Origin: a virus
Taxonomy: Duplodnaviria; Caudoviricetes
Virus record (IMG/VR): IMGVR_UViG_3300026549_000043
Coordinates: 32,001-96,000 of that record
Direction: 5' to 3' (one strand)
DNA: 64,000 nucleotides
Shown here: positions 1 to 64,000 of the stretch, piece after piece
How the letters are laid out: each line of letters begins with the position of its first letter
Position numbering within the stretch: the first letter of the stretch is position 1
Made by a program: the position numbers and the translations under genes
Notes under the pieces: generated by a model
Databases searched by the model: none
Told to the model about the DNA's origin: nothing
Seen by the model: the letters and a program-made list of their open reading frames with translations, nothing else

Positions 1-498
1 GATATGGTTCCAGATAATAAAGTAACAGTAAATACCTTAAGAAGCTTTGTTGAGAAGTATGATTTAGATATGTTATTTGTTGACCAGTTAAGTTTATTAG
101 ATACTGATAGCCATTATAGACAATCATTTGAACAAATGGCTGAAATTAGTAAAGCTTTGAAAAATTTACAGGTTCAAAAAAGAATCCCAATCGTAGTAGC
201 CTCACAACAGAATAGATCGTCCTTAGAAAATAACGAGTTAGCTGGGACTCAGAACTTAAGTTTATCAGATAGAATTGGGCAGGATGCTACTGAAGTTATT
301 TTCCTATCCAAAAATGATAATCTAATGAAAATTAACATTGCTAAAGCTAGAGATGGTTATACAAAGAATCTTTTATCCTATGTAGTAAATTTTGATACCG
401 GTACATTTGAATATGCTCCAGAGGAAGATGAAGAAGAAAGTGAAGCTGAATCAAATAAACAAGATAATAATAAAAATTTAGGTGAAAGAGTATTCTAA
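1..498 (+). CDS. dnaB: Replicative DNA helicase, C-terminal part (5'-truncated by window)
   Basis: LFVDQLSL, IPIVVASQQNR, SDRIGQDA and KARDG match DnaB/SF4 motifs; overlaps primase start (TAATG). Confidence 0.9.
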   Translation, partial: DMVPDNKVTVNTLRSFVEKYDLDMLFVDQLSLLDTDSHYRQSFEQMAEISKALKNLQVQKRIPIVVASQQNRSSLENNELAGTQNLSLSDRIGQDATEVIFLSKNDNLMKINIAKARDGYTKNLLSYVVNFDTGTFEYAPEEDEEESEAESNKQDNNKNLGERVF

Positions 499-1457
499 TG
501 TCAGAAATTATAATAAGAGATAAAGTTTTAGAAGTTGATATATTTGAAGCTTTACAAAAAGTTAAATCCCAAATATATAATGGTAAATTAAATAATATTA
601 GATTAATCGGTGATAGTATTTCTGTCCCATGTCCATTTCATAAAGATGGACTTGAAAGACACAACTCATGCACTATTAATTGTGGAGATAGTTCTGAAAT
701 ACCACCTGGTACATTTCATTGCTTTACTTGCTCAGAGTCAGGTGGGTTAGATAAATTTATTGGAGCATGCTTTGATAAAGATAAATACTTTGGAGAACAG
801 TGGTTATTAGAAAATTATTCTTATAATTTACTTAAAAAGAGTTTAGATCTACCGCCAATAGATTTAACTCAACAAACCAAAGAAAAAAAGTATTTAGATG
901 AATCTATCTTAGATGGATTTTCAGATTACCATCCTTATATGAGTAAACGAAAACTATCTGACGAAGTTATAAAAAAGTTCGATATTAAATATGACCCTTT
1001 AAGTAAATGTTTAGTATTCCCAGTTAGAGATCTTAATGGTAAAATTTCATTTTTAACCCGAAGGTCTACCGAAGGAAAAAAATTCATCATTGGCAAGGGT
1101 GCAGATAAATCTGTAATATATCTTCTGTATAATATTATTAAAGAAAATATTTCAGAAGTTATTGTTTGTGAGAGTCAAATCAATGCCTTGACTTGTTGGT
1201 CTTATGGTTACCCAGCTATAGCTTTGTTAGGAGCCGGTACAACTGAAGACCAAATTAAATCATTAAATAATACCAATATAAAAAGATATATTCTTTGTTA
1301 CGATGGTGATTACGCTGGAAGAAAAGGGGCCTATAGATTTAAAAAATTAATTAGAAAAGATGTATTCGTTGATGAAATAAAACTTCCTGAAGGGAAGGAT
1401 ATAAATGATTTAACCAAAGAAGAATTTGATAATTTAGTTTACGAATTACCTTTATAG
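498..1457 (+). CDS. dnaG: DNA primase (CHC2 zinc finger + TOPRIM)
   Basis: CPFH...CFTC zinc finger; VCES and YDGD..G TOPRIM motifs; KDIND. Confidence 0.9.
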   Translation: MSEIIIRDKVLEVDIFEALQKVKSQIYNGKLNNIRLIGDSISVPCPFHKDGLERHNSCTINCGDSSEIPPGTFHCFTCSESGGLDKFIGACFDKDKYFGEQWLLENYSYNLLKKSLDLPPIDLTQQTKEKKYLDESILDGFSDYHPYMSKRKLSDEVIKKFDIKYDPLSKCLVFPVRDLNGKISFLTRRSTEGKKFIIGKGADKSVIYLLYNIIKENISEVIVCESQINALTCWSYGYPAIALLGAGTTEDQIKSLNNTNIKRYILCYDGDYAGRKGAYRFKKLIRKDVFVDEIKLPEGKDINDLTKEEFDNLVYELPL

Positions 1458-1532
1458 GTGATATAGTATTAATATAGAAAAAGGTTAGAGCCGCCTGAAA
1501 AGTTAGGCTCACATTGAAAGGAAGGTATTATA

Positions 1533-2222
1533 ATGCCGTATATTAGTAGAGAAGAATTTTTAAAAAGACAGAAGGAAAGACAGGAAAGATCTAATAATTT
1601 TCAGAATTCAGGCCCAAGAGTTAGTTATTTTTCATTAAAAAATGATGGAGATGAAGCCGTTGTAAGATTTGCTTACACTTCACCTGAAGAACTTTATAAT
1701 GATATTTTCCCAACACATCAGACTACCATTGATGGAAAGTTCAGAAGAGTAAAATGCTTAAGAGAAAGTTATAACTCTCCAATTAAGGACTGCCCAATGT
1801 GTGCTGCAGGAATTCCAGTAAGTGAAAGATTTTATATTAGATTAGTAGAATATACTATGAATGATGCTGGAGATATTGAATTAACACCTAAGGTTTGGGA
1901 AAGACCAACTAGTTATGTATCAACCTTAAATGATTTCTTTGATGAATATGGAGATATCTCTGAAATGGTATTCAAGGTTAAGAGATCAGGTGAGAAGGGA
2001 TCTTTACAGACTACATATTCAATTTTACCAGCAAATCAGAAGATCTATAATGAAAGTTTATACCCAGTAGATTTCTCTGCATTTAAAGAATATTCTGTAG
2101 TAGGTAATGCTTTAACAGAAAAAGATGCTGATGGCATGTTAGAATTATTAGGAAACACTAAGGATTCTAAAGAAGAACCAGCTGAAGTAATTACTGCTAC
2201 ACCAAGAAGAGTAACTTATTAA
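1533..2222 (+). CDS. Single-stranded DNA-binding protein, T4 gp32-like
   Basis: VRF...H...C...CPMC zinc ligands, acidic tail, located between primase and polymerase. Confidence 0.75.
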   Translation: MPYISREEFLKRQKERQERSNNFQNSGPRVSYFSLKNDGDEAVVRFAYTSPEELYNDIFPTHQTTIDGKFRRVKCLRESYNSPIKDCPMCAAGIPVSERFYIRLVEYTMNDAGDIELTPKVWERPTSYVSTLNDFFDEYGDISEMVFKVKRSGEKGSLQTTYSILPANQKIYNESLYPVDFSAFKEYSVVGNALTEKDADGMLELLGNTKDSKEEPAEVITATPRRVTY

Positions 2223-2248
2223 AAAAGACCTAACGGTCTTTTTTTTTT
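2222..2248 (+). terminator. Intrinsic terminator
   Basis: AAAAAGACC-TAAC-GGTCTTTTT hairpin followed by a T run. Confidence 0.8.
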
Positions 2249-2305
2249 AGTTTACATAAACTGTATAAATATGTTAGTATTAATATACTAAAAGAGGGTA
2301 TTTAA

Positions 2306-5047
2306 ATGGAAAAAATTATTCAACAAAGTCTTTTTGGTGCAAATTTTGACATTATTTTAAATAATGATAAAACTGATAAGATAATAAAAAAATTAAAGAA
2401 ACCAAAAGATCTATCTGAAGTTAGTACAGATAAATTCTTGAAGTCTAAAAATATTTCTATTGGGGAGAAGATAAAAAGAGTTACTGAAGACGTCAACCGT
2501 ATCTTGGGTAATTATAAAAATGATACTATAGTAATTAAGTCTGAAGATGAATTAAAAAATTATATCGATAAGGCTATTTCTAATGGAGTTATTTCAGTCG
2601 ATACAGAAACAAATAATTCTTTAGACCCTTTAACATGTAAGATTATGGGTTTATGTATATATACTCCAGGTGAAAAGAACGCTTATGTACCAGTTAATCA
2701 TATTAATTTAAATACTAAAGAGAAATTACCAAATCAGGTAACTGAAGAAGAAATCAATCACCAGTTAACTAGATTATTAGAAAATAAAACAAAATGTATA
2801 TTTCATAATGGTAAATTTGATTACATGGTAATTTATTATACTTGTGGGGTTAAACTACCAATTGATTGGGATACGATGATAGGCTCACAGATCTTAAATG
2901 AAAATGAACCAGCCGGATTGAAATATCAATATAAGAATAAAATTAACCCGGATCAAGATAAATATTCAATCGAACACCTATTCCAGGGTATGGAATATGC
3001 AATTTTTGATCCAGAATTATTTGCATTATATGCAGCCACTGATGCCTATATGACTTATAAATTATATGAATATCAAAAGAAAGAATTTGAAAAGAATGGC
3101 AATGAAAGACTATATAATCTATTTCTTAATATTGAGATGCCTGTAGTAACGGTTACTGCAGAAATGGAATCTAGAGGAATCGCCGTAGATAAAGAATTTG
3201 CTAAAAGACTTAGTACAAAATTCCATAAAAAACTAGATAATTTAAATGAGGTTATTAGTAAAGAAATGGAAAAATATCAAGATACTATTAATGAATGGAG
3301 ATTGTCAGTCGAAGCCAATAGGCATGAAGTTAAAAATGGTAAAACTCAAAAATCTTTAAGTGAAAAATTATCAGACCCGGTAGAACTTACATCGGCCACT
3401 CAATTAGGTATTCTATTATATGATGTTTTAAGAGTATTAAAAGTTGGAAGCGATGGCAAGAAAACTACCGATGAAGCTACATTATTATCTATAAAAGATA
3501 CTTTGCCATTAGCTTCTCTAATCTTAAAAAAGAGGGAATACGAAAAATATTTAGGAACTTATATTGATGTGTTGCCTACATATTGTAACCCTAGAGATGG
3601 CCGAGTACATGCTCACTTTAATCAATTAGGTAGAGAAGATAGAAACGTAGTAACAGGTAGAATGTCAAGCTCTGATCCATCATTACAGGTTATCCCTGCT
3701 AGAGGTGATATTGTAACGGTTAGAATGATGTTTGTAGCTACAACTGAGTATCCCGAAATTAAACCAATTAATGACCATTATGAAGTACCAATAGAAAATG
3801 AAGTCCTATTAAAAAGCAATGAATATAAATGGTCTTCATACCTAGAACCAGGAGATATTTTAGAAAATGGTAATAAGGTGTCTAGAATTAATGTTAAAGA
3901 AAAATTAGTAGAAATTTATTATACTGGTAATAGCGAGGTACTTAAAACTCGTAGACGTTATAAACTGTGTGGTAATGACTACTCAGCTCAGGAAGTTAGA
4001 ATGTTTGCTCAGAACACACAAGATCCTTCAATGATTAATGTTTTTAAAGAAGGTAGAGACTTATATTCTGAGGTAGCTTCAATGGTTTACCATCTTCCTT
4101 ATTATGAATGTACTGAATTTAATGATAAGGGTGAATTTAATCTTGAAGGTAAACAAAGAAGAACGAAGTGTAAAAGTTTAATTCTTGGTCTTCAATATGG
4201 ACGTGGTATTAAATCAATCGCTGAACAAATTAAAGCTCATGATGGACCAGTTAATAAAGAAGATATTGCTGAAGCAAAGAAATTATCTGATGACTTCTTT
4301 ACTCACTACCCAAAGGCCAAGGAATGGATGGATAATAATAAGAAGAAGGCTCGTGAGGTTGGGTATGTAGAGGATTTATGGGGCAGACGTAGAAGATTAC
4401 CTGATGCTTCATTACCAAAATATGAATTTTCTCTATTAAATGAAAAAGAGTTATTTAATCCATTATTAAATACTCCAGTCAGAAAATTAGAAGTTGATAA
4501 AAAATTAATTAATAGATATACCGAATTGTTGGATAAAACTAAAAGTTTATCTGAAAGAGAATCTGTCATTAAATCAGCTAAAAAGGATAATCTTTCAATT
4601 AAAAGCAATTCAGGTTATATAGCTCAGGCTGAAAGGCAGGCCATCAATGCTCCAATTCAGGGTGGATCTGCCACAATGACAAAATTGGCTATGAGGAATA
4701 TGTATTATGACCAAGAATTAAAAGATTTAGATTTTCATTTATTAATTCCAGTTCATGATGAAATTATTGCTGAAGCTCCATTATGGAATATTGATAAAGC
4801 AGTTGATAGGATGGCTTACATTATGATTCACGCAGGTGAGCCTGAATGCGAAGTACAGATGAAATGTGATGGAGATTCATTCTATCGTTGGTATGAGGAT
4901 GTCTTTAAGGCCCATGTAAAGGAAGAGTTTGAAGAACATATAAAAAATGGCTTCAGCAAGGAAGAGGCAATTAAAATGGTTCAGGAAGTAAATTCTGAGT
5001 GTACCATCGAAGAAATAGAAGGGTATATCTCAGAATTAAACCTTTAG
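2306..5047 (+). CDS. polA: Family A DNA polymerase (3'-5' exonuclease + polymerase) with ~70-aa insert
   Basis: DTET (ExoI), HNGKFD, YAATD, TGRMSS, DYSAQE (motif A), K..ILGLQYG (motif B), VHDE (motif C); N-terminal QQSLF. Confidence 0.95.
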   Translation: MEKIIQQSLFGANFDIILNNDKTDKIIKKLKKPKDLSEVSTDKFLKSKNISIGEKIKRVTEDVNRILGNYKNDTIVIKSEDELKNYIDKAISNGVISVDTETNNSLDPLTCKIMGLCIYTPGEKNAYVPVNHINLNTKEKLPNQVTEEEINHQLTRLLENKTKCIFHNGKFDYMVIYYTCGVKLPIDWDTMIGSQILNENEPAGLKYQYKNKINPDQDKYSIEHLFQGMEYAIFDPELFALYAATDAYMTYKLYEYQKKEFEKNGNERLYNLFLNIEMPVVTVTAEMESRGIAVDKEFAKRLSTKFHKKLDNLNEVISKEMEKYQDTINEWRLSVEANRHEVKNGKTQKSLSEKLSDPVELTSATQLGILLYDVLRVLKVGSDGKKTTDEATLLSIKDTLPLASLILKKREYEKYLGTYIDVLPTYCNPRDGRVHAHFNQLGREDRNVVTGRMSSSDPSLQVIPARGDIVTVRMMFVATTEYPEIKPINDHYEVPIENEVLLKSNEYKWSSYLEPGDILENGNKVSRINVKEKLVEIYYTGNSEVLKTRRRYKLCGNDYSAQEVRMFAQNTQDPSMINVFKEGRDLYSEVASMVYHLPYYECTEFNDKGEFNLEGKQRRTKCKSLILGLQYGRGIKSIAEQIKAHDGPVNKEDIAEAKKLSDDFFTHYPKAKEWMDNNKKKAREVGYVEDLWGRRRRLPDASLPKYEFSLLNEKELFNPLLNTPVRKLEVDKKLINRYTELLDKTKSLSERESVIKSAKKDNLSIKSNSGYIAQAERQAINAPIQGGSATMTKLAMRNMYYDQELKDLDFHLLIPVHDEIIAEAPLWNIDKAVDRMAYIMIHAGEPECEVQMKCDGDSFYRWYEDVFKAHVKEEFEEHIKNGFSKEEAIKMVQEVNSECTIEEIEGYISELNL

Positions 5048-5124
5048 TTTACAGAGTGATTTAATTCTATTAATATATAATTATAAAAATATTTAAGTGT
5101 CCAAGGAGGTGAGTTTTTACAGTT

Positions 5125-5626
5125 ATGAACATCGTAGTATTTGGATGTGATAACTGTGGTTAGCAAAACCACGTTATGTAATCAGTTAGCTAACTTATTA
5201 AATGAAGATGTAGATTTTACTGCAGAAGTAGTTCATAGCTTAGGCCCTAATAAATCTGTTAAGGAAATGGTTGAATTCATGGAAGGTAATCTTACTCCAG
5301 TAAATTCAACTCATACAAAAATTTTTGATAGGTTCCCAGTTATAGAAGAAAGTATTTATGGTCCCTTACTAAGAGGTGAAAATAAATTTGCTGGAGTAAT
5401 AGTAAAGAATCTTTTAGATAGAGTAGATTTATTTGTTTATTGCTATCCAGGTTTATTTACTATCCTTAATTGGGGTGATAGAGAACAGATGCCTGGGGTT
5501 AAGGATAATGTTTTTGAAATTATTGATTCATATAATAGACTGGCTGTAAAATTAAAATCTAATGGATATAATGTTAAAGAATATAATTATAGATGTGATA
5601 ATTATAAGGAGTTATTAAATGATTAA
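5125..5626 (+). pseudogene. dNMP kinase-like P-loop protein interrupted by 4 extra nt in the Walker A motif
   Basis: ATG 5125 gives MNIVVFGCDNCG, then TAG C, then KTTL... in the +1 frame; IFDRFP kinase motif downstream. Confidence 0.7.
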
Positions 5627-5810
5627 AAAAATATCAAATGAAAATTCTATTATTTATTACTCTTTAAATAGATATAGAGATTATTTAAAGAATTTATTAG
5701 TTACTGGGAATGATGCTTTAGAATATACAGAAATATTAGATCTTTTAAAATCAACTGAAGAAGTTTTAGAAAAGTATAGAAAGTTAATCCAGGAAAAGGG
5801 TGAATATTAA
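5619..5810 (+). CDS. Hypothetical protein
   Basis: Overlaps kinase stop, RBS-like AGGAG upstream. Confidence 0.6.
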   Translation: MIKKISNENSIIYYSLNRYRDYLKNLLVTGNDALEYTEILDLLKSTEEVLEKYRKLIQEKGEY

Positions 5811-5811
5811 A

Positions 5812-6441
5812 ATGAATACTTCGGATATTAAGTTTAATGGTGAAATTAAATCATTTGACGAACTCTTTAAAGCTGCTAGAGAACAATTTTTATTATATGA
5901 AAAATTAGAAGGAATAGATGACTGGGAAAAATATGATTTCTCAATTGACTGTTCAGCAGACCAGATGAAGTTTAAAGATATGATCCAGATTAGATTCATT
6001 GAAGAATTAACTGAAGCGTCTATGGCCTTAGAAGATCCACCAGAACATTTCTGGGAAGAAATAGGCGATGCTTTAAATTTCTTCTTATCAGCCTATGTTA
6101 TGTTAGGTGTAGATTTTAAAAAATTACCTGATCCACAAAAGATTCTTACTAGACATGAATATGCTATACATAAAATAAGAATTATTCATCGTGACGAATA
6201 TTCTCTGAAGGTGTATCCTATTATTGAAGATGTGGGAAGCTTATGTAATTTATTAAAAAATAGGCCTTGGTCACAAAGTAATTTTTTAGTATCGATGACT
6301 GATTTTAATCAAAGACTTGAAAAATTATGGGTTGATTTCTGGGAATTATTTAATTATATGAGAGTTAGTCCAGAGGAAGTATTTGAAATGTTTTGGAAAA
6401 AATATCAAGTAAACATTCATAGAATAGAAACGGGGTATTAA
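5812..6441 (+). CDS. All-alpha NTP pyrophosphatase (dimeric dUTPase/dCTPase, MazG-like)
   Basis: FIEELTEA...EEIGDALNFF metal motifs; C-terminal K..VN..R..GY. Confidence 0.75.
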   Translation: MNTSDIKFNGEIKSFDELFKAAREQFLLYEKLEGIDDWEKYDFSIDCSADQMKFKDMIQIRFIEELTEASMALEDPPEHFWEEIGDALNFFLSAYVMLGVDFKKLPDPQKILTRHEYAIHKIRIIHRDEYSLKVYPIIEDVGSLCNLLKNRPWSQSNFLVSMTDFNQRLEKLWVDFWELFNYMRVSPEEVFEMFWKKYQVNIHRIETGY

Positions 6442-6442
6442 A

Positions 6443-7192
6443 ATGGCTAGAATATTTAAAACAATTTATGATGCGTTAGATGAAACAGCTAGAGACTTGA
6501 AGGTTAGAAGTATTACTACTGAATGTCAAAGCTATCAGGATAAAAAGCTTGAAGGTAAGGATAGATTTGTAAAAGAATTAATTGGTGTAAATTTTGTAAT
6601 TAACAAACCTACCTTGGATAGAGAAAAAGCCATTGAATATATGTTTAAAGACCCTGAAGAATCTAAAAAGATTATTAGGTATTGTGAACAGGAAATTAAG
6701 GATAGATGTTCAGGAGAGCCATTAAATCCAGGAAATTCTTATAAAATTAGAGCTGACCTTTGGTCAAAGTTTATTGAAGGTACAGGAAAGTTTAGTTATC
6801 AGTACGCTGAAAGGCTATGGACAAATAATCAGTTTAGAAATGTCATTGAATGTTTAAGAAATGATGCTGGTACAAGACAGGCAGTATTATCAATTTGGGA
6901 TCCCGAAAAAGATATGGATTTAAAGAAATTAGGTGGTGGAAATAGAATTCCATGTAGTCTTAATTATCAATTCTTAATAAGAAATGATAGATTACATTGT
7001 ATTTATTCACTTAGATCAAATGATTTCTTTGGACATCATGCCATAGATTTGTATTGTGCTTCAGGATTAATGGAATATGTAGTAAATGAATTAAAGGATA
7101 CATATCCAGATTTAAAGGTTGGTTCATTAACTTATTTATGTGGAAGTCTTCATTCATTTGCTTGGGATATCAACCGTTGGGTTTTGTTTTAG
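6443..7192 (+). CDS. Thymidylate-synthase-fold enzyme, candidate dCMP (hydroxy)methylase
   Basis: TRQA, RIPC, YQFLIR, RSND, SLH; Asp (AIDLY) at the position of the ThyA specificity Asn. Confidence 0.8.
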   Translation: MARIFKTIYDALDETARDLKVRSITTECQSYQDKKLEGKDRFVKELIGVNFVINKPTLDREKAIEYMFKDPEESKKIIRYCEQEIKDRCSGEPLNPGNSYKIRADLWSKFIEGTGKFSYQYAERLWTNNQFRNVIECLRNDAGTRQAVLSIWDPEKDMDLKKLGGGNRIPCSLNYQFLIRNDRLHCIYSLRSNDFFGHHAIDLYCASGLMEYVVNELKDTYPDLKVGSLTYLCGSLHSFAWDINRWVLF

Positions 7193-7981
7193 ATGATTTA
7201 TTTAGAGTATAAAGATTTTGATAATTTATACCATGATTTTTCTAGATTGTTAATTAATGATTTAGAAAAATATAAAGATGATTCCTTTATCATTGGGGCT
7301 ACAGTTTATTTGAACAATGTAGTAATTAGTACACCTTCATGTGATTGCCATCTTGACATGGCAGACTTTAATTATACTAAAGTAAAGTGGACTACATTAG
7401 TAAATAAATATATTAACAAAGAAAGTTATTTTGATTTAAAAGATAGACTAGTAACTTCTACGGCTAAAACATTAACCTTCAACTTTAATATTCATATCGG
7501 AAGATCTACCGATAAAGATAAAACTAAAAACCGAGACTCATGCTTAGTAGCTTTAGTTTTTAGTAGACATGGTAATTCTGGGCCTTGGACTAATGTTAGT
7601 ATTTATTACCGAGTAACAGAAATTTTTAAAAAATTTGCTATAGATTTAATTCTATTCAATAGAATGTTCAATGACTTACCAAATCTAGAAATAAAAGAAT
7701 ATTTATTTTATATCCCGCAACCATTTTATAGTACTTTTATTTTATCTGAACTAATGGATAAATTATTTGATATTAAGGAATTTGATCAACCTGATAATTT
7801 TATTTGTTATAAGATTAATAAATTTTATGATAAATATTATGGCGAAAATGCCGTAGAATCAAATTATCATGCTATAGCTAGAAAACAAAAAATGAAGAAA
7901 GAAAACATTGTCAGAGATCCTATCCCAATAGAAAGTCTAAAGATCTTTGATGATAAATATTTAGAAGATACCTTGTGGTAA
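7193..7981 (+). CDS. Divergent second TS-fold protein
   Basis: SCL..LVF...YYRVTE..KKFAIDL parallels PC..YQF...RSND...AIDL of the upstream gene. Confidence 0.5.
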   Translation: MIYLEYKDFDNLYHDFSRLLINDLEKYKDDSFIIGATVYLNNVVISTPSCDCHLDMADFNYTKVKWTTLVNKYINKESYFDLKDRLVTSTAKTLTFNFNIHIGRSTDKDKTKNRDSCLVALVFSRHGNSGPWTNVSIYYRVTEIFKKFAIDLILFNRMFNDLPNLEIKEYLFYIPQPFYSTFILSELMDKLFDIKEFDQPDNFICYKINKFYDKYYGENAVESNYHAIARKQKMKKENIVRDPIPIESLKIFDDKYLEDTLW

Positions 7982-8034
7982 AGTTTACAATAGAGTTAAA
8001 ATAATTTATAATATTGTGTATAAGGAGAAAGAAA

Positions 8035-8478
8035 ATGAATAAAGAATACCCAACCTTAAAAGTTAAATTATTATCTAATAATGCAAAATTACCGACTCGT
8101 GGAACTCCAGGTTCATCAGGTCTTGATGTATATTCACCTATTGATTTTAGTATTCCACCAAGAGGTGATTATTTAGTAGCTTTAGATTTAGCCTTTGATA
8201 TTCCCTTCGGATGGGATTTATCAGTAATGAACAAATCAGGTATATCAACAAAAAAACATTTGGATAAGGGTGCTGAACTTATCGATAGTGATTATACTGG
8301 TAATTGCCATATCCACCTATTTAATCATTCTGATAATGAAATTCACTTTAATAAAGGTGATAAACTAGCTCAATTAGTAATGAGAGAAGTTTGGATGGGT
8401 GAGATTGAAGAGGTTAAAGAAATTAGAAAAGATACTCTTAGAGGGTCGTTAGGGTTCGGGAGCACCGGTGATAAGTAA
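8035..8478 (+). CDS. dut: Trimeric dUTPase
   Basis: SSGLD, KSG, IDSDYTG, AQLV, RG..GFGSTG motifs. Confidence 0.95.
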   Translation: MNKEYPTLKVKLLSNNAKLPTRGTPGSSGLDVYSPIDFSIPPRGDYLVALDLAFDIPFGWDLSVMNKSGISTKKHLDKGAELIDSDYTGNCHIHLFNHSDNEIHFNKGDKLAQLVMREVWMGEIEEVKEIRKDTLRGSLGFGSTGDK

Positions 8479-8927
8479 TGGATAAGAAGCAATCTTATTA
8501 TATCGAATTAGCTAAGATAGCTTCTAAACAAAGTAAGGATCCACGTACTAAGGTTGGTTCTTGTATAACCAAGGATGGAAAGATTTTATCTCTAGGCTGG
8601 AATGGGCCTCCTAGGAAATTAAATGACTCTCTAGTACCATTTGATTGCAGAGATAAGACTAAACCATTAAAAGAACAAAAATATCCATATATTCTTCACT
8701 CAGAGGTCAATTCAATCTTAAACTATGCGGGTCAATTGAATGATCTGGTGGGTTCATCTTTGTATGTTACCGTATTCCCTTGTCATAATTGTGCTTTACA
8801 AATTATTCAGGCTGGAATTAAAGAGGTTTATTATCTAGAAGATTATGGTGGAGATTCTGAGAGTGACAAGATGTCTAAGTTCTTATTTGATCAATGTGGT
8901 GTAAGTTATAAAAAATTGGAGAATTAA
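8478..8927 (+). CDS. dCMP deaminase
   Basis: HSE and PCHNC zinc motifs; SKDP.TKVG. Confidence 0.92.
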   Translation: MDKKQSYYIELAKIASKQSKDPRTKVGSCITKDGKILSLGWNGPPRKLNDSLVPFDCRDKTKPLKEQKYPYILHSEVNSILNYAGQLNDLVGSSLYVTVFPCHNCALQIIQAGIKEVYYLEDYGGDSESDKMSKFLFDQCGVSYKKLEN

Positions 8928-8930
8928 TAT

Positions 8931-10058
8931 ATGATTGTAAAAACTGAAGAATTTAAAGAAGCGTGTCAGACAATTTTATTGGCATTAGATACAAAAGAAG
9001 TGTCTTTATATAATGAGGCCTTAGAATTAATCTCTAGTGGTAGTACCTTAAATTTAAATGTTACTAATAGGCAATATTATGTAACAGTAAAATTTAATCT
9101 CACTTCTCCAGTTAATTTCAAAGCAGTAGTTAAGGCTAAAACTTTCTTATCATTGGTAAGTAAAATTACTACTGAGTATATTGAATTATTAGTAGATGAT
9201 AGAGTCTTAAAGGTTAAGGCTAATGGAGAATATACTTTCCCATTAGTATTTAATAATTCCACTATGTTAGAATTACCTAAGATTAACACTGGAGTAGTAA
9301 CTAATTCTTTTTCAATTAATAGTAATATCCTTTTAAGTATACTTAATAATAATAGTAAAGAATTAATTCGTGGGGCTGAGGTATTAAAAAGTAGTAACAG
9401 TAAACAGGTACAGTCCTATTATTATGTAGATGAATTAGGGGCTATTACTTATACTACTGGAGCCTGTGTAAATTCATTCACCTTACCTTCTAGTTTAAAA
9501 ATTTTATTAGATGAAAAATCTGTTAGATTATTTAGGTTATTTAAAAATAATACTACAGTAGATTTTGAAATGAGTCAGGTAGCTTTAAATGATACTCTTA
9601 CCCAGACTGTCTTGAAGTTTAGTAATTCAATGATAGAATTAATTACTTTAATGCCAGATTCATCTATGATATCTTCTGTCCCAGCCTTAACTATTAGAGA
9701 GATGGCTAATAAGAATTACCCTTATGAAGTAGTATTAAGTAAGGATAGTTTGTTAGAGATTTTAAATAGACTAAATATCTTTAATACTGACTCTAGGTTA
9801 TTAGTCCAGGTTAGTATTTCTAATGATACTTTGACTATTTCGGGGTTAAATGGTGAATTTACTGAAACTCTTAAAACTTCAAGTGGAACATCGGTTGAGG
9901 AACCATACTCATTCTATTTAATTTTAAAGAATTTAAAATTAATTCTTGATGGATATGTAGAACAATATATTACAATGTGTTTTGGTGATAATAAGGCTAT
10001 AGCTTTTAAAAAGAATGGTGTAGTAGATATTATTCCTGAGCCTAGGGTAGTTAATTAA
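8931..10058 (+). CDS. dnaN: Sliding clamp, DNA polymerase III beta-like
   Basis: 375 aa with DnaN-like pattern; loader subunits present elsewhere in window. Confidence 0.65.
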   Translation: MIVKTEEFKEACQTILLALDTKEVSLYNEALELISSGSTLNLNVTNRQYYVTVKFNLTSPVNFKAVVKAKTFLSLVSKITTEYIELLVDDRVLKVKANGEYTFPLVFNNSTMLELPKINTGVVTNSFSINSNILLSILNNNSKELIRGAEVLKSSNSKQVQSYYYVDELGAITYTTGACVNSFTLPSSLKILLDEKSVRLFRLFKNNTTVDFEMSQVALNDTLTQTVLKFSNSMIELITLMPDSSMISSVPALTIREMANKNYPYEVVLSKDSLLEILNRLNIFNTDSRLLVQVSISNDTLTISGLNGEFTETLKTSSGTSVEEPYSFYLILKNLKLILDGYVEQYITMCFGDNKAIAFKKNGVVDIIPEPRVVN

Positions 10059-10222
10059 TGGAAAAGAATGATAAAGAAAAAGTGATACCATCTAAGCCTG
10101 ATAAAAATGGATGGTTCAGGTGTCAGGTTTGTAATCAGATGGTAGGGAATGATAATTATTGTAAGAATTGTGGTCAGAGGTTAAAAGATGGATCTTGGAA
10201 AAAAATTCGAAGCTTTTTTTAA
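10058..10222 (+). CDS. Small zinc-ribbon protein (54 aa; not in ORF track)
   Basis: CQVC...CKNCGQ; TAATG coupling to upstream gene. Confidence 0.65.
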   Translation: MEKNDKEKVIPSKPDKNGWFRCQVCNQMVGNDNYCKNCGQRLKDGSWKKIRSFF

Positions 10223-10655
10223 AAAAAATTGGATAGATACTGTACCAGAATCATTTATTTATAGATTAAATGACCAGATGTCTGGTTATATGGGTTCAAG
10301 CAATATTAGTGATTTTATTTGTTATAAAAAGCCTGAGTTATTTTTAATTGAGTGTAAGGCCCACGCCGGGAATACATTCCCCTTCTCAGCTTTTAGGCAA
10401 TATGAGGATCTTTCTCACTGATCTGACTTAGAAGGAGTTCATCCTGGAGTAATATTATGGCTATATGACCATGATGTTATCCTTTGAATACCAATAAAAA
10501 CTTTTATGAAATTAAAATCAGAAGATAAAAAATCTTTTAATATAAAATATTTAGGTAACCCAGATTATGAAAATGTTATAATTCCAACAAAGAAATTAAG
10601 GACTTTCTTGGATGGTGATTATTCAGTTTTAATAGATTATTATAAGGAGAAGTAA
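10188..10655 (+). CDS. recU: RecU-like Holliday junction resolvase (2 in-frame TGA)
   Basis: GKKFE, SDF, IECK motifs; reading TGA at 10419 and 10485 as Trp extends the frame to TAA 10655, abutting the next ATG at 10656. Confidence 0.8.
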
Positions 10656-11213
10656 ATGATAAATATAGATAGGTCAAAATTAAAAGTCGAATATGATAAG
10701 ATTAAATCTTATCTTAAATATTACGATGAATATGGAGCTCCTTTAGTAGAAGAGTACTCTAAAGATTTAGATGAAAAAGTAGATGGTATAAATAATTACT
10801 TAAACCAATGTAGACAATATAATTTAGAATTTGATGTAGTATCTTTACAAAGAATAGTCATTGACCTATCTTCTACCATTTATTATACTTCTTCCAGATT
10901 GGAACAGGTTGAAATTCTGGCTGATATGGCCAAGCTATCTTATAAGGATAAATACAACGAGGCATATACTTCTAGACAGGGTGCTAGTAGGCAAGAAGAT
11001 AGAAAATATACCTCAGATCAATTAAGAGCCTTAGCCGACCAAGAAGCTGTTGAAGAAGAGTTAGTACATTTTATTTATGATCATTGTGCATCTATTTTAA
11101 AAGCTAAGATAGATGCTGCAAATGAGCTACTTAAATCATGTAGTAAATCATTGTCAGCTGAAATCACTTCAATGCAGGCAATGAATTATGTATCAAATAA
11201 GGCAGGTATGTAA
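10656..11213 (+). CDS. Helical protein, possibly UvsY-like recombination mediator
   Basis: Coiled-coil-like sequence between resolvase and nuclease; function is a guess. Confidence 0.4.
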   Translation: MINIDRSKLKVEYDKIKSYLKYYDEYGAPLVEEYSKDLDEKVDGINNYLNQCRQYNLEFDVVSLQRIVIDLSSTIYYTSSRLEQVEILADMAKLSYKDKYNEAYTSRQGASRQEDRKYTSDQLRALADQEAVEEELVHFIYDHCASILKAKIDAANELLKSCSKSLSAEITSMQAMNYVSNKAGM

Positions 11214-11950
11214 TGAAAGTATCTTATAGTCTACTAAACGCCTTTAATGCCTGTCCATTTCAATATAAATTAAAATACATTGATAAATTACAACCAAAAG
11301 ATGATTTAAGGCCAGATAATCCCTTATTTGTTGGCACTGCTTGCCATGAAGGCATTGAAAGTAGAGATATTAATCAAGCCTTGGAAAGTTATAAATCACA
11401 TTACCCTGAATTAAATTCTGAAAATGAATTTGAAATAGAAAAATTAAAAATAGTATTACCCAAGGCTATTTCTGAAATCCCCGAGTGTGAATTATATGAA
11501 TATAAACTAGAAGCTCCAGATGAATTTGTAGGGTATATAGATGGATTAGTTAAAGTTGATGATAATACTTATGACTTATTAGATTTTAAAACTAGTAATA
11601 ACGTCTCAAGTTATAAAAATAGTGGCCAAGTTCATATTTATAAATATTATTTTGAAAGATTAACTAATAATAAAGTTAGAGACTTATATTATGTATTTAT
11701 TCCTAAAGCTGATGAAAAATTAAATGAGAGTCTATCTAATAAAGAAAAGATATTAGAAGATTTAAAAAAGAAAGAAATTCATTTTGAAAAAATACCTTTT
11801 GATAAACAACAGGTAAATTATTTCTTTGCTAGAAAATCAATACTTGAGAAATCTAAAACCTTTAATAAAAGATATTCTTCTAAATGCAATTGGTGCCCTT
11901 TTAAAAAGTTTTGCAAATCAAATGGTTTAGATAAAAGCGAGCTGAAATAG
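11213..11950 (+). CDS. PD-(D/E)xK exonuclease, Cas4/AddB-like with Fe-S cysteines
   Basis: SYS...CP, GTACH, GYIDG...DFKT, Q...Y, CNWCPFKKFC. Confidence 0.85.
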   Translation: MKVSYSLLNAFNACPFQYKLKYIDKLQPKDDLRPDNPLFVGTACHEGIESRDINQALESYKSHYPELNSENEFEIEKLKIVLPKAISEIPECELYEYKLEAPDEFVGYIDGLVKVDDNTYDLLDFKTSNNVSSYKNSGQVHIYKYYFERLTNNKVRDLYYVFIPKADEKLNESLSNKEKILEDLKKKEIHFEKIPFDKQQVNYFFARKSILEKSKTFNKRYSSKCNWCPFKKFCKSNGLDKSELK

Positions 11951-12015
11951 TTTATTTCAGCTTTTATTTATTTTATAATAATAATGTAAATAAATAAAAG
12001 AGAGGTAAAGAAAAT

Positions 12016-12267
12016 ATGGTAAATCATGAATATTGGTTAGAAATATTTCCAAACGAAATAGCAAGCCACCCTTGGAAGGTATTAGTAACTGAGACTAGAA
12101 ATTATACCACAGTTGAAAATGTACTTTTAAGAACTGACCAAGAAGTTATAGATAAGGTAAGATCTTATCTTAGAAGATATGGTAAAGAGAATATAAAAAT
12201 TGGTGAACATGTATATTATGTAGGACCAAGATTTAAAAAAGAAATGTTATTAAATTTTGAGGAGTAA
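12016..12267 (+). CDS. Hypothetical protein
   Basis: Follows promoter and GAGGT RBS. Confidence 0.6.
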   Translation: MVNHEYWLEIFPNEIASHPWKVLVTETRNYTTVENVLLRTDQEVIDKVRSYLRRYGKENIKIGEHVYYVGPRFKKEMLLNFEE

Positions 12268-12271
12268 TGTA

Positions 12272-12916
12272 ATGGATGAAAAAGAATTAACTCTTAAGGC
12301 CAATGAAAATAAGAAATTATTTATTGAAGCTTTATCAAAGGTCAATCGTAGTGGTATACCTGAATTATTAGACTACCTTGAATCAACTGACTTTTACATC
12401 GCTCCAGCTAGTACAAAATATCATTGTAATTTTTACGGAGGTTTATGTGAACATTCTTTGAATGTATACCGAAACATTTTAAAATTAAATAATGAATTTA
12501 ATTTAAATATTAATAATGACTCTTTAGTATTAGTGTCTCTTCTGCATGATATTTCAAAGGTAAATTTTTATGAAAAATATTTTCAGAATAAGAAGTTATA
12601 TTCACCATCAGGAAGTAAATATGACGATGGCGGTAGATACGATTGGGTTAGTGTAGAATCCTATAGAATTAAAGAACCTGAATTACGTTTTGTATCTGGT
12701 GAGCATGGATTTAATTCTTATATGATTATTAAGGATTTTATTGAATTAAACAATGAAGAAATATCAGCTATAGTTAATCATCATCTAGGCATGGACAATG
12801 GGTTCTGCTTTAAAGATATGAATGAAGTATGTGATAGATATCCTATAGTTACACTTCTTCATTTGGCTGACATGTGTAGTGTATACTTTACTGAGAATAA
12901 AACCTATCATGAATAA
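12272..12916 (+). CDS. HD-domain phosphohydrolase
   Basis: APAS.KYH...GGLCEHS...LHDISK...HG...HH...AD. Confidence 0.85.
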   Translation: MDEKELTLKANENKKLFIEALSKVNRSGIPELLDYLESTDFYIAPASTKYHCNFYGGLCEHSLNVYRNILKLNNEFNLNINNDSLVLVSLLHDISKVNFYEKYFQNKKLYSPSGSKYDDGGRYDWVSVESYRIKEPELRFVSGEHGFNSYMIIKDFIELNNEEISAIVNHHLGMDNGFCFKDMNEVCDRYPIVTLLHLADMCSVYFTENKTYHE

Positions 12917-13265
12917 AATTTTATATAATGAATTAAATAAAGTTACGGCTACTAAAATAGATTTTAAACCAGGAGATACTAAGATCTTTATACCAAGAAG
13001 TATAAAGATCTTAAATACTTCTTTGAAAAAAGGCGAAGTATATAGGATAAAATTAAAAAGTTTTATTCTAAATCCATCATCAGGTTCTACCTTAGCTTCT
13101 AATTGGAATAATGGTATCATTCCTAAGTATTCTGAATATTTAGTAGAAATTCTAGATGGGATGGCCAATATGATTAAAGTTAAGGGCGTAGCAGTTGATG
13201 ATGAGACCAGTTTATTTATAGGGTGGTTACCTATGGATGGATTTGAAACTTTATCTAAAGAATAG
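12909..13265 (+). CDS. Hypothetical protein
   Basis: Overlapping ATG, open frame. Confidence 0.6.
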   Translation: MNKILYNELNKVTATKIDFKPGDTKIFIPRSIKILNTSLKKGEVYRIKLKSFILNPSSGSTLASNWNNGIIPKYSEYLVEILDGMANMIKVKGVAVDDETSLFIGWLPMDGFETLSKE

Positions 13266-13313
13266 TTTAAATTTATTAAAAGTTATCCTATTATAATTAA
13301 GTGAGGTAAATAA

Positions 13314-13496
13314 ATGAGATTCTATGTTTTATTTAATAAAAACAAAATGTTATTTTTTAATTCTGTTTTTGAATCTGAGAGAAAAGCTTTAGAATTAGAA
13401 AAAAATCCAAAGATTTATTATTTAGAATATGGAATTGTTAATTACGATGGTTGGATAAATTCCATTATAGCAGTACTTAAATGTGAGGAGAATTAA
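13314..13496 (+). CDS. Hypothetical protein
   Basis: GAGGT RBS; coupled to dnaX. Confidence 0.55.
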   Translation: MRFYVLFNKNKMLFFNSVFESERKALELEKNPKIYYLEYGIVNYDGWINSIIAVLKCEEN

Positions 13497-14506
13497 TGAG
13501 CATTTCTTTATCAATTAAATATAGGCCAACTGATTTTGATCAAGTTGTTTTCCAAGAGCCTGTGATTAAAATTTTAAATCAACAGATACAAACAAATTCC
13601 TTTGTAAATTGTTATATGTTTGTGGGACCATCTGGTTGTGGGAAGACTACTATGGCTAGAATTATGGCAAATAAAATAAATAAAGGACTAGGGAGTCCAA
13701 TTGAAATCGACGCTGCTAGTAATAATGGTGTTGATAATGTAAGATTGATTATAGAACAAGCCGATCAAAGATCTCTTGATTCTGAATATAAAATCTACAT
13801 TATCGATGAATGTCATATGCTTACTACTCAGGCCTGGAGTGCTTTATTAAAGTTAATTGAAGAGCCTCCAAAGTATACTATTTTTATGTTCTGTACTACT
13901 GAAATCCAAAAGGTACCTGAAACTATAAAAAATAGATGCCAGCAGTTTAAGCTAAAGAGAATACCTCTTAATCTGATAAAAGATAGACTAGAACATATTT
14001 GTAAAATAGAGAAAATAAATTATTCAGATGAAGGACTAGACCAGATATCTAAATTATCTCTGGGAAGTATGAGGCAAGCTATTTCTTATTTAGATAAGTG
14101 CAAGGATTATTCTGATAAAGTAGACCTTGAAAATACTTTGCAGGTCTTAGGTAATTTCAGTTACGATATTTATTTTAGATTAATAAATGCTATTATTGAT
14201 AAGAATAAGAATGAGATTATTACAGTAATTGAAACTTTATATAATAATGGTGATGATTTAAAATTATTTATAGATTTATTATTAGATTTTACATTAGATT
14301 TAACTAAGTTTATTATTTTTAAATCATATGATATTATTAAAATACCTCAAACGTATAAGAAAGAAATAGAATATACAATCAACGTAGAAAATCCAGGAAA
14401 ATATTATAATCATTTGATTGATAAAATTCTAGAATTAAAACAATTAATTAAAAATGATACCCTGGATAAAACTTCAATTGAAGTATTTCTATTATCAAGA
14501 ATTTAA
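13496..14506 (+). CDS. dnaX: Clamp loader ATPase, DNA polymerase III gamma/tau-like
   Basis: KYRP, GPSGCGKT, EIDAASN, IIDECH, LLKLIEEPP, NRC. Confidence 0.93.
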   Translation: MSISLSIKYRPTDFDQVVFQEPVIKILNQQIQTNSFVNCYMFVGPSGCGKTTMARIMANKINKGLGSPIEIDAASNNGVDNVRLIIEQADQRSLDSEYKIYIIDECHMLTTQAWSALLKLIEEPPKYTIFMFCTTEIQKVPETIKNRCQQFKLKRIPLNLIKDRLEHICKIEKINYSDEGLDQISKLSLGSMRQAISYLDKCKDYSDKVDLENTLQVLGNFSYDIYFRLINAIIDKNKNEIITVIETLYNNGDDLKLFIDLLLDFTLDLTKFIIFKSYDIIKIPQTYKKEIEYTINVENPGKYYNHLIDKILELKQLIKNDTLDKTSIEVFLLSRI

Positions 14507-14520
14507 AGGAGTTGATTTAA

Positions 14521-14802
14521 ATGGCTGAATTTCGTAATTGTGAAGAATATGTATTAAATTTATTAAATGAATCTCAGAATGAAGTAGCCCACCAGGAAGA
14601 AGTTATTAGAGAACTTAATCAGAGGCTTGGTGAAATAATGGAATCTTTCCAGAAATTAAAAGATTTAATAGTTAGAAATAGTTCTTATCACGAAGGAATA
14701 AATTTTAACAGTTATATTTCATTTAACTCTTTAATTGAAGGATGGGATCCAGATTTCGATGAAATAATTAGGCTGGTACCTAAAATTCCTCAACCAAAAT
14801 AA
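14521..14802 (+). CDS. Hypothetical protein
   Basis: AAGGAG RBS, open frame. Confidence 0.6.
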   Translation: MAEFRNCEEYVLNLLNESQNEVAHQEEVIRELNQRLGEIMESFQKLKDLIVRNSSYHEGINFNSYISFNSLIEGWDPDFDEIIRLVPKIPQPK

Positions 14803-14829
14803 TAGGTATTTTCGTTAATCTCCAGTTGT

Positions 14830-14844
14830 TGCTAAATTTAAAAT
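14830..14844 (+). promoter_or_regulatory. Putative late promoter TGCTAAATT
   Basis: Same motif upstream of gene starts at 28846, 43148, 46027, 47768, 51998 and 59177. Confidence 0.6.
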
Positions 14845-14858
14845 AAGGAGATTATACT

Positions 14859-15053
14859 ATGAAAATTAAAGATTTATTCGAGTTGGTAGATGGTCTACCT
14901 AATTACATAAACGTTATCACTGATAAAGAAGATCATTTATATATTGGAGCTTATTCTAAAGCCCCAGAAGAAATAAAAGAATTAAAATTTACAAAAGCTA
15001 TATTAAATTATGATTCATGGGTAATTGTGGATCAAATATTATTCTATATTTAG
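14859..15053 (+). CDS. Hypothetical protein
   Basis: AAGGAG RBS after TGCTAAATT motif. Confidence 0.6.
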   Translation: MKIKDLFELVDGLPNYINVITDKEDHLYIGAYSKAPEEIKELKFTKAILNYDSWVIVDQILFYI

Positions 15054-15085
15054 TTTATATTTTACATTCCATAATGTATAATAAT
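15051..15085 (+). promoter_or_regulatory. Early/sigma-A-type promoter (TAGTTTA...TATAAT) upstream of the RNA island
   Basis: Member of a motif family seen more than 12 times in the window. Confidence 0.65.
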
Positions 15086-15104
15086 AATGTAATCAAAAAA
15101 AAGA

Positions 15105-15362
15105 TGGGTCAAACTCTTCGGAGTCATTTATGAGGTAATCATATATCACATAACTGTAAGGTAATGCAGAAAACAAAGGTTTTAGAGGTGTGTCAAAATC
15201 TGGGGATAACAGTTTGTAATATGATTACATTTACAGGTACGAGTCTTCCTTGTCTAAACATTAGGCCGTGACCTTAAAGGAAATGCTACCCTGAGTTGCA
15301 ATATGGAAACTCTAAAGCTAGTGTGGCCACACGATCAGTTAGATCTCTGAATAAAAGATCAA
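15105..15362 (+). ncRNA. Unassigned structured RNA
   Basis: GTAATCATAT...AACTGT pairs with ACAGTT...ATATGATTAC; ACTC-TTCG-GAGT tetraloop; no credible ORF. Confidence 0.45.
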
Positions 15363-15365
15363 CAT

Positions 15366-15463
15366 ACCTCGGTCTTACTGTCCGGTGACAGGAACGGTCT
15401 TCAAAATCGTAGGACACGGGTCCAACCGTGTTTATGAGGGCTCGACACCTTCCCGAGGTGCCA
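15366..15463 (+). tRNA. tRNA with UCA anticodon, Sec-like architecture (opal decoder)
   Basis: Acceptor ACCTCGG/CCGAGGT + G + CCA; D arm CTGTC-CGGT-GACAG; anticodon arm ACGGT-CTTCAAA-ATCGT; long variable arm ACACGG/CCGTGT; T arm GAGGG-CTCGACA-CCTTC; 98 nt. Confidence 0.85.
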
Positions 15464-15466
15464 TTT

Positions 15467-15541
15467 AGATCTTTGGTGTAATGGTAGCACAGCAGTCTCC
15501 AAAACTGTTAGGTGTGGGTTCAAGTCCTACAGGGTCTGCCA
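15467..15541 (+). tRNA. tRNA-Trp(CCA)
   Basis: Cloverleaf; anticodon loop CTCCAAA; GGTTCAAGTCC; ends GCCA. Confidence 0.93.
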
Positions 15542-15544
15542 GTT

Positions 15545-16200
15545 TACTCTCACCATACACTGAACGTATGCGTAATAAAGGTTCTACACCGTTCCTAACG
15601 GGTAAATCCTAGCGAAAGCTAAAAACGGTGTTTTCTTTGACAATAAATCTGCAATATGGACTATGACAGGTACCACTTAAAAGTCATAGAGAGACTCACT
15701 GGACAGAAAACCAGTCTGACGACAGAACGTCAGAGACAAATACCACCAAAATAGGAATAGTAAATGGTTTGCAAGTATAGAGTCTAAGCAGATTTAGAAT
15801 AAACCGCAGGAAGTGTGTAGCGGTATAGTAAGTGTCAAACATCTTCTGGTAGGGTGCAGACTCATAACAAAGAATCAGCCACTATCGTCGAATCCTATAG
15901 CCCATGGCTCTAATGGACTATGCGTGAAAGCCTGAAAAGGATAAAAAGAGCCTGAAACGCTAGGTAAAAATGAAGGTATAGGCATCGAGCCAACATTCAA
16001 TTAGTTGCCAAGACCTTAAGAAATGTTAGAGGTCTGAAATCTCAAGATAAAACTGGTGGTGCAGCCTTGAGTAAGTAATGCGAAACGTGCCTTCTGGGGC
16101 TTGCATTGTGCAAGCGACCACCAATAGGGCGGGTGGTAAAACATAGGCCGACTTCCTTGCTTAGAACGCTGAACGTAGGCGTGGATGAAGAAAGACTAAG
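15545..16200 (+). ncRNA. Large unassigned structured RNA region
   Basis: Richer in GC than flanks; many hairpins (TAGC-GAAA-GCTA, CTATGAC/GTCATAG, TCTGACG/CGTCAGA, TAAATCTGC/GCAGATTTA); lies between tRNAs; no credible CDS. Confidence 0.5.
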
Positions 16201-16203
16201 TAA

Positions 16204-16288
16204 CTTAACAGTGGTGGAATAGGTAGACACTGGGCAATGGTCGACTTGTCGAAGGAAATTATAAGGTGCAAATCCTTATCTGTTAAGA
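16204..16288 (+). ncRNA. tRNA-like RNA (Leu-type D arm, T arm, no canonical anticodon arm)
   Basis: CTTAACAG/CTGTTAAG stem; TGGTGGAATAGGTAGACAC; ATAAGG-TGCAAAT-CCTTAT. Confidence 0.55.
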
Positions 16289-16378
16289 TAGCTTACGAGT
16301 AACAAATAAACAAACTAGCCGTGGCGAGCTAGGTCGGTGAATATCGACTACAAGTGGTTCGACCCCACCGTAAGCTAT
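16288..16378 (+). ncRNA. tRNA-like RNA lacking a D arm
   Basis: ATAGCTTACG/CGTAAGCTAT 10-bp closing stem, two internal hairpins, GTGG-TTCGACC-CCAC T arm. Confidence 0.55.
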
Positions 16379-16385
16379 ATCATAC

Positions 16386-16876
16386 GTCAGGAGATGTTGA
16401 TTTAAGTCCAACCACTCAGACTGGTTAGAGCCTGAACGAGTGTAGTTTAAGAAAAATCCTGACAAAGTGTTGGTAGACAAGCATTAAAAGTCACTAAGAC
16501 AATAGGAGCTGCGTACATGGTTAAATTGGTGGGTAAGACACCCATACCACAGCAGATGCGTGTGATTGAAACTGCACACCCAACACTATTTCGTTTGGCA
16601 GTGTTCGAGAATAACTGCACACAAAGGGTTCACGATGGTACCTTACTTCACAACCTAGAGCAGTAAAGAAATGCCACAATAGGGCAAAGTAAAGAGACTA
16701 AAGGTAAATCGTTGTAAAAATGGTGATGAAATTGTTGCTCGTCTACGCGCGTAGAAAGAGTATCAGGAGCGTTTAGGCGTTCCTTGCAGTAGCAAATGGC
16801 CTCACGTACAGTACAGTTGGTCAACAGGTAGTAATGGTGCTGCCTGACCAGTGTTGGTTAGCAAAGCTGTACTTTA
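16386..16876 (+). ncRNA. Tandem stem-closed small RNA modules
   Basis: Closing stems GTCAGGA/TCCTGAC, AGTGTTGG/CCAACACT and AGTACAG/CTGTACT with internal hairpins. Confidence 0.4.
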
Positions 16877-16880
16877 ACAT

Positions 16881-16951
16881 TTCTCCGTCGTCTAATGGCA
16901 GGACATCTCACTTTGACTGAGACAATAGTTGTTCAACTCAACTCGGAGAAG
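16881..16951 (+). tRNA. tRNA-Gln(TTG), no encoded CCA
   Basis: TTCTCCG/CGGAGAA; TCTCA-CTTTGAC-TGAGA; GTTCAAC T loop. Confidence 0.88.
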
Positions 16952-16952
16952 C

Positions 16953-17026
16953 GCCGGATTAGTATAAAAGTATTACACCTGTCTTGTAAACAGGATAAAG
17001 CGGGGCAGTACCGTTATCCGGCCCCA
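16953..17026 (+). tRNA. tRNA-Thr(TGT)
   Basis: GCCGGAT/ATCCGGC + C + CCA; CCTGT-CTTGTAA-ACAGG; atypical T loop GGCAGTA. Confidence 0.85.
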
Positions 17027-17045
17027 CTAGAAAAGGAGATTCACT

Positions 17046-17255
17046 ATTAAAGACAAGATTAGAGTATCTGGCACAATCATAGATGTCTTGCCAGGAGATA
17101 AGTTCAAGATTCTTTTATCTAATGAGAGTGAAGTCATTGGGTATTTGTCTGGTAAGATAAGAAAGAATAGGATTAAAATTGTTGAAGGAGATTCTGTAGA
17201 CATAGAATTGTCTATTTATGACTTGTCTAAAGGTAGAATAGTATATAGGAATTAA
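17046..17255 (+). CDS. infA: Translation initiation factor IF-1 with ATT start (not in ORF track)
   Basis: KDKIRVSGTIIDVLPGDKFKILLSNESEVIGYLSGKIRKNRIKIVEGDSVDIELSIYDLSKGRIVYR is a clear IF-1; AAGGAG 7 nt before ATT. Confidence 0.88.
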   Translation: MKDKIRVSGTIIDVLPGDKFKILLSNESEVIGYLSGKIRKNRIKIVEGDSVDIELSIYDLSKGRIVYRN

Positions 17256-17257
17256 AT

Positions 17258-17500
17258 ATGGAAAAATTAGGGATAGATTTAATTAATAAGGTTACGGAGT
17301 TTATAGATGATTCAGATGATGACGAAGCCGTTGAATTAGTTTCTACTTTATATATGATGTTGGTAGAAGTATCTAGTTCAGCTACGATTCTTACTGTTGA
17401 AAATAGACTTTTAAACCGAGAACTCGAAGATTATTATGATGAAGAAGAAATTAATGAATTAAATGAAAAGATTAAATCCGATAGTAACTTAGTTTCATAA
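17258..17500 (+). CDS. Acidic hypothetical protein
   Basis: Open frame coupled to neighbours. Confidence 0.6.
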   Translation: MEKLGIDLINKVTEFIDDSDDDEAVELVSTLYMMLVEVSSSATILTVENRLLNRELEDYYDEEEINELNEKIKSDSNLVS

Positions 17501-17781
17501 TGGAAAATGATATTAAAGAATTTATTTTAAGAAGGTTCAACAACGATAGTAATTGGTTAAACGGTAATTGCTTATGGTTTTCATTAATTTTAAGTCTTCG
17601 TTTTCCAGGTGGGAATATATATTACCTCCCAGTAGATGGTCACTTTGTTTATGAATATAATTCAAAATACTATGATTGGTCAGGTGAAATATCTTGCCCA
17701 GAAAACAAATTAAAACTTAATGATCTGAAAGAATTAGATCCAACTTGATATAACAGATTAATCCGAGACTGTTTTTTATAA
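17500..17781 (+). CDS. Hypothetical protein (1 in-frame TGA)
   Basis: GNC...GH...YYD pattern; DPT(TGA)YNRLIRDCFL ends just before a terminator. Confidence 0.6.
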
Positions 17782-17826
17782 ATAGGGTAATAGTTTACTC
17801 TATTTTTATTTTAAGGTATAATATTT

Positions 17827-18015
17827 ATGATGGATGGATCAATAGTTAAATTTAAAGGAAAATATGGAATTATAAGAATTAAATCTAAGATTATTAATCA
17901 ATATGGTTATAAAAGTTTAAATAATGTTTATTTAGAAGATGGTAGTACTAGAATGTGTAGAGATGATGAATTAGAGGTATTAAATAATGATAGGACAAAA
18001 GAAGTTGAAGAATAA
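17827..18015 (+). CDS. Hypothetical protein
   Basis: Follows promoter at 17791. Confidence 0.5.
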   Translation: MMDGSIVKFKGKYGIIRIKSKIINQYGYKSLNNVYLEDGSTRMCRDDELEVLNNDRTKEVEE

Positions 18016-18766
18016 GATTGATACTTTTACTATTAACAATTTTCCTCACTCAGTTTTATTATTAGGCGAATATGGCTCTGAAAAAGAAGAAATCTGTGAA
18101 TATATCTCATTGAAGTTAGATATACCTACTTATGATATTACTAATCTAATCTCAGAGGAATATATTCATGATATATACTCAATGTTAAATTATGGGATTT
18201 ATATAATAAACTCTAATGAGATATCTGAGAGAGAGCAGAATATTTTATTAAAATTTTTTGAAGAGCCTAATCAATATATTTATATTATTTTATCGGCTGA
18301 AAGTAAAGCTAATTTATTAGATACTATTATCACTCGAAGTTATGAGATGAAGTTAGATAAATATTCTAAAGAAGAATTAATTCCTTTATGTAAAAATGAA
18401 TTAATCGATTTAGAACTAGAGCTAGCTAGTACTCCAGGGATGGTAGAGGAATTAAACCATTTAGATTTAAAGGCTTTAAATACTCTATGTGAAAACATAG
18501 TTAATAAATTATCGGTAGCTAACTATCAAAATACTCTTACTATAACAAATAAGATTAACTTTAAGGATGAATATGATAAATTCCCTCTGTGGGCCTTTGT
18601 TAAAGAATTAAGTAATGTTATTCTTAGATACATTTTAATCAATAACGAAATTAACCCGAACCTCTATTGGTTAATCAGTGATTTTAGAAAAAATTATATT
18701 TTCATGAATGACAAAAAAAGATATTTTGAAAATTTACTAACTAGAATGTGGTTGGAGGTTAGATAG
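17987..18766 (+). CDS. holB: Clamp loader subunit, delta-prime-like
   Basis: MIGQ, PHSVLLLG..G, QNILLKFFEEP, LLDTIITR; degenerate P-loop. Confidence 0.75.
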   Translation: MIGQKKLKNKIDTFTINNFPHSVLLLGEYGSEKEEICEYISLKLDIPTYDITNLISEEYIHDIYSMLNYGIYIINSNEISEREQNILLKFFEEPNQYIYIILSAESKANLLDTIITRSYEMKLDKYSKEELIPLCKNELIDLELELASTPGMVEELNHLDLKALNTLCENIVNKLSVANYQNTLTITNKINFKDEYDKFPLWAFVKELSNVILRYILINNEINPNLYWLISDFRKNYIFMNDKKRYFENLLTRMWLEVR

Positions 18767-18770
18767 TATA

Positions 18771-19670
18771 GTGGAAATTAGAGAATTGAAAGAAATTATA
18801 TCCAATAATTCTATTAATTTAAATCCAACGATGGTATGGCTGTTAGAAGATTATTCTAGTTGGTTTATAGCTAAGCAGTATATTAATGAGATATCAAAGA
18901 ATAAAAACTTATTAATAAGATATGTTTCTTCATTGGAAGAAATCCCTGAAGATAGTTTATTACCTGATAATCATTTATATATTTATAAAATTGAAGAATT
19001 AAAAACTTATGAATCAAAAAATAATTTAATTATTGTTTGCGAGAAAAGTAATTATAAAGAATCTATTAAGATCCCACATCTAGAGGGGTGGCAGTTTATA
19101 GATTATATAAAGACTTTAGTACCTGGAGTTAACTATAATGATCTAGAATGGTTATTAACTCAGTACGAATATACCTATGATAGAGTTACTACGGTAAGAT
19201 ATTTTAGATTTTTAAATGACATTAAAAAAATTTCAATTTTCCCTGAAGATCAGCAAGAAAAAATATTTAATGAATTATATCTTTCTGGAGAATACGATGA
19301 TGTATCAAATTTAACAATCTTTGATTTATCAAATTCTATTATGAAAAGAGACCCTAAGGTAGCTTTAGAAGTTTTAAAAGTATTCCCCTATATTGATTCA
19401 AAGCCCGACGTATGGTTATTGAGTATATTACTAAATAATTTTAAAAAAGTGATTGATATTCAATTTAATCCAGGATTCAATGCTGATGATCTAGGGCTTT
19501 CAGATAAACAGTACTATGCTGTAAAGAAAAATAATGTTGGTGTATATTCTAATGATAGGTTAATATCAATATATGAGATGTTAACCAATTGTGAATTTTT
19601 ATATAAATTTGGTGGACTATCTACTAACCAATTAGTAGATTATATGATTTGTAAAATCTTTGGTGAATAG
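18771..19670 (+). CDS. holA: Clamp loader subunit, delta-like
   Basis: TIFDLSNSIMKRD..ALE helical collar pattern; adjacent to holB-like gene. Confidence 0.55.
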   Translation: MEIRELKEIISNNSINLNPTMVWLLEDYSSWFIAKQYINEISKNKNLLIRYVSSLEEIPEDSLLPDNHLYIYKIEELKTYESKNNLIIVCEKSNYKESIKIPHLEGWQFIDYIKTLVPGVNYNDLEWLLTQYEYTYDRVTTVRYFRFLNDIKKISIFPEDQQEKIFNELYLSGEYDDVSNLTIFDLSNSIMKRDPKVALEVLKVFPYIDSKPDVWLLSILLNNFKKVIDIQFNPGFNADDLGLSDKQYYAVKKNNVGVYSNDRLISIYEMLTNCEFLYKFGGLSTNQLVDYMICKIFGE

Positions 19671-19673
19671 GCT

Positions 19674-20711
19674 ATGAAAAAGTTTCTTATATATTCTGAT
19701 TGTCATTTTTCACAATATTCTAGTATTGTAAGGTCTATGGGTAATAAATATTCTAAAAGGCTACACAACTTAATAAATTCTATCTCTTGGGCTGAACATC
19801 TAGCTGATGAATTAAATTGTGATGGAGTAATTAACCTGGGTGATTTTTTTGATAGGCCGGAATTGAACTCAATGGAAATTACAGCTTTACAAGATGTTTA
19901 TTTCAGTGATAAACCGCATATTATTCTAACCGGAAACCATGATGCAAATATATCTAATTTAGAATTTTCATCTGTTCAGATATTTAAATCCATGAGGGCT
20001 GAAATTATTACTGATATAACTAAAAAACCTATTAATGATAAAGTAGACTTTTATTTTATTCCATATTTAACTGAGGATAAAAAGATATCATTAAATGATT
20101 TAGCTTCAGGAAACAAAAAGAAAGTAATATTAACTCATAATGAAATATCTGGTATCAGGTATGGAAAATTTATTTCTCAATCAGGATTTAATATTAATGA
20201 CATATTAGATAATTGTACATTATTTTTGAATGGTCATTTACATAACGGGGGTATCATTGAAAATAAAATCATTTTGGTGGGTAATTTAACCGGGCAGAAT
20301 TTTAATGAAGACGCTACTAGGTATGATCATTATGCTTATGTTATGACCATTGGTGATGATGGATCTATTACTTTAGACCCATATATAAATCCACATGCTT
20401 TTAATTTTTATAAAATTTATATAAATAAAAAAGAAGATTTAAACATCTTGAATAATCTAAAAAATAATTCAGTATTATCAATCTCATGTAATAATAGATT
20501 AGTTACCGATGTCAACAAATTGTTAAATAACAATCCAAAGGTAGTAGAATATAGGTTAGTTACAATCTACAGTACTTTAAATCCAGAAAAAGAAGAATTG
20601 GTAGATTTTAAAGTAAGCGACCATTTACAACAATTTATTGATTATGTTCAAACAAAGATTTCTCCTTCAGATATTTTATCAGAAGAATTAGCCAAACTTA
20701 GCAGTATGTAA
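19674..20711 (+). CDS. sbcD: SbcD/Mre11 nuclease
   Basis: SDCH, GDFFD, GNHD, TH, GHLH. Confidence 0.9.
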   Translation: MKKFLIYSDCHFSQYSSIVRSMGNKYSKRLHNLINSISWAEHLADELNCDGVINLGDFFDRPELNSMEITALQDVYFSDKPHIILTGNHDANISNLEFSSVQIFKSMRAEIITDITKKPINDKVDFYFIPYLTEDKKISLNDLASGNKKKVILTHNEISGIRYGKFISQSGFNINDILDNCTLFLNGHLHNGGIIENKIILVGNLTGQNFNEDATRYDHYAYVMTIGDDGSITLDPYINPHAFNFYKIYINKKEDLNILNNLKNNSVLSISCNNRLVTDVNKLLNNNPKVVEYRLVTIYSTLNPEKEELVDFKVSDHLQQFIDYVQTKISPSDILSEELAKLSSM

Positions 20712-20716
20712 GGTAG

Positions 20717-22597
20717 GTGATACTTATTAATTTAATTTTTTCAAAAGTAAAATTACATAATTTCTTTTCTTTCTCAGATGTAGAATTAAATTTAAATGAT
20801 ATGGGATTTACTTTAGTAGAAGGTAGAAATTATTGTAAATTAGATAACGCCTACTCAAATGGGTCTGGGAAATCTAGTCTATTTAACGCTATATGTTTTG
20901 CTCTAACAGGTGAGACTTCTCAGGGAATATCATCAGGAGTAGAGAATATTTTTACAGACCCAGATGATTGCTGGGTAGAACTGACCTTTATGGTAGATGA
21001 TAATGAATACATTTTAAAAAGATATAAGACCCCAAAACCTGATTTAAAAATTACTATTAATGGTGAGGATAAATCTGGGAAGGGGATTAGAGAATCATCT
21101 AATTTACTTTCAACTTATTTACCTGATTTAAATTCTACTCTAGTTAATAGCATCATAATTTTAGGGCAGGGATTACCTAGTAGATTTACAAACAACAAAC
21201 CTTCACATCGAAAAGAGATTTTAGAGAATTTAACTAAGTCTGACTTTATGATTCAATCAATTAAGGATAAATTAGAGAAAAGACAGGAAGAATTAAAATC
21301 AAGCCTAAGGTCAAGAGAAGATAGATCTTTAATGATTAATTCTCAAAAAGAAGTATATAAAAACCAATTAACTAAATATCGTGATGAATTAGAAGAATAT
21401 GATTGTTTTGATAGTTCAGAGGGTGGAATCCAGTATCAGGTTAAGTTATTAGAAAAAGAGATAGAATATTACAATAAAAGTATTTCAGATAACGACCTAG
21501 AATATAAAGATTTATCTGAACAACTGGAAGAATTAAATTCAAAGTATAGAAGTATTTTATTAGAAAGCAATGGTCAGTTAGATATTAAACTAGGCCCAAT
21601 AGAAAATATCGAAGAGAAGAAAACTCAAGAAATAAATAACTTAAAAACAGAAATAAAGATTCTAGAAAAAGAAATTAAAAAACTAGATAGTATCAAGGAT
21701 GTATGTCCGACTTGTGGCCAAAAAATACCTAACATTAATAAGCCTGATACAACTGAGTTAAAAAATAATTTAAATAAATTAAAGGGTGATTTAGATCTCT
21801 ATGATCAAGAATATAACCGAATAAAAGATGAAAAAGAAAAAATTATAGCTGACCACAACCATTTAATCGAGGTAAATTTAGAAGAATTAAAATCTAAAAT
21901 AGATTCATATACGCTAAGATTAAAAGAATTATCTAAGGATAAAATTTCTCTCTCAAGTAAGATATCATCTACTGAATCTAAAATCCAGAAATTAGAAGAC
22001 TTAAAAAATCGATATAATAAATTACTTACTGATATTTCTGGAGTTGAAGATGTTATTAAGAAATTAAATGAAGAATCTGTAAATATTTCAGGTGAAATAT
22101 TTGATATAAATGCCCATTTAAATATTGTTCAACAAATGATAACTTTAGCTAAAAGAGAGTTTAGAGGAATATTATTATTAAATGTAATTGAATATCTAAA
22201 TAAATTAATTAAAAAATATTCTTTACAAGTTTTTAATACTGAAGAATTAAATTTTACTTTAAATGAAAATGCCGTAGATATTACTTACTGTAATAAACCT
22301 TACGAAAATCTATCTGGTGGAGAAAAACAAAAAATTGATATAATAATCCAATTAGCCTTAAGAGATGTTTTAAGTAAACAACTGGATATTAGAAGTAATT
22401 TATTAGTTTGTGATGAAATCTTTGATAATATGGATTTGATAGGATGTAATAAAATTATTGATCTTATTTCAAGTTTATCTGATATTGATAGTATATTTAT
22501 TATTTCACATCATACCCAGGATTTAGAGCTTACTAGGGATAATTCATTGGTAGTAGAAAAGTCTGAAAATGGAATTAGCCATTTAAAGTTTGTATAG
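20717..22597 (+). CDS. sbcC: SbcC/Rad50 ATPase
   Basis: NGSGKS, Q-loop, CPTC hook, LSGGE, CDE..D, ISH. Confidence 0.92.
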   Translation: MILINLIFSKVKLHNFFSFSDVELNLNDMGFTLVEGRNYCKLDNAYSNGSGKSSLFNAICFALTGETSQGISSGVENIFTDPDDCWVELTFMVDDNEYILKRYKTPKPDLKITINGEDKSGKGIRESSNLLSTYLPDLNSTLVNSIIILGQGLPSRFTNNKPSHRKEILENLTKSDFMIQSIKDKLEKRQEELKSSLRSREDRSLMINSQKEVYKNQLTKYRDELEEYDCFDSSEGGIQYQVKLLEKEIEYYNKSISDNDLEYKDLSEQLEELNSKYRSILLESNGQLDIKLGPIENIEEKKTQEINNLKTEIKILEKEIKKLDSIKDVCPTCGQKIPNINKPDTTELKNNLNKLKGDLDLYDQEYNRIKDEKEKIIADHNHLIEVNLEELKSKIDSYTLRLKELSKDKISLSSKISSTESKIQKLEDLKNRYNKLLTDISGVEDVIKKLNEESVNISGEIFDINAHLNIVQQMITLAKREFRGILLLNVIEYLNKLIKKYSLQVFNTEELNFTLNENAVDITYCNKPYENLSGGEKQKIDIIIQLALRDVLSKQLDIRSNLLVCDEIFDNMDLIGCNKIIDLISSLSDIDSIFIISHHTQDLELTRDNSLVVEKSENGISHLKFV

Positions 22598-22603
22598 TAT
22601 ATT

Positions 22604-23428
22604 ATGAACCCATTATTTAAAAAGCCTAAAGACGTCCGATTTGTAGATATGGCTATATGAATTGATAACAATATTTATAAAGAAGATTGTGATATGGATA
22701 AGGCATTTACTTACATGTATTTATTGGCCTATATGTTAGCTAGTAAAGCTAAGTATTTTAATACTATTGCTGACTATGATGGCTTTGCCTATTTCTTGGC
22801 CTACTCAACTTATAGTAGGTATAAGGATCAAAGTAAGAAGCCGGTAAAATCGGTATTAAATTATATGAAATCAATTATGTATTTCAGAAAGTTAACTTAT
22901 GACCGGGAAACATTCTGTGAAGTAATAAACCCAGAATATAATACTAATTGGGATGAAAATAAATATAAAAATAGTAGAATTAATTCCTTAGAATCTCAGA
23001 ATAGAACAAATTTAATTCAATTAAGTATTCAAGACATTTTTAGTGATATACCAAAAATAATTTTTAAAAATATACCAAAGATATATTTTAGTGATAATTT
23101 AATTAAAAATAATATTTATAAATCTACCCTATTATCACTATTAAGCAGCTATACATTACCACAAGAATTTCAAATAAAATTACAGAAAAAGTTAGAAGAA
23201 AAATCAACTTTTGATGAAGCTTCTTTCTATAAAAAACATTTAACCAAGGATATAATTTTATGACATTTACCAGATTCAATGGAATCAGTAGTCAGGCTGG
23301 TTATAAATAAAACGAACCAAGACTTAATTGAATTAATTCGAGGATTATCTGATGAAATAAAGGTTACTGAATATGATTTAGATCTAATGTTTAAATCGGC
23401 TTATGAGAATTGAAATGAAGAGTCCTAA
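22604..23428 (+). CDS. Helical protein, possibly a phage sigma-like factor (3 in-frame TGA)
   Basis: Continuous frame through TGA at 22658, 23261 and 23411; weak similarity to the gp55-type pattern. Confidence 0.45.
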
Positions 23429-23777
23429 TATATTAAAAGAAGAAGATTTATATAATTTAATATTGTATTCTATTTTTAAGATCAGAGAAGATCCTGAGTA
23501 TTCTGTTATTTCTGAATTAATATACATTCTAGGTAAAGATGGGTTATTAAATTTATGTTCTTCTTTGGGTGGCTGTACTATTAAAATACCTACTATTTTA
23601 GAATTAAAGGTTTTTACTAATGCATTACTAATTTATTATTATTCAATTACTGAAAATAAGTCATTTAATGAATCATTTAAAAAATTAGAAATAGATCCTA
23701 ACCTAAGAAAAGATATTATCGAAGTATATAAAAAAGTAGTTGATATAGCAAATGGATACAATAAAAAATTTAATTAA
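23415..23777 (+). CDS. Mor/C-like transcription regulator candidate
   Basis: LNLCSSLGGCTIKIPT resembles the Mor-family L..FGG..IYIP motif. Confidence 0.4.
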   Translation: MKSPNILKEEDLYNLILYSIFKIREDPEYSVISELIYILGKDGLLNLCSSLGGCTIKIPTILELKVFTNALLIYYYSITENKSFNESFKKLEIDPNLRKDIIEVYKKVVDIANGYNKKFN

Positions 23778-23943
23778 GATAAGAGAAGATCTCAATTCTG
23801 TACCAGAGAAAAAGGAGTATTATTCGAATGTTTCTGAACGTTTAGATAAAATACTTAAATGATATATAAGTCAGTTAGAAATACAATATAATCAAATGTT
23901 AAATAAAAACACTAAGGATATTATGAAGGAGTTGATAAAGTAG
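23752..23943 (+). CDS. Hypothetical protein (1 in-frame TGA; not in ORF track)
   Basis: Fills the gap only if TGA=Trp; TAG overlaps the next GTG. Confidence 0.55.
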
Positions 23944-24272
23944 TGATAGGAAATATTAAAGAAGATTTAAGTAAATTAACTACCATTGATACTCTTTATA
24001 TTGGGAGACTTTTTGAAAAAATAAATTGATGTATTTCTGACTATGTGGAAGAAGCCTCTTTAAAAGGAGATAATCTAGTAGAAGTAGATTTTGGGTTTGG
24101 GAAGTTGTTTATTTGTATTGGAGAAGATTCAGTTAAATATAGTTTTAAACCTAGTAAAGAGTTAGATGAATCGGTAATTAATACCATAGTAGATGGAAGA
24201 AATAGTCTAACTTTAAACTTAGAAAAAAATCTTTCATCAAAAATTACAAACATATATAAGGACATGTTCTAA
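23943..24272 (+). CDS. Hypothetical protein (1 in-frame TGA)
   Basis: GTG 23943 with AAGGAG RBS, in frame with ORF 24045-24272. Confidence 0.6.
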
Positions 24273-24769
24273 TGGAAAATAAAGAAGAATTAATACAATC
24301 TCCAGAAGATACGGCCGGTATAGTTTCTAAGAATAATAATTTATTTACTGAATCAAATGATCTAGTTGAGAAGATAATAAATGAATCAAACCCAGATAAA
24401 TTAGAAGAATTAACAAATCTATTTAATTTAAATCAACGTAAAAAAGACATAGCTAGAATTAATAAATTATCTCAGTTATTAAATATCGTTGATACTGAGG
24501 TAGAATCCAGGTTAATTGATACTCCAGAAGGATTTAACAACGATCAGTTAATTAAGTATATGAGTACTACTCAACAAACAATTAACTCCCTTGAAGATAA
24601 TTTAAATCATAAACCATTAATTCAAATAAATAACCAGACAAATGAAATACATCTTGGTGAAGATGGACTAAACCAAGAATCTAGAAAAAAGGTCATAGAT
24701 ACTATTATGTCCATCCTTAGTAAAGATAACAAGGAAGTTATAGATATAGACTTAGATGAGGAAGAATAA
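24272..24769 (+). CDS. Hypothetical coiled-coil protein
   Basis: Open frame, coupled start. Confidence 0.6.
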   Translation: MENKEELIQSPEDTAGIVSKNNNLFTESNDLVEKIINESNPDKLEELTNLFNLNQRKKDIARINKLSQLLNIVDTEVESRLIDTPEGFNNDQLIKYMSTTQQTINSLEDNLNHKPLIQINNQTNEIHLGEDGLNQESRKKVIDTIMSILSKDNKEVIDIDLDEEE

Positions 24770-24773
24770 TTAG

Positions 24774-25118
24774 ATGTCAAAAAGAGATTTAGAAAAATAT
24801 TTAATTTCAGTACAAAAACAAAGAGATGAAATGTTAAAGGCAGTTAATGAAGCTAATGAATTACTAATTAAAGGGAATATTTCATCTGAACAAGCTAACT
24901 CAATACAATCTTATTTTAATCAATTAGAGGTTAACTATCAAAGAATATTATATTGTAGATATTTGTATAATCTTCCGCCTAAATTTATTCAGAAGCTTCA
25001 AAAGAAAAAGATTGAAAAAGAGTTAAAGAAATATGTAGATAATAAGGCCGATGAAGAATCAGTTAAGAAAGAAAACCAGGAATGCTTAGATAAAGTTAAG
25101 GAGGAAATTAATGGATAA
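24774..25118 (+). CDS. Hypothetical protein
   Basis: Open frame. Confidence 0.6.
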   Translation: MSKRDLEKYLISVQKQRDEMLKAVNEANELLIKGNISSEQANSIQSYFNQLEVNYQRILYCRYLYNLPPKFIQKLQKKKIEKELKKYVDNKADEESVKKENQECLDKVKEEING

Positions 25119-25377
25119 AGAAGAATTTATTAATTCATTAGATATACCATTTAAAGGTGAATGGAAAGGGAATGACTTCGTAATTAATCTAACAAACAGT
25201 GATGACTTTTCAACAGTATATAATATTATATCAAACAATCCAGAAATATCAATGGAAGATAATTCTATTACTACTACTAACAATTCACTATTTACATTCT
25301 TTAAAGATGAATTTGAGATTAGATTAACTGCCGATTTTAATAGAGATATTTATAAACTTACTGTGGGAGATAGATAA
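25111..25377 (+). CDS. Hypothetical protein
   Basis: AAGGAGG RBS. Confidence 0.6.
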   Translation: MDKEEFINSLDIPFKGEWKGNDFVINLTNSDDFSTVYNIISNNPEISMEDNSITTTNNSLFTFFKDEFEIRLTADFNRDIYKLTVGDR

Positions 25378-25379
25378 AT

Positions 25380-26093
25380 ATGGTAAAAGACATATTGGTT
25401 TCAGACCTTTTAAATGAAAGGGCTATGGAGTGGGATGTTAAGAAGGATTCAGAATTAACTAATACTATCCTTAGAGACTTGGTTGATACTCTAGAAGCTA
25501 ACCCAGATAGATTATATTTATGTGCTAATGAAATCGGATATACTGAGAGAGCTTTTATTTTAAAGTTTAGTGATGATTGAAAAGCTTTCATGAACCCAAT
25601 CTTCCAGGTAAAGGATAATCTAAAATTAGTTAGAGAATATAATCCTATAGATAAAAAACAATATATTATTCCTAGATATACCGATGTGACTATATGCTAT
25701 CAAAATTCCATGGGTAAAGTTGAAGCTGTAAAATTTAATGATTCAGCATCAGCTATAGTGTCTCATGCAATGGATGTTTTGGAAGGGTTACAAACTTCTG
25801 ATTATGGATTAGAAGTCGTTGAGGAATTTGATACCGCTTCGCCAGAAGAACAGGCCCAGGTATTGAATGAATATTTAAAATCTTTAAATAAATTTAAAGA
25901 AGATTTGGATTCTGATTTAAGTAATTCTGATGAGGAAACTAAAAAAGAATGGGATGGCTTTAAATTTATGAAAGCCGTTTCGGATGGAAAGGTAGAATTA
26001 TATAAGCCAGAAAATAAATCTCCAATAATAAATAGAAAACAAAGAAGATTTTTTGAAAAATTGGCTAAAAAATTTAGAAGGAGAAAAAGATAA
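25380..26093 (+). CDS. Peptide deformylase-fold protein with degenerate active site (1 in-frame TGA)
   Basis: DLVDTL...LCANEIG...FMNP...IPRY..VT..Y...G......F...A..VSHAMDVLEG follows the PDF pattern; ORFs 25380 and 25590 are in frame across TGA 25578. Confidence 0.7.
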
Positions 26094-26467
26094 TGAAATT
26101 AGTTAGAGCTACCAACGAGAGCTTAAGAAAAAGAGTTAAGATTAAAGAATTAGGAAGACTTGCTAAAGAAGGCGAAGAGTTTAAGGTTGAAGATGATAGA
26201 ATACCTACATTAACTGGAGATAATAGATTTCATGCTGCATTTGTAGTAGTAGTTAAGGATTTAGGGGCAGAAGAAGTTAAACCAGAAACAGTTGATATCC
26301 CATCAGTTGAAGAAAAAACATCAGATGATACAGAACCTGAAATTTTTGTTATCAATCCAGGTGAAGAGCCAATTAAGGTGGATGAAAATCTCCAGCCAAT
26401 TGAAACTCCATCTGAAGAAAAACCTAAAAAGCGTAGATCAAAGAAGAAAGATAAGGTGGAAGAATAA
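26093..26467 (+). CDS. Hypothetical protein with low-complexity tail
   Basis: Coupled start. Confidence 0.6.
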   Translation: MKLVRATNESLRKRVKIKELGRLAKEGEEFKVEDDRIPTLTGDNRFHAAFVVVVKDLGAEEVKPETVDIPSVEEKTSDDTEPEIFVINPGEEPIKVDENLQPIETPSEEKPKKRRSKKKDKVEE

Positions 26468-26470
26468 TTT

Positions 26471-26689
26471 ATGGATGAATTAAGAGCTTATTCTAAAGAA
26501 GATTTTGGTGATTTGGCAGGAATCTTAGCCAGAAGCGGTTATAGATTTCTTAGCTGGGCTGAATTAGACCGTTCAAATAATATTATCTATGTGGTTAAGC
26601 TTAACCCAGTTTTAGAACAGCCTAAGCCTGAAACTCCTAAGCAAGTATTAAATGAAGAATTAGAAAATGAGAACGGAAGTCAGGAATAG
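26471..26689 (+). CDS. Hypothetical protein
   Basis: Open frame. Confidence 0.5.
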   Translation: MDELRAYSKEDFGDLAGILARSGYRFLSWAELDRSNNIIYVVKLNPVLEQPKPETPKQVLNEELENENGSQE

Positions 26690-26867
26690 CAAAAATATGT
26701 TAATCGGGTGGACCACCGATTACTCAGATTCCGTACAAGCTAGTCATATAAACAAGGGTTATGTTGGAAAATATGTAAAAAGTTCCAACATAACTTTTGA
26801 TAAACAGGGTAAAATATTTTGCTATGGAGACGGGACTCAATGTTTAGTTCGACTGGCAGATAAATAA
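26667..26867 (+). CDS. Hypothetical protein
   Basis: Open frame. Confidence 0.5.
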   Translation: MRTEVRNSKNMLIGWTTDYSDSVQASHINKGYVGKYVKSSNITFDKQGKIFCYGDGTQCLVRLADK

Positions 26868-26881
26868 ACGAAGGAGTTTTT

Positions 26882-27097
26882 ATGTTAAAAGTATATAGTA
26901 CTAATTGTCCTAAATGTAAAATTTTAGAGAAAAAATTAAATTCAATGGACAAAGAATATGAATTAATAAATGACCCAGATGCGGTCTATGAGGCTTCAGA
27001 AAAATATGATATTAAGGAAGCTCCCTTTGTAGTAAATGGAGATCACTTATATAATTTTTCTGCTGCTATCAAAGCATTATCTTCAGGAGAAATTTAA
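26882..27097 (+). CDS. Glutaredoxin-like protein
   Basis: CPKC and AP motifs; directly upstream of nrdD. Confidence 0.85.
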   Translation: MLKVYSTNCPKCKILEKKLNSMDKEYELINDPDAVYEASEKYDIKEAPFVVNGDHLYNFSAAIKALSSGEI

Positions 27098-27099
27098 TT

Positions 27100-28851
27100 A
27101 TGGAAATAACACTTTGTTTGAATAAAGATTTCGAAAGAACGCTTGAAATGCTTAGAGATAAGTATGGTGAAGATTTTGAATACTTCAGTGGTATACATCC
27201 AACTCAGTTAGATTATTCAGAATTTTTATCAAATTTCGTAAAGAATGATACATTGGCCGATACAACCGTAGACCCTAACGCTAATGCTTCTCATAAAGAT
27301 ATTAGATCATATATGACTGAAAAAGGTAAAGCATCAGATAAGTTATTTGGATTAAATAAAATCTTTTTAGAGATTAAAAAGAGGTGGGGTTTAAAGACTG
27401 CACGTCAATGGCTTGAACAAGAGTATTCAAAAGGATTCTATTTGAATGATTCTACCTCTGCTAGCTATATCCCTTACTGCTGGGCTAATGATTTAACTAG
27501 ATTAGCTACAGAAGGACTATTCTTCTTATCTAATTATAATCATCAGCCACCTAAGCATTTAACTACATATTTTGATGATGTAATTGAATTTACTTCATTC
27601 CTCAGTAATAGACAATCAGGAGCTGTAGGTCTCCCTAATGTTATAATTTGGGCTTATTATTTTTGGAAGCATGACTGTGAAAATGGATATTTCTTAAAGG
27701 ATCCAGATACATATTTAAGACAGAATTTCCAAAAATTTATTTATAGATTAAATCAACCATTTATGAGAATAGATCAGTGTGCTTTTACAAACGTATCTAT
27801 TTTCGATAGACCTTACTTAGAAGAATTATTCGGCGGAGTAGAATTCCCAGACGGTAGCTTTGCCATTGACCAGATTGAAGAATTAGTTAAAGCACAAAAG
27901 GTCTTTATGGAAGTTGTAGCAGATATCCGTAAAGAAAATATGTTTACCTTTCCTATTATAACATTTTCCATTTTGTACAAGGATGGAGAATTTAAAGACC
28001 AAGAATTCGCAAGATGGGCATGTGCTCATAATATGCAATGGAGTGATAGCAATTTCTTCTGCTCAGATAATGTGGGGGTATTAAGTAATTGCTGTAGATT
28101 ATTAAGTGATACATCAAAATTGGACGCATTTATTAATTCTATTGGTGGTACAGCTCTTTCAGTAGGATCATGTAGAGTAAGCACAATTAACTTGGTTAGA
28201 ATAGCTTATGAAGCATTTGAGTATAATAAACCAAATGAAGTTCCATTAAAGAGGGCTAGATCTAAGTATCTTAAAATTCTTCGTGACCGAGTAGAATTAG
28301 ATTGTAAGGCCTTATTATCAATGAGACATATCCTTAAGAGAAATATTGAAAAGGGATTGTTACCTAATTACCAAGATGGTGCATTAGAATTAGATAAGCA
28401 GTTCTGTACTATTGGTGGTATTGGAATGTATGAAGTAATGGATATGTTTGGGTTGATCAATACTGATGAATTTGGTAATAAATCTTATTCTGATGAAGCT
28501 GTTGAATTTGCTACAGAAATTTTGGATTTAATGAATGAGGTTAAGGATACATTCTTTGAAAGAAATAATATCGAAAAGAAAGACCAGTTCTCATTTAACA
28601 TTGAATTTATCCCAGCAGAAAATGCAGCAGGAATTTTATGTCAAGCTGATAATCTCTTATTTAGAGACGGAAGTTGTGATTACACAACATATGATTACAG
28701 GTTTAGTATTAATGGTAAGAATTATTTAATAAAATCAAGAGATACTGTAAAAGTAAATATATCAGGTAAGATAAAAGAAGTTAGTGCAAAAGAAGCATTT
28801 GACAATGACTACGATTTAGTTGAAGAATATTTAGATAAGTTTTGTTGCTAA
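27100..28851 (+). CDS. nrdD: Class III ribonucleotide reductase, N-terminal fragment (NrdD-a) plus 62-aa foreign tail
   Basis: PYC, QSGAVG, FTFP, NCCRL, TINL, IPAEN; lacks the glycyl-radical domain. Confidence 0.92.
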   Translation: MEITLCLNKDFERTLEMLRDKYGEDFEYFSGIHPTQLDYSEFLSNFVKNDTLADTTVDPNANASHKDIRSYMTEKGKASDKLFGLNKIFLEIKKRWGLKTARQWLEQEYSKGFYLNDSTSASYIPYCWANDLTRLATEGLFFLSNYNHQPPKHLTTYFDDVIEFTSFLSNRQSGAVGLPNVIIWAYYFWKHDCENGYFLKDPDTYLRQNFQKFIYRLNQPFMRIDQCAFTNVSIFDRPYLEELFGGVEFPDGSFAIDQIEELVKAQKVFMEVVADIRKENMFTFPIITFSILYKDGEFKDQEFARWACAHNMQWSDSNFFCSDNVGVLSNCCRLLSDTSKLDAFINSIGGTALSVGSCRVSTINLVRIAYEAFEYNKPNEVPLKRARSKYLKILRDRVELDCKALLSMRHILKRNIEKGLLPNYQDGALELDKQFCTIGGIGMYEVMDMFGLINTDEFGNKSYSDEAVEFATEILDLMNEVKDTFFERNNIEKKDQFSFNIEFIPAENAAGILCQADNLLFRDGSCDYTTYDYRFSINGKNYLIKSRDTVKVNISGKIKEVSAKEAFDNDYDLVEEYLDKFCC

Positions 28852-28920
28852 ATTTAATATATAAAATGTCAATACCTAGTCTGGTGCTGGCCGGCCCGCT
28901 GGGTATCAGACTAGGAGGAG
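28846..28920 (+). promoter_or_regulatory. TGCTAAATT promoter plus RBS-sequestering hairpin of the nuclease gene
   Basis: CCTAGTCTGGTGC (28875) pairs with GTATCAGACTAGG (to 28915), overlapping AGGAGG. Confidence 0.65.
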
Positions 28921-28927
28921 ACTTTTT

Positions 28928-29776
28928 ATGGGTAAAATTTATACTTATATTCATAAAGGTCAACAGAATAGTAAATGTAAAACAGTTGACCTTTGTTTAT
29001 TTCTTAATGATGGATGAGAACTTGGTTGACCAAATATTCATGATCACATGGTTAAAATGAGTAAGAAAGCCGCTGAAAAATTAAGTGATTTGAAAGAAAA
29101 TAATTATGAAGATTATGTAAAATTCCAAGAAAATAAAAGTAAAAATGTGTCTAAAGGTTTACTTAAATTTTGATCAGATGTTGCAGATAAAGAGTATATA
29201 AAAAATCGTGAGGAAAAGAAGCAAGAATCGAGAGATAATTGAACACCTGAAGAGCGTGAATTATATCATAATAGGATGTCTGAATCAGCCAAAAGGGATA
29301 GGGCAAATACATCCCAAGAAGAGTATCATAGAAGAAGTGTTTTAGCTACTGAAACGAAGAAGAGAAACGGTACTATGAACACATCATCCTATGAAAATAT
29401 TACATATGATTTATTAAGAACAATTTATGGTGATGATGATATCATCTATGATGATTATGTAGATGATAGATACTCAACAAAATGCGATTTCTATATCAAA
29501 TCATTAGATATATTTATTGAATTAAATATTCATCCATCTCATAATAATCACCCGTTTGATGAGAATAATGCGGATGATTTAAGTTTAGTAGAAGAATTAA
29601 AATCTAAAGGTGATAAATGATCGAACATGATTTTAGATGTTTGATGTAGACGTGATGTCGAGAAATTCAATCAAGCTAAAGATAATAAATTGAATTATAT
29701 CTTAGTGTATCCAAATAACTTTGATAATTTTATACTCGCAATAAAGGAGAATAGAATATGAGATTTAGTGAAATAA
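28928..29776 (+). mobile_element. Free-standing homing endonuclease, Vsr/PD-(D/E)xK-like (7 in-frame TGA)
   Basis: Continuous frame with TGA=Trp; S.YE...CDFYI....FIELN..H motif; NDGWELG motif; lies between the nrdD halves. Confidence 0.8.
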
Positions 29777-30216
29777 ATAGTTTATGTGTCAGAGAAGATA
29801 AGCATGAGTATTATATAGAGTCTAATCAATGGATCCCATTAATGGAAAAGTGTACTATCCAAGAAAAGTGTAGATTAGGTAATTTATTTGATAAAAAGTG
29901 TGGCGGTGGATGCATCGCTCATATTAATATCGAAGGAAGATTCCCTAATGAAGAAATGGCTTGGGATATGTTAAATTATGTAGCTAGTCAGGGTGTAATT
30001 TATTTTGCCTTTAATACCAAGATTAATGTCTGTGAAGATAAGCATGCTTCTATTGGTACTACTGTATGTCCACATTGTGGTAAACCAATTGTTGATAAAT
30101 ATACCAGAGTAGTGGGGTTCTATACACCACTATCATCATATCAGGCGATAAGGAAAAGAGAAGCTACTGCCAGGAAATGGTATAATGTTTTAGAAAAAGA
30201 ATCAATGTTCAGCTAA
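29758..30216 (+). CDS. nrdD: NrdD C-terminal fragment (NrdD-b; glycyl radical + Zn ribbon)
   Basis: SNQWIPL, GGG.IAH, C...H...CPHC, TRVVGFY; own AAGGAG RBS. Confidence 0.92.
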   Translation: MRFSEINSLCVREDKHEYYIESNQWIPLMEKCTIQEKCRLGNLFDKKCGGGCIAHINIEGRFPNEEMAWDMLNYVASQGVIYFAFNTKINVCEDKHASIGTTVCPHCGKPIVDKYTRVVGFYTPLSSYQAIRKREATARKWYNVLEKESMFS

Positions 30217-30253
30217 AGTAATTGTTATAAGTTAACAATGTATACTATAATTA

Positions 30254-30280
30254 TAAAGGCAGGTATATCTGCCTTTTTTA
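30254..30280 (+). terminator. Intrinsic terminator
   Basis: AAAGGCAG-GTATAT-CTGCCTTT followed by a T run. Confidence 0.75.
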
Positions 30281-30469
30281 GTATAAGCTAAAGTATAAAA
30301 TTACTACAACAAGAGGTAATTGAGCTATTTTTAGTGACTTTTTAATTTTATCTTACATAACTAGGAATAAAAAAGAAGAAACCGAAGAAAATGAAGACAG
30401 TAATTAGTTTACTGTCTTTTTTATTTTGAGATATAATAATAATGTAAAAAATCAATAAGGGTTAAGTAT

Positions 30470-33400
30470 ATGAGGAAAAAAAGCTTAAGTACTAATATTT
30501 ACAAGATAAAAGAATTATTATCAAAATATATCAAAGAGGGTGATTATATTATTGAAGACAATTCAAGGTATAATTCCATTAATGATTTATTATCTTCTTG
30601 GTATATTGAGTGTATAATAGATGAAGAATTAACTCCTAAGGGAGAAAAAGTAATATATGGATTACCAGCGGTAAAAGGCAATGAAGATAGTATTAAATAA
30701 AGATTATGGTGGATTTTCTGTTTCAGATTATGTGAGAGATGCTTTAGATCTTGAAGATAATTATTCTGTTGACCGTAAAGATCCAAGATTAATAAAATTA
30801 ATCGAAGATTTTCCTGATAGATGTGATGGTACTTTTGCTACTTTAAGAATAGTAGAAATACCAGACGAAGCTACCGATTATTATATTATGGATTATGATG
30901 GCATAGAAACTATTATCTATGTAATAAATGGTAAGCTTTATTTTAAATAAGGCTAGGTGATTAAAATATTTTTAACTAATTCATTAAAATGGTGTTTAAT
31001 AATTTTGATTAGTATTATTTTATGTTTTATCTCTATAGGGGTAATAATAACTTTATTCCACCCGGAGCCAATAAAGGATGAAATAGAAGAAGCATTAGAA
31101 GAAATTACTAGAAAGAAGAGGAAAAAGAAATGAGTTACTACAGCAAAAGATACTTAAAAGAAAAATGGGAACCTTTAAAGTGGGATATGGAAGAAATTCT
31201 TTTAAACAATGATGATGATGACCGCATTGATGAAGAAAAGGTTAAGAGAGTTAGAAATGCAATGAACTACTACATTGATGCTATTAAGAAGGAGATAAAT
31301 AAGTGAGACTAATTGATGGAGATAATTTAAAGGATGAAATTCTGGGGATAATCTTCGAAAGAGGGCAGGAATCTAGTAAATATGAAAATATGATAGAAAT
31401 TGGAGCCATGAGGTATTCTGATGTTGAATATGAAAATGGTATTGATGATGGCCTAGAAATCTGTTACAGTAAGATAGATTCAGAACCAACTATTAAGGCT
31501 ATATCTCTTAATTGGATAAATAATTATAAAAATACTTCAGGGCCAATAACTAAATATATTTTAAATCGAATGATTAAAGACTGGGATAGTATTCATGGTT
31601 AAATGCATTGAATGTCCATATTTAAAAACTAAAATTAATAAAATTGGCATAGTATATACAAATTGTGTTTATTCAAATGGAAAAAAGACTTTATATATTT
31701 ATAATATAGATACTAATAAAGAAGCTCTGCCTAAAAATTGTCCTTTATTAAAAAATATTAGTGATAGTGGGGTAATATAAATGAGGCTAATCGATTCTGA
31801 TAAACTAATAGTTGAAGTAGTTCACAGCGGTAATATTGTCTGTCTACCGCATATTTCATTAGAACAATTAAATACTGCACCAGTAATAAAGGCAATCCCT
31901 ATCGAGTGGATAAAAGATGTTTGGTTAAAAAGGCTTTAGAAGAAGTTACTTCTAAGAAGAAAAGGAAGGGGAAATAATTTCTCCTTCTTTTAGTTTATTT
32001 ACTGTTATTTATAGATTATAATAATAATGTAAATAAAGAGGTAAGAGAAAATGAAAAATAGACAGTGGGATGAATTAGATACAATAGAGACTATTTGTGA
32101 TGATGTGTATAATGCTTCTTTTATAAAGAAAATTGAAGAAGTGAGTAAGTGGTGTATAATTATTGGTTTAATTTTACTCTTCATATATTTGTATTTATAA
32201 GGTTTGGTTATTAGGAGAAAGAAAATGAGTAAATCTGTAATGATAATTGATACACCTAGAGATTGTTGTGATTGTCCTTTTGGTACTATGGCTTTTGGTA
32301 AAAGTGTTTGTTTACTAGATGAAGGTAATGGAATTGAATGTCCATTGAAACCATACAAAGATTTCGTTCCTATTGAGTGGATTAAATCAAAGATAGATGT
32401 AATACTTGGTAGCTACCCAGATGGAAATGAAGAAACTGAAATTCTTTGCAAACTGTTATATGACTGGGAGAAAGAAAATGAGGCTAATTGACGCAGATAG
32501 ATTACTAAAACCAAGCTTTACAGATATGTTTGATAAGCCAGTGAAAATGGATATGTTCAGTCGATATGCTATCGAAAGCCAACCAACAGTAAAAGCAATT
32601 CCTATTGAGTGGTTAATAAACAAGTGTAATGAAGCAGACAATATGGGAATGGGTATTGATGATTGGTCTGTGAAAGATTGCTATCAATTAGTGTTAGAAG
32701 CTTGGGAGGAAGAAAATGAGAAGTAGACAGTGGAATAAGTTAACAACTGAAAGATGTAAGCAGTTTTGTAATGAATGGTGTTGCCCTTGTAATGATGGTT
32801 CTACTGGTTGCTATGCTAATGACTTCTATGAGATGCTTTGTGATAGCTCTACTACTGCTCATATCTTTAGAGGTGAAGAAGATCTCTTTGATAGATTACA
32901 AGAAGAGAGTTATAACCGAATGGTTGAAAGTTATGATGATCCTGAGATCTATGAAAAGTTCTGTGAAAAGTTTGTAAAAGAATTGGGAGAGTAATGAATG
33001 GCTGCAATAGATTATGGAGTCCTAATAATTAAAGATGGCAAGGTAATAAATACTGATCTATTTCCGGTATTTACTATTGATAAATATACAATTGACTTTT
33101 ATAAGCATTCATTAACTATTTATAAAAATAATGAACTTGTAGAAAACTATTTCTTTAGTGATAAATACTCTTATTATTTAAATACAGTAGTGGGTAAAAT
33201 AAAAGTTCGAACTTTATCTCGTAAGAATCTCAGCAGATTTATTACTAGAATAAATGGGTATACTATTATATTCGGATATGGAATTGATCCCAATAAGAAC
33301 AAAGGATATCAAAAGCATATAATGAACGATTATGGGTTTGATAGGAGAGAGAAACGTATTATTTCTAAGTATTTATGGGAGAAAGAAAATGAGACTAATT

Positions 33401-36400
33401 GATGCTGATGTATTCAAAACAGAGTATGAAAATCTAATAACTTGGGTTTCTCATAGAGCAGAAAAGGCAAGATTAAGAGAATTTATCAAGGATATTCAGA
33501 ACCAACCAACAGTAAAAGCAATTCCAGTTGAATGGCTGAAAAGGTATGAAATTATCAAAGGACAAGAAGTACGTTTACAAGATGCTATAAACGAATGGGA
33601 GAAAGAAAATGAGACTAATTGATGCTGATGAATTAAAATATCGAACTGATAAAACTGGGTTTGGGTATATTATGGCATGAGAAGTCCATGGCACTCCCAC
33701 AGTTCCAGCAATCCCTGTTAAGTGGATAGAAAATTATATTAAACGGTATTATGGCACCGGTGACTTAGTATATCCTGAAGGATTTTTAAAAGAATTAGTG
33801 ACATGGTGGAGGTATGATGAAAATGAGTATAAAGAGAATACTTCTCAGACTGATTAAGAAAATCAAGCACAAAAGATTCTGCAGGTTAAATGGGTATAGA
33901 TGCCCAGATTGTATATATCACGAATGGGTGTGGGAAGGTGCAACATTTAGAGGAAATAAATGTAGATATGGGAGATAAAGAAAAATGGAAATTAATGAAT
34001 TATTAGAAAAAGGTTATAAAGAGTATTCTGTTGATGCTGAGTTTGATCCCAGTGTACATAGAATGTTCCAGAAGAGATTTGATGATGAATATGGTAAACA
34101 GTACTTTATTACAGTATATACTTTTAAGCCTTGGACACACCCATATACTCATGAAGAATTTATCAGTGAACCTGAGTTTAGAGTACAATTATATTCTTCT
34201 AATGACCATAAACCATTAAACTTAAACTTCTTCTCTGGTTGGTCTATTGATGAAGTAGAAGATTATGTTTGGAAAATCTTTATTATGTGCCAAAGTAACG
34301 GAAAGACATTGAGAATGTTTGACTATTATGAAAGGTGGGAAAAAGAAAATGAGACTAATAGATGCAGATAGAAAGCCTAATAAAATATATAAGGTGTATG
34401 CTGCACCTTATGCCTCTTATTATGAAGGCTATATAGTTAATGAATTTTGTATAAAGGAAGATGCAGAAAAATTAGCATTGGACTTAAATAATAATCTCCT
34501 GAGACAATATAATTATGAGGTTATCGAAGAAGATGAGCCTTATGAAAATTACCCAACAGTCGAAGCCATTCCTGTTTGGTATATAATTAGGTGGTATGAG
34601 AAAAGGTATAAATTGGGTTCAACAGTTGCAGATGATTGGGAGCGTGACTTTCTTAAAGAAAAAATAGTCAAGATGCATGATGACTTCAAGAATGAGAAAT
34701 ATCTTGACAATAAACAAGAATCAGAGAGATTTGCTCAAATGATAAAAGAAGTTATTGAGTTATATAACGATTGGGAGAAAGAAAATGAGACCAATGCTGA
34801 GTGTTAAAGTAATTGATAGTGATACTGGTATTGAGTTAGATAAAGTATATAAATTGATTGCACCAACAAAATTTGATTATGAGTTTGTCGGTGATGAAAT
34901 AATGTATAGAATATATAGATGGAATTTTGCTTACTCAATAGCAGATGATTATGCTTTAAAATTAGAAGAAAAGATGGAGAAAGAAAATGGATAATGAAAT
35001 GATTACCCACGAGCAGGTAATGGAGTACTGTAAAAACCGTAATTACGCATTGGTTGATAAAGAGTATTTACATATTATTCTTGGTGATAAGCCTATGAAA
35101 TTATTTGGGTTACCGATAGAAGATGTAATGAGAATTGTAGAGATATATAAGTATAAGGGAGTTGTACCAACCACTGACTATACAGAAGGCTTTGAAGATG
35201 GGATGAATTATATGAAAACCTATTATGAAAAGGTTATGGACGAATTAATAAAAAATGTTATGAGGTAATTAGATAATGAGACTGATCGATGCAGATGAAC
35301 TTGTAAAAATCTGTAGAAAAGGTTGGAGATTATTTGGCTTCAGTGATGAGAAAATATGCCATTGGGTTGATGAATATGACATAAATGCACAACCGACTAT
35401 CAAGGCGATTCCTATTGAATGGATTCTTAATCACCCTAAGTTTCCGCATAAAAATGAAGATAGAAAAAAGTGCATTTTAGATATGATAGAAGACTGGGAG
35501 AAAGAAAATGAAACTGATTAACTCCAATAAGTTTAAAGAAAAATTAAATTATCTTAACTATGAGTTATATAATTCTCACCCAATAGGTGAATTATCTAAA
35601 GAAGAAAAAGATACAGTTAGTTGGTATATTTATCACATCAATAAAATGGTTGATAATATGTCTATGGAAAGTGCTGTTCCTGTTGAGTGGATAAAGAAGT
35701 ATATAGATAATAGACTTATTAAATATGGTGATACTTGGACTTTTATAAACTGTATGATAAATGAATGGGAGAAAAAGAATGGATAAATTAGATGAACTAT
35801 TTGATGTATTACAGAAGATAAAAGATAAGTGTAACTTACACGGCAAGGCAACAAATTGGAAATGTGATACTTGTCCCTTTGGCCTTAATGACCATTTGTT
35901 CTATTGTCAATTCATTCAAATCGCTGATTTATTCTATAGAGAACCAGCATTATGGGACTTAAAGAAGTTAAGAGAGATATTAAATGAAGGTCATTTTTAG
36001 AATAAATGCTGACAATTTTAGAGATTATCTAGAAAGGGCTACTAGGTTAAAAGCAGCTTGGGAAGATTCTCAAGATCTTGATTGTATCATTGTCTCAAAA
36101 GATGTAGACGTATTTTTAGTTGACCCTGATAGTGAAATTGAAATTATGCCACAGCTTCCAGACTACATTTCTGAAGAAGAGCGCATTAAGGGTAATATAC
36201 CTATTGAATATTGTTTTGGTTGGAAAGATTGTTTAGATACAATAAAGGGGAATAAAGAATGAAAGTAGTAAATGCAGATAAGTTAAAGAGTTATGCCTTG
36301 AAATCAATTCATGATGAAAAGATTACGGATTCATTTAGAACTGGTGTCGAGTTTACCCTAGGTTTATTAGATGCCTTTGAAATTGATGATGCTATTCCTG

Positions 36401-38022
36401 TTTCTTGGCTTATAGATAAGGCTCAGGAAAAATTGATTGATAGAGAAATCACCGGTGCTGAAATGACTTTTATTAAGAGTCTAATTGAAGAATGGAGAAA
36501 TGAATAGTTTATAAACCTATATAAAGAATTATATAATATAAATATAATAAAAGAGGTAATAATTATGAACAGTATGTACTTTGGTAAAAAAGAATTAGAA
36601 GCTATGTATGAATTGATTCGTTTCTTAAATGAACAGTCATATAAGTCTGAGTATTATAATGATGTTCATATTTTCCCAGCTGATTTAGGAGCTTTTGTTG
36701 TAGAATGGGCTCAAGTACCCTGGGATCATACTTATGGTGGCAGCTTTAGGTATGTAGATGAGAATCAAACTGTATGTACTGAATTGAAATATCCAGATGA
36801 TACCTTCGGTTATGTCGAAGATCCTGGAGAAGCCTTAAATGAGTGGCTAGAAGAGAATCCGGGCTGGACCAAAGATGAATGGGGATATTGGCATCATGAA
36901 TAGAGAAGAACTCTTAAAAAGAGGCTATACTGAATTTGGTGGTAAAGATACAGGTAATGTACGTACTAGTATGTTCCAGAAGCGTATTGATGATCAAAAA
37001 GGTAAGAAGTATTTTATTACCGTAACGTATAGTATCTTTAACATTAATGGAAAATCATTTGAAAGCTTTGAATGTGAAACTCAATTCAATAATAGGGTCG
37101 GCACGAAGAATATTGTTTGGTTGTCTGTTGAAGATATAGATAAAGTAGAAGAAGAAGCCGAGCTACTCTGGAATGTTCTAAAAGGAGAATATTATGAAGA
37201 ATATTATGAAGATTTTTAATTCTAAAGACTATAGCTTAGAAATGTCGCCTTTAAAAGAAGGTATTGACTTTTACTACACTTTCCATTATGTCTTTAATGG
37301 AAATAAGTTATGTTTCGTATTAGCCGATACTTATGAAAAGGATTATACTAATAACCCTTGTAAGTCAAAGAAGTGGAATAGATATAATCGTTTAAGAAAG
37401 TCCCTAAGACCATTCTGGGACACTAATAAGCCGGAATCATTAGAAGAAAGAGTTGAAGAACTGATTAAAGACAAAGAAGAAATAGAAAAAGAGCTTAAGG
37501 AGGATTAATATGGGATTAGACTTTACAATTTATAAGAAGAAAGTAAATGAAACTTGTGAACAGGCTTGGAATGCTATAGTTAGTGAATGGCGTGAATCAG
37601 GTTATACTACTACCTCTGAAAGAGAGTTAGCCTATGGTCGTAAAAGCTGGGAATTAGTCTATGAATTAGTACCAGATTATGGAGACTATTTTGATTCTGA
37701 TGACCCAATCATTTCTAAAGAAAGATGGGATTCTTTAATGAATAAAATCTCGGAAATTGGCCCTAAGCTTGATAAGATCTGGGATGCTTTTAATAAAGAA
37801 GAAAAGGCCCCGGATGATTATCCTGAATTTATCTTTGGTGACGAAGAAAAGAAGCTTATTGCTGAGTATGAATACTGGTATGATAAGACTTTCGATGTAG
37901 CCCCAACTTTAGGATATTTCTTCTCTGTGGGTTATATTATGGATTTCTGGAATGCCAATGACCGTGTTCAGAAAGTTTTTGAAGACCCAGAGTGGGAAGT
38001 TAGAGCGAGCGTGAGCTATTAG
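30470..38022 (+). other. Array of ~30 short, translationally coupled accessory ORFs (e.g. 30470, 30681, 31303, 31595, 31781, 32225, 32478, 32716, 32998, 33389, 33609, 33985, 34349, 34785, 34987, 35276, 35508, 35984, 36259, 36565, 36896, 37510)
   Basis: Overlapping stop/start codons; promoters at 30405, 31991 and 36505; repeated MRLIDAD...PTVKAIPIEW...WEKENE family. Confidence 0.75.
32465..35520 (+). repeat. Dispersed junction repeat TGGGAGAAAGAAAATGAGACTAATTGA
   Basis: Copies at 32465, 33376, 33596, 34336, 34772 and 35495; 33375-33410 and 33595-33630 are identical over 36 nt. Confidence 0.85.
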
Positions 38023-38762
38023 TGAAGTATTTTATTGTAGCTGATGTTCATGGTTTCTATAATGAAATGATTGAAGCCCTTGAAAAAGAGGGCTTTGATA
38101 AGACTAACCCTAATCATACTTTTGTCTCCTTAGGTGACTTATTAGATAGAGGTGAACAACCCAAGGAATGCTTAAAGTTTGTTAACAGTCTTGAAAGAAA
38201 GATCTTAATCGTAGGGAATCATGAACTCTTAATGGATGAAATGGCCGAAAGAGGTTACCCCAGAGATTATGATTTTAAAAATGGTACTCTCAATACGGCC
38301 AGGATCCTAACCAATACTAAGCCAGATGAGATCTGCTCAAATATGAAAGATAATGAACTTTATCAGACATACCGTAAAGAATGCAAGTTTTATCATGAGG
38401 TTGGAGACCATATCTTTGTTCATGGTTGAATTCCTTGCATCTATGCTGGAAAGTACAGTATTACTCCTGTAGCTTATAAGAAAGATTGGAGAGATGCTCC
38501 TTTAGTAGAATGGATTGACTCAACCTGGATCAATGGTATGTTAGCCTGGGCTGCAAAAATAAGAGAACCTGGAAAGACAATCTGGTGTGGACATTGGCAT
38601 ACTTCTTATGGCCATGCTAATTTACATAACTATGGAGTTGAGTTTCCGCACGAAAAAGGTGAAGAGGCACATTTCTCCCCTTTCATAGATGAAGGGATTG
38701 TAGCTATGGATGCTTGTACTGCCTATTCAAAAAAAGTTAATTGTAAGGTCATAGAAATTTAG
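38022..38762 (+). CDS. Metallophosphoesterase, Ser/Thr phosphatase-like (1 in-frame TGA)
   Basis: DVHG, GDLLDRG, GNHE, FVHG(TGA)IP, GHWH, D.C.AYS. Confidence 0.88.
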
Positions 38763-39069
38763 TTTATAAATGGTATAGATCTATTTATAATTAAATTATA
38801 AAATAAAAGGTTAATAAAATATGTTGTGGGAAATATTTAAAATAATTATCAGTTTAATTTTTCTAATTATATTAATCAGTTTTTTATTAGCTATGATTCT
38901 TAGTATTTTCTGGGTAGATCTATTCCATGAATTACTCAGGGAAATATTTGATAAGGAGGAATAAGATGACCTTTCGTGATTTTTTAATTTATTTTGGAAT
39001 ATTTTTTGCTGGATGTTGCACTGGGATTATGTTATTAGCTATTTTATCAGTAAATAGAATTGATGATTA

Positions 39070-39630
39070 ATGGATTATAAAGAACGTATACTTAAACAGG
39101 TAATAGACTGGGAAAAGATTGATAAACCTAATATACCAGATGTTATTGAAGTATTTGATGTTAATGAAACTGATTTTATTAATTATAAAGAATCTACCTT
39201 TATGATTTATTCAGGAATATCTTGTACTTTTAAATGTGATAAAGAAAATGGGACTCAGATCTGTCAGAACTGGGGTATAAGAAATAATAAAAGAATAAAA
39301 ACTTCAATTGAAGGGTTGATTAATAAATATCTTAATCAAAATATTTCTAAATCAATTTCTTTTCAAGGCCTAGAACCTTTAGATAACTTATTTCAGCTTT
39401 TATGTTTTATTTATCGTTTCAGAGTTAAATGTGATGACCCAATTATAATTTGGACTGGATATACTGAAGAAGAATGTGATAGCTTAATACAATTAATAAA
39501 ATCAATGAATTTAAAAAATATTATCATAAAGTTTGGTAGGTATATTCCAGGACAGAAAAGTCATTATGATGAAATTTTAGGTATAGACCTAGCATCGGAT
39601 AATCAATATTCAAAAATGATTAATGAATAA
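39070..39630 (+). CDS. nrdG: Anaerobic RNR activase (radical SAM)
   Basis: CTFKC...CQN, GLEP, WTGY, K.GRY, ASDNQ. Confidence 0.85.
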   Translation: MDYKERILKQVIDWEKIDKPNIPDVIEVFDVNETDFINYKESTFMIYSGISCTFKCDKENGTQICQNWGIRNNKRIKTSIEGLINKYLNQNISKSISFQGLEPLDNLFQLLCFIYRFRVKCDDPIIIWTGYTEEECDSLIQLIKSMNLKNIIIKFGRYIPGQKSHYDEILGIDLASDNQYSKMINE

Positions 39631-39919
39631 TTATTTTGGAGGTTACTTAATGTTAACTAGAGAAGAATTTAAGAGAAGTGTAGAGGCATATGAAGATTTT
39701 GAGAATTATTTGGATAAACTGGCCGAGCTTCAAATAAATATATGGGAGAATGATTCGGTTGGTTGGTTTAGAGATCAGTATATGACTTTATTATGTAAAG
39801 CTATGGAACAGGAGTTAGATAATATATATTTAAATGATCTAGAAGAATTCGTATACAATAATTTTTCTTCAGAAAATATTGATACAGTATATGATAAATT
39901 GGTAGGAGAAAACAAATAA
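39623..39919 (+). CDS. Hypothetical protein
   Basis: Open frame. Confidence 0.55.
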   Translation: MNNYFGGYLMLTREEFKRSVEAYEDFENYLDKLAELQINIWENDSVGWFRDQYMTLLCKAMEQELDNIYLNDLEEFVYNNFSSENIDTVYDKLVGENK

Positions 39920-40578
39920 TGGCGGGATTATTTATTGTTTTGGAAGGTGGAGAGGGCTGTGGTAAATCAACCATAGCTGATTATCTCTTTAAAAGATTAT
40001 CTTCTAATGGTTATAGAGTATTATTAACTAGAGAACCAGGTGGAGTAAAAATTTCAGAACAAATTCGTAATATTATTTTAGATAATAATAACAAAGAAAT
40101 GGATCCAATGACTGAGGCTTTATTATATGCTGCTTCAAGGAGGCAACATTTAATTGAAAAGGTTATTCCAGAATTAGAATCTAATGGCATTGTCATTTGT
40201 GACCGTTTCATTGACTCTTCATTAGCCTATCAAGGTTATGCTCGTGGCTTAGGTATTAATAATATTATGAAACTAAATTCTTTTGCTATACAGGACCCAA
40301 AATCATCAAATAAATATTTCCCTGATTTAAGTATATTTTTAGATATAGACCCAATAAAAGGACTAGATCGAGTTAAATCTCGTGGAGAAAAATTAAACCG
40401 CTTAGATAAAGAAAAATTAGGTTTTCATTATTTAGTTAGAGAAGGTTATAATAAAATTATTCAGACTAATAACTATATAATAAAAATAGATGCATCAGAA
40501 GAATTATCTGTTGTAGAAGAAAAGGTTTATAATAAAGTTTTAGAATTAATTACTAGTAAAGGATTACAAATAAATTAA
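39919..40578 (+). CDS. tmk: Thymidylate kinase
   Basis: EGGEGCGKST, TREPGG, CDRFIDSSLAYQG. Confidence 0.95.
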   Translation: MAGLFIVLEGGEGCGKSTIADYLFKRLSSNGYRVLLTREPGGVKISEQIRNIILDNNNKEMDPMTEALLYAASRRQHLIEKVIPELESNGIVICDRFIDSSLAYQGYARGLGINNIMKLNSFAIQDPKSSNKYFPDLSIFLDIDPIKGLDRVKSRGEKLNRLDKEKLGFHYLVREGYNKIIQTNNYIIKIDASEELSVVEEKVYNKVLELITSKGLQIN

Positions 40579-40593
40579 AGGAGGATTATATAA

Positions 40594-40884
40594 ATGTTAG
40601 AAGTTAATTACTTAGGAAAAGACTTATATGACAAGGTTAATCAATTAGTGGAAAAGTCTTTCTACAAGATCTATCGAAGAGACCCTGAAAATAGTTATGA
40701 GATTAATAATATTTCATTAGACTTTACGACCTGTGAGGATGAGACTGACAAGCCTCTTATCACCGTAAGTATAACTTGTTTCACTAAAGCTGAAGGAGTT
40801 TTCTCAGTAGAACTTGATTATTTCTTAGATGAGTCAGATGATTTCAATGTTGGATCATTCTATACGAGTATTACAAACGCATAA
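40594..40884 (+). CDS. Hypothetical protein
   Basis: AAGGAGG RBS. Confidence 0.6.
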   Translation: MLEVNYLGKDLYDKVNQLVEKSFYKIYRRDPENSYEINNISLDFTTCEDETDKPLITVSITCFTKAEGVFSVELDYFLDESDDFNVGSFYTSITNA

Positions 40885-41250
40885 GCTATGAAGCATACAT
40901 CAACATTCTTATTATGACTCTTATTAGGTTTAATCATAGGACCATTAGGAGTAGCATACTTATTAGTTAAAACATTAGATGAGGGTTAATTATGAAGAAG
41001 ATTACAGAAGATGAAGCCTATGGAATGTATTTAAGTTGGGGATACGATGAAGTTCTCCCATTTAAAGATGAATTTACTGGTATAGATTTTATTAATTATT
41101 TAATATTTTTAGGTTATAGTATTGAATAAAATAAATGGATCTTAAGTCCATATTAGGTATATATCTTAAAAAATAGGAATACTCCTATTTTTTATTTAGT
41201 TTAATTTATAGCGAAATTATTATACAATATATATGTCTCAGGAGGTATGT

Positions 41251-43143
41251 ATGGCAAAAAAGGATAAAACTTTATATACTGAAAATTCTATTAAAACTCT
41301 TAAGCCACGAGAACATGTAAGACTTAGGGCAGGTTTATATCTTGGTTCTAATGAATATTCTACTCAATTGGTCAAAGAAATCTTTTATAATTCATTGGAT
41401 GAGCATTTAATTAATCACGGGAATTTAATTACTGTTATTATTAATACAGCAACCAACGAATATAGAGTTGATGATAATGGCCAGGGATTTCCAATTAATG
41501 TATTTAAAGAAAATAAAACTATTTTACAACGAGCTTTTGATACTATTAATACCTCGGGAAAATATGACGATGATGGAGTTTATTCTGGTACCTCCTTGGG
41601 GTTAAACGGAATCGGTTCAAAATTAACTAATTTCTTATCTAATTATTTAGAAGTAGTTTCCTGGAATAATGGTGAATTTGAACATATTAGGTTTGAAGAT
41701 GGAATATTCAAGTGGAGGCAACAAGGTAAATCAAGCCACCCAAATGGCACTACCGTATGTTGGCAACCTGACCCACAATTCTTCCAAGACCCTAAATCTA
41801 ATATTAACGAGTTGAAAAAGTTATTTGAAGATATAGCTGGTCTTTGTCCATCTTTAACTATTAAATTAATTATAGATGGACAAATAGAACAATTCCATTA
41901 CTCAAATGGCTTAGATGATTTGTTGACTTCTAAGGTCAAGAATAAAGAAATAACTCAAAATAGGTTTAGACTACATAAAGAAGATAAAAATAAATTATTT
42001 GATATGGTTTTAACTTATACTTCAGACTATTCTGAAAATATTACTGCCTATGTTAATTATGGCCTGACTGAATCAGGAGTTCATATTAGTAGTTTAAAAT
42101 CAGCCTTAACTAAAATGATTAATAAATATGCTACTGATATTGGAATTATTAAAAAAGAAACAGATGAATTTTCTTCATCAGAATTATCTGAAGGCTTAAA
42201 TATTATATTCAATGTAAAATGTACTGGAGTAAGTTATGATAGCCAAACTAAATCTAGAGTAGTAGACTTGGATAAATCACTAATGATTTCATCCATTAAA
42301 AAAGAATTTCCAGCCTGGTTATTAAACAATGAAAGAGATGCAAAGTTAATTATTGATAGAGCCTCAAAGGCTAGAAAAGCAAAAGAAGCTGCTCAGAATG
42401 CTAAAGAAAGAATTAGAAATGCTACAAATAAAGGGAAGAAGTTTATTTCACTTCCTACTAAATTAGTAGATGCTTATTCTAAAGATAGAACTGAATGTGA
42501 ACTATTTATCACTGAGGGAGATAGTGCGGCTAATGGGTTAATAGCTAAACGTAGCGGTAAAACACAGGCTATTTTCCCTATTAGAGGTAAAATTCTTTCT
42601 TGCAGAAAAGCTTCAATGGATAAGATTTATGCTAATCAAGAGATTTCAAATATTGTAAAGGCGTTAGGCCTAGATATTGAAAAAGAGACTGGTAAGTTAG
42701 TTTATAATGTCAAGAAACTTAGGTATGGAAAAATAATCTTAGCAGCAGATGGTGATGAAGATGGTGCTAATATTAAATCGTTATTAATTAATGCCTTGTG
42801 GTGGTTATGCCCTGAATTAATTGAGAATGGCCATGTGTGGGTTGCTGTTCCCCCACTTTATAGAATAACTTTAAAAGATAATAGTTATATATTTATAAGG
42901 GACCAAAGTTCTTTAGATGACTATAAAAAGAAACATAAGGGAAATTATAAAATAAACAGGAATAAAGGTTTAGGTGAACAATCTCCAGATGAATTGGCCT
43001 CATGCATATTATCACCTAATTCAAGAAATATATTACAACTTACTTCACCTGGGTATAAACCAGTAGATGATTTCCTTGAATGTTTATTTGGAAATGAAGT
43101 AAAACCTAGAAGAGAATATTTATTAGAGCATTATAATGATTAA
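41251..43143 (+). CDS. gyrB: Type IIA topoisomerase B subunit (GyrB/ParE-like)
   Basis: GHKL motifs (NSLDE, DNGQG, GLNGIG), EGDSA, PIRGK, ADGDEDG, KGLGE. Confidence 0.92.
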   Translation: MAKKDKTLYTENSIKTLKPREHVRLRAGLYLGSNEYSTQLVKEIFYNSLDEHLINHGNLITVIINTATNEYRVDDNGQGFPINVFKENKTILQRAFDTINTSGKYDDDGVYSGTSLGLNGIGSKLTNFLSNYLEVVSWNNGEFEHIRFEDGIFKWRQQGKSSHPNGTTVCWQPDPQFFQDPKSNINELKKLFEDIAGLCPSLTIKLIIDGQIEQFHYSNGLDDLLTSKVKNKEITQNRFRLHKEDKNKLFDMVLTYTSDYSENITAYVNYGLTESGVHISSLKSALTKMINKYATDIGIIKKETDEFSSSELSEGLNIIFNVKCTGVSYDSQTKSRVVDLDKSLMISSIKKEFPAWLLNNERDAKLIIDRASKARKAKEAAQNAKERIRNATNKGKKFISLPTKLVDAYSKDRTECELFITEGDSAANGLIAKRSGKTQAIFPIRGKILSCRKASMDKIYANQEISNIVKALGLDIEKETGKLVYNVKKLRYGKIILAADGDEDGANIKSLLINALWWLCPELIENGHVWVAVPPLYRITLKDNSYIFIRDQSSLDDYKKKHKGNYKINRNKGLGEQSPDELASCILSPNSRNILQLTSPGYKPVDDFLECLFGNEVKPRREYLLEHYND

Positions 43144-43147
43144 CTAT

Positions 43148-43259
43148 TGCTAAATTAAATATAATAGTGTATATTATATTAAGCGTCTTCTAGTTGACTT
43201 TATTGGCACTGACAGGCCTGTCAATTTAGTTGGTGCTGACAAGGTTTACTAGGAGATGT
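43148..43259 (+). promoter_or_regulatory. TGCTAAATT promoter plus long RBS-sequestering hairpin
   Basis: GCGTCTTCTAGT (43183) pairs with ACTAGGAGATGT (43248-43259), which contains AGGAG; inner G:U-rich stem. Confidence 0.65.
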
Positions 43260-43266
43260 TTTATTT

Positions 43267-43962
43267 ATGACCAAAAATGAATTATTAAAACTTGATTGTT
43301 TTTATGACAACGAATATTTACAACAATATGTAGATTTAGTTAATTCTAATATCAACACTGAGTATCAAAGTGGAATTACTGAATGCCATCATATTATCCC
43401 TAAGGTTTATTTTAAATATAAAAAGTTAGAAGTTGATAATAGTAATAGTAATTTAGTTAATCTAATTTATTGTGACCATGTATTAGCTCATTGTTTGTTA
43501 GCCTTGTCCTATAAAGATAAATATCTAATTTCAGCTAGTATAGATGGAGTATATGGAGTTTTAAATAGTTTTAATATTTATAAAACTTTAGAAGAATTCG
43601 TGAAAGATTTTCCTGAAGTTAAAGATATTTTAAAATGTAATCATTTTGTATCAGACGAGCAAAAGAAAAAATTATCTAAAATAAGCTCTAATTCAAATTG
43701 ATATAATAATGGGATAAAAGAAACTTTTACTATATATAAACCTATTGGTGACGAATGAATACCTGGTCGATTACCCTTTTCTGAGAAACAAAAAGAAAAA
43801 TTCAGAAATAACAGTTTAAAATGTCATTGGTATAATGATGGTAATAAAAGTGTTTTCGCTAAAGAATGCCCACCTGGTTTTATTCCTGGAAGAATAGTTA
43901 CTGATAAATTATTGGCTTCTAATAAAAGAAATGCTCAAAAAAGAAGAAAAAAGATAAAATAA
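43267..43962 (+). mobile_element. Free-standing HNH homing endonuclease (2 in-frame TGA)
   Basis: ECHHIIPK...NLVNL...HVLAH; C-terminal repeats (TGA)YNNG...(TGA)IPGR and WYNDG...FIPGR. Confidence 0.85.
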
Positions 43963-44024
43963 ACTACTGAGTAGTTTATTTTTTGTAAGTTTAATTATAT
44001 AATATAAGTAGGAGATAATCTTAT

Positions 44025-46037
44025 ATGGTTGACATTTTAAAAGAATTACACGAAGATTTTATAACCTATGCTAAAGAAGTAAATGAAAACAGGGCTTTCC
44101 CTGATGCTAGAGATGGACTGAAGCCATCAGCTAGAGCTTGTTTATGGGAAATGTTTATTCGTGGCTATACCTCAAATAAACCACACGTTAAATCAGCTAA
44201 AGTAGATGGTGGTGTTATAGCTAATTGGCATCCACACGGAAGCGAATATTCTACTTTTGTAAGGATGTCTCAGCCTTGGATAAATAATATTCCAGAAGTA
44301 GACTGGCACGGAGCAAATGGGTCTCAACTGGGTGGCCCAGAGCCAGCAGCAGCAAGATACACAGAATGTAGATTATCTACGGCGAGTGAGGATGGGTTCT
44401 TTACTAATATTAAGAAAAATACTATTGACATGATACCTAACTTTTCAGAGGATGATGAGTGGCCAATAGTATTCCCAGCCATTTTTCCAAGATTATTCGT
44501 AAACGGTTCACAAGGAATTGGCTATACAATTGCTCAGGAGTGGGAACTTGGAAATTTAAAAGAATTCACTGAAAAAGTTAAACAGTATTTAAAGAAAAAG
44601 AAAATAACTTGTGATGACATCTATCCAGATTACCCTACTGCTGGAATCATTATAAATAAGAAAGACATCCATACAATTTATGAGACTGGTAAAGGTTCTG
44701 TCGTTCTACGAGGTAAATCTGAAATAGATGGAAATCTTATTAAGATTACTTCATTACCTTATCAAGTATATGTAGAACCTTTCATAGCGAGTATTAAGGA
44801 CTTAGTTAATGAAGGCAAGCTTACAGGCATTGAAGACATCTATAATAAGTCTGACGACAATGGAATGTTAATTGAAATTGAATGTAGTGAAGATCCTAAC
44901 TTAGTTCTTAATTCACTGTTTAAGTTAACCGATTTACAATATACGTTTAGTGCTAACCAGATGGCATTAGTTAATGGGAAACCAGAACTTCTCACTTTGG
45001 AAGATTACATTAGAATCTATATAGAACATAATATAGAATGTATTAAAAGAGAGTATCAATTTGATTTAGATAAAGCCAACAGTAGAAAAGAAATAGTTGA
45101 TGGTCTGGTTAAAGCTTTAGGAATGATTGACTCAATTATTAGTACTATAAAGAAGTCTAAGAGTTCTGAAGAGGCTAAGAAATCATTAGTCTCTCAAGGT
45201 TTTACTTCTAATCAAGCCCAGGCAATTGTTGATATGCGGCTTGGAAAGTTAGCTAACTTAGAACAGGACGAACTTAATAAAGAACAAAAAGAACTTATTA
45301 AGAAAGTATCCGATCTTACAAAGGTCATCAATTCAAGTAAAACCCAGGAAAAAGAATTCTTAAAACGATTAGAAGACTTTACTTCTAGGTATGGCTGGGA
45401 AAGAAGAACAGAAGTTACTGATATTGATTTTAAGACTGAAACCAAGAAGGTAAAAACTACCATTAAAAACACTGAACAAGTAATGGTTTTATTGAACAGC
45501 GATTCTGAATTAAAGAAAGTTTCTTTAACTGATTATCGAGAATTAAAAAATTCTAATATTGTAAAATCTATAAAGGTTGGCCTCAAAGATAAAATTATTT
45601 TAATTTCTAATCTAGGGAAGATGTATAAAATAGAAGTTAATAAAATTCCAAAAGGTAGCATGAAATCTTCAGGAAAATTAGTTAGTGAATTAATTACGTT
45701 AGAGCCAAATGAATTCATTATTGATATCTTTTCTGGGAAAGAAGAAGACCCATATTTATTCTTTATAACAGATAAGGCTAATGTAAAGAAAGTTAATTCA
45801 GAAGAGATTTTTGGTATTAGTAAAAAATCTGGTACTCCAGTTTTCAAATTAAAGGAAGAATCATTATTAGAAGTATTCTTAGTTAACGATAATTCAGTTA
45901 TTAATTTAATAACTTCAAAGCCAAAAGAGTATCAAATTAAAGTTAGTGATTTTAATACTAAATCTAGAAAGGCTTCAGGAGTTAGAAGTATAAAATTAAA
46001 ATCCTATACTCTCATGGAAACTTCTTTGCTAAATTAA
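44025..46037 (+). CDS. gyrA: Type IIA topoisomerase A subunit (GyrA/ParC-like)
   Basis: RAFPDARDGLKP, HPHG, AAARYTE, PDYPT. Confidence 0.92.
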   Translation: MVDILKELHEDFITYAKEVNENRAFPDARDGLKPSARACLWEMFIRGYTSNKPHVKSAKVDGGVIANWHPHGSEYSTFVRMSQPWINNIPEVDWHGANGSQLGGPEPAAARYTECRLSTASEDGFFTNIKKNTIDMIPNFSEDDEWPIVFPAIFPRLFVNGSQGIGYTIAQEWELGNLKEFTEKVKQYLKKKKITCDDIYPDYPTAGIIINKKDIHTIYETGKGSVVLRGKSEIDGNLIKITSLPYQVYVEPFIASIKDLVNEGKLTGIEDIYNKSDDNGMLIEIECSEDPNLVLNSLFKLTDLQYTFSANQMALVNGKPELLTLEDYIRIYIEHNIECIKREYQFDLDKANSRKEIVDGLVKALGMIDSIISTIKKSKSSEEAKKSLVSQGFTSNQAQAIVDMRLGKLANLEQDELNKEQKELIKKVSDLTKVINSSKTQEKEFLKRLEDFTSRYGWERRTEVTDIDFKTETKKVKTTIKNTEQVMVLLNSDSELKKVSLTDYRELKNSNIVKSIKVGLKDKIILISNLGKMYKIEVNKIPKGSMKSSGKLVSELITLEPNEFIIDIFSGKEEDPYLFFITDKANVKKVNSEEIFGISKKSGTPVFKLKEESLLEVFLVNDNSVINLITSKPKEYQIKVSDFNTKSRKASGVRSIKLKSYTLMETSLLN

Positions 46038-46062
46038 ATATAGAGAAAGGTTAGAAGAAAAA

Positions 46063-47163
46063 ATGAATAATTATTATAAAGTTTATTCTGAATTAAAGAA
46101 GTTGTCTTTATTAGAAGACCTTAAAAATAAGCTAACTGAGGAAATTATTTTACCTAATGTTATTAGTTCACCTTATGAAAAAAGAGCTAGAGTCCTTTCA
46201 AATGGGCATAAATATACTTTAGGTCCTTTAAATTCTGGTGATATTAATAAACTAGTAACTAGATTTAAAAATAAAATTAGAGAGTTTTCCAGAGACCCAG
46301 AAAAAACAACTGAAGAAAAGATTGCTGAATTTCGTAGAATAATTAATTCTCCATTAGATTCTAATTCTCCAGGTAGTACTCCAGCAGGGAAATTCTACCA
46401 TAATGCATTAAATAGTTTTGGTGGATATCCTGGAGGAGTAAATAGTCATTTATTCATCTCACCTGGAGATTATCCTGAATTTGATAAGTATTTTTTAAGT
46501 TTAATTAGAGACGCTATTGAAAAATTAGAAAATAATCAAATTAATCCAGCTACTGCTAAATTTACATTAACTCCAGAAGAAGAAGCTACTTCAAACAGAC
46601 TTATTTCCTATTTTGATAATAATGGATTTACTAATGTTTTAGGACCTATTAAATCAAAAAAGCATCCTGGTTTCTATATTTATACGGCCAGGAAAGATAT
46701 TGATAAAGATATCTTAGACTATGGAAATGAAGATTATTTTGAAATTGGTGATAATTTTGAAAGAATTAGTTCAGGTGATAAACTAAATTATAGGAGTTTA
46801 GTTTACATAAAAGAAATAGCTGATATTTTAGGGGTTAAGCCATTTGCTATGACTGATGACTGGCAACCATTAATTTCAACTGATGCTGACTCATTGGACA
46901 TTGATAAACCTGATAGAAGTTATTTTACCATTAGAGTTGAAGCTCCTTTAACAGCTGAGGGTGTTTCAAAAATTACCAAATCTTTAAAGAAAAATATTGA
47001 AGATTACGAAGAACCATTAGGTGATTTTAAAATTAAAAAGACAGACTATTATGATTACCTAAAGTATAAGGATAATCTTGGTAAAGAAAATAATGGCCAG
47101 TACATTTCTTCTTCAGATTTTACTCCAATGGAATATATGAGAGAAAAAGAAAACAATAAATAA
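46063..47163 (+). CDS. Putative late/virion-associated protein
   Basis: TGCTAAATT upstream (46027); N-terminal LLED/LTEE motifs. Confidence 0.5.
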   Translation: MNNYYKVYSELKKLSLLEDLKNKLTEEIILPNVISSPYEKRARVLSNGHKYTLGPLNSGDINKLVTRFKNKIREFSRDPEKTTEEKIAEFRRIINSPLDSNSPGSTPAGKFYHNALNSFGGYPGGVNSHLFISPGDYPEFDKYFLSLIRDAIEKLENNQINPATAKFTLTPEEEATSNRLISYFDNNGFTNVLGPIKSKKHPGFYIYTARKDIDKDILDYGNEDYFEIGDNFERISSGDKLNYRSLVYIKEIADILGVKPFAMTDDWQPLISTDADSLDIDKPDRSYFTIRVEAPLTAEGVSKITKSLKKNIEDYEEPLGDFKIKKTDYYDYLKYKDNLGKENNGQYISSSDFTPMEYMREKENNK

Positions 47164-47287
47164 TAGAATAAAGGATATAGGTGATATAAATGAAAACAAC
47201 TAGAGAAGAATACAATAAGGCTCTAGCTGAATTTAATGCCAAGTATGTTAATACTGACAAAGATTTATTAGAGGATTAATTAGAATT

Positions 47288-47758
47288 ATGCCATTTATTA
47301 AAAGATTAAACAAACACCAACTACATTTTGAAGACCTAGTTCTATTAGGGCCAGAAGGGTTAGAAGAATTAAATGATAAAATAGAGGGTACTATCGAAAC
47401 TTTAGAAAATAATTCAGAAAGGATTAATCTTACTACTAAGATTGATGGTTGTTTAGCTCCTGAAACACTAGTAGCTACAACAGAGGGTGATACTGCTTTT
47501 AGTAAGATAATATCTGACTATAATAAAGGTAAGGTATATTATGGTTATGGAGTTAATGATTCAACTGGAGAAATTATACCAGTTGAACTTAAAATGCCAA
47601 GAGTTAAAAACGGTAATAAAAATTGGTGCACAATAGAATTTAATAATGGTGGTTATTTAACTGCTACAGTAGACCACCCAATAAAAGTTGATGATGATTA
47701 TGTTGAAGCCGGTAAGCTGGAAGTGACTACAAAAATAGAGGGTATCGATCATTTTTAG
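47288..47758 (+). CDS. N-extein (54 aa, ending TTKIDG) fused to N-terminal split intein (102 aa)
   Basis: Intein block A CLAPETLV at 47450; block B LTATVDHP. Confidence 0.9.
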   Translation: MPFIKRLNKHQLHFEDLVLLGPEGLEELNDKIEGTIETLENNSERINLTTKIDGCLAPETLVATTEGDTAFSKIISDYNKGKVYYGYGVNDSTGEIIPVELKMPRVKNGNKNWCTIEFNNGGYLTATVDHPIKVDDDYVEAGKLEVTTKIEGIDHF

Positions 47759-47800
47759 TTTTATTGTTGCTAAATTAATTATAAAATTAAGGAGGCAAAT

Positions 47801-48661
47801 ATGGCTAATAATAATAAATCTTTAACCACCCGTAAATTAGAATATGATAAAATTGTTGAATTTAGAAAATTACATAGTATCGACTATCTAAATAATATAG
47901 CTAAGTTAATGGGTTATACAACAATATCAGAGGTATTTGATGATGGTTGGCCTATAACAGAACTAAAAAAATATAGTGATGAAGCCAGTAAATTAACTTG
48001 AGGGGCTGATATTCCAAATAGATATTGAAAATTTATGTGTAGAGAAGTTTGTAATGAATATTTAACTGAAAAATATGGGTCACCTAAAGATTACTTCAAT
48101 ACAGAAGTTTTTATTAAACGGAGAGTAACAAATATAGGTAACACTATGGAAACTAGGTATGGGTATAGAAATCCTGGCCAATCACCTGAACACCGTGAAC
48201 TTATGAAAAAGGGAAGTAATTGTAAAAATCCCTTTTCATCTGACTCTTTTAAATATAATTCATATATTCGTGGTAAAACGGTATTGCCAGAAGATAAAAT
48301 AGCATATGATGAATATAGAAAAAAGGTTGATAAGCTCACAGATATAAATAAACAAAATTTACCTTTTACAGGTATATGCTATTATACAGAATTACCTATT
48401 TTTAAATATGATGGTAATAAAACAATTAATAGAAATGATTGGAATATGGCTACAATAGATCATAAAATTTCTGTTATAGCTGGTTTTTTAAGAGGTATTT
48501 CTCCTGAAATTATTTCTAGTGTAGATAATTTATGTTGATGCTCAAAGTATTTTAATAGTTTCAAGGGTTCCAAATGTGAAGATGAAATTAGGCTGTCAGG
48601 TCTGATCGAACGATTTAAGGAGGTTATTAAAAAATACTATGCAAGTAGTGAAGGTGACTAA
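47801..48661 (+). mobile_element. Free-standing HNH endonuclease between the split-intein halves (3 in-frame TGA)
   Basis: CYYT...TIDHKIS...NLC(TGA)CS..FNS.KG; ORFs 47801 and 48035 share a frame. Confidence 0.85.
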
Positions 48662-51600
48662 ATTAAAGACAAAATTTCCCCAGTGTGATCTCACAACTGA
48701 TACAGAAAACTTTTATGTAAAAGTTGGTGACAAATACATTTTAGTACATAATTCCCCAGCTTTAATAGTATGGCATGAATATCCAGGCTACCCAAATGAT
48801 TCAGTAGCTCTAAAGGGTTTTCTTTCTGGACCACAAAATGCTATTTCTACTCCAGAACAAGTAGATGCTAAGTATGGTGATAGACCAGGAATGTCTCAGA
48901 TGTTGAAGTATGGATTACAAATAGCCAAAGAGATTCCTTCTGGTGAAGCTTGGCAGGGTGATTGCTTGTTTGTAAAAGATACCAAGAGGGAAGAAGAAAT
49001 TAATGGTAAAGATTACATTACATTCCAGCCTAATAAGATTATCTATGCTTTTTCTGAAGATAATCCTGGGTATGAAAAAGTAAAGAATGCAGATTTTGGA
49101 ATTGCTTTCCATACTATTTATACAGGTGAAGATAAGCATCAATCTTTTAAAGTAGATCCTTCAAAATTAAATGTTCCAGATAATATTTATATTATGTCTC
49201 CAACCTTAAATAGACCAAAAGATGTAAAGGTATTTAATTTGGATGGGGTTAAATCTCAATTTGATAAACTTCAGAATTTAGAACAAAAATTATTATCCAG
49301 TTTTGAATACGAAGATTTAGTTAATAATCAGGTATTCATGAAATACTGGAATACTTTTGAAAATGCTAATTTAGCTGATAAAAAATCTGTTACTATTAAT
49401 GAAAATACTTTTATTAATGATTTAAAAGAATACATCAAAGATAAGAGAACAAAAGAATTTGAAACCCAGGTTGGTAAATTAAAGACTGATGCTGGGAAAG
49501 AAAAAGCTAAAACTAAGTATGAACAAGATTTAGAAGACTTACGAGAATTAATTGATCACAATAAAGATTTACTTACTACACTAGTACAGACTCTTAATTG
49601 TGCTGCTACAATTAAAATGTTATTATGGCAAGGATTTAAACAAACACAATTTGACTATAATACTTTCTATCGTTCTAGAACTAAAGGTTATATTCCAGGT
49701 GAAATGGAAGGTGTAGCCATGAGTGACCAAGACGGTAATATTGTTAAGATCGTAGACCGTAGTACTTTTAGTTCTTATAATCGTGATCCCGATATCCTAG
49801 CGGGGTTCGATCACCCTGAAAATCTTACCGAAGAACAATCTTGTTTTATTGAAAAATATAATAAAGAATTAAGTGAATGTGAGACTAAACAACTTTGGGA
49901 AAGATTTGGTAGATTATTAGAAGATGACCAAAGAACTGTTGTATTAGCTTTCGGGAGACTTAATCCCCCTACCTGGGGTCATCGTAAATTAGTAGATAAG
50001 ATGGCATCACTAGCTCAGAGTGAAAAGGCAAAGTTATTCTTAAGTCATACACAGGATAAGAAAAAGAACCCTTTAAGCTATGAAGATAAAATTCATTTTG
50101 CCAAAGAAGCTTTTGAACCTCAGATAGATGTCGTTAAGTCAGATGCAAGGACAATCATTGAAGTCTTAACCGATCTTTATAAAGAAGGGGTAAAGAACAT
50201 CATCTATGTTGGTGGAGAAGATCGTATTGGTGGAAAAGAAGATGTCTCTGACTTGATCCTAAGATATAATGGCCAACCAGATAAGCAAGGTAACATTCTA
50301 TACGATTTTGATTCAATTCAATTTAAGAACGCTGGATCTAGATCAGATGACTCAGATGACTTTGTAGAAAGAGCTTCAGCAAGCTTAGCAAGAAAGTATG
50401 CCCAGGAGGGTGACTTTAAACACTTTAGTGAAATAGTCCCATTCAGTGATGCTGATGCCAAAGAACTTTATAAAAAGGTTAGATCTGGATTGGGTCTTAG
50501 TGATGAAATATTAACCGAAGCCAATTTTAGTTACCCAGATATCCTTAAAACAAACCATAGCTATTATCTTGATGTAGTCGATGATTTTTTAAGTGATGGT
50601 GTTGTTGGTGCTGATAATAATATATATAAGATAAAACCTACTCAAGATGCAGAAGAAGTTAAAAACGAATTAATTTCTATTAAAGAATTAGTTGGTAAAA
50701 ATAACCAAGAATTTAATAAAAAGTTTAAGGATATAACTGGTGTTGAATGGACTAAAATTTATAAGGGTAAATATTCTGGTCATACAAATGGACAATCATC
50801 AGGTGAAGCAGCCGAGGCAGTAGTATCTTATTTATATAATAATCCGGGAAAGGATCTCCCAGATGGAGTAGAGATCTCTGATAAATGGATTACCTCTTCT
50901 AAAAATATTGCTAATTTTTTAGAAAATATTTGGCCACATGAAAATTATTTTGCTATCCATGTTAATGGTAATGATTTAGAACCTATTGGAGAATATAAGA
51001 ATATTGGTAAATTATTTAAATCTAAAAAAGAAGCTGCCTCTGTTTTAGGATTAAAAAATGAACTAGATGATTTATATGTAGGTGGAAAAGATACCTGGAA
51101 TAAAGCTGATATTTTATTAGTTAAAAAAGGTGCTCCTATATTAAAGTACTTTGAAAATATTAAAAATAGCTCTGATTATAATGAAAGGATAAATCAACTA
51201 GCTTCAGGGGATTCACCTTTATTAATCCCAGTGTCATTAAAGGGTGTTTCAAATAGAACAAACTTAACTGTTGTCCCAGAAGGATTTGATGCTGGTGAAG
51301 TCTTACATGCTAAAGATATAAAAGTAGTATTCCCAATAAAACCATTAGAGCCTGAAACTAATAATTGTAGTTGTTGGTTAATAGATAATCTGGGTAGAAG
51401 AATACAATTTAGAAGACAAACAGATACTGAAGATAATCTTAGTGTTGAAGTGTCATTGAATAAAGATTCTCGTGGAGGTAAGGGTATTACCAGATTGAAG
51501 AAAGAACTAGGATTGTCTAATAATGAATGGTATAAAACTCCTATAACTTCTGAGAATGAATTATATAGCAAACTTAGAAACCTAGGTGAATTATCAAAAC

Positions 51601-51788
51601 CTAGTGATAATTTTATAAACGGTAATACTTCAGGTGAATACGCTTGGTATAATAGAACTTGTTTTAGAGGAATTACTTCTTTATTTGAAGAATATCAAAA
51701 TAAATTTGGTGGCAGTAATTTAGAATTTTTTGATTGGATATATGAAAATAGTACCATTGGTACCAGTGGATTTTATTTAGTTTATTAA
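48639..51788 (+). CDS. C-terminal split intein (38 aa) fused to a multidomain protein: KxDG ligase-like (DUF6267-like) domain, HxGH cytidylyltransferase-like domain and putative nuclease-like C-terminus
   Basis: DLTT..ENFYV...LVHN/S; WQGD, FQPN, EGVA..IVKIVDR; FGRLNPPTWGH, SAS; WNKADI...VSLK. Confidence 0.8.
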   Translation: MQVVKVTKLKTKFPQCDLTTDTENFYVKVGDKYILVHNSPALIVWHEYPGYPNDSVALKGFLSGPQNAISTPEQVDAKYGDRPGMSQMLKYGLQIAKEIPSGEAWQGDCLFVKDTKREEEINGKDYITFQPNKIIYAFSEDNPGYEKVKNADFGIAFHTIYTGEDKHQSFKVDPSKLNVPDNIYIMSPTLNRPKDVKVFNLDGVKSQFDKLQNLEQKLLSSFEYEDLVNNQVFMKYWNTFENANLADKKSVTINENTFINDLKEYIKDKRTKEFETQVGKLKTDAGKEKAKTKYEQDLEDLRELIDHNKDLLTTLVQTLNCAATIKMLLWQGFKQTQFDYNTFYRSRTKGYIPGEMEGVAMSDQDGNIVKIVDRSTFSSYNRDPDILAGFDHPENLTEEQSCFIEKYNKELSECETKQLWERFGRLLEDDQRTVVLAFGRLNPPTWGHRKLVDKMASLAQSEKAKLFLSHTQDKKKNPLSYEDKIHFAKEAFEPQIDVVKSDARTIIEVLTDLYKEGVKNIIYVGGEDRIGGKEDVSDLILRYNGQPDKQGNILYDFDSIQFKNAGSRSDDSDDFVERASASLARKYAQEGDFKHFSEIVPFSDADAKELYKKVRSGLGLSDEILTEANFSYPDILKTNHSYYLDVVDDFLSDGVVGADNNIYKIKPTQDAEEVKNELISIKELVGKNNQEFNKKFKDITGVEWTKIYKGKYSGHTNGQSSGEAAEAVVSYLYNNPGKDLPDGVEISDKWITSSKNIANFLENIWPHENYFAIHVNGNDLEPIGEYKNIGKLFKSKKEAASVLGLKNELDDLYVGGKDTWNKADILLVKKGAPILKYFENIKNSSDYNERINQLASGDSPLLIPVSLKGVSNRTNLTVVPEGFDAGEVLHAKDIKVVFPIKPLEPETNNCSCWLIDNLGRRIQFRRQTDTEDNLSVEVSLNKDSRGGKGITRLKKELGLSNNEWYKTPITSENELYSKLRNLGELSKPSDNFINGNTSGEYAWYNRTCFRGITSLFEEYQNKFGGSNLEFFDWIYENSTIGTSGFYLVY

Positions 51789-51991
51789 TGAAAAAAGATT
51801 ATTATATTATTCATAGGATTTTATCTAATAATTGGGGATCCAATACTTTAAAAATCATAGGTTATTTTTATTCTACTGAAGATTTAATTAAAAAGAAGGT
51901 TTCTCAATTAAATCAAAAAATTCCAAAAAGACAATCAAATTATTATAAATATGGTTATATAAAAATTTCTGAAATAGCTGAAGAATTATAA
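51788..51991 (+). CDS. Hypothetical protein
   Basis: TAATG coupling. Confidence 0.5.
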   Translation: MKKDYYIIHRILSNNWGSNTLKIIGYFYSTEDLIKKKVSQLNQKIPKRQSNYYKYGYIKISEIAEEL

Positions 51992-52089
51992 GCTTTTTGC
52001 TAAATTAATTGTATATTATATTACAGGTATATAAATATAGAGTTAGAGAGGACTAACTAAAAATTTAAATCATTAGGAGGGTTTAAAAA

Positions 52090-52368
52090 ATGAAGAAATT
52101 ATTTTATAGTGAAATTTTAAAGAAGTATTATAATACCGAAGAAGAATGTCTTGAAGCTGAAAAGGAATATAACGAAAAGCATAAGGCTGAGTTATTGGCT
52201 AAAGAAGAAAAGACTGCTGCAGCAAAGGAAATTGAAGAAGCCTATAAAAAGTATATCAATTTAAGGTCTGACTTCATTAAGCGGTATGGGAGCTATCACC
52301 TGACCTTAACTGACAAGGATCTTCCAACTAGTTCACTATTTGATCTTTTTGATAGATTCTGGTTCTAA
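52090..52368 (+). CDS. Hypothetical protein
   Basis: AGGAGG RBS; TGCTAAATT upstream at 51998. Confidence 0.65.
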   Translation: MKKLFYSEILKKYYNTEEECLEAEKEYNEKHKAELLAKEEKTAAAKEIEEAYKKYINLRSDFIKRYGSYHLTLTDKDLPTSSLFDLFDRFWF

Positions 52369-52488
52369 AAAAAAAATACCTGTAACTTTAATTAGAAGTT
52401 TATTTCTGTATATATTAAATCACACAGTATTTACTAATAACTTCTAAGTAAACAAGTTCTCCTCATTTCTATATGTTTACTTGTTAAT

Positions 52489-52517
52489 GAGCTACTGCTA
52501 GGTAGCTCTTTTTTTTT
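52489..52517 (+). terminator. Intrinsic terminator
   Basis: GAGCTAC-TGCTAG-GTAGCTC followed by a T run. Confidence 0.8.
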
Positions 52518-52701
52518 AGTTTATTATTATTCTATCTAGTAATATAATAATAATGTAAATAAAAAGGTGATACTATGAAAAAGAAAAAATCTTCTGTTAG
52601 AGATATTTGGATACCAGAAACTTGGAGATATAATGGTTCTGGTTACCAGAAGAATAAAAAGAAAGTCATAGATCGTAAAAAGAAATATAGAGGAGGAAAT
52701 T

Positions 52702-53175
52702 ATGAATAAAACCCATGCTCAGATCAGAGAAGAATCAAGAAAGATAGAAGATAAATGGTTTGATGAATGGAATGCATTAGGTGGGCCAGAAAGTGGTAAA
52801 AGACCTGACTGGTATTATGAGGATAAAATCCATGACCTTTATACTGAATGGCGTCAGTCATTAGAAGTAGGTGACAGAGTTCACATCTGTTGTTACTCTG
52901 ATATTGAACCAGCTACTGTCATTAAGAGAACGAAGTCTTCTGTTACTGTTAGATATGATGATGCCGACTTAGATCCTAATTGGAAGCCTGAATTTATTCC
53001 TGGTGGATTTAGTGCAATCTGTACAAATGACTCTGACCAGAAGTGGATTATTAAAGAAGATTTAAATGGTAGAACTGAAACCTTTAGATGGTCTAAGAGA
53101 TATGGCCGTTTTAAGAATACTTCAAATGAATTCTGTGAACCAGAATGGTATAAATATTATGACTATAATTTCTAA
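52702..53175 (+). CDS. Hypothetical protein
   Basis: GAGGAGG RBS; ends YYDYNF. Confidence 0.65.
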   Translation: MNKTHAQIREESRKIEDKWFDEWNALGGPESGKRPDWYYEDKIHDLYTEWRQSLEVGDRVHICCYSDIEPATVIKRTKSSVTVRYDDADLDPNWKPEFIPGGFSAICTNDSDQKWIIKEDLNGRTETFRWSKRYGRFKNTSNEFCEPEWYKYYDYNF

Positions 53176-53185
53176 GGAGTAAAAC

Positions 53186-53368
53186 ATGGAAAAAGTTAAA
53201 AGAATATGTCCTAGATGTGAAGAAGAATATGATGATTTTCCATCAATTTCTAGAAGAGATAATAAAACAAAAATATGTCCTATGTGTGGTATGGTTGAAG
53301 CCTTTGAAGATTATTTTAAAGTAAGATATATTGATAAAATTTATTGGGAGGAAAATAATGAAAGCTAA
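53186..53368 (+). CDS. Small zinc-finger protein
   Basis: CPRC...SRRDN...CPMC. Confidence 0.65.
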   Translation: MEKVKRICPRCEEEYDDFPSISRRDNKTKICPMCGMVEAFEDYFKVRYIDKIYWEENNES

Positions 53369-53600
53369 CCTTGAAAACTATACTGGAAAAATTATAGAAA
53401 AGCCATTAGAAGCCATAAAAGAAAAATGTTTAGATTGTTCAGTATATGATGAAGTTGAAGTTAAGTTATGTTCATGTACTGGATGTTCTTTGTGGCCTTT
53501 TAGATTTGGTACTAACCCATATCATAAGAAAAGAAATTTAACCGATGATCAAAGAAAAGCTGCTGCGGAAAGGATAAATAATGTCAGGAAAAAGAGATAA
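53358..53600 (+). CDS. Small Cys-rich protein
   Basis: AIKEKCLDC...C...C.LWPFR. Confidence 0.6.
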   Translation: MKANLENYTGKIIEKPLEAIKEKCLDCSVYDEVEVKLCSCTGCSLWPFRFGTNPYHKKRNLTDDQRKAAAERINNVRKKR

Positions 53601-53940
53601 GGTAAAAGATTCTGAAAGAGAGTCTATTATTGTACCTAATTTAAATAGATGCTTCGTGTGTGGAACTGATAAGGATATACATCTACATGAGGTATTTTTT
53701 GGCAGTTCGAACCGTAAAAAATCCAAGGAAGATAAAATGCTAATTCCATTATGTGGAATTCATCATAACCTATCTTCACAAGGAATTCATTATAATAAAG
53801 TTTTAGATAATAAGGTAAAGAAGCAGGCTGAAAAAATTTGGATAAAAACTTATTGTGATGAAAATCTTTCTAAAGATGAAAAGATTGGTTTATTTATTAG
53901 CCGTTATGGAGTGAATTATCTGGATGAGGATGAAATATGA
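53581..53940 (+). CDS. HNH-fold (Ref-like) nuclease
   Basis: CFVC...HLHEVF...IPLC..HH. Confidence 0.65.
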   Translation: MSGKRDKVKDSERESIIVPNLNRCFVCGTDKDIHLHEVFFGSSNRKKSKEDKMLIPLCGIHHNLSSQGIHYNKVLDNKVKKQAEKIWIKTYCDENLSKDEKIGLFISRYGVNYLDEDEI

Positions 53941-54182
53941 TAAAAAGCAAAGAAAAAATAAAGGCTAAGAAAAAAGAACAAGCTAGGCGAAGAAGGAAAA
54001 ATTATAAATCTTCTCTTTATATAGGAGAATCTGTTGAATTAATTACTGGAGATCTAACTAGATATCCAGCCTGTTATTGTTCTCACTATAAAGGATTTTT
54101 AACTTTTAATATGATGAAATTACATCGATGTGAAGCTAGAAATTGTAGCCACATCCATAAGAATATTGAAGACTATTTATAA
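53937..54182 (+). CDS. Hypothetical basic Cys/His protein
   Basis: ATGA coupling. Confidence 0.55.
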   Translation: MIKSKEKIKAKKKEQARRRRKNYKSSLYIGESVELITGDLTRYPACYCSHYKGFLTFNMMKLHRCEARNCSHIHKNIEDYL

Positions 54183-54217
54183 TTTGTATATTATTTACAA
54201 AGAAAGGAAAAGATTAA

Positions 54218-54856
54218 ATGAAGGTTTATTTAGCTGGGTCTATTTTTTATTTTGGAGATGAACTTCGTAATAAAGAATGGGCTAAAAGAATTAGAGACCA
54301 ATTTCCTGGGATTGATCTTTATTCACCAATAGAAAATACTGATATTAATGGAGTCGAGGGTAAACTTAAATTCGCTGGATCTAGATTAATCGCTGATGGT
54401 GATAATCAAAGATTAGACCATACTGATGTATTAGTAGCATGTATTGATGGAGATGTTATTCCAGCAGGTACTAGTGCTGAAATTGGGGTTATGAGAGAAA
54501 AGATTAGACGTGGAGACCATAAGTATATTATTGGTATTTGTACGGATAATAGGGAATGTTCTAGAACTCATAGCTTAGAAAAAGATAATGGTGCGGCGTC
54601 AGAAATTTGTGAACAGCAATACTCATATCAAAATTTATATGTAGTTGGTTTAATTAAAGAAAGTGGAATCTTAGTAAATAATATTGAAGATGCCATTAAA
54701 TTTATGAAAAAAATAGCCCCAGAATATTCTCAGGAATTTGTTGATGATGTCTGGAATAATAAGGAAATCTTAAGATACTTGAGCGAGGATTCTTCTTTCT
54801 GGGAAGAAGATGAATTGGTTAAAGAATACTCAAACAGTCATAAAGGAGAGATCTAA
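54218..54856 (+). CDS. Nucleoside 2-deoxyribosyltransferase / NMP hydrolase family
   Basis: VYLAGS.F, YSP, D..RLD, GTSAEIG, NLYVVG. Confidence 0.85.
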   Translation: MKVYLAGSIFYFGDELRNKEWAKRIRDQFPGIDLYSPIENTDINGVEGKLKFAGSRLIADGDNQRLDHTDVLVACIDGDVIPAGTSAEIGVMREKIRRGDHKYIIGICTDNRECSRTHSLEKDNGAASEICEQQYSYQNLYVVGLIKESGILVNNIEDAIKFMKKIAPEYSQEFVDDVWNNKEILRYLSEDSSFWEEDELVKEYSNSHKGEI

Positions 54857-54859
54857 TTT

Positions 54860-56107
54860 ATGGATAAATTAATATATAGAATTGAGGACTCACCAAAAAG
54901 TATTAAAGAATATTTATTATATGGTGCTCAGCAATGTTTATCAATTCTTACTGCTACAATTTTAATTTCTACTATTTGTGGCACTAATGTTTCAGCTGGT
55001 TTTGTTGGTGCCGGCGTAGCTACTATTACTTTCTTAATTCTAACGGGATTCAAAGCCCCGTTATTCTTTAGTAATAGTGGATCTACTTGTGCAGCCGTTA
55101 TTACTGCCTTGGCAATTGGACATGACTATACAGGGGTTATTCTAGGCGGTATTACAGTATGTTTAATGAATACTGTAGCTGCTTTAATTACTAAAAGAGT
55201 CGGGTCTGATTGGGTAAATAAATTATTACCTCCTGTAGTATCGGGAAATATTGTAACCATTATTGGTTTAAATCTAGCTGGATTTTGTGCTACTTATGTT
55301 GGGATGGGTAATGAAGGAGAATTAATCAGAGTCTTTATTGCCTTCTGTACTATGTTAATTACTGTTTTAACTATGCATTATTCCAAGGGTATGCTAAAAA
55401 CTCTACCATTTTTAATTGGAGCTCTAGGCGGTTATTTGTTATCATTAATTTTTGGGTTAGTAGATTTTTCAGTCTTTAATAATTTAAAATTAATTACCTT
55501 GCCTGATTTTGCTTTTCTGCATGTAGATTTTAAGGAGTTTGACTGGTTAACTTTACCTACTATTATAATAACCTTTGGAGCAGTTAACCTAGCTAACCTA
55601 GGTGAACATATTTCTGATATATTAGCCGTTAGTAGTATTGTAGATGAAGATTTAACTAAATCCGTAGGGTTACATAAAACTTTCTTCGGTGATGGTGTGG
55701 CTGATTTAGTCGGTACCCTTATTGGTGGTCAGCCGACTACTACATATTCAGAATCTTTATCTACTATTGCTGTATCTAAAGTAGCATCCACTAAAGTTAT
55801 TTTAGTAGCAGCTTTAATGACTATCTTATTAGGATTCTTTGGTCCATTACAGGTATTTATTTTAAGTATTCCTAATTGTGTATTCGGTGGGATAGCTTTA
55901 GTAGCTTATGGAATGATTGCTGCTAGCGGAATTAAAATCTTAAATACAGTTAATTATAATCACCAAAAGAATGTCATAATTACAGCTGCTATGCTTACCA
56001 TTGGTGTTTCAGGTGTAGCGTTTAATATAGGACAATTTACTCTAGGTACTATTGCTTTATCAATGATATCTGGGTTAATTATAAATTTATTACTTAAAGA
56101 TGTATAG
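54860..56107 (+). CDS. NCS2 (UraA-like) nucleobase permease
   Basis: Many TM segments; PPVVSG, EHISD, GDG, TTYSE motifs. Confidence 0.9.
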   Translation: MDKLIYRIEDSPKSIKEYLLYGAQQCLSILTATILISTICGTNVSAGFVGAGVATITFLILTGFKAPLFFSNSGSTCAAVITALAIGHDYTGVILGGITVCLMNTVAALITKRVGSDWVNKLLPPVVSGNIVTIIGLNLAGFCATYVGMGNEGELIRVFIAFCTMLITVLTMHYSKGMLKTLPFLIGALGGYLLSLIFGLVDFSVFNNLKLITLPDFAFLHVDFKEFDWLTLPTIIITFGAVNLANLGEHISDILAVSSIVDEDLTKSVGLHKTFFGDGVADLVGTLIGGQPTTTYSESLSTIAVSKVASTKVILVAALMTILLGFFGPLQVFILSIPNCVFGGIALVAYGMIAASGIKILNTVNYNHQKNVIITAAMLTIGVSGVAFNIGQFTLGTIALSMISGLIINLLLKDV

Positions 56108-56130
56108 TATTTTTAAGAAAAGAGGTAAAC

Positions 56131-57360
56131 ATGAAGAAAATTATTTCTAAACTTTTGGTAGCCCTTTTATTGGTTACCTCATTTACTGGATGTAGTGGAG
56201 AAAAAACTCCTGAACCTGAGAACCAGCCTAAGAAGATTGGTATTATTTTAGTTGGTGATGAAAATGAGGGTTACACATATGCCCATATGGTTGGAATTAA
56301 GGAAGCCATGAAGGCTGCAAGTTTAGAAGATAGCCAGGTAATTTGGAAATATTCAGTTGGTGAAACTCAGGACTGTTACGACCAGGCAGTAGACCTTGTT
56401 GAACAGGGTTGTACAGCCGTATTCTCTAACTCTTACGGCCATCAGCAGTTCATGCAGCAGGCTGCTTCAGAGTATCCAGATGTACAGTTCGTAGCCGCAA
56501 CTGGTGATACAGCTGCTCTCAGCGGACTGAGCAATTTCTCAAACGCATTCACAAAAGTTTATGAATCACGTTACGTATCAGGCATCGTTGCCGGTATGAA
56601 GCTGGCTGAACTTGAAGCTGCCGGACAGATTCCTGCAGAAAGCTACAAGGATGGCAAGGTTCTTATTGGTTATATTGGTGCCTATCCTTATGCAGAAGTT
56701 GTTTCAGGCTTCACAGCATTCTTCTTAGGCGTTAAGTCAGTATTCGAAAACGTTACAATGGAAGTCATCTACACCAACTCATGGTTTGATATCGTAGCCG
56801 AGGGTGAAACAGCTAATACCATGATGGCTGACCACTGTGTTATCATTGGCCAGCACGCTGACTCAACAGGTGCTCCAGCTGCAATCGAAGTAGCACAGAA
56901 GAATGGAACAGTTGCTTATTCAGTTGGTTATAATGTTGATATGTTAGAAGTAGCACCAAACGCTGCCTTAACTTCAGCTACAAATAACTGGGGTGTTTAC
57001 TACACATATGCATTCAAGCAGGTTGTAGAAGGCAAGAAGATCGATACAAACTGGGCTCAGGGTTATGAATCTGACGCAGTTGCCATCACAAAGTTAGGTC
57101 CTAACTGTGCTCCTGGCACACAGGAAGCTGTTGACAAGGCAATCGCTGAAATCAAGGCTGGCACATTACATGTATTCGATACAAGCACATGGACAGTAAA
57201 CGGCGAACACTTATCAGAATTAAAGATCGACTTAACAGGCGACTTTGATACAGATGATGCAGAAGACAAGAACGCTATCTACAATGGCTACTTCCATGAA
57301 TCAGAATTCAGAAGCGCTCCATCATTCAGCGTAATCATCGACGGAATATTCGAAAAGTAA
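56131..57360 (+). CDS. BMP-family nucleoside-binding lipoprotein
   Basis: Lipobox FTGC; GYTYAH, YESRYVSG, SWFD, QHADS, NWG.YY. Confidence 0.9.
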   Translation: MKKIISKLLVALLLVTSFTGCSGEKTPEPENQPKKIGIILVGDENEGYTYAHMVGIKEAMKAASLEDSQVIWKYSVGETQDCYDQAVDLVEQGCTAVFSNSYGHQQFMQQAASEYPDVQFVAATGDTAALSGLSNFSNAFTKVYESRYVSGIVAGMKLAELEAAGQIPAESYKDGKVLIGYIGAYPYAEVVSGFTAFFLGVKSVFENVTMEVIYTNSWFDIVAEGETANTMMADHCVIIGQHADSTGAPAAIEVAQKNGTVAYSVGYNVDMLEVAPNAALTSATNNWGVYYTYAFKQVVEGKKIDTNWAQGYESDAVAITKLGPNCAPGTQEAVDKAIAEIKAGTLHVFDTSTWTVNGEHLSELKIDLTGDFDTDDAEDKNAIYNGYFHESEFRSAPSFSVIIDGIFEK

Positions 57361-57386
57361 TCAGTAATAAATTTTTATTTAATAAT

Positions 57387-57413
57387 AAAAGAAAGCTTAG
57401 GCTTTCTTTTTTT
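57387..57413 (+). terminator. Intrinsic terminator
   Basis: AAAAGAAAGC-TTAG-GCTTTCTTTT. Confidence 0.8.
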
Positions 57414-57480
57414 GAATTTAAGTTAGTTTACTATATAATATTTTTTGTATATAATAATTGTATATAAATAGGAGGAAACT

Positions 57481-57678
57481 ATGAATAAGGACACATTATT
57501 AGACTTTGGGATAGCCCTGCTTATGACAGTTATTCATATTGGATTAGTAGTATTTACCTTATGGTTAATAGCTAGACTTTTACATGAAGATTTTCCGCAT
57601 TATTTAGAAATAGCCGGTTTAGGAATGTGGGGATATTCAGTATTTAAGTCATATATGAGGAAGGATAATAGAATTTAA
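57481..57678 (+). CDS. Small membrane protein
   Basis: Two hydrophobic segments; AGGAGG RBS. Confidence 0.6.
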   Translation: MNKDTLLDFGIALLMTVIHIGLVVFTLWLIARLLHEDFPHYLEIAGLGMWGYSVFKSYMRKDNRI

Positions 57679-58700
57679 TGAGTAATTTAGAAAAGGCCTT
57701 AGCTGAAATAAATAAGAAGTTTGGGAAGAATTCAGTAATGGTATTAGGAGATAAGGATCCTAATAAAGTTAATTGTATTTCTACTGGCTCTTTACAGTTA
57801 GATAAAATCTTAGGTGGAGGCATTGCTATAGGAAGAGTAGCTGAAATCTATGGAGTAGAAGGTGCCGGTAAAACTTCATTATGTTTACAGTTAGTAGCTC
57901 AGTGCCAGGCTCGTGGAGATTCTGTCGCCTACGTAGATGTTGAAAACGCTGTGGATTTAAATTATGCTAAAACTTTAGGAGTTGATGTTTCTCATTTAAT
58001 TTTTTCTCAGCCATCATCTGCTGAACAGGCTTTAGATATTGTTGAAGCCTTAGTAAAATCTAATGAAGTAAAATTAGTAATTATTGATTCAGTTGCTGCT
58101 CTAGCCCCGCAGGCAGAATTAGATGGTGAAATGGGTGATGCAACAATAGGGCTCACGGCCAGACTCATGGGAAAAGCACTCAGAAAAATCACTGCTGCAG
58201 TTAATCAGGCTAACTGTGCTGTAGTATTTATTAACCAGTTAAGATCTAATATTGGTGGATATGGTAACCCTGATACTACTACTGGTGGCAGAGCTCTTAA
58301 ATATGCTGCTTCACAAAGAATTGAAATGCGTAAGACAACTGCTATTAAAGAGGGTGCTAATGTAGTTGGTAATATGGTAAAAATTAAAATTGTTAAAAAT
58401 AAAATTTGTCCTCCAATGCAGGTTGTAGAATTACCTTTAATTTTTGGTAAAGGTTTTAGCCCTGAAGATGAAGTTATTGATTTAGCCATTGAATTCGAAT
58501 TTATTCAGAGGTCGGGTGCTTGGTTTACTACCCATGATGGTGAACGATTACAAGGTAAATCCAATGTTAAGAGTTATTATGAACAGCATCCTGAATTAAC
58601 TGAAGAATTGACTAAGATGGTTAAAGATAAGCTAGCTGGAGTTGAAATAGAGCCTGAATATCAAATAGACCCAGATACTGGTGAAGTATTAGAATTCTAA
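57678..58700 (+). CDS. recA: Recombinase RecA
   Basis: STGS..LD, GVEGAGKT, DSVAAL, FINQLR, GGRALKYA, KNK. Confidence 0.97.
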   Translation: MSNLEKALAEINKKFGKNSVMVLGDKDPNKVNCISTGSLQLDKILGGGIAIGRVAEIYGVEGAGKTSLCLQLVAQCQARGDSVAYVDVENAVDLNYAKTLGVDVSHLIFSQPSSAEQALDIVEALVKSNEVKLVIIDSVAALAPQAELDGEMGDATIGLTARLMGKALRKITAAVNQANCAVVFINQLRSNIGGYGNPDTTTGGRALKYAASQRIEMRKTTAIKEGANVVGNMVKIKIVKNKICPPMQVVELPLIFGKGFSPEDEVIDLAIEFEFIQRSGAWFTTHDGERLQGKSNVKSYYEQHPELTEELTKMVKDKLAGVEIEPEYQIDPDTGEVLEF

Positions 58701-58809
58701 TTAAATTAATTAAAAATAATTAATAAAAATTTTACCTGATTAACACATCAAGTAAATAAAAAACTATACAAAATATTGATAAAATTAACAGAAATAATGA
58801 GGTAAAAAC

Positions 58810-59031
58810 ATGAATTTAACAGAAGTTAACAGTAGTAATATTAACAAGGTTGGATATGACGATAATAACTTATTAGTTGAATATAAATCCGGAGTACTAT
58901 ATAAATATTTAAATGTACCAAAAAAGTTATATGAAGAACTTTTAAATTCAGAATCCAAGGGCAGATTTATGAATTCTAATATTAAGGGGAACTTCGAATA
59001 TTCAAAAATTGAAAGGATCCCTAAAATCTAG
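58810..59031 (+). CDS. KTSC domain protein
   Basis: SSNI..VGYD...L.VEY..G..Y.Y.NVP...L..SKGRF.N..I. Confidence 0.88.
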   Translation: MNLTEVNSSNINKVGYDDNNLLVEYKSGVLYKYLNVPKKLYEELLNSESKGRFMNSNIKGNFEYSKIERIPKI

Positions 59032-59140
59032 GGATCCTGGATTTTGCACGATCCCCTCCTGGATTTTGCACGAGGGGGTCATGGATTTTGCACGACAATA
59101 ATATAGATATAATATAGATATATTAAAGATAGATATAGGG
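59014..59140. repeat. Inverted repeat + three 14-bp direct repeats + AT-rich repeats (origin-like)
   Basis: TGGATTTTGCACGA at 59038, 59060 and 59082 (22-bp period); AGGATCCCTA/TAGGGATCCT; AATATAGATAT repeats. Confidence 0.8.
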
Positions 59141-59209
59141 AAATTAAAAAATAGATCTTAACCCTTTTTAGATATCTGCTAAATTAAATATATTGTAGGA
59201 GACTTTTAA

Positions 59210-62200
59210 ATGAATAATATTTTAACTGAGGCCATCGGCGAAGATGGTTTAAACTTCAGAGATATTTATAATAATTTAATGGAATCAACACATAATTTTA
59301 CTGAAGAATCTGGTGATTTTAAATTTGATTCTAGTTTCGAAGCTAGCTTAGCTGAGAATATTTTAAAGGATAAATATTCAGAAGTTGAAATTAAACCATT
59401 AGACATGGATGACGAAAATGAATTATTTTATACAGTACTTTATAAAGATCCTATTATTAAAGAGGATTATAAAGATTTAGATTTTCAAGATAATAAAAAT
59501 CCTGAGGGTACTCCATTAGGTAGTTTTGGTGAATCATTACTTTCTGAAGGACAGAAACCAGCCCATTGGGCAGTTATTAAATCTTCAGGTGGTAGAGGTA
59601 AAAATGGTTGGATAACTAATATCTCTGTTGAGGCTATTCCAAGTGAAATTAAAGACATGAATAGCCTTAAAGGATTTAGTACTTGGGGACCTAATAATCA
59701 ACATGTATCAAATAGATATAAGGCTGATTCTCTAGGTATATTTTCAACCAAAAAAGAGGCTCTAGAAAAAGTAAAAGAATTATTACGTAAAGAGCCTAAC
59801 TATAGAGCCTTTGGAACCAACGCTGAAGAAGTAGAATTACTCGAAAAAATTATTAAGTTTGGCTCTAAATGGCAGGTGCAATCTGAGAAAGGTAAAAATA
59901 TGGGAACTTATAATACTAAAAAAGAAGCCGAAGACAGATTAAAACAGGTAGAATATTTTAAACATATAAATGAAGGTATTTTTAGTAATATTGGTAAAAC
60001 CGCAAAAATAGCTATGTTAGCTAAATGGGTTTCTAATCATGCTGATAAGGTTCAATATTGCTCTAAAAGGGATCAAGATCGCATATTAGAATTATTTAAT
60101 GATATTAAACAGTATTCTAAGAATATTGACATTTTTGATAATACTGAATTTGAAGATGGCGCTGTTGAAGATATTTTAGGCAAAATTGAAGACTGCTATG
60201 AAGATATAAAGGATATTATTAAAAATTCACAAATACATGAAAGTTTTGATTCTGATACTGTAGAAATTTCTTCAAAAATAAAAAATATTAATAATAAGAT
60301 TATTTCACTTTTAAATGGAAGTGATTTAATAAATGAAGACCGTAAGTCAGATATTGAATCTACCCTTTTAGATGGTGAACCTACTTTCGCTGAATATATG
60401 GAAGATAATTATGGCATTGATATCTATGATGATGAAATTGCCGAGAACCCTGATGTAGAAGATCATTACTTAAATGAGTATGAAAGCTATTTAGATCATT
60501 TATATGATTTAGATGATGAAAGTAATTATGATGCAGCCCACGCTGCTGAGTGGATGGAAAGATATCCTCATGGTTACTATAATAATGAGAATGACTATTG
60601 CGTTGATGATGAAGATGGTAGCCCAGATATTGATTTTGAAGAAGACGATGTTGACCCAGATCAATTCTTACAGGCTTACGAGTTAACTAAAGACATGGAC
60701 GAAGATGAAGCTTGGGAATCTATTTCTCAAAGATTCGATAAGGAAAAAGATCTTGGATTCTGGGGACCAGATGAAGCTGAAAGAGGTAAACATGAGGTAT
60801 TTGATTACTGGAAAGAAATTTCTTTAAAGGAAGACTTTGATCCAGAAGATCTTGTTATTGAATGTCCTCAATGTTTAAATGATTTAACTTTTGTTGGCTA
60901 TCAGGGTGATTTAATTGAATTTAAATGTGATAGCTGTGAAAATTATTTCTATATGGATCCTAATACTAAAGAATTACTTTCACCTACTGAACTAGATAAA
61001 AGATATTTAACCGAATCTACCAATGATCTTTATTATTTTAAGATTACAGGCCCAGTAAGAAAGCAGCGTGGGTGGTCTCCTGATGATGAACCTACAGTCT
61101 TTGTAACTGGAATCTGTGATGAATTAAAGGGTAGCAGAGGTTTTAGAGATGGTACTCACGAATTCCGTGAAAGTGATTTAGAACGTGTTGGAGCTAAGGT
61201 CGGTGATACCGTAGCCTGTCATGTTGATTGGGAAACAGATTATGATGGTCATCTAGAGTTAGAAGTAGACGTAGTCAAAAAAGTAGATGAAGTTTTAAAA
61301 GAAGCTAAGAATAAGAATTATAGAGTAGAGCTTTATTATTATGACAATAATAAACCTGACGATGTAATTTATTTCGAAAATACAAAAGCAGCTTATAATT
61401 TCTGTAATAATAAAATTTCAGATAATGCAGATTATGATGATGGCCTTACTGGTATTTTAGTATTTAATGAGGCTAAAGATAAATTATTAAATACCTGGCA
61501 AAATGGTAGCCGAGGATGGGAAAATAAATCTAAGGCATTAACTGAAGAAGTAAACTTACAGCCTGGAGACGTTAAGTGGTCTTGGTGGCTTCATAGATAT
61601 TTAATTTATAAGGGGTTTGATAAATTTTCAAATAAATATGAGTTTGAGGACTTTGGAGATGATTTATTTGACCTTACGGCAGAAGAAGTTTCAAAATTAA
61701 AGGATAAATATGTTAGTAAAAATGAATCTTTAGATGAAGCAAAGACTCAAGAGTATGAGTATACACTTTATAACACGTTTTCAAAGAATTCGTTCCATAA
61801 GAAAGTAAAGTGCTCTTCTAAAGAAGAAGCAAAGAAGATCGCTGATGATGAGTTAAAGAAACTCCAAAAGAATGGACACTTTAAAGACTTTGTTGTTAAA
61901 GGTGTAAAAGAGCTACAAGAGTCTTTAGATGAAGCCAAAAACGATACACTTAATGCTGACATCTGAGATGAAAATAATGAATTAAGACCTGAAGTTAGAG
62001 AAAAATTAAATTTAATTGTAGAAAAATTTAAAGATAATTTATCTGAAGATGGCGTAGATCTAGATATATCAGATATTATTATAGTAGGATCTAACGCTAA
62101 TTATAATTATACTGACAAATCAGATATTGATTTACATATTATAGCTAACTTAGATATTTATAAAGATAAAGAAGATTTAGCAAAAATTGTGTATAATGCT

Positions 62201-62329
62201 TATAGGCGTTTGTTTAATGATAAATTCGACCCTACCATAAGAGGGCATGAGGTTGAGTTGTTTGTAGAGTCGAATGAGGATGATAATGATAATAATATTC
62301 CTGATGAGGTAGAAAATAACGAAGAATAG
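59210..62329 (+). CDS. Large acidic late polyprotein ending in the N-half of a Pol-beta nucleotidyltransferase (1 in-frame TGA)
   Basis: Reading TGA 61964 as Trp adds GSNANYNYTDKSDIDLH...VELFVE; many (I/L)xE motifs; TGCTAAATT at 59177. Confidence 0.75.
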
Positions 62330-62345
62330 CAATAAGGAGAAGGAT

Positions 62346-63098
62346 ATGAAGGTTAATAAAATTACCAAAAATATTTCTGAATCAACATCTAATTCAAACG
62401 GAATTTATTCTTTAAATACTGGGTGGGTAAAGAAACCAGTAAAGGATGATATTCCAGAAGTAGATTTAGAACCTGATTTAACTGAGTGAAGAGACAGGGC
62501 CAAGAGCTGTAATTCTTTAGAAGATATAAATAGTTTTATAGATGATATTTATATCTTAAGACAGAATTCCATTATGAATGATGGAGAATATGGAAAAGGG
62601 AACTTGATTTTTAAAGAAATTAGAAATGAAGGCATATTACAAGAATTGAAAGATAAAAAGGTTAATTTAGAAAATAACGAAATGAGTATAAAAGAAGGAT
62701 TAAAAGATTTTTCTAATGATGTAATTGAAAAACTACTTACTAAATATTCAGATTGTTCAAAGGATGAATTAGATGATGTCTGGGATGAGATCGTAAGAGA
62801 TTATAACGATACTGATTTAGCTGATGAAGTATGTGAATTATTAGATATTAGACTTGATGATTTATATAGTGAATCATTAAAACCTATAAAAGAAGAACCA
62901 TTAGATTATAATGAAAGTGATATTTTTAAACAAAAAAATGAAGCCTGTATCAAAGAATATAGGCAGTGAGCTGGATTATCTGATGATGAATTAATCACTG
63001 AGGATAAAATAAATGAATGAGCTTTAAACCGTGTAAGCTGTAATAATAATTATGATTATAATGATTTAAAAGAAGTATTATGCGGTAATAATAAATAA
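62346..63098 (+). CDS. Probable C-half of the nucleotidyltransferase (3 in-frame TGA)
   Basis: AAGGAG RBS; SNGIYSL..GWVKKP...LRQNSI..DGEYGKGNLIFKEIRN. Confidence 0.6.
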
Positions 63099-63123
63099 GG
63101 AAAGATTGGGGAAATAGAATATT

Positions 63124-64000
63124 ATGAAATTAAAGGTTAAGAGACCAAAGAAATTGGTAGAATCAACTATTAATGAAGCTACCCTAGAAGATACTATTAA
63201 CGCTGCTGAAAAACAAATTGAAAACCCAGAAGTAGCTAGTTATAATTCTACTGGCCAGATTGAACAGGCTTTAGATAGAGCCCTCAAGGTTGCTGAGAGA
63301 ATGAAAAGAACTGGTGGTAATAACTATACTAATGTTTTACTTATTGGTGGTGCTGGTACTGGTAAAACTTCAGCAGTAAGAGACTGAGCTGCAGCTCATA
63401 ATATCAACTTAGTTATGCAAAACACTTCAACAATGGATGAAACAGACCTTACAGGTGTAGTAGCTAGAAGTGCTGAAGGAAACTCAACGGTTAAATTAAG
63501 ATCCGACGTTTTAAGAGGATTGAATGAACCTAGATCAGTATTATTTTTAGATGAATATAATAGAGGTAGAAGCTCAGTTAGAGGAACATTATTAACTTTA
63601 ATTAATGACCATTTAATTGATACTGGTACAGACCAGGAATCAAATATTAAGGGATTATCTGGTAAATTAGAATTAAAGAATATGTTATTTACCATTGCTG
63701 CTATTAACCCGGCTTCAGGTGAATATACTACAGATGAATTAGACCCTGCCGAAATTTCTCGTTTTAGAAGAATTGAAGTTAAGGCTGATAAAAAACATCT
63801 ATTAAATAATGTTTTAATTCCAAAGCTTACAAAACAGGCAGAAAATGGTACTGAAGAAGACCAGGAAATTATTGCCGGACAGATTAACCTAGCAACTAAG
63901 CTTTTATCTGATAAATCATTCCAGTTTGATAATGAAGAAGAAGAAAGACTTGGTTATCAGAAATTCGGAAGAGATTATACTCCATTAAGTCCAAGATCAT
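63124..64000 (+). CDS. MoxR-like AAA+ ATPase (1 in-frame TGA; 3'-truncated by window)
   Basis: GGAGTGKT, then after TGA 63385: LFLDEYNR, AAINP, LDPAEISRF. Confidence 0.85.

Follow-up and report, generated by a model that had tools for sequence, protein, structure and literature searches.

Bacteriophage T4 encodes an all-alpha NTP pyrophosphatase (gp56), a thymidylate synthase (TS)-fold dCMP hydroxymethylase with an RSND motif and a characteristic Asp (gp42), and a dedicated dNMP kinase (gp1), together with a separate dCMP deaminase and a td-type thymidylate synthase. Evidence for related gene sets in metaviromes came from MetaGPA. In two reports (PMC8670742; bioRxiv 10.1101/2024.12.05.627091), the combination of an Asp-type TS, a PRA-PH pyrophosphatase, a dCMP deaminase and PolA was specific to cytosine-modified contigs, and five of seven TS enzymes tested yielded 5-methyl-dCMP alone. 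In Xanthomonas phage Xp12, a full-length (289 aa) cytosine-specific dCMP methyltransferase with RSSD, Asp177 and the ThyA C-terminal region is encoded next to a deaminase and beside DHFR, with no second TS.

Two other kinds of enzyme share the fold. HY126 AfhB (PDB 9iqu/9iqc) and RB69 gp48 are compact TS folds that act as flavin-dependent 5-hydroxy-dCMP synthases (PMC13326640); AfhB-type enzymes need O2, and both proteins carry a signature Asn at the position of ThyA Asp169. MilA (PDB 5b6d) is a cytosine-specific CMP hydroxymethylase of about 320 aa that acts on a ribonucleotide in antibiotic biosynthesis. Methyl and hydroxymethyl transfer have been distinguished by a rule in which an acidic residue at the ThyA Leu143/T4 Asp145 position indicates a hydroxymethylase (PMC13326640). 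MilA has Asp at this position.

Organization of the locus

The window, a 64,000-nt stretch of DNA from an uncultured phage of gut or rumen, contains five co-oriented genes at 5125-7981 on the + strand, encoding a kinase, a 63-aa ORF, a pyrophosphatase, a short TS homologue (TS4) and a cryptic TS-superfamily protein (TS5) (Table 1). A preliminary description of this DNA had proposed a kinase, an all-alpha NTPase, a TS and a TS-fold paralogue here, with a normal trimeric dUTPase and Tmk encoded separately; all four were found in place, and the latter two match their Pfam families. That description omitted the 63-aa ORF, the frame break at the start of the kinase and the dCMP deaminase. The polA gene lies upstream of the kinase across a gap, and the start codon of TS5 abuts the stop codon of TS4. 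A promoter-like site inside the 32-nt gap ahead of the dUTPase gene appears to mark the end of the five-gene unit. The 63-aa ORF has a weak match to PF21017, below threshold.

Table 1. Features of the candidate cytosine-modification cassette and related genes in the window
Feature	Position	Strand	Evidence and remarks
Promoter-like site TTTACA-17-TAATAT	5048..5076	+	polA-kinase gap; consensus match only, regional count not above shuffles
Kinase N-terminal fragment	5125..5163	+	MNIVVFGCDNCG then TAG; first half of Walker A
4-nt insertion TAGC	5161..5164	+	between Walker A Gly and Lys codons; DNA alignment with relatives L003 and L005
Tmk-like dNMP kinase body	5141..5626	+	161 aa as ORF; phrog_761
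63-aa small ORF	5619..5810	+	tblastn matches in L003 and L005
All-alpha NTP pyrophosphatase (MazG/dimeric-dUTPase type)	5800..6441	+	PF08761, PF01503, phrog_12184
TS4, short TS-family enzyme	6443..7192	+	PF00303
TS5, cryptic TS-superfamily protein	7193..7981	+	model and profile comparison
Best promoter-like site of the region	7984..8012	+	11/12 matches; consensus only, regional count not above shuffles
Trimeric dUTPase	8014..8478	+	PF00692, 8e-30
dCMP deaminase-family protein	8478..8927	+	PF00383, 6.8e-20; directly downstream of dUTPase
Canonical thymidylate kinase Tmk	39919..40578	+	PF02223, 8e-50; distinct from cassette kinase

No in-frame TGA occurs in the cassette of this phage, which recodes TGA elsewhere; its absence fits early expression. 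Reading TGA as Trp altered no cassette ORF. Neither DHFR nor GT1 glycosyltransferases were found in the record. Only one clear GT2 glycosyltransferase was detected, encoded at a distance in the late region. A search of the phage collection found no relatives at the DNA level.

The gene content parallels T4 in its all-alpha pyrophosphatase, its TS-fold enzyme with RSND and Asp, its dNMP kinase and its separate dCMP deaminase. It differs from T4 in its kinase, which resembles Tmk and not gp1, in lacking a td-type thymidylate synthase, and in encoding TS5 as an additional TS-fold protein. The locus also resembles the MetaGPA neighbourhoods in having the same domains beside PolA, with Asp at position 177 and a residue other than His at 147. 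The MetaGPA studies are based on Pfam domains, whereas TS5 has no Pfam model, and the available parts of the reports contain no mention of it. The arrangement of Xp12 is similar in pairing a cytosine-specific TS with a neighbouring deaminase; in the 50 kb of Xp12 scanned, TS5 and the cassette-type pyrophosphatase and kinase are all absent.

The pyrophosphatase scores exactly at the Pfam cut-off for PF08761 (22.9 bits), matches phrog_12184 at 1.6e-16, and contains EExxE (68-72) and EExxD (86-90) motifs that were read directly. It is conserved together with TS5 and TS4 across related loci and is proposed as a candidate dCTPase supplying dCMP.

TS4 is a short, Asp-type TS homologue

TS4 scores 35.6 bits against PF00303 (cut-off 24.3) and is the sole match to this family in the 139.9-kb record. 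Its closest solved relatives by sequence are MilA (3e-8) and T4 dCMP hydroxymethylase (4e-8), with ThyA at 5e-4 or weaker. A phmmer alignment places Cys171, RSND (191-194) and Asp202 of TS4 against Cys148, RSND (168-171) and Asp179 of the T4 enzyme, in agreement with the preliminary description, which had noted RSND and an Asp where ThyA has its dUMP-specifying Asn. The Pro-Cys motif (RIPC171) and R191-S192, 20 residues further on, are invariant in the family. Asp202 occupies the ThyA Asn177 position, at which 117 of 118 close homologues carry Asp; this predicts the cytosine specificity seen in MilA.

The equivalent of ThyA Asp169 varies among the same 118 proteins (D in 70, S in 36, N in 9 and A in 2). 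Nine of them read RSSN, where the TS4 of the window has Asp194. Such variation is odd for a folate enzyme.

TS4 ends 12 residues past His237 of its H-x-F motif. It lacks the C-terminal segment of about 55 residues that follows His-x-Tyr in ThyA and closes over the folate, and among NCBIfam models it comes closest to the short archaeal type TIGR03283, with a score far below the cut-off of that model. Judged by its sequence, with Asp rather than Asn at position 177 and no C-terminal segment, TS4 differs from ThyA proper. It shares Asp179 and RSND with T4-type dCMP hydroxymethylases; unlike T4 gp42, it stops soon after H-x-F and has Arg168 at the ThyA Leu143/T4 Asp145 position, and this Arg is found in 117 of the 118 homologues. 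The published rule gives no call for TS4, and it does not hold cleanly elsewhere, since the known methylase of Xp12 has Asn at this position. TS4 would add a one-carbon group to C5 of dCMP, with hydroxymethyl more likely than methyl.

TS5 is a second, highly diverged TS-superfamily member

TS5 has no Pfam or NCBIfam match, the PHROG that contains it is labelled "unknown function", and BLASTP detects no similarity between TS4 and TS5. Evidence for its relationship to TS came from structure and profiles. The predicted structure (pLDDT 88.9) aligns best in VIA-align with AfhB (Z 14.3, 183 residues aligned, identity 10-11%), followed by MilA (Z 12.7), and with ThyA at Z about 10; the top matches in the PDB are without exception TS-fold chains (Z 14.3 to 9.3). 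In BFVD, TS and dCMP hydroxymethylases are the matches beyond members of the TS5 family itself. When 68 diverse members were combined into a profile, AfhB-type TS chains were its sole PDB matches (E 1e-4), and in an hhalign comparison with the TS4 family (E 0.004) C117 falls on C171, R140 on R191, E143 on D194 and D151 on D202. A narrow TS5 profile had failed to reach any TS chain of the PDB and had given no significant hhalign result against TS4; the 68-member profile improved both. Together, the model and the profiles place TS5 in the TS superfamily alongside TS4, as a second and highly diverged member, so that the divergent paralogue of the preliminary description is real.

C117, R140, E143 and D151 are nearly invariant among the 68 representatives, which share 13-57% identity, and are found in both copies where the gene is duplicated in tandem. 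The spacing from Arg to Asp is 11 residues, as in TS. By this alignment, TS5 keeps the predicted nucleophilic Cys, phosphate-binding Arg, acidic residue at the Asp169 position and cytosine-specifying Asp. It also has a YxxxKW motif (61-66). When residues are mapped by sequence and secondary structure rather than by superposition, TS5 has no conserved equivalents of ThyA Arg21 and Arg126/127 (Arg18 occurs in part of the family only, and Lys92 is not conserved), which suggests a phosphate site unlike that of ThyA.

These losses are relevant to a very unlikely explanation, in which TS4 alone performs the chemistry and TS5 is either a relic that has lost catalysis or a regulator that binds nucleotides. 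The missing phosphate-binding arginines and the lack of a Pfam TS match are consistent with this proposal, as are the Tyr at the Glu143 position in Mycobacterium phage Muddy gp47 and the faster evolution of TS5, which shows 39-89% identity within the same contig sets where TS4 shows 51-95%. Against this, the active-site Cys, Arg and Asp hardly vary across the roughly 490 clusters or between duplicated copies, which would not be expected of a pseudo-enzyme.

The likeness of TS5 to AfhB raises the question of flavin chemistry. TS5 shares the compact fold and is predicted to use dCMP, as AfhB and RB69 gp48 do. TS5 has Glu or Asp (Glu143 in the window), and the TS4 of the window has Asp194, where those enzymes have their signature Asn. 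In addition, the phage encodes an anaerobic nrdD and its relatives infect Clostridium, which argues against flavin- and O2-dependent hydroxylation.

TS4 and TS5 are linked across phages

The TS5 family comprises about 490 clusters at 50% identity. TS5 lies beside a TS4-type gene in 94 of the 96 loci examined, frequently as two tandem copies; these loci include many near-identical gut phages and are not independent. The two genes were adjacent in all of the first 14 loci, with their order swapped between clades; of 81 additional IMG/VR loci, 79 had them side by side. Muddy shows the same linkage (gp49 to gp45). The genes often abut or overlap. In 70 of the 81 gut loci TS5 is duplicated in tandem with both copies intact. 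Of three scans for loci starting from a single protein, two yielded no locus and the third a single locus. By sequence, cultured carriers of TS5 are Clostridium perfringens phages, among them P21 and CPD4, and Muddy (gp47); Pseudomonas phage PMBT14 carries TS5 by fold match only. No description of TS5 was found in the literature searched, and searches for a TS paralogue or DNA modification in Muddy, the C. perfringens phages or PMBT14 returned nothing relevant.

TS is an obligate dimer in which each active site borrows Arg126' and Arg127' from the partner subunit. One rather doubtful reading of the linkage is an obligate TS4-TS5 heterodimer, a single enzyme built from two unlike TS-fold chains, in which TS5 completes or regulates the TS4 site or Arg145 of TS4 completes that of TS5. 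This would account for the consistent adjacency of the genes in either order, often abutting or overlapping. It is also in keeping with the retention of one partner-type Arg (Arg145) in TS4, with no conserved equivalent in TS5, and with an Asp169 equivalent that is free to vary in TS4 and kept as Glu or Asp in TS5. However, a complete Cys/Arg/Asp set is present in TS4 and TS5 alike, the intact tandem copies suggest TS5/TS5' dimers, and no TS5-TS4 fusion was found among the long family members, whose tails are low-complexity sequence without a TS domain. Most likely, TS5 is catalytically active and works as a dimer of its own, using a cytosine nucleotide of the pathway to which TS4 belongs.

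The cassette kinase is interrupted in this genome

The kinase body matches phrog_761, "thymidylate kinase", at 1.6e-6 and retains the conserved DRFP motif of its family. The ATG at 5125 begins a frame of 12 codons that closes with TAG, and the kinase body is in a different frame. Relative to two related loci, the TAGC insertion introduces both a stop codon and a frameshift inside Walker A, which in relatives is uninterrupted (G[CM]DN[STA]GK[ST]T). TGA recoding was ruled out as a means of repair, since the stop is TAG and the frame also changes. The dedicated dNMP kinase is thus not intact in the window genome, whereas every relative seen, in a family of more than 100 clusters, has an unbroken copy. 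An intact relative with 70% identity models as a full-length Tmk fold (pLDDT 90.8; Z 14-14.7 to thymidylate kinases). No cassette-type kinase was found within 4 kb in loci of the gut subfamily. The preliminary description did not weigh the broken kinase, nor a supply of dTMP via 5-methyl-dCMP.

A proposed pathway for cytosine nucleotides

Taken together, the three cassette enzymes (kinase, pyrophosphatase and Asp-type TS) and the nearby dCMP deaminase and PolA match a known signature of cytosine-modified phage DNA, as in T4 and the MetaGPA reports. On these grounds, the gene set most likely rewrites cytosine before its incorporation into phage DNA. The preliminary description had likened these genes to T4 gp1/gp56/gp42, as a set directed at cytosine; this reading is supported by the relatives of TS4, the near-invariant Asp and the published neighbourhoods. 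The favoured explanation, with a probability of roughly 0.55, is that an early-expressed cassette modifies cytosine nucleotides before replication and that TS5 acts on a cytosine nucleotide in that pathway. Several observations count against it: the Leu143 rule is silent on TS4, the Asp169 equivalent of TS4 varies, TS5 has lost phosphate-site arginines, the kinase is broken here and absent within 4 kb in the gut subfamily, the single clear GT2 is remote, and many of the linked loci are near-identical. The all-alpha pyrophosphatase would convert dCTP and dCDP to dCMP, TS4 would modify it, and the modified dNMP, once phosphorylated by the Tmk-like kinase, would enter DNA in place of C. With the kinase interrupted here, the phosphorylation step may rely on Tmk or host kinases.

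Two roles for TS5 in this pathway are about equally likely. TS5 may make a second product, for which 5-methyl-dCMP, converted to thymidylate through the neighbouring deaminase, is a candidate because these phages lack ThyA and ThyX. Alternatively, TS5 may convert the TS4 product further. One possibility of the latter kind, itself improbable, is that TS5 re-activates 5-hydroxymethyl-dCMP through a Cys-C6 adduct and an exocyclic methylene, so that another nucleophile is installed.

The absence of ThyA and ThyX also bears on an unlikely alternative in which the whole cassette serves thymidylate synthesis, from dCMP through 5-methyl-dCMP and the deaminase to dTMP or dTTP, with a Tmk-like kinase and no modified base in the virion. 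Neither canonical ThyA nor ThyX, nor any other PF00303 match, was found in the window's genome and four complete cassette-bearing genomes. The genome is 70% A+T, and the modelled cassette kinase is structurally closest to Tmk. Moreover, phage deaminases linked to Asp-type TS have been shown to turn 5-methyl-dCTP into dTTP (10.1101/2024.12.05.627091); the dCMP deaminase of the window may supply dUMP, or make dTMP/dTTP out of a 5-methylcytosine nucleotide. However, a canonical Tmk and a trimeric dUTPase are already present, so an additional kinase and pyrophosphatase suggest that another nucleotide is involved. The deaminase does not adjoin the cassette in several loci, and the need for two or three TS-fold proteins would be left unexplained. 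In the same report, comparable neighbourhoods came from contigs with modified cytosines (10.1101/2024.12.05.627091).

Implications for phage DNA modification

The recognisable part of the cassette is a known signature; the new part is TS5. It represents a large family that keeps the predicted catalytic residues of a pyrimidine C5-modifying enzyme. Domain-based surveys miss this family, since Pfam has no model for it and its PHROG carries the label "unknown function". TS5 could account for Asp-type TS homologues that give no product when expressed alone. Phage DNA modifications determine cutting by restriction enzymes and CRISPR nucleases and are a source of enzymes for epigenetic sequencing. 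Since TS5 occurs in laboratory-grown phages (Muddy and the C. perfringens phages), the role of the second or third TS-fold enzyme is directly testable. If the re-activation proposal is true, many gut, rumen, Clostridium and actinobacterial phages would contain a new hypermodified cytosine that is made as a nucleotide.

Genomic setting and layout of the cassette

The five-gene cassette lies in a 139,874-bp IMG/VR record (83% complete by CheckV estimate) with a G+C content of 30%, in which the + strand carries all genes annotated here. It is embedded in a replication module that runs from a DnaB-like helicase, a primase and PolA, through the cassette, to a trimeric dUTPase, a dCMP deaminase, a beta clamp, a PD-(D/E)XK nuclease, an HD protein and a clamp loader. 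The preliminary description had proposed an operon with a kinase, an all-alpha dNTPase, a TS-fold enzyme and a second, divergent TS-fold protein, and these components were confirmed. The sole two intergenic gaps both contain promoter-like hexamers, but shuffled sequence gives at least as many such matches, so that the five-gene unit is at most consistent with these sites. The ORFs between 5000 and 9000 stay the same when read with table 4, and the genes for replication and nucleotide metabolism, those of the cassette among them, have no in-frame TGA, which fits early expression. Elsewhere, a phage peptide deformylase gene contains one TGA read as Trp.

Coordinates of the features discussed (window positions unless a locus is named)
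Feature	Position	Remark
Upstream promoter-like hexamers	5048-5076	intergenic gap
Cassette	5125-7981	five co-oriented ORFs
Kinase ATG	5125	
Kinase Walker A	5125-5175	split
Kinase body, start	5141	161 codons
63-aa ORF	5619-5810	between kinase and pyrophosphatase genes, overlapping both ends
TS4	6443-7192	
TS4 residue 194	7022-7024	ThyA Asp169-equivalent
TS5	7193-7981	ATG directly 3' of TS4 stop codon
Downstream promoter-like hexamers	7984-8012	intergenic gap
Peptide deformylase	25380-26093	
Salvage island	54218-57360	raised G+C
GT2 glycosyltransferase, clear	L021:5767-6750	same genome outside the window, 117766-118749
GT2 glycosyltransferase, weak	L021:13790-14449	same genome outside the window, 125789-126448
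Muddy gp49-gp45	L023:1602-4813	Mycobacterium phage Muddy

Kinase and pyrophosphatase

In the kinase gene, the ATG opens MNIVVFGCDNCG, then TAG, and the remaining codons lie in a different frame. DNA alignment showed that Walker A is split by a clean insertion of four nucleotides, TAGC, between its Gly and Lys codons, which creates both the TAG stop and the frame change; the motif is unbroken in relatives (G[CM]DN[STA]GK[ST]T), and the gene is intact in every relative seen. The kinase family, at about 165-180 aa, is uninterrupted in all of its more than 100 clusters, and the model of a 70%-identical relative (pLDDT 90.8) matched thymidylate kinases over its full length (Z 14.0-14.7). By this match and its intact family, the gene is that of a compact Tmk-like dNMP kinase, interrupted in the present assembly. 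The break may stem from faulty assembly, a recent knock-out or recoding. The 63-aa ORF is conserved in two close relatives only and has a weak PHA01746-like match.

The all-alpha NTP pyrophosphatase scores exactly at the PF08761 cut-off and matches phrog_12184 (1.6e-16). Its MazG-type EExxE and EExxD motifs can be read directly, and a more distant cassette orthologue matches PF08761 at 2e-12.

Substrate of TS4

TS4, the short thymidylate synthase (TS) homologue, matches PF00303 above threshold. Among all PDB sequences, its best matches are MilA CMP hydroxymethylase (3.2e-8) and T4 dCMP hydroxymethylase, gp42 (4.1e-8), with ThyA entries beginning at 5e-4 and E. coli ThyA near 8e-3. Alignment with gp42 gives unambiguous numbering, pairing Cys171 with Cys148, RSND 191-194 with 168-171, Asp202 with Asp179, Trp107 with Trp82, Tyr121 with Tyr96, and Arg168 with T4 Asp145 (ThyA Leu143). 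In a set of 118 homologues with 51% identity or more, 117 have Asp at the Asn177-equivalent, 115 have Ser at the His147-equivalent and 117 have Arg at the Leu143-equivalent. Established work, cited in PMC8670742 and PMC13326640, attributes a switch of TS from dUMP to dCMP to Asp at position 177. TS4 is thus predicted from its residues to be cytosine-directed.

The product is harder to assign. The published rule separating methyl from hydroxymethyl transfer asks whether the residue at Leu143 is hydrophobic or acidic and does not decide the case of TS4, which has Arg, and the experimentally known Xp12 dCMP methylase has Asn there. TS4 ends 12 residues past its own His-x-Phe motif and so is without the ThyA C-terminal region; its best NCBIfam model is a short archaeal TS, with a score far under that model's cut-off.

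One oddity among the TS4 homologues (P0040-P0159) is variation at the folate-binding ThyA Asp169-equivalent, which is D in 70 of the 118, S in 36, N in nine and A in two; the clade otherwise keeps all catalytic residues. In nine homologues the motif is RSSN, which has been published as a signature of 5-hydroxy-dCMP synthases; these are flavin-dependent and carry Asp169-to-Asn (PMC13326640).

TS5 is a divergent TS-fold protein

TS5, encoded next to TS4, had no match in Pfam or NCBIfam and is labelled 'unknown function' in PHROG. Its AlphaFold2 model, built from a 28-sequence alignment, reached pLDDT 88.9 and pTM 0.88, and the leading Foldseek matches in the PDB were all TS-fold chains. VIA-align gave Z 14.3 to the phage HY126 dCMP hydroxylase AfhB (183 residues, rmsd 3.5), 12.7 to MilA, and about 10 to ThyA and gp42. 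In BFVD, the top matches were uncharacterised phage proteins of the TS5 family (one of them from Pseudomonas phage PMBT14), followed by thymidylate synthases and gp42 homologues.

An exhaustive profile search recovered 493 representative clusters of the family at E <=1e-3. A 68-member alignment (13-57% identity) keeps Tyr61, Lys65, Leu69, Tyr73, Phe98, Cys117, Arg140, Glu143 and Asp151, and the only PDB chains matched by its profile were of the AfhB type (E 1e-4). Comparison with the TS4 family by hhalign (E 0.004) paired Cys117 with Cys171, Arg140 with Arg191, Glu143 with Asp194 and Asp151 with Asp202. The Arg-to-Asp spacing of 11 residues is that of TS, whereas the motif is R-x-S/T-E rather than R-S-x-D, and conserved equivalents of ThyA Arg21 and Arg126/127 are absent. 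Model fold, profile match and aligned catalytic residues together bear out the earlier view of TS5 as a divergent TS-fold paralogue. From the residues conserved, TS5 is probably an active enzyme, and its substrate would be a cytosine nucleotide.

Linkage across phages

The tblastn comparison with the window's proteins covered 14 loci: C. perfringens phage P21, one phage record from human gut and 12 IMG/VR loci. Most of these carry kinase, pyrophosphatase, TS5 and TS4 together; TS4 precedes TS5 in the window's clade and follows it in the others, and four of the 14 have two TS5 copies. Muddy shares the cassette and its order: gp49 'thymidylate kinase', gp48 'dUTPase', hypothetical gp47, gp46 'thymidylate synthase' and gp45, whose N-terminal sequence appears deaminase-like by eye. 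Muddy gp47 is a divergent TS5 (31 bits to the TS5 profile) in which the Cys and the Arg-x10-Asp spacing are retained and Tyr stands in place of Glu143.

A scan for the R[AS]SE[VI]TKRL subfamily found 507 IMG/VR loci, of which 80 were kept and one more added. In this set of gut phage loci (L025-L104 and the added one), TS4 adjoins TS5 in 79 of the 81, and 70 have pyrophosphatase-TS5-TS5-TS4, three TS-fold proteins in a row, counts that overstate independence because many of the loci are closely related and come from a single sample. Both tandem copies keep all conserved residues, and no cassette-type kinase was found within 4 kb in this subfamily. The hosts, together with identities that reach as low as 23%, show that this linkage is old. 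The window's record, P21, Muddy and two IMG/VR genomes rated 100% complete contain neither a further PF00303 match nor a ThyX.

Proposed pathway

The closest mechanistic model is T4 (gp56, gp42, gp1, cd). Set beside the observed folds, catalytic-residue register, gene linkage and absence of ThyA and ThyX, a comparable route would have the pyrophosphatase convert dCTP/dCDP to dCMP, TS4 transfer a one-carbon unit to C5 of dCMP, and the cassette kinase carry out phosphorylation, after which the modified nucleotide would be incorporated into DNA. A hydroxymethyl product is weakly favoured, since TS4 has the RSND of gp42 but not the C-terminal lid, and the phage record showed no DHFR. O2-dependent hydroxylation of the AfhB kind is unlikely, given the phage's anaerobic ribonucleotide reductase and its Clostridium-infecting relatives.

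According to the MetaGPA reports, the co-localisation of PF00303 with Asp177, PRA-PH, dCMP deaminase and PolA is specific to modified-cytosine contigs, five of seven such TS homologues yielded 5-methyl-dCMP, and linked deaminases can turn 5-methyl-dCTP into dTTP, so that a true thymidylate synthase is not needed (PMC8670742; 10.1101/2024.12.05.627091). The window's cassette fits this known kind of gene set, which supports in outline the cytosine modification first suggested for it.

TS5 has somewhat better than even odds (about 0.55) of being an independent catalytic enzyme, split roughly evenly between two roles: making a second product in parallel, such as 5-methyl-dCMP from which the deaminase would supply thymidylate, and converting the TS4 product further. 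An obligate TS4/TS5 heterodimer is considerably less probable, and a regulatory or relic protein takes up the rest.

Two further gene groups were seen elsewhere in the genome. A nucleoside/nucleobase salvage island encodes a PF05014 nucleoside 2-deoxyribosyltransferase-family protein, a xanthine/uracil permease and a PnrA/Bmp nucleoside-binding lipoprotein; PF05014 also takes in MilB, the partner of MilA. The late region has one clear and one weak GT2 glycosyltransferase, with BspA-like LRR proteins, CHAP-domain proteins and a papain-family (C1) peptidase around them, and the target could be DNA or some quite different molecule.

The consulted parts of the MetaGPA and 5-hydroxy-dCMP synthase papers make no mention of TS5, and the literature searches turned up nothing on a TS paralogue. 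What is new in the cassette is this constant, catalytically intact but unannotated TS-fold companion, which merits experiments that are feasible in cultured phages.

Follow-up and report, generated by a model that had tools for sequence, protein, structure and literature searches.

Partial Reassignment of TGA to Tryptophan in an AT-Rich Phage and Its Relatives, with a Candidate Suppressor tRNA

Introduction

In Mycoplasmatales and Entomoplasmatales, TGA serves as the main Trp codon and there is no RF2. A weaker form of UGA reading is seen with the tRNA-Trp(CCA) of Bacillus subtilis, whose read-through of a few per cent does not amount to reassignment; the U11-A24 pair in the D stem of the E. 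coli Hirsh suppressor, its defining feature, is native to this tRNA. Partial recoding of stop codons has also been published for gut phages, in a study by Borges et al. that reportedly appeared in Nat Microbiol in 2022.

The Agate phages have genomes of 154 ± 27 kb in which TGA has passed from stop to Trp (Borges et al., bioRxiv 10.1101/2021.08.26.457843). Genes for intron endonucleases and the lysis cassette are preferentially recoded in these phages, TGA stops are depleted in a standard-code relative (4/146), and suppressor tRNAs were detected in only 35% of the genomes (bioRxiv 10.1101/2021.08.26.457843). Recent work has shown that all 13 of the phage tRNA(UCA)s analysed inserted Trp at UGA in an E. 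coli extract, and that suppression in vivo was held back by competition from RF2 (Seki et al. 2025, PMC12636597).

Since recoding of this kind is already in the literature, the phage described here is a clear example of it rather than a new phenomenon. The window analysed is a stretch of 64,000 nucleotides (positions 32,001 to 96,000 of IMG/VR record IMGVR_UViG_3300026549_000043) from a phage genome of about 139–140 kb and 31% GC. An earlier note on this DNA had described the pattern much as it is observed here, but made no link to the publications in which such recoding was already described. All TGA-bearing genes, gene junctions and tRNA genes given below with coordinates lie on the plus strand.

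In-Frame TGA Codons and Their Reading

A permissive ORF call between positions 10188 and 64000 of the window gave 39 in-frame TGAs in 23 ORFs, a number far above chance. Nineteen of these, spread over 10 genes, are separated from each gene end by 30 codons or more, the distance that defines an internal TGA here; for the other 20, closeness to a start or an end leaves the call ambiguous. The earlier observation, given as more than 25 in-frame TGAs in about 15 genes, is borne out. Some calls are artefacts: TGA 13484 is the second codon of an ORF called too long, TGA 48603 sits inside an N-terminal extension, and the ORFs at 15017–15277 and 15303–15575 overlap the tRNA region. Coding density agreed with the earlier claim as well, and the gain was specific to TGA: ORF coverage rose from 0.727 to 0.808 with TGA open, as compared with 0.746 in a TAG-open control.

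Use of the codon is sparse, as had been noted. Across the genome, internal Trp codons comprise 47 TGA versus 307 TGG, a TGA share of 13%, whereas in the Lys, Glu, Gln, Leu(TTR) and Arg(AGR) pairs the A-ending codon has a share of 0.59–0.90. TGA is strongly under-used relative to other A/G codon pairs. The base following sense TGAs showed no bias (p = 0.20).

Alignments support the reading of these codons as Trp. Among 27 TGA sites that could be aligned to IMG/VR relatives, the relatives have W at 16, F or Y at seven and other residues at four, and the reciprocal comparison likewise points to Trp, with the relatives' own TGAs falling on W of this phage at 13/25 (G002), 15/26 (G003) and 6/17 (G001) sites. 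At codon 218 of the papain-like peptidase, TGA takes the place of the second W of NSWGxxWG, a motif that we take to be that of the C1 family.

Several genes carry family matches that run across their TGAs. The RecU-type Holliday junction resolvase (10188..10655) has TGAs at 10419 (codon 78) and 10485 (codon 100), spanned by matches to Pfam RecU (residues 8–128) and PHROG 843 (residues 4–127), and in its G002 homologue Y stands at codon 78 and a TGG-encoded W at codon 100. Read-through carries recU to the TAA at 10655, and the next ORF opens with ATG at 10656, the abutting boundary that the earlier note had pointed out. In the metallophosphoesterase (38022..38762; Pfam Metallophos residues 1–193), TGA 38427 lies in FVHG-TGA-IP, a column in which 11 of 12 IMG/VR relatives have Trp(TGG) and one has Y, with FVHGWIP in 10 of them. 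The Pfam match of the AAA_5 (MoxR-like) ATPase, which begins at 63124 and runs past the window edge at 64000, covers residues 70–214 and crosses codon 88 (TGA 63385, in VRD-TGA-AA). The Pfam Pep_deformylase match (residues 10–141) of the peptide-deformylase-like gene (25380..26093) crosses TGA 25578 (codon 67), a variable column where relatives have I or Q and the solved PDF2 has R. PHROG 36119 was matched twice across a TGA, at residues 904–1024 of a 1039-aa protein (59210..62329; TGA 61964, codon 919) and at residues 7–113 of a 250-aa protein (62346..63098; TGA 62487, 62967 and 63018), where it crosses codon 48.

Aromatic residues other than Trp are also found at these columns. A gene without assigned function (22604..23428) has TGAs at 22658, at 23261 and, four codons before its end, at 23411; its codon 19 is Y and its codon 220 F in six relatives. 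For TGA 24027 of a small gene (23943..24272), relatives have F, Y or S.

The remaining cases are intervening ORFs. The one that splits nrdD (28928..29776) has seven TGAs (29015, 29027, 29171, 29240, 29618, 29642 and 29759) and no TGG, and lies between NrdD Pfam positions 16–438, encoded in 27100–28851, and positions 427–562, encoded in 29758–30216. It matched no Pfam or PHROG family; in its G002 homologue, Y stands at codon 231 and a TGA-encoded W at codon 239. Between gyrB and gyrA is an HNH homing endonuclease ORF (43267..43962; PHROG 655 and 12434) with TGAs at 43699 and 43756, which contains an internal repeat with TGA-YNNG in one copy (43699) and TGG-YNDG in the other (43828). A further intervening ORF (47801..48661), again with no Pfam or PHROG match, has TGAs at 47999, 48026 and 48536, the last in NLC-TGA-CS. 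Every motif quoted in the earlier note was found.

Gene Ends and Stop/Start Junctions

Use of TGA as a terminator has been largely abandoned. The 178 ORFs called under code 4 end in TAA (140) or TAG (38), and in at most about 12 does a TGA fall among the last 10 codons, five of these at [A/G]TGA stop/start junctions with SD-like motifs. The ATGA at 29758..29761 combines a TGA of the ORF upstream with the ATG that opens the second part of nrdD. The ATGA at 31130..31133, preceded by AGGA, is a stop/start overlap in the style of the standard code, and the GTGA at 31303..31306 joins a TGA to the GTG start of the next ORF. Two further ATGA junctions occur at 36259..36262 and at 53937..53940, the latter preceded by GAGGA and with TAA immediately after the TGA. 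The TGAs at such SD-N6-8-[A/G]TGA junctions might be relics of stop/start overlaps or might still act as leaky stops, and read-through would add only 0–7 residues. Terminal TGAs are indeed backed by TAA or TAG within 0–7 codons, as had been claimed, but no more so than AT-rich sequence would give by chance (about 0.07 TAA/TAG per codon, as estimated from base composition).

The tRNA Genes

A likely candidate for the decoder of TGA is a 98-nt tRNA with anticodon UCA (15366..15463; loop CUUCAAA; GCCA encoded). Its acceptor stem is 7 bp long (A1-U72, G73), its D arm consists of a 5-bp stem and a 4-nt loop, and the extra arm is long. Its MFE structure is a clean five-arm cloverleaf (−35.8 kcal/mol), and the covariance model R1 scores it at 63.8 bits. 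ARAGORN misses it by default and finds it at -ps90 as the sole additional gene. The loop of the extra arm is G-U-CCA-A, and the arm copies the anticodon loop of tRNA-Trp(CCA).

Three nucleotides downstream lies a tRNA-Trp(CCA) (15467..15541), which was found by ARAGORN and scores 60.1 bits with the Rfam tRNA model. Its D stem has a U11-A24 pair, and it could add to the reading of UGA. No gene for RF1, RF2 or TrpRS was found in the phage.

Similar tRNA(UCA)s are found in the close relatives L040, L041 and L057. G003, which is 100% complete and has a TGA share of ~0.29, retains only a decayed copy, and no tRNA(UCA) was found in G001 (share ~0.39). As both are more heavily recoded and have no intact tRNA(UCA), another factor can evidently support the reading of TGA in this clade.

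Uneven Use of TGA Among Genes

The unevenness between genes that had been noted is real (permutation p = 0.0005), and its source, which differs from that given in the note, is the homing-endonuclease/intervening and lysis-type ORFs. In four intervening or homing-endonuclease ORFs, two of them without a family assignment, TGA makes up 12/24 Trp codons (50%), versus 29/316 elsewhere (Fisher p = 2e-6). In the CHAP protein and the papain-like peptidase it makes up 6/14 (43%; p = 0.0015), and outside both classes, which were set post hoc after inspection of the data, its share is about 9%.

As had been stated earlier, codon counts show only TGG in PolA (2306..5047, plus strand; 7 TGG, 0 TGA), NrdD (27100–28851 and 29758–30216), GyrB (41233–43143), GyrA (44025–46037) and a UvsX/RecA-like protein (57678–58700). 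The absence of TGA from PolA, NrdD and GyrA/B (0/31 vs 29/285) is not significant taken alone (p = 0.09). The TGA share is flat across regions of the genome (12.7%, 12.0% and 15.4%). With the homing-endonuclease and lysis genes left out, TGA makes up 9/149 Trp codons in the early/middle genes and 20/167 in the late genes (p = 0.08). Nor is TGA limited to late genes, as it is carried by those for RecU, a replication initiator, the PDF-like protein and the phosphoesterase.

Relatives and the Age of the Recoding

G001, G002 and G003, at 45–53% amino-acid identity to the phage, are also recoded, with gains in ORF coverage of 0.15–0.19 when TGA is opened. W columns shared with G002 are TGG in both phages at 65 sites, TGA in the phage and TGG in G002 at nine, the reverse at nine, and TGA in both at three. 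The three shared sites compare with about 1.7 expected, which makes the positions nearly independent, and the TGA share is near 14% in both. Near-independence implies many gains and losses at a steady low share, and the pattern looks like a long-standing balance rather than a fresh change. The earlier suggestion of a recent recoding is therefore not supported, because relatives of such low identity are recoded too and TGA sites have turned over with respect to G002.

Proposed Mechanism and Alternative Explanations

The most probable reading, to which we give a probability of roughly 0.7, is a clade-wide but partial reassignment of TGA from stop to Trp, in which a phage suppressor tRNA competes with termination in a standard-code host. 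We infer that the host is a gut or rumen Firmicute that uses the standard code and has RF2. The nearest bacterial homologues of the phage permease are all from Firmicutes (32–36% identity), except for one archaeal MAG contig, and the CHAP domain and papain-like peptidase imply a walled host. The host TrpRS would charge the phage suppressor tRNA. Given termination by RF2, full-length products of TGA-bearing genes would be made only when the suppressor tRNA outcompetes termination. The cost per TGA would hold its share at about 9% in ordinary genes despite mutation pressure towards A-ending codons, and would allow 40–50% where output is weakly selected or best delayed, as in homing-endonuclease/intervening ORFs and lysis-type enzymes. 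Conditional recoding of this kind is plausible, as it fits both the data and the model published for the Agate clade and other TGA-recoded gut phages.

Other ways of accounting for the TGAs were weighed against this reading. Disabling mutation, error in assembly, and a reading as selenocysteine or as glycine (code 25) are all exceedingly improbable and are contradicted by the residues in the aligned columns: W, F or Y is found at 23/27 sites, C never, and G only once, in 69 aligned cells. Moreover, 87 TGAs are spread over conserved genes, terminase and portal among them, and the same recoding occurs in independent assemblies. Selenocysteine draws some support from the tRNA(UCA), whose D arm is Sec-like and whose best Rfam model is tRNA-Sec, but that score (39.3 bits) is under the gathering score of 47 and the acceptor and T branch is 7+5 bp, not 8+5. 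A different possibility is that the host itself uses code 4, without RF2, and that the tRNA(UCA) only tops up decoding in a phage that follows its host. This would suit the higher TGA use of G001 and G003 without an intact suppressor tRNA, the lack of RF1 and TrpRS genes in the phage, and the tandem tRNA(UCA)-tRNA(CCA) genes, which recall Mycoplasma capricolum. It is nonetheless unlikely, since TGA, the major Trp codon in known code-4 bacteria at such GC and expected to predominate in a phage of such a host, has a share of 13% although other pairs are 59–90% A-ending; SD-[A/G]TGA junctions are retained, and the lysis enzymes, of CHAP and papain-like type, speak for a wall, unlike in Mollicutes. 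Standard-code Firmicutes or Bacteroidetes are also the hosts predicted by Borges et al. (bioRxiv 10.1101/2021.08.26.457843).

Sparse TGA might instead reflect a recoding so recent in this lineage that TGG has had little time to mutate to TGA. The low share would agree with this, as would its range among relatives, from about 0.05 (G005) to about 0.39 (G001), and code changes do occur between genomes of >90% ANI (Borges et al., bioRxiv 10.1101/2021.08.26.457843). Recoding shared at 45–53% amino-acid identity and the turnover of sites at a similar share in G002 make a recent origin improbable. The unevenness may have no regulatory meaning, with TGA slightly deleterious everywhere and either drifting up under AT pressure in weakly selected genes (selfish endonucleases, low-copy enzymes) or imported with mobile genes from more recoded phages. 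The top shares in intervening/homing-endonuclease ORFs, possible donors among relatives with a higher share, the want of an early/late split between regions and the absence of a context bias would all agree with this; enrichment in the CHAP and papain-like enzymes, and preferential recoding of intron endonucleases and the lysis cassette in independent published data, speak against it, and we rate it at rather less than even. Agreement in the recoded classes is expected under regulation and drift alike, which makes it difficult to tell one from the other by sequence alone.

With similar reserve, we put forward as a tentative extension of the suppressor-tRNA reading that TGA could be a two-valued codon in this clade, at an old, low mutation–selection balance. 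Trp would be inserted by the tRNA with the CCA-bearing arm, while termination by RF2 would throttle or time the homing-endonuclease and lysis genes. The extra arm, as a copy of the Trp CCA anticodon hairpin, would serve as a handle for host TrpRS, and at a few ATGA junctions leaky termination at TGA would be tolerated. This decoy-arm idea is unpublished as far as a literature search could find.

Implications

Phages such as this one will be mis-annotated by standard gene callers and tRNA finders: code 11 splits 10 genes of the window into pieces, and the suppressor tRNA is overlooked at ARAGORN's default settings. To the published model, the present analysis adds numbers, namely a TGA share far under mutational expectation, turnover of TGA sites between deep relatives at a persistently low share, and a TGA use that peaks in the ORFs of selfish endonucleases and in lysis-type enzymes. 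Together, low share, turnover and gene-class bias argue for a standing cost of TGA, as is expected of a host in which UGA still causes termination. For the engineering of UGA decoding, the linked suppressor tRNA and its CCA-bearing extra arm may also be of interest.

Comparison with Known Systems

Like the Mycoplasmatales and Entomoplasmatales and their phages, in which code 4 is native, the phage reads TGA as Trp, to judge from the alignments, and has a tRNA(UCA) in tandem with a tRNA-Trp(CCA). Unlike them, it uses TGA for only 13% of Trp codons, keeps ATGA junctions and encodes cell-wall hydrolase domains. Its tRNA-Trp(CCA) shares U11-A24 with the Hirsh suppressor and with the tRNA-Trp of B. 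subtilis. The tRNA(UCA) is phage-borne, like those of Seki et al. 2025 (PMC12636597), the text of which makes no mention of a CCA-bearing extra arm. The RF1/TrpRS "code change module" of Jade phages is absent.

The Agate phages are closest, judging by shared traits. The phage differs from them in carrying TGA also in genes of the early or middle class, namely those for RecU, a replication initiator, the PDF-like protein and the phosphoesterase, and in its flat share across regions. It resembles them in size class, low GC, TGA as Trp, termination mainly at TAA and TAG with TGA stops scarce or absent, and a suppressor tRNA readily missed by standard tools. A probable further likeness is that its replication enzymes are mostly without TGA and that the codon is preferred by an endonuclease interrupting an early gene and by genes related to lysis.

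In-Frame TGA Codons and Their Meaning

The in-frame TGA codons described in the earlier note, together with every motif quoted there, could all be recovered from the sequence. A permissive ORF call between 10188 and 64000 gave 39 such codons in 23 ORFs, and 19 of them, in 10 genes, are internal (at least 30 codons from both gene ends). As had been proposed, recU (10188-10655) abuts the next gene once its TGA is read through. Among the remaining TGAs, those at 13484 and 48603 are artefactual, since the longest ORF was taken there, and some others fall in ORFs overlapping tRNA genes (15017-15277 and 15303-15575). Across the whole genome there are 87 in-frame TGAs, 47 of them internal, versus 307 internal TGG codons. 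Pfam and PHROG matches run across TGAs in RecU, a PDF-like gene (25380-26093), a Metallophos phosphoesterase (38022-38762), an AAA_5 gene (63124-64000), PHROG 36119, the terminase and the portal. Opening TGA raised long-ORF coverage from 0.727 to 0.808, whereas the control of opening TAG gave 0.746. The observation is confirmed; the interpretation attached to it is supported in part.

We put the probability that TGA encodes Trp in this phage at about 0.95. Relatives for column comparison were fetched from IMG/VR via the phosphoesterase and the clamp loader, and four whole related contigs were added. In tblastn alignments, 16 of 27 homologue columns at TGA sites hold W (TGG or TGA), 7 hold F or Y and 4 hold other residues; at the FVHG-TGA-IP column, 11 of 12 relatives carry Trp (TGG) and one carries Y. 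In the reverse comparison, the relatives' TGAs fell on a W of this phage at 13/25 sites for contig G002, 15/26 for G003 and 6/17 for G001. One TGA of the papain-like peptidase forms the second W in NSWGxxWG, a motif of family C1 peptidases. Among solved structures, RecU had no hits, and the TGA column of the PDF-like gene was variable and uninformative. Other readings of TGA would place Gly (code 25), Cys or Sec at these columns, but G occurs once and C never among 69 aligned cells, which rules out all three. Pseudogenes and assembly errors were likewise ruled out by the column counts.

Sparse and Uneven Use of TGA

The earlier note's description of TGA use as sparse held, since TGA makes up 13% of internal Trp codons. 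A-ending shares are 0.68 for Lys, 0.85 for Glu, 0.59 for Gln, 0.90 for Leu TTR and 0.84 for Arg AGR; the TGA share is far below what mutation pressure allows, which suggests that every TGA comes at a cost. No significant bias was found in the base following sense TGA compared with that following TGG.

Use was also said to be uneven, and here the between-gene part of the claim stood: when TGA and TGG labels were shuffled among all Trp codons, heterogeneity was significant (p = 0.0005). The excess comes from few genes. Internal TGA/TGG counts are 5/0 in the ORF splitting nrdD (28928-29776), 2/1 in an HNH endonuclease between gyrB and gyrA (43267-43962), 3/2 in an intervening ORF at 47801-48661 and 2/9 in an HNH-containing ORF near the capsid gene (genome 2608-4758, in coordinates of the whole record). 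They are 3/6 in the CHAP protein (genome 126506-127699) and 3/2 in the papain-like peptidase (genome 124325-125140). Pooled, the intervening or homing-endonuclease ORFs have TGA at 12/24 Trp codons versus 29/316 elsewhere (p = 2e-6), and the two lysis-type enzymes, CHAP and papain-like peptidase, at 6/14 (p = 0.0015); both classes were defined after the data had been seen, and two of the four intervening ORFs (28928-29776 and 47801-48661) have no assigned family. In the other 172 ORFs the TGA share is 9%, with marginal residual heterogeneity (p = 0.03).

The part of the claim that fared less well is the contrast with the core replication genes, in which TGA accounts for 0/31 Trp codons versus 29/285 (p = 0.09). 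A gene with seven Trp codons would be free of TGA 40-50% of the time at a share of 9-13%, so this key contrast is weak alone. By genome region, the TGA shares are 12.7%, 12.0% and 15.4%. With the homing-endonuclease and lysis genes excluded, they are 6.0% for early/middle versus 12.0% for late genes (p = 0.08), which amounts to no more than a lean towards the published pattern.

TGA at Gene Ends

ORF ends have twelve TGAs within 10 codons, versus about 3.6 expected by an arithmetic estimate. Five of these (window 29759, 31131, 31304, 36260 and 53938) overlap the next start as (A/G)TGA, each behind a purine-rich, SD-like motif, in the manner of the classic stop/start junction of standard-code genomes. 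Such junction TGAs either served as stops in the past or still act as leaky ones; read-through at them adds 0-7 residues. The ORF ending at 29759 needs six earlier read-throughs, and the TGA at that position is therefore not an efficient stop. Terminal TGAs had also been described as soon backed by TAA or TAG. The distances are indeed short, but they equal chance in AT-rich sequence, and selection for back-up stops was dropped as an explanation for that reason.

A Likely Decoder tRNA and Its Neighbors

The likely decoder of TGA is a 98-nt tRNA at 15366-15463, found with Rfam, whose loop CUUCAAA contains the anticodon UCA. ARAGORN reports only tRNA-Trp(CCA) and tRNA-Gln by default, and at 90% of its threshold it adds exactly one gene, this tRNA(UCA). 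The sequence is predicted to fold as a clean cloverleaf whose extra arm is long. The tRNA has A1-U72 and G73 like bacterial tRNA-Trp, lies 3 nt upstream of tRNA-Trp(CCA) (15467-15541), and differs from tRNA-Sec in its acceptor/T branch (7+5 versus 8+5). An exact 24-nt piece of it had zero matches in IMG/VR; similar tRNAs occur in loci of close relatives (L040:12042-12140, L041:1529-1625 and L057:6168-6265). Work with phage tRNA(UCA)s has shown that 13 of 13 inserted Trp in E. coli extract, and that suppression in cells is limited by RF2 strength (Seki et al., PMC12636597).

The extra-arm loop contains UCCAA in all four tRNAs, from this phage and the three relatives, and the string recurs at about 50 further IMG/VR loci; in tRNA-Trp, the anticodon loop carries it as U33-C34-C35-A36-A37. 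An IMG/VR pattern scan requiring the string returned 70 places, 63 of which were called tRNA(UCA). A scan without that requirement returned 46 distinct long-arm tRNA(UCA) candidates, with TCCAA in 23 (chance about 2.5% each) and the CCA unpaired in 20 of those 23. For 55 phage tRNAs, RNAalifold predicted a fifth arm with a 4-bp stem and a loop of 7 nt, N-U-CCA-A-N. Double changes number 28, 15, 11 and 13 at the four pairs; the stem covaries, and the U-CCA-A string is invariant. The copy in this phage is divergent within the family: its extra-arm loop has 6 nt, its D arm is Sec-like and its T loop is odd. These sequence patterns suggest that the extra arm is a putative decoy anticodon arm, which would keep tRNA(UCA) a substrate of TrpRS. 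A literature search found no paper describing a decoy anticodon arm in tRNA(UCA), and we regard this extra arm, with its CCA, as the most interesting feature associated with the recoding.

The adjacent tRNA-Trp(CCA) has the D-stem pair U11-A24, as do the E. coli Hirsh UGA suppressor and the native tRNA-Trp of B. subtilis; because of this pair, it may itself read some UGA. A tRNA-Thr(UGU) at 16953-17023 (Rfam, 43.6 bits), missed by ARAGORN, immediately follows tRNA-Gln. Between the tRNAs lies a GC-richer, non-coding stretch of 1.3 kb (15545-16880), for which Rfam, at E <= 1, gave zero matches. The ~40 nt with which it begins (GGTTCTACACCGTTCC...GGGTAAATCC) are also found just downstream of tRNA(UCA) in L040 and L057, which suggests a conserved large RNA tied to the tRNA cluster.

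Age of the Recoding

The proposal that the recoding is recent was not supported by comparison with relatives. The related contigs G001, G002 and G003, at 45-53% amino-acid identity, gain even more code-4 coverage than this phage. Rough TGA shares, all obtained in one way, are 0.39 in G001, 0.29 in G003, 0.24 in G002, 0.19 in this phage and 0.05 in G005, another related contig. Since deep relatives are recoded too, the recoding is clade-wide. Conserved Trp columns of this phage and G002 are TGG/TGG in 65 cases, TGA/TGG in 9, TGG/TGA in 9 and TGA/TGA in 3, the last versus about 1.7 expected under independence. This turnover of sites, with a persistently low share, is more consistent with a standing balance than with a recent switch.

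A simple account in which each phage is recoded by its own suppressor meets difficulty among the same relatives. Searches of G001, G002, G003 and G005 with ARAGORN -ps90, the Rfam Sec model, a covariance model and a regex found no intact tRNA(UCA), only a decayed copy in G003. In this copy the T arm and 3' acceptor are intact, as is the extra arm, which bears CUCCAAC; its 5' acceptor is lost and its anticodon loop altered. The same searches found no other tRNA(UCA) in G003 and none in G001, which cuts against that account. The decayed copy lies at L033:2560-2655 (-), equivalent to G003:142560-142655, in a contig that is complete and more heavily TGA-recoded.

Genome and Gene Content

The window is bases 32001-96000 of one contig of 139,874 bp with 31% GC and genes essentially all on the + strand. 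The contig ends (genome 1-1168 versus 138727-139874; the first 1168 and last ~1150 bases) match at 93.5% identity with one gap, implying an imperfect end overlap and a genome unit of about 138.7 kb. Two variants of the capsid-gene region probably met where the assembly closed, and the CheckV completeness of 83% may be too low. Within the window lies a replication and nucleotide-metabolism module with primase, PolA, thymidylate synthase, clamp, clamp loader, RecU, SbcCD-like genes, a split NrdD, phosphoesterase, thymidylate kinase, GyrB, GyrA and a UvsX-like recombinase. Outside it are the terminase, portal, tail fibre, a collagen-like protein, the CHAP protein and the papain-like peptidase. 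The closest database sequences are unannotated phage fragments from human faeces; Clostridium and Streptococcus phage polymerases are 31-38% identical to that of this phage, and a sequence search with 4.8 kb of gyrB-gyrA gave zero matches to annotated phages.

The nrdD gene is in two pieces (27100-30216), covering Pfam positions 16-438 and 427-562; the 282-aa ORF that separates them uses TGA seven times and TGG never, and it matched no family. Two ORFs share the 247 positions of PHROG 36119 (window 61900-62700): positions 15-135 match the C-terminus of ORF 59210-62329, and positions 130-245 match the N-terminus of ORF 62346-63098. The two are in different frames and separated by TAG and 16 nt, which could reflect a frameshift, an error or the splitting of a gene. 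At 54860-57360, a xanthine/uracil-family permease adjoins a Bmp/PnrA-like nucleoside-binding lipoprotein, an unusual pair of phage auxiliary genes for nucleobase or nucleoside uptake.

Host and Comparison with Known Recoded Phages

The presence of CHAP and papain-like enzymes implies that the host has a cell wall. The closest bacterial homologues of the permease are from assorted Firmicutes (Erysipelotrichaceae, Solobacterium, Clostridia and Lactobacillus), and at 32-36% identity they are too distant for naming the host. Neither the RF-1 family (PF00472) nor the class Ib synthetase family (PF00579) was found in the phage genome, which thus has no release factor or TrpRS gene.

Previous work describes gut phages with TGA recoded to Trp that infect standard-code Firmicutes and Bacteroidetes, and reports that TGA stops are depleted before recoding, a standard-code relative of the Agate phages having 4 among 146 stops, with 108 TAA and 34 TAG (Borges et al., bioRxiv 10.1101/2021.08.26.457843). 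In the same work, TGA builds up outside the replication machinery, and the TGA-preferring genes of Agate phages (154 +/- 27 kb) include a group I intron endonuclease inside an early gene, a tail protein and a lysis-cassette membrane protein. Suppressors were detected in only 35% of TGA-recoded genomes, and the undetected suppressor tRNAs were predicted to be non-canonical (Borges et al., bioRxiv 10.1101/2021.08.26.457843). The phage described here shares with those of Borges et al. the reading of TGA as Trp, the depletion of TGA stops and a candidate suppressor tRNA that standard tools easily miss, and the spread of TGA among its genes may follow theirs; its recoding is therefore of an already described kind, and to call it conditional, as the earlier note did, restates the published model.

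Follow-up and report, generated by a model that had tools for sequence, protein, structure and literature searches.

A phage tRNA(UCA) whose variable arm copies the tRNA-Trp anticodon loop: a probable opal suppressor that inserts tryptophan

The stretch of DNA analysed here (the window, 64,000 nucleotides) comprises bases 32001-96000 of a 139,874-bp phage record in IMG/VR, which is 83% complete, has a G+C content of approximately 30% and carries nearly all of its genes on the + strand. Within the window, a block of 2 kb (approximately 15100-17100) holds four tRNAs and no open reading frame of 60 amino acids or more, and its G+C content of 40-50% stands against 30% for the phage. We report the analysis of one tRNA gene of this block, with the anticodon UCA, whose parts are collected in Table 1. 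The original prediction had described a tRNA of 98 nt with this anticodon, a CGGU D loop on an extended D stem, a long variable arm and G73, folding as a 7/5 rather than an 8/5 helix with A1-U72, and lying 3 nt upstream of tRNA-Trp(CCA). The sequence and the cloverleaf fold bear out each of these features, including the seven acceptor pairs, the five T pairs and the 3-nt spacer (15463 to 15467), so that this description is correct as a whole. The main feature that it missed is the loop of the variable arm, GUCCAA, which is a copy of the CCA anticodon loop of tRNA-Trp.

Table 1. Positions of the tRNA(UCA), its parts and the other features discussed in the text (window coordinates unless a locus is named).
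Feature	Position	Strand	Description
tRNA(UCA), probable opal suppressor	15366-15463	+	98 nt including the encoded CCA; cloverleaf fold
Acceptor stem, 5' strand	15366-15372	+	7 pairs with 15453-15459; A1-U72
D arm	15378-15391	+	5-pair stem and flanking A.G; 4-nt loop CGGU 15383-15386; Sec-like
Anticodon arm	15394-15410	+	5 pairs; loop CUUCAAA; anticodon UCA 15401-15403
Variable arm	15412-15433	+	8-pair hairpin; loop GUCCAA 15420-15425; CCA 15422-15424
T arm	15436-15452	+	5 pairs, G51.U63; loop CUCGACA, C54 where U is usual
Acceptor 3' strand	15453-15463	+	Discriminator G73 = 15460; CCA 15461-15463 encoded
tRNA-Trp(CCA)	15467-15541	+	3 nt 3' of the tRNA(UCA); 60.1 bits
Promoter-like site	15054-15082	+	10/12 match, upstream of the tRNA block; weak evidence
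Client ORF, 1039 codons	59210-62329	+	In-frame TGA 61964-61966, codon 919
tRNA(CUA) of phage G070	L240:10262-10354 (also L239)		Trp-type body, GUCCAAA arm; 8 nt after tRNA-Trp(CCA)

A linker of 5 nt separates the acceptor stem of the tRNA(UCA) from its D stem, and the would-be eighth acceptor pair is U.C. U33 and A37 are present in the 7-nt loop that holds the anticodon, and the cloverleaf is of the 7/5 kind, as in phage opal suppressors. The acceptor end matches the bacterial Trp identity in G73 and A1-U72, but lacks the minor Trp elements G2-C71, G3-C70 and G4-C69. In the neighbouring tRNA-Trp(CCA) the anticodon stem has its normal five pairs, and the tandem order of the two genes recurs in five further members of the family described below (all of the Trp-type loci checked). 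Promoter-like sites such as the one upstream of the block are not commoner in the phage than in shuffled sequences.

Several other features of the 2-kb block were recorded. Its only match among GenBank phages is the tRNA-Trp gene; in the related phage G002, positions 16473-16508, which have the look of a promoter and an AGGAG, are 94% identical, and positions 16627-16724 are 79% identical. A large structured RNA was sought in the block, with no match in Rfam and no general excess of fold stability, 15641-15800 being the sole stretch to stand out (z -4.8). At 16288-16378 (+) lies a tRNA-shaped RNA that is called by no tool. A stem of 10 pairs akin to an acceptor stem encloses two hairpins, and a hairpin resembling a T arm (loop UUCGACC) directly adjoins the 3' strand; the RNA folds with a minimum free energy of -29.4 kcal/mol (z -3.65; none of 200 shuffles as stable). 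A tRNA with anticodon UGU (Thr) at 16953-17023 (+), scoring 43.6 bits in Rfam, abuts tRNA-Gln(UUG) without a spacer; ARAGORN misses it in bacterial mode at any threshold and calls it in mitochondrial mode only.

Standard gene finders do not readily see the tRNA(UCA). ARAGORN at its default settings does not call it and at the relaxed setting (-ps80) labels it tRNA-SeC(tca); in Rfam no family reaches its gathering score, the best match being the tRNA-Sec model RF01852 at 39.3 bits against a required 47 (E 1e-6 to 1e-5). The fold of the single sequence is weak evidence in itself (z -1.59, with 12 of 200 shuffles as stable), and its comparison with relatives is far more informative. The homologue in a related phage, whose portal protein is 59% identical, has entirely different stem sequences. 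We aligned the 15 closest relatives, which form a subgroup with a long D stem, using MAFFT, and found 92% of cells to be paired, against 67.6% in shuffled controls and 38-49% when the partners were slid; both sides have changed in 25 of the 30 pairs. All seven acceptor pairs are paired in every one of the 15 sequences and each has changed on both sides, such that the covariation supports a stem of exactly seven pairs, and the D-arm helix and anticodon arm are 90% and 97% paired, respectively. The figure of 76% for the helix of the variable arm is an underestimate, as MAFFT set some of the arms one column off; because of this loss of register, the statistics on the arm given below were taken from a parse of each sequence individually. 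A covariance model (R1) built from the 15 relatives found a single copy in the 140-kb record, at 15366-15463, with a score of 86.3 bits, though this sequence is itself one of the seeds of the model, and there is no second UCA tRNA in the record. Taken as comparative sequence evidence, these data strongly support a real, selected tRNA with the anticodon UCA and a canonical 7/5 helix.

In the genome to which the tRNA belongs, single in-frame TGA codons interrupt many of the large genes. Reading through these restores a T4-type portal, a large terminase, tail fibres and other proteins; the Pfam match of the T4-type portal spans the TGA, and the match of PHROG 36119 to the client ORF listed in Table 1 (residues 904-1024) likewise spans it. 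The best-documented cases lie outside the window, at W288 of the portal and W166 of the terminase. By a crude count, in-frame TGAs number in the dozens and are spread over many structural genes; they make up approximately 13% of the Trp-type codons in the two outer blocks of structural genes and approximately 10% in the middle block, for which the count includes several spurious ORFs. The earlier claim that the TGAs of this genome align with Trp holds well. Set against 14 related loci, the TGAs of the phage face TGG 21 times, TGA 14 times and other codons 11 times, and in terms of residues 21 W stand against a single S; conversely, the TGAs of the relatives fall on W 45 times, on Y 16 times and on L nine times. 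This interchange of TGA with TGG, or W, across relatives shows that TGA means Trp here, as in known code-4 phages (Borges et al., 10.1101/2021.08.26.457843). Genes for TrpRS, a class-I release factor, SelA and SelB, all named in the original prediction as worth a search of the genome, were sought and none was found in the 83%-complete record. The same phage also carries, outside the window (L003:2608-4755), an ORF of 716 codons with an intein splicing domain and an HNH endonuclease, in which there are two in-frame TGAs.

The tRNA(UCA) belongs to a family. Pattern scans of IMG/VR for tRNA(UCA) genes with a 7/5 helix and G73 gave at least 65 distinct genes, and in 64 of 65 the variable arm is a hairpin built around UCCA, on 58 distinct stems of mostly four to eight pairs. 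The consensus loop, N-UCCAA-N, copies the CCA anticodon loop of tRNA-Trp; its commonest forms are GUCCAAA (21 genes) and CUCCAAA (16 genes), the latter being the exact anticodon loop of tRNA-Trp. In a motif-free scan, UCCA lies in the arm of 36 of the 37 sequences with a 7/5 helix and G73 and in none of the true tRNA-Sec. Pair 1-72 is A-U in 52 of 65 members and CCA is encoded in 41 of 65, and the D arms are of three unrelated kinds, approximately half being of the tRNA-Trp type, six of a class-II type and the rest having a long stem and small loop. The gene described here shares the marks of the family in its UCCA arm loop, G51.U63 and position directly upstream of tRNA-Trp(CCA), and departs from the norm in having an arm loop of 6 rather than 7 nt, C54, and C2-G71 in place of G2-C71. 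A crude, local measure of the code-4 signal is clear at 19 of 50 loci around family members and at none of 11 true-Sec loci. None of the 50 arm-bearing phage records encodes TrpRS (nor does any of the 18 that are at least 90% complete), against two of 15 records with a class-I tRNA(UCA) (two of the six complete ones), a marginal contrast (p approximately 0.05) that ignores shared ancestry. The two trpS genes of large phages with an arm-less tRNA(UCA) lie at L165:1495-2478 and L166:1339-2334 (TIGR00233, 304-321 bits), the latter adjoining a gene for Lon protease.

Two of the phages with an arm-bearing tRNA(UCA) have further RNAs of note. One carries, at L088:138-214 (-), a tRNA with anticodon CUA that ARAGORN labels 'tRNA-Pyl', and thus has two suppressor tRNAs; in the other, a phage of 136 kb, ARAGORN finds a tmRNA (L059:987-1411) within a cluster of 24 tRNAs.

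The original prediction saw in this gene a tRNA-Sec scaffold turned into an EF-Tu-compatible decoder of UGA. The second part of this is well supported by the canonical 7/5 helix, a form that EF-Tu accepts, and by A1-U72 and G73 in a TGA = Trp phage whose record holds no selA or selB. The first part fares less evenly. The Sec traits found are the UCA anticodon, the long D stem with a 4-nt loop, the long variable arm and G73; the D arm in particular is Sec-like, a C-G pair closing the CGGU loop, and RF01852 is the best match in Rfam. Against this, the suggested comparison with a Sec model gives a score below the gathering threshold, and the long-D-stem subgroup as a whole scores 39-47 bits whereas three true phage tRNA-Sec genes score 69-75 bits. 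G51.U63 occurs in 61 of 65 family members and also in the adjacent tRNA-Trp(CCA), against two of 14 true Sec; in half of the family the D arm is that of an ordinary tRNA-Trp, and the gene lies directly upstream of tRNA-Trp(CCA). An 8/5 helix and G1-C72 characterise the approximately 14 true phage tRNA-Sec genes recovered by the motif-free scan. The present gene may derive from tRNA-Trp or from tRNA-Sec, or, given the resemblance of its D arm to Sec, be a mosaic of the two. Genuine 8/5 tRNA-Sec genes do occur in phage contigs (L122:28-120, L125:194-284 and L127:1038-1130, at 69-75 bits with RF01852), with no signal of TGA recoding in their flanks. One family member (L048:7384-7476, 47.2 bits) reaches the gathering score of RF01852, and ARAGORN labels nearly all of the members checked as tRNA-SeC(tca); public records probably list such Trp suppressors as Sec tRNAs.

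Published data speak directly to the activity of this family. Seki et al. (10.1101/2025.10.30.685624) tested 31 phage tRNA(UCA) in an E. coli extract with no added synthetase. All 13 of the arm-bearing tRNAs were active, giving 26.7k-58.9k units on a 216UGA-sfGFP reporter (background 5.4k, wild type 69k), against two of the 18 arm-less ones, UCA-12 and UCA-18 (10.1101/2025.10.30.685624). Thus 13 of the 15 clearly active tRNAs in the screen carry the arm. The association in their table is strong (Fisher's exact test, 5e-7, shared ancestry being ignored) and is confounded, since a Trp-like acceptor is likewise common to the arm-bearing tRNAs. Intact-protein mass spectrometry, applied to 13 active tRNA(UCA) that are not individually named, gave Trp for each (10.1101/2025.10.30.685624). 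UCA-3, UCA-6 and UCA-16 are identical to our loci L057, L059 and L078, and UCA-26 is near-identical to L139, which lies in the same long-D-stem subgroup as the tRNA(UCA) described here. The inserted amino acid, which had been left as an open question, can thus be given as Trp on the strength of the codon alignments together with the mass spectrometry on relatives. In the same study, two phages that encode TrpRS have arm-less tRNAs that the E. coli extract does not use (10.1101/2025.10.30.685624). Bacterial Trp identity consists of G73, A1-U72 and C34, C35 and A36 (PMC9976931), and UCA suppressors are reportedly accepted by the TrpRS of E. coli (Borges et al., 10.1101/2021.08.26.457843). Neither the variable arm nor its CCA loop appears in the texts of Borges et al. 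and Seki et al. (the term 'variable arm' occurs zero times), and our literature searches, of incomplete coverage, found no paper in which the arm is described as a copy of an anticodon.

Long-armed tRNA(CUA) were sought in an equally unbiased scan (loci L167-L238), which gave 48 cloverleaves, 34 of them with G73, and provides a counterpart for the amber codon. In 31 of these 34 the loop of the arm reads U(C/U)UGA, in forms such as CUCUGAA and CUUUGAA, which resemble the anticodon loop of tRNA-Gln; one has UCCA, and the Gln-type loop occurs nowhere in the UCA set. The same Gln-type arm is also present in tRNA-CUA-132, -135, -139, -147, -148 and -155 of Seki et al. With Trp-type loops on UCA tRNAs and Gln-type loops on CUA tRNAs, the type of loop agrees with the amino acid for which the stop codon stands, in counts that, like those for the UCA family, are uncorrected for common descent. 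Particularly instructive is the phage with the exceptional UCCA, G070 (IMGVR_UViG_3300028805_000058), a heavily TAG-recoded phage of 146 kb and 93% completeness, whose tRNA(CUA) has a Trp-type body and arm (Table 1) and in which no TrpRS was found. Relatives of its tail-fibre gene were looked for and none was found, and the endolysin (L241:11851-13173) was for this reason used to align its TAG codons. Four of the five TAGs of this gene stand on W columns, with W in 39/39, 39/39, 31/39 and 38/39 homologues, and the fifth falls within a variable linker. Outside this gene, the codons that face TAG are TGG and, in TGA = Trp phages, TGA; the TAGs of G070 were never seen aligned with Gln codons. From these alignments it looks as though G070 reads TAG as Trp, in which case the same architecture, a Trp-type arm, goes with Trp whichever stop anticodon the tRNA carries. 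This assignment is not among the codes reported by Borges et al. (10.1101/2021.08.26.457843), and a literature search of incomplete coverage found no report of TAG = Trp in phages.

We propose that the tRNA(UCA) is a Trp opal suppressor that is charged by the TrpRS of the host and in which the variable arm serves as an identity handle, a reading as a whole to which we assign a probability of roughly two in three. Of its parts, the first is much the firmer: the gene is very probably the phage's own opal suppressor, inserting Trp at UGA. The tRNA would be transcribed within the central, standard-code part of the genome and matured in the usual way of tRNAs, host TrpRS would charge it by way of G73 and A1-U72, and EF-Tu would carry the charged tRNA to UGA codons in the recoded genes, in competition with RF2. 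The putative role of the arm as a handle for TrpRS, which we favour with less assurance, is that of a decoy tRNA-Trp anticodon hairpin with the loop N-U-C-C-A-A-N, which would present TrpRS with C34-C35-A36, a determinant no longer found in the real anticodon, and charging would thereby be uncoupled from decoding. The variable arm sits away from the position of the anticodon, and TrpRS would therefore need a second contact or an alternative fold of the tRNA. Extending this to the amber tRNAs, we lean slightly towards the arm being a portable identity module, in which a synthetase reads the anticodon of the arm and the ribosome reads the stop anticodon of the true arm, perhaps because the two hairpins can stack in two alternative ways.

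It is also conceivable, if unlikely, that the tRNA is a Trp opal suppressor whose arm does not recruit TrpRS at all. The arm could then stabilise the fold, block SerRS or other synthetases, be the relic of a duplicated anticodon arm, or act as a decoy for a host anticodon nuclease or for a modification enzyme or sensor specific to tRNA-Trp. The arm-less UCA-12 and UCA-18, which work with E. coli TrpRS, favour such a reading and the tandem arrangement with tRNA-Trp(CCA) fits an origin by duplication. However, the loop has stayed fixed while 58 different stems covary, and a relic would not remain invariant; the motif is found on three unrelated D-arm bodies; and the type of loop tracks the inserted amino acid, which a purely structural role does not predict.

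That the gene is instead a decaying or non-functional tRNA, with UGA read by C-A mispairing of tRNA-Trp(CCA) or by a host factor, is very improbable. Default gene finders do miss it, its T loop contains C54 and the loop of its arm is only 6 nt long, but all of its stems are intact, with compensatory changes in the relatives and the score of 86 bits noted above for this seed of R1, and the portal and terminase of the phage depend on read-through of UGA. A 4-pair anticodon stem of tRNA-Trp has been linked to the reading of UGA (PMC13092985), and the neighbouring tRNA-Trp(CCA) has the 5-pair stem, not this form.

Charging by SerRS, which would make UGA a Ser codon, is less probable still. The original prediction had expected the long arm to attract this enzyme; the long variable arm and G73 are indeed as in tRNA-Ser and tRNA-Sec, and the size of the arm, not its sequence, is the main SerRS determinant (PMC9976931). 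The expectation is not borne out by the alignment of TGA with W 21 times against S once, nor by the screen of Seki et al., in which mass spectrometry gave Trp for all 13 active tRNA(UCA) analysed, and C2-G71, present here, is listed in tRNA-Leu as an antideterminant against E. coli SerRS (PMC9976931).

A genuine tRNA-Sec working with SelA, SelB and a SECIS element can be rejected: UCA, a Sec-like D arm, the long arm, G73, RF01852 as the top model and the ARAGORN label all point that way, but the helix is 7/5 and not 8/5, the score is 39.3 bits against 47, the record is without selA and selB, and dozens of in-frame TGAs lie in structural genes, the alignable ones at Trp columns.

Two questions left open by Borges et al. 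are how phage suppressors become charged in standard-code hosts and why most recoded phages seem to be without one, a suppressor being detectable in only 35% of code-4 phages (10.1101/2021.08.26.457843). The tRNA(UCA) described here bears on both questions, as a suppressor that finders miss, which fits the 35% figure, and as a tRNA with a conserved second 'anticodon' that matches the inserted amino acid. If the arm is a synthetase handle, it would represent a natural separation of charging from decoding, usable in the expansion of the genetic code, and would account for the use of UAG as a Trp codon by a phage. If the arm is indeed a portable module, one amino acid could be assigned to different stop codons, and the family would span UGA = Trp, UAG = Gln and, in G070, the previously unreported UAG = Trp.

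Phage tRNA(UCA) that suppress UGA with Trp are known, and the design with two anticodon arms, one of them a decoy, is apparently undescribed, no paper on it having been found in literature of incomplete coverage. The tRNA(UCA) of Agate, Jade and other phages (10.1101/2021.08.26.457843; UCA-1 to UCA-31, 10.1101/2025.10.30.685624) are likewise encoded by the phage and read UGA as Trp, and the present genome resembles those of recoded gut and rumen phages in combining a standard-code block with TGA-recoded structural genes. The gene at 15366-15463 differs from these as a Sec-shaped variant that standard finders miss. With bacterial tRNA-Sec (selC, RF01852) it shares UCA within CUUCAAA, the long D stem with CGGU, the long variable arm and G73; it differs in its 7/5 helix (8/5 in Sec), A1-U72 (G1-C72 in Sec), G51.U63 and the UCCAA loop of the arm, in being found without SelA and SelB, and in serving Trp at many sites rather than Sec at rare ones.

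The selC* tRNA-Cys and allo-tRNAs (PMC5389517) are also Sec-like suppressors from metagenomes and phages, some of them with A1-U72 and UCA. Their helices are 8/4 or 9/3, with U73 or a Ser or Ala identity, and one has a dedicated CysRS; with its 7/5 helix and G73 our tRNA falls outside the selC*/allo-tRNA definition, and for none of those tRNAs is a variable arm that copies an anticodon described (PMC5389517).

In the tRNA-Trp(UCA) of code-4 bacteria, the laboratory opal suppressors derived from trpT and su+7 of E. coli, a Trp body likewise carries an anticodon one base away from CCA, but these are class I tRNAs with a variable loop of 4-5 nt, unlike the arm-bearing tRNA. E. coli su+7, a tRNA-Trp with the anticodon CUA, is charged largely with Gln, whereas the arm-bearing tRNA(CUA) of G070 goes with TAG = Trp.

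A further parallel is offered by the tRNA-like structures of plant viruses, TLS-Val of TYMV and TLS-Tyr of BMV (PMC9976931), in which a viral mimic of an anticodon loop, placed outside its normal frame, serves as an identity element for a synthetase; TyrRS, the closest relative of TrpRS, accepts such a rearranged RNA (PMC9976931). Those RNAs are not decoders, whereas here the mimic rides on a tRNA with a different, real anticodon.

Follow-up and report, generated by a model that had tools for sequence, protein, structure and literature searches.

The tRNA gene cluster of phage T4 encodes two non-tRNA RNAs of ~120-140 nt, species 1 and species 2 (rnaC and rnaD), which are co-transcribed with the tRNAs and released by host tRNA-processing nucleases. 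We know of no function for these two RNAs, nor for ROOL or GOLLD. ROOL and GOLLD are large structured RNAs of phages and prophages that are often encoded beside tRNA islands; ROOL was first found in rumen data, the variable linker of GOLLD can hold tRNAs, and both RNAs assemble through kissing loops (PMC12286853). Covariation that preserves a palindrome in a loop serves as evidence for symmetric intermolecular kissing loops in OLE and GOLLD (PMC12286853).

Here we describe an island of real, conserved and folded non-coding RNA, belonging to no known family, in a large cattle-rumen phage; the window analysed is a stretch of 64,000 nucleotides of its DNA. Like T4 species 1 and 2, the modules of the island are non-tRNA RNAs inside a phage tRNA operon and on the tRNA strand; unlike the two RNAs of T4, they number a dozen over 1.3 kb, one of them with a putative self-pairing loop, and the likeness is one of description, no sequence relation being expected. 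As in GOLLD, ROOL and OLE, one loop of the island (in the module named A2) bears the signature of a symmetric kissing loop, as seen in sequences alone. Unlike GOLLD and ROOL, the island gains and loses blocks between closely related phages, and two of these blocks are also met singly in other phages; unlike all three, it has no single conserved multi-domain architecture, and no long-range covarying pairings were found in it. We lean towards the hypothesis that the island is a non-coding stretch of the tRNA operon, co-transcribed as a chain of at least 12 small, separately folding modules rather than as a demonstrated giant RNA, which would be matured with the tRNAs, pair with itself through A2 and bind a partner in trans.

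Position and non-coding character of the island

An earlier note on this DNA proposed a non-coding island at 15545-16876, between tRNAs, richer in GC than its flanks, unassigned and not matched to ROOL or GOLLD, and on all these points it stands. The bordering tRNAs are recognized by both ARAGORN and Rfam, and GC content is 0.40-0.46 over 15150-17100 against 0.20-0.33 in the flanks (40-46% for the island against ~26% in an overall comparison). Because the elevated GC extends back to 15150, the island starts ~400 nt upstream of the start given in that note. The features around it are as follows.

15054-15082, + strand: promoter-like site (TTTATA-17-TATAAT), a consensus match only, upstream of the GC-rich island
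15150-15365, + strand: GC-rich leader module (from the GC profile), upstream of the UGA-reading tRNA, containing the hairpin GAUCU-CUGAAUAAA-AGAUC
15366-15459, + strand: suppressor-like tRNA(UCA), 5' neighbour of the island
15467-15541, + strand: tRNA-Trp (ARAGORN and Rfam), 5' neighbour
16881-16952, + strand: tRNA-Gln (ARAGORN and Rfam), 3' neighbour
16953-17023, + strand: second 3' tRNA (ARAGORN and Rfam), adjoining tRNA-Gln

The leader module is 80-83% identical to its counterparts in the relatives L002, L365 and L369, and the stem of its hairpin covaries (GGCU/AGCC in L002). No terminator-like site was found on the + strand between the promoter-like site and infA, nor inside the island. 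The phage that carries the island reads TGA as Trp (translation table 4).

Open reading frames on the + strand inside the island do not exceed 49 aa under table 11; under table 4 the longest frames, of up to 125 aa, lie on the opposite strand and match nothing in Pfam. Homologues carry 1-nt and other indels that are not multiples of three within the most conserved blocks, which rules out coding. By cmscan against Rfam 15, at gathering thresholds and at E<=10, no ROOL, GOLLD, intron or tmRNA match was obtained in 15545-16876, and among the island, its relatives and the short E motif described below, tRNAs alone were matched; neither ARAGORN nor the Rfam tRNA model (RF00005) makes a call inside 15545-16876. 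The ROOL model (RF03087; 574 positions, cut-off 99.1 bits) has no match, at cut-offs as loose as E<=10, in the window or anywhere in the 139,874-bp record; in a targeted ROOL search the control genomes were also blank, leaving its sensitivity unproven, and the other ROOL scans were plain cmscan. The model of the GOLLD 3' domain (RF02032; 416 positions, 150 bits) has no match in the island at E<=10. The same kind of scan picked up a sub-threshold GOLLD in another rumen phage, L100 (79.5 bits, E 4e-19), which indicates that divergent rumen GOLLDs are detectable in this way. Likewise, no tmRNA was called in the island by ARAGORN or Rfam (the acceptor of module D2 has U3-A70, without G3-U70), and the same scan picked up a true phage tmRNA in the relative L059. 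A blastn search against 50,697 records of cultured phages returned tRNA-Trp as the sole match, and searches of the literature brought up no earlier account of the motifs, although the 10,006 candidate phage RNAs of one survey (PMC10690425) were not compared sequence by sequence.

Conserved modules and their assortment among relatives

About ten related rumen phage contigs share the island. The overall identity of its blocks is 79-90%, and single blocks reach 97%, against 62-70% for dnaX, infA and other neighbouring genes among the same relatives, and several helices carry compensatory changes across these contigs (in modules A1, C, D0, D2, E0, G and Hx). The region had been described as dense in hairpins and long-range stems. 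The hairpins are upheld, though folding energy alone is unremarkable (module z-scores -3.0 to +0.9), such that the predicted structures draw their support from conservation and covariation rather than from energy. The long-range stems are not: the long inverted repeats of the window (I1, I2 and I3) were rejected because they are not kept in relatives, and the relatives' alignments revealed no covarying helix between blocks. The 5' part contains the following modules.

15554-15570, + strand: hairpin H0 (CAUAC-ACUGAAC-GUAUG), directly 3' of tRNA-Trp
15578-15640, + strand: A1, a small three-way junction with closing stem ACACCGUU/AACGGUGU and conserved joiner GUAAAUCC
15641-15692, + strand: A2 module, with the hairpin CUAUGAC/GUCAUAG at 15661-15689 and its 15-nt loop
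15669-15674, + strand: self-complementary hexamer GGUACC of the A2 loop, with palindrome-preserving switches
15693-15798, + strand: variable hairpins, replaced in relatives by different, still paired sequences
15783-15798, + strand: conserved hairpin UCUAA-GCAGAU-UUAGA, 3' of the variable hairpins
15799-15967, + strand: B, an optional block common to L063 alone (95% identity)
15968-16100, + strand: C, present in every relative, with an outer stem, one hairpin that is swapped between types and a pair of inner helices that cross each other

In relatives, H0 has an altered stem (ACGU...ACGU) and a similar loop. The closing stem of A1 changes in a compensatory manner to AUGCCGUU/AACGGCAU in L003 and to AGACCGUU/AACGGUCU in L100, and its first inner hairpin has compensatory changes too. 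At the site of B, other relatives have an unrelated block of ~55 nt. Compensatory pairs in C (alignment of 11 sequences) include columns 12/126, 14/124, 42/99 and 40/101, as well as the column pair 79/105, which turns from C-G to U-A; one entire hairpin of C is exchanged between two types, and its crossing inner helices may form a pseudoknot.

The proposal that the first ~650 nt are one RNA is not borne out: stretches that vary or have been inserted lie between A1, A2, B and C, some relatives having an AT-rich insert, seemingly with an ORF, between A1 and A2; B is confined to a single relative; and in L100 A1 occurs by itself, adjoining an E motif and a tRNA (in a gapped pattern scan for A1, L100 was the only match outside the family). 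The order A1-A2-C is constant in nearly all relatives, and these modules are the constant core of the family; in view of this core and the palindromic A2 loop, the 5' part may yet be an ornate, self-associating RNA. The 3' half, by comparison, is a series of stem-closed modules as had been suggested.

16101-16203, + strand: D0, three hairpins within the stem CUUAG/CUAAG, with five compensatory pairs in 5 sequences
16204-16287, + strand: D1, tRNA-Leu-like, with an 8-bp acceptor, a Leu-type D arm and a T arm but without a normal anticodon arm
16289-16377, + strand: D2, tRNA-like, with a 9-bp acceptor stacking on a T arm of 4 bp whose loop, UUCGACC, is canonical
16387-16461, + strand: E0, a three-way junction with closing stem UCAGGA/UCCUGA and a hairpin resembling a T arm (7-nt loop UUUAAGU)
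16597-16619, + strand: hairpin Hx, with a conserved 13-nt loop (A/U)GUNCGAGAAUAA
16622-16732, + strand: F, closed by ACGAU..UACCUU / AAGGUA..AUCGU, a predicted closing helix that is invariant
16737-16872, + strand: three local hairpins, followed by G (16806-16872), closed by GUACAG/CUGUAC

Compensatory replacements in D0 include CUCAG/CUGAG and ACUACC/GGUAGU. D1 yields weak profile matches to Leu/Ser-type tRNAs and is called by neither ARAGORN nor the Rfam tRNA model; in L002 the position of its anticodon arm holds 92 nt, against 30 nt in the window. In D2 (folding z -3.05), the D arm is replaced by an A-rich strand; the module is 95-96% identical in L002, L369 and L365 and has one compensatory change in the acceptor stem. 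D1 and D2 (16204-16377) are tRNA look-alikes that lack an anticodon. In E0 the T-arm-like stem is swapped whole, from GUUGG/CCAAC to ACAGG/CCUGU, while its loop is kept as UUYRARY in seven sequences. The stem of Hx covaries (GGCAG/CUGCC, GGUAG/CUACC, GAUAG/CUAUC); its position varies, and L066/L064 have two copies. F is 90-93% identical in L003, L004, L063 and L066 and absent from L002, L365 and L369; its inner hairpin covaries (UGCC/GGCA to UGAC/GUCA), and an 85-nt insert is tolerated in L004. In G (z -2.5), a closing pair changes from G-C to A-U and an inner stem from CAGG/CCUG to CGGG/CCCG. The few relatives hardly differ from one another in B, in F and over much of C, so that the folds there are predicted ones.

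The gain and loss of blocks is independent among relatives: D0-D2 with E0 and E are found in the window, L002, L369, L365 and L373; F and G in the window, L003, L004, L063 and L066; and B in the window and L063 only. The Leu-type D arm and T arm retained in D1, together with the acceptor-plus-T-arm geometry of D2, E0 and E, might bring to mind functionless, decaying remnants of a former tRNA array. This idea is scarcely credible and is refuted by conservation and covariation: nucleotide identity lies far above that of the neighbouring genes, most modules have compensatory changes, and loops are invariant across distant phages.

The E motif in other phages

One module of the 3' half, the E motif, is found well outside the family.

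16462-16592, + strand: E motif, a four-way junction of P1 (8 bp), P2 (3 bp), P3 (a long variable arm) and P4 (5 bp)

It has an invariant P2 loop (AAGCAUUAAAA), the joiner UAAGACAAUAG and a near-invariant P4 loop (AUUGAAACUG). Covariance model R1 gives 59 hits in 52 distinct phage sequences, 44 of which are distinct non-seed hits independent of the 8 seeds; the window's own motif (16462-16592) reaches 118.4 bits along the entire model by construction, as it is among those seeds. Across the hits 94.1% of cells pair (26-45% in slid controls), and 22 of the 23 pairs have compensatory changes. Among 185,579 species genomes, a pattern scan returned 107 stretches, with the complete motif in only 2 contigs, both probable phage; the matches of a looser 14-base pattern were mostly due to chance. 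The E motif is a four-way junction that is widespread in gut phages, phage-specific and uncatalogued. Two further pairings within it were considered: one between GCAU of the P2 loop and AUGC of the joiner was rejected, because the joiner varies and the loop is invariant, and a pseudoknot between CAAU (J2/3) and AUUG (P4 loop) is weakened by C-to-A variants.

The motif always lies on the strand of the tRNAs, has tRNAs within 2 kb in 20 of 28 loci, and often fills a "tRNA slot", as in L196, where it fits between tRNA-Val and tRNA-Ser with spacers of 3 and 5 nt. Like tRNAs, the tRNA-like domain of tmRNA and YrlA, the modules D1 (16204-16287), D2 (16289-16377) and E (16466-16587) have a terminal stem of 7-9 bp on a T-arm-like hairpin, and in E, moreover, the terminal stem is followed by a U and a purine, the D-like stem has 3 bp, and P4 is preceded by a joiner of 4-5 nt. 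Unlike tRNA and tmRNA, all three lack an anticodon arm, G3-U70 and a model match (the tRNA model does not match the 111-nt E motif even when this is searched alone), and E lacks an encoded CCA, which is present in all the tRNAs of the E-motif loci L196, L219, L100, L130, L214 and L223. Two A-rich invariant loops of the motif, UUAAAAG and UUGAAAC, are complementary to the anticodon loop of tRNA-Lys(UUU) and partly to that of tRNA-Glu(UUC); this complementarity is a lead only, as by a rough estimate some four in ten loops of such composition would match by chance.

In other phages the E motif also stands by itself, even with its own promoter-like site, and some copies have a ribosome-binding site and an ORF 10-50 nt downstream. 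This last arrangement would suit a role in cis, in which the modules are not stable functional RNAs but elements of folding, processing or stability that tune how much of the flanking tRNAs is made or how infA is translated; that the island always has the suppressor tRNA on one side and tRNA-Gln on the other, and shares a transcription unit with infA downstream, fits as well. (The UGA-reading tRNA would be a notable target of such yield control.) We nevertheless consider a cis role highly unlikely: the E-motif loops of 10-11 nt are invariant across 52 sequences in many different contexts, which argues for a common partner in trans, the genes downstream are heterogeneous, a self-complementary kissing loop has no obvious role in cis, and 1.3 kb far exceeds the spacers of tRNA arrays (1-10 nt in L196 and L219). 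A riboswitch reading of the motif was likewise rejected, the downstream genes being unrelated.

In L066/L064, the tip of the P4 hairpin holds an HNH homing endonuclease gene (NUMOD4, HNH_3, NUMOD1), reminiscent of the homing endonuclease ORFs in group I intron loops. Self-splicing introns or other mobile RNA elements could account for this gene, and for a GAAA tetraloop and the words UAUGG / CCUAAC in A1 and A2; unlike group I introns, however, the RNA that hosts the HNH gene failed every test for an intron that was applied. Neither group I nor group II models match even at E<=10, no module is flanked by an interrupted host gene (the E motif is flanked by complete tRNAs), and contigs from RNA libraries are collinear with the DNA, without splice-like joints in the well-covered libraries X2 and X3. 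The sole "joint" there, at 16520-16547 (depth ~460), is read as a relative's shorter P3 tip and not as splicing. An intron origin is therefore largely refuted and very improbable. Library X4 contributed only fragments and variants of relatives, and regions without cover in any run were excluded from evidence. In two bovine metatranscriptome libraries the contig with the island has a k-mer depth of 76 and 155, against 5-14 for most neighbours, with DNA carry-over possible; the depth is flat (~17-19) in a DNA library, and the contrast is weak evidence because depth is one figure per contig.

The A2 loop and possible roles of the island

Among 8 distinct sequences, the hexamer in the A2 loop reads GGUACC, GGAUCC, GCCGGC or GGUGCC, every one of them self-complementary. 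In HIV-1, the dimerisation initiation site is a loop with a six-base self-complementary word flanked by purines, the variants of which stay self-complementary. The A2 loop can be likened to this site and to the intermolecular loop contacts of phi29 pRNA, but it lies in the tRNA operon of a DNA phage, has 15 nt, and its pairing is predicted from comparison of sequences. With this palindrome-preserving covariation, it is a candidate intermolecular symmetric kissing loop of the kind described by the same signature (PMC12286853). A second GGUACC, at 16637-16642 in block F, is present in exactly those genomes that have GGUACC as their A2 word; neither the E motif nor module C yielded a further palindromic loop.

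These observations bear on the question of whether the entire 1.3 kb, or at least A1-C plus F and G, might be one large ornate RNA of a new class that forms homo-oligomers like GOLLD and ROOL, with the tRNA-like modules and the E motif as peripheral domains or as covalently linked cargo in a variable linker. The A2 loop covaries like a symmetric intermolecular bridge, the second GGUACC tracks it, C has its possible pseudoknot, A1, A2 and C keep their order, and the site, a rumen phage tRNA island with tRNA-like elements embedded, is one often taken by ROOL and GOLLD (the linker of GOLLD itself sometimes holding tRNAs). Against this, half of the relatives lack F and G and others lack D/E, so that no full-length architecture is fixed; E and A1 are each found alone in other phages; the AT-rich insert splits A1 from A2; and neither a covarying inter-block helix nor a match to the ROOL and GOLLD models was found. 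On balance we regard a single large RNA as rather unlikely. A more specific proposal, that A1-A2-C is a self-assembling phage RNA of a new class (forming homodimers or larger cages via the A2 kissing loop, by analogy with OLE, ROOL and GOLLD) and that D1, D2, E0 and E would be cargo or decoys for host tRNA-directed machinery, we hold to be unlikely as a whole. The anticodon nucleases of anti-phage defence are an example of such machinery.

Under the hypothesis of a chain of small modules, the island, which is encoded inside the tRNA transcription unit and on the tRNA strand, would be transcribed whole, starting at the promoter-like site near 15054-15082, together with the tRNAs on either side. 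Host tRNA-processing enzymes would then cut the transcript into stable, stem-closed RNAs, with RNase P acting at the 5' end of the next tRNA and 3' trimming acting on the preceding one. The RNA bearing A2 would pair with a second copy of itself through the kissing loop, while the invariant loops of other modules would bind a conserved partner in trans. In the most speculative step, that partner may be the translation or tRNA-surveillance machinery of the host, for which the RNAs would serve as decoys or scaffolds during infection.

Phage tRNA islands harbour puzzling RNAs, to which this locus adds the E motif, which behaves like a gene cassette in tRNA arrays; tRNA look-alikes without an anticodon arm; and a hairpin that covaries in the manner of self-associating RNAs, a pattern documented to date in few natural RNAs. 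As the modules assort independently among close relatives, the family supplies natural deletion variants for functional tests, and since the locus lies directly behind the suppressor tRNA of a phage in which UGA encodes Trp, it may be relevant to the takeover of translation by recoded phages.

Setting and non-coding character of the island

The island lies within the replication gene cluster of a 139,874-bp IMG/VR phage (estimated completeness 83%, genome G+C about 26%; the window covers bases 32001-96000 of the record) that is present in bovine gut metagenomes and metatranscriptomes; dnaX (13481-14506) is upstream, and infA, holB and holA are downstream. It is bordered by a tRNA-Trp ending at 15541 and a tRNA-Gln starting at 16881, both on the plus strand. 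An earlier note had called the stretch non-coding and richer in GC than its flanks, and both descriptions held: G+C is 0.40-0.46 over about 15150-17100 versus 0.20-0.33 outside, and, among ORFs listed under tables 11 and 4, all plus-strand frames are of 49 aa or less, the longest antisense frames (up to 125 aa, table 4) match nothing in Pfam, and relatives differ by 1-nt indels within the best conserved blocks, so the stretch is non-coding. The modules have ordinary minimum free energies (z from -3.0 to +0.9); it is the comparison with relatives, not folding energy, that supports RNA structure.

The GC-rich island begins about 400 nt upstream of position 15545, where the earlier note had started it. 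A conserved leader (15150-15365) precedes the UGA-reading tRNA; the 11-nt word UGCAAUAUGGA occurs in it at 15297 and again at 15650, in the sequence flanking hairpin A2 on its 5' side. At least six loops or joiners of the island share the word CUGAA(A/C) (15559-15565, 15346-15354, 15930-15936, 15951-15957, 16170-16176 and 16432-16438), perhaps by chance. Directly after tRNA-Gln lies a second tRNA (16953-17023; Rfam call of 43.6 bits, no ARAGORN call), with an anticodon loop that is apparently UGU and the infA ribosome-binding site at most 10 nt downstream.

The island had been left unassigned to ROOL or GOLLD, and the database searches agree: Rfam 15 returned nothing but tRNAs in the island, either at gathering scores or at E<=10, and a targeted ROOL search of the whole 139,874-bp record gave no match. 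E, A1 and the other island motifs are absent from Rfam 15 and were not found in the literature searched. Unexplained structured RNAs in phage tRNA islands are nevertheless a known kind.

Relatives and the assortment of blocks

Relatives gathered from IMG/VR (by the neighbouring DnaX protein and conserved words) and from JGI metagenomes (by one word) comprise about ten distinct versions of the island (phage contigs L002, L369, L365/L372, L366, L370, L373, L003, L004, L063 and L066/L064), all from rumen or gut samples. Where a relative's contig is long enough, the island always sits between the UGA-reading tRNA and tRNA-Gln. Overall identity across the aligned island blocks is 79-90%, and single blocks reach 97%, versus only 62-70% DNA identity for neighbouring protein genes. 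Block order is kept, while blocks are present or absent independently, and the window has the most complete set:

A1, 15578-15640, plus strand: small three-way junction; in all relatives whose contig reaches it
A2, 15641-15692: hairpin at 15661-15689, plus strand, with an invariant 7-bp stem and a 15-nt loop holding a six-base word at 15669-15674; in all relatives whose contig reaches A1, except L063
B, 15799-15967: window and L063 only
C, 15968-16100, plus strand: two types exchanging a whole hairpin (alignment of n=11); in all relatives
D0, 16101-16203: with D1, D2, E0 and E, in the window and the L002 group
D1, 16204-16287, plus strand: Leu-type D arm and T arm on an 8-bp terminal stem, without anticodon arm
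D2, 16289-16377, plus strand: 9-bp terminal stem stacked on a T arm of 4 bp, T loop canonical (UUCGACC)
E0, 16387-16461, and E motif, 16462-16592
Hx, 16597-16619 (L002:9720-9745; L066:1598-1625; second copy in L066/L064): covarying 5-bp stem, conserved 13-nt loop
F, 16622-16732, and G, 16806-16872: window, L003, L004, L063 and L066

Between blocks, hairpins are swapped in relatives for unrelated hairpins or inserts of 50-650 nt. Some relatives carry an AT-rich insert between A1 and A2 (L373, about 1900-2270, minus strand; L002:8334-8465), and that of L373, about 400 nt long, apparently opens with a ribosome-binding site and ATG. A related phage (L059:3637-4019) has a full tmRNA (91 bits) directly before a tRNA-Glu, with its dnaX lying about 2 kb downstream.

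Covariation in the collected homologues, which the earlier note had proposed as a check, is present as compensatory changes in A1 (closing stem), C, D0, D2, E0, E, G and Hx. Its claim of hairpins and long-range stems stands for the hairpins; the long inverted repeats seen in the window alone are unconserved in relatives, and no covarying helix joining different blocks was found across the island. The changes in C fall in the outer stem and in two mutually crossing inner helices, a possible pseudoknot. B and F hardly vary in the few relatives that have them, so the folds drawn for these two blocks are putative. The Hx loop reads AGUACGAGAAUAA in L002, L063 and L066 and UGUUCGAGA in the window; the first nine bases of AGUACGAGAAUAA are identical to AGUACGAGA, the sarcin-ricin loop core of 23S rRNA. 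The position of Hx shifts within the island family. These data show a locus that is non-coding and under selection and encodes structured RNA, in modules that each evolve as a unit of their own.

The E motif beyond the island family

The E motif, a four-way junction, is found outside the island family as well:

P1: closing stem
P2: 3 bp, invariant loop AAGCAUUAAAA
Joiner after P2: UAAGACAAUAG
P3: long arm, distal part variable (about 20 to 170 nt)
Joiner between P3 and P4: 4-5 nt
P4: 5 bp, loop AUUGAAACUG

A two-word pattern retrieved 56 stretches from IMG/VR, mostly rumen or gut phage contigs of 30-240 kb, and only two complete copies from 185,579 species genomes, both on short or probably mis-binned contigs. 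In a MAFFT alignment (n=28), pairing holds in 94.4% of cells, and both partners have changed in 18 of the 23 pairs; sliding the partners by 1-3 columns lowers pairing to 27-41%. A covariance model seeded with eight short members and searched against 70 loci and the window matched 59 copies (52 distinct) in the loci and one in the window, with 94.1% of cells pairing and compensatory changes in 22 of 23 pairs.

The motif lies on the tRNA strand in every locus with tRNAs, and 20 of 28 loci have tRNAs no more than 2 kb away. In L196 it takes up the space between tRNA-Val and tRNA-Ser, leaving spacers of 3 and 5 nt; in L130 it has a promoter-like site of its own. It resembles a tRNA in outline (a terminal stem stacked on a T-arm-like hairpin, U plus purine after the terminal stem, a 3-bp D-like stem), but tRNA models give it no score and it has no encoded CCA, which all neighbouring tRNAs have in six arrays. 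A riboswitch is unlikely because the downstream genes are unrelated to one another. In L066 (1025-1564) and L064, the P4 tip harbours an inserted gene for an HNH homing endonuclease (NUMOD4, HNH_3, NUMOD1), with ATTGA repeated at both borders; no test made gave support for an intron.

Downstream of two E motifs that lie outside tRNA arrays (L228:4699-5037; L223:1275-1586, minus strand) come small zinc-ribbon proteins that resemble each other (MKN.NCPNCGAP...C.YCGT). The 27-tRNA array of L196 has six more gaps of 120-270 nt without an ARAGORN call (1160-1317, 1406-1582, 2050-2174, 2248-2386, 2642-2908 and 2984-3178), which may hold further non-tRNA modules. A1 also occurs elsewhere: L100, a 161-kb rumen phage, has a lone A1 between an E motif and a tRNA. 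At least these two modules, E and A1, function outside the island setting. The same L100 tRNA array holds a sub-threshold GOLLD match (5956-6388, minus strand; 79.5 bits, E 4e-19, gathering score 150).

Transcription, proposed self-association and the nature of the RNA

A promoter-like site (15054-15082) lies upstream of the island, and no plus-strand terminator-like site was found from there to infA. RNA-library evidence consists of assembled contigs with one depth figure each. In two RNA libraries from one bovine sample, the contig carrying the island up to 16509 has k-mer depths of 76 and 155 and most neighbouring contigs 5-14, while depth in the DNA library is even, at 17-19; where relatives have only the E motif in common with the window, their contigs reach about 460. 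This weakly suggests abundant island RNA, depth being per contig, from differing samples and open to DNA carry-over. No splice-like joints were seen in the RNA-library contigs.

The A2 loop word is GGUACC in the window, L003 and L066, GGAUCC in L002 and L373, GCCGGC in L365, L366, L369, L370 and L372, and GGUGCC in L374. All four are self-complementary (GGUGCC via G-U pairs); over eight distinct sequences every cell pairs, the two inner "pairs" occurring as two and four types. Since adjacent bases of one loop cannot pair mutually, the partner must be a second copy, and in the GGAUCC and GCCGGC lineages, where the word occurs once per island, that copy must be on another molecule. The same argument from inner bases switching between palindromes was made for the symmetric kissing loops OLE L9.3 and GOLLD L21a (PMC12286853). 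Among A2-bearing relatives, F is confined to those with GGUACC in the A2 loop (window, L003, L066/L064). As F carries a second GGUACC in the window (16637-16642), L003 and L066, an A2-F contact would be an alternative in those genomes.

A constant A1-A2-C core, embedded tRNA-like elements and this kissing-loop signature would also suit a single ornate RNA of a new class, able to self-assemble and carrying variable modules as periphery or cargo, and for these reasons we keep that reading as an unlikely but serious one. Because the modules evolve separately and E and A1 function elsewhere, we favour a chain of stable RNAs that would be matured together with the flanking tRNAs, one member of which would self-associate. 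The model for this reading is the tRNA cluster of phage T4, with its two unexplained stable RNAs. A conserved partner is suggested by the invariant loops; given their place in a tRNA operon, after a suppressor tRNA, the modules may act in translation or tRNA surveillance.
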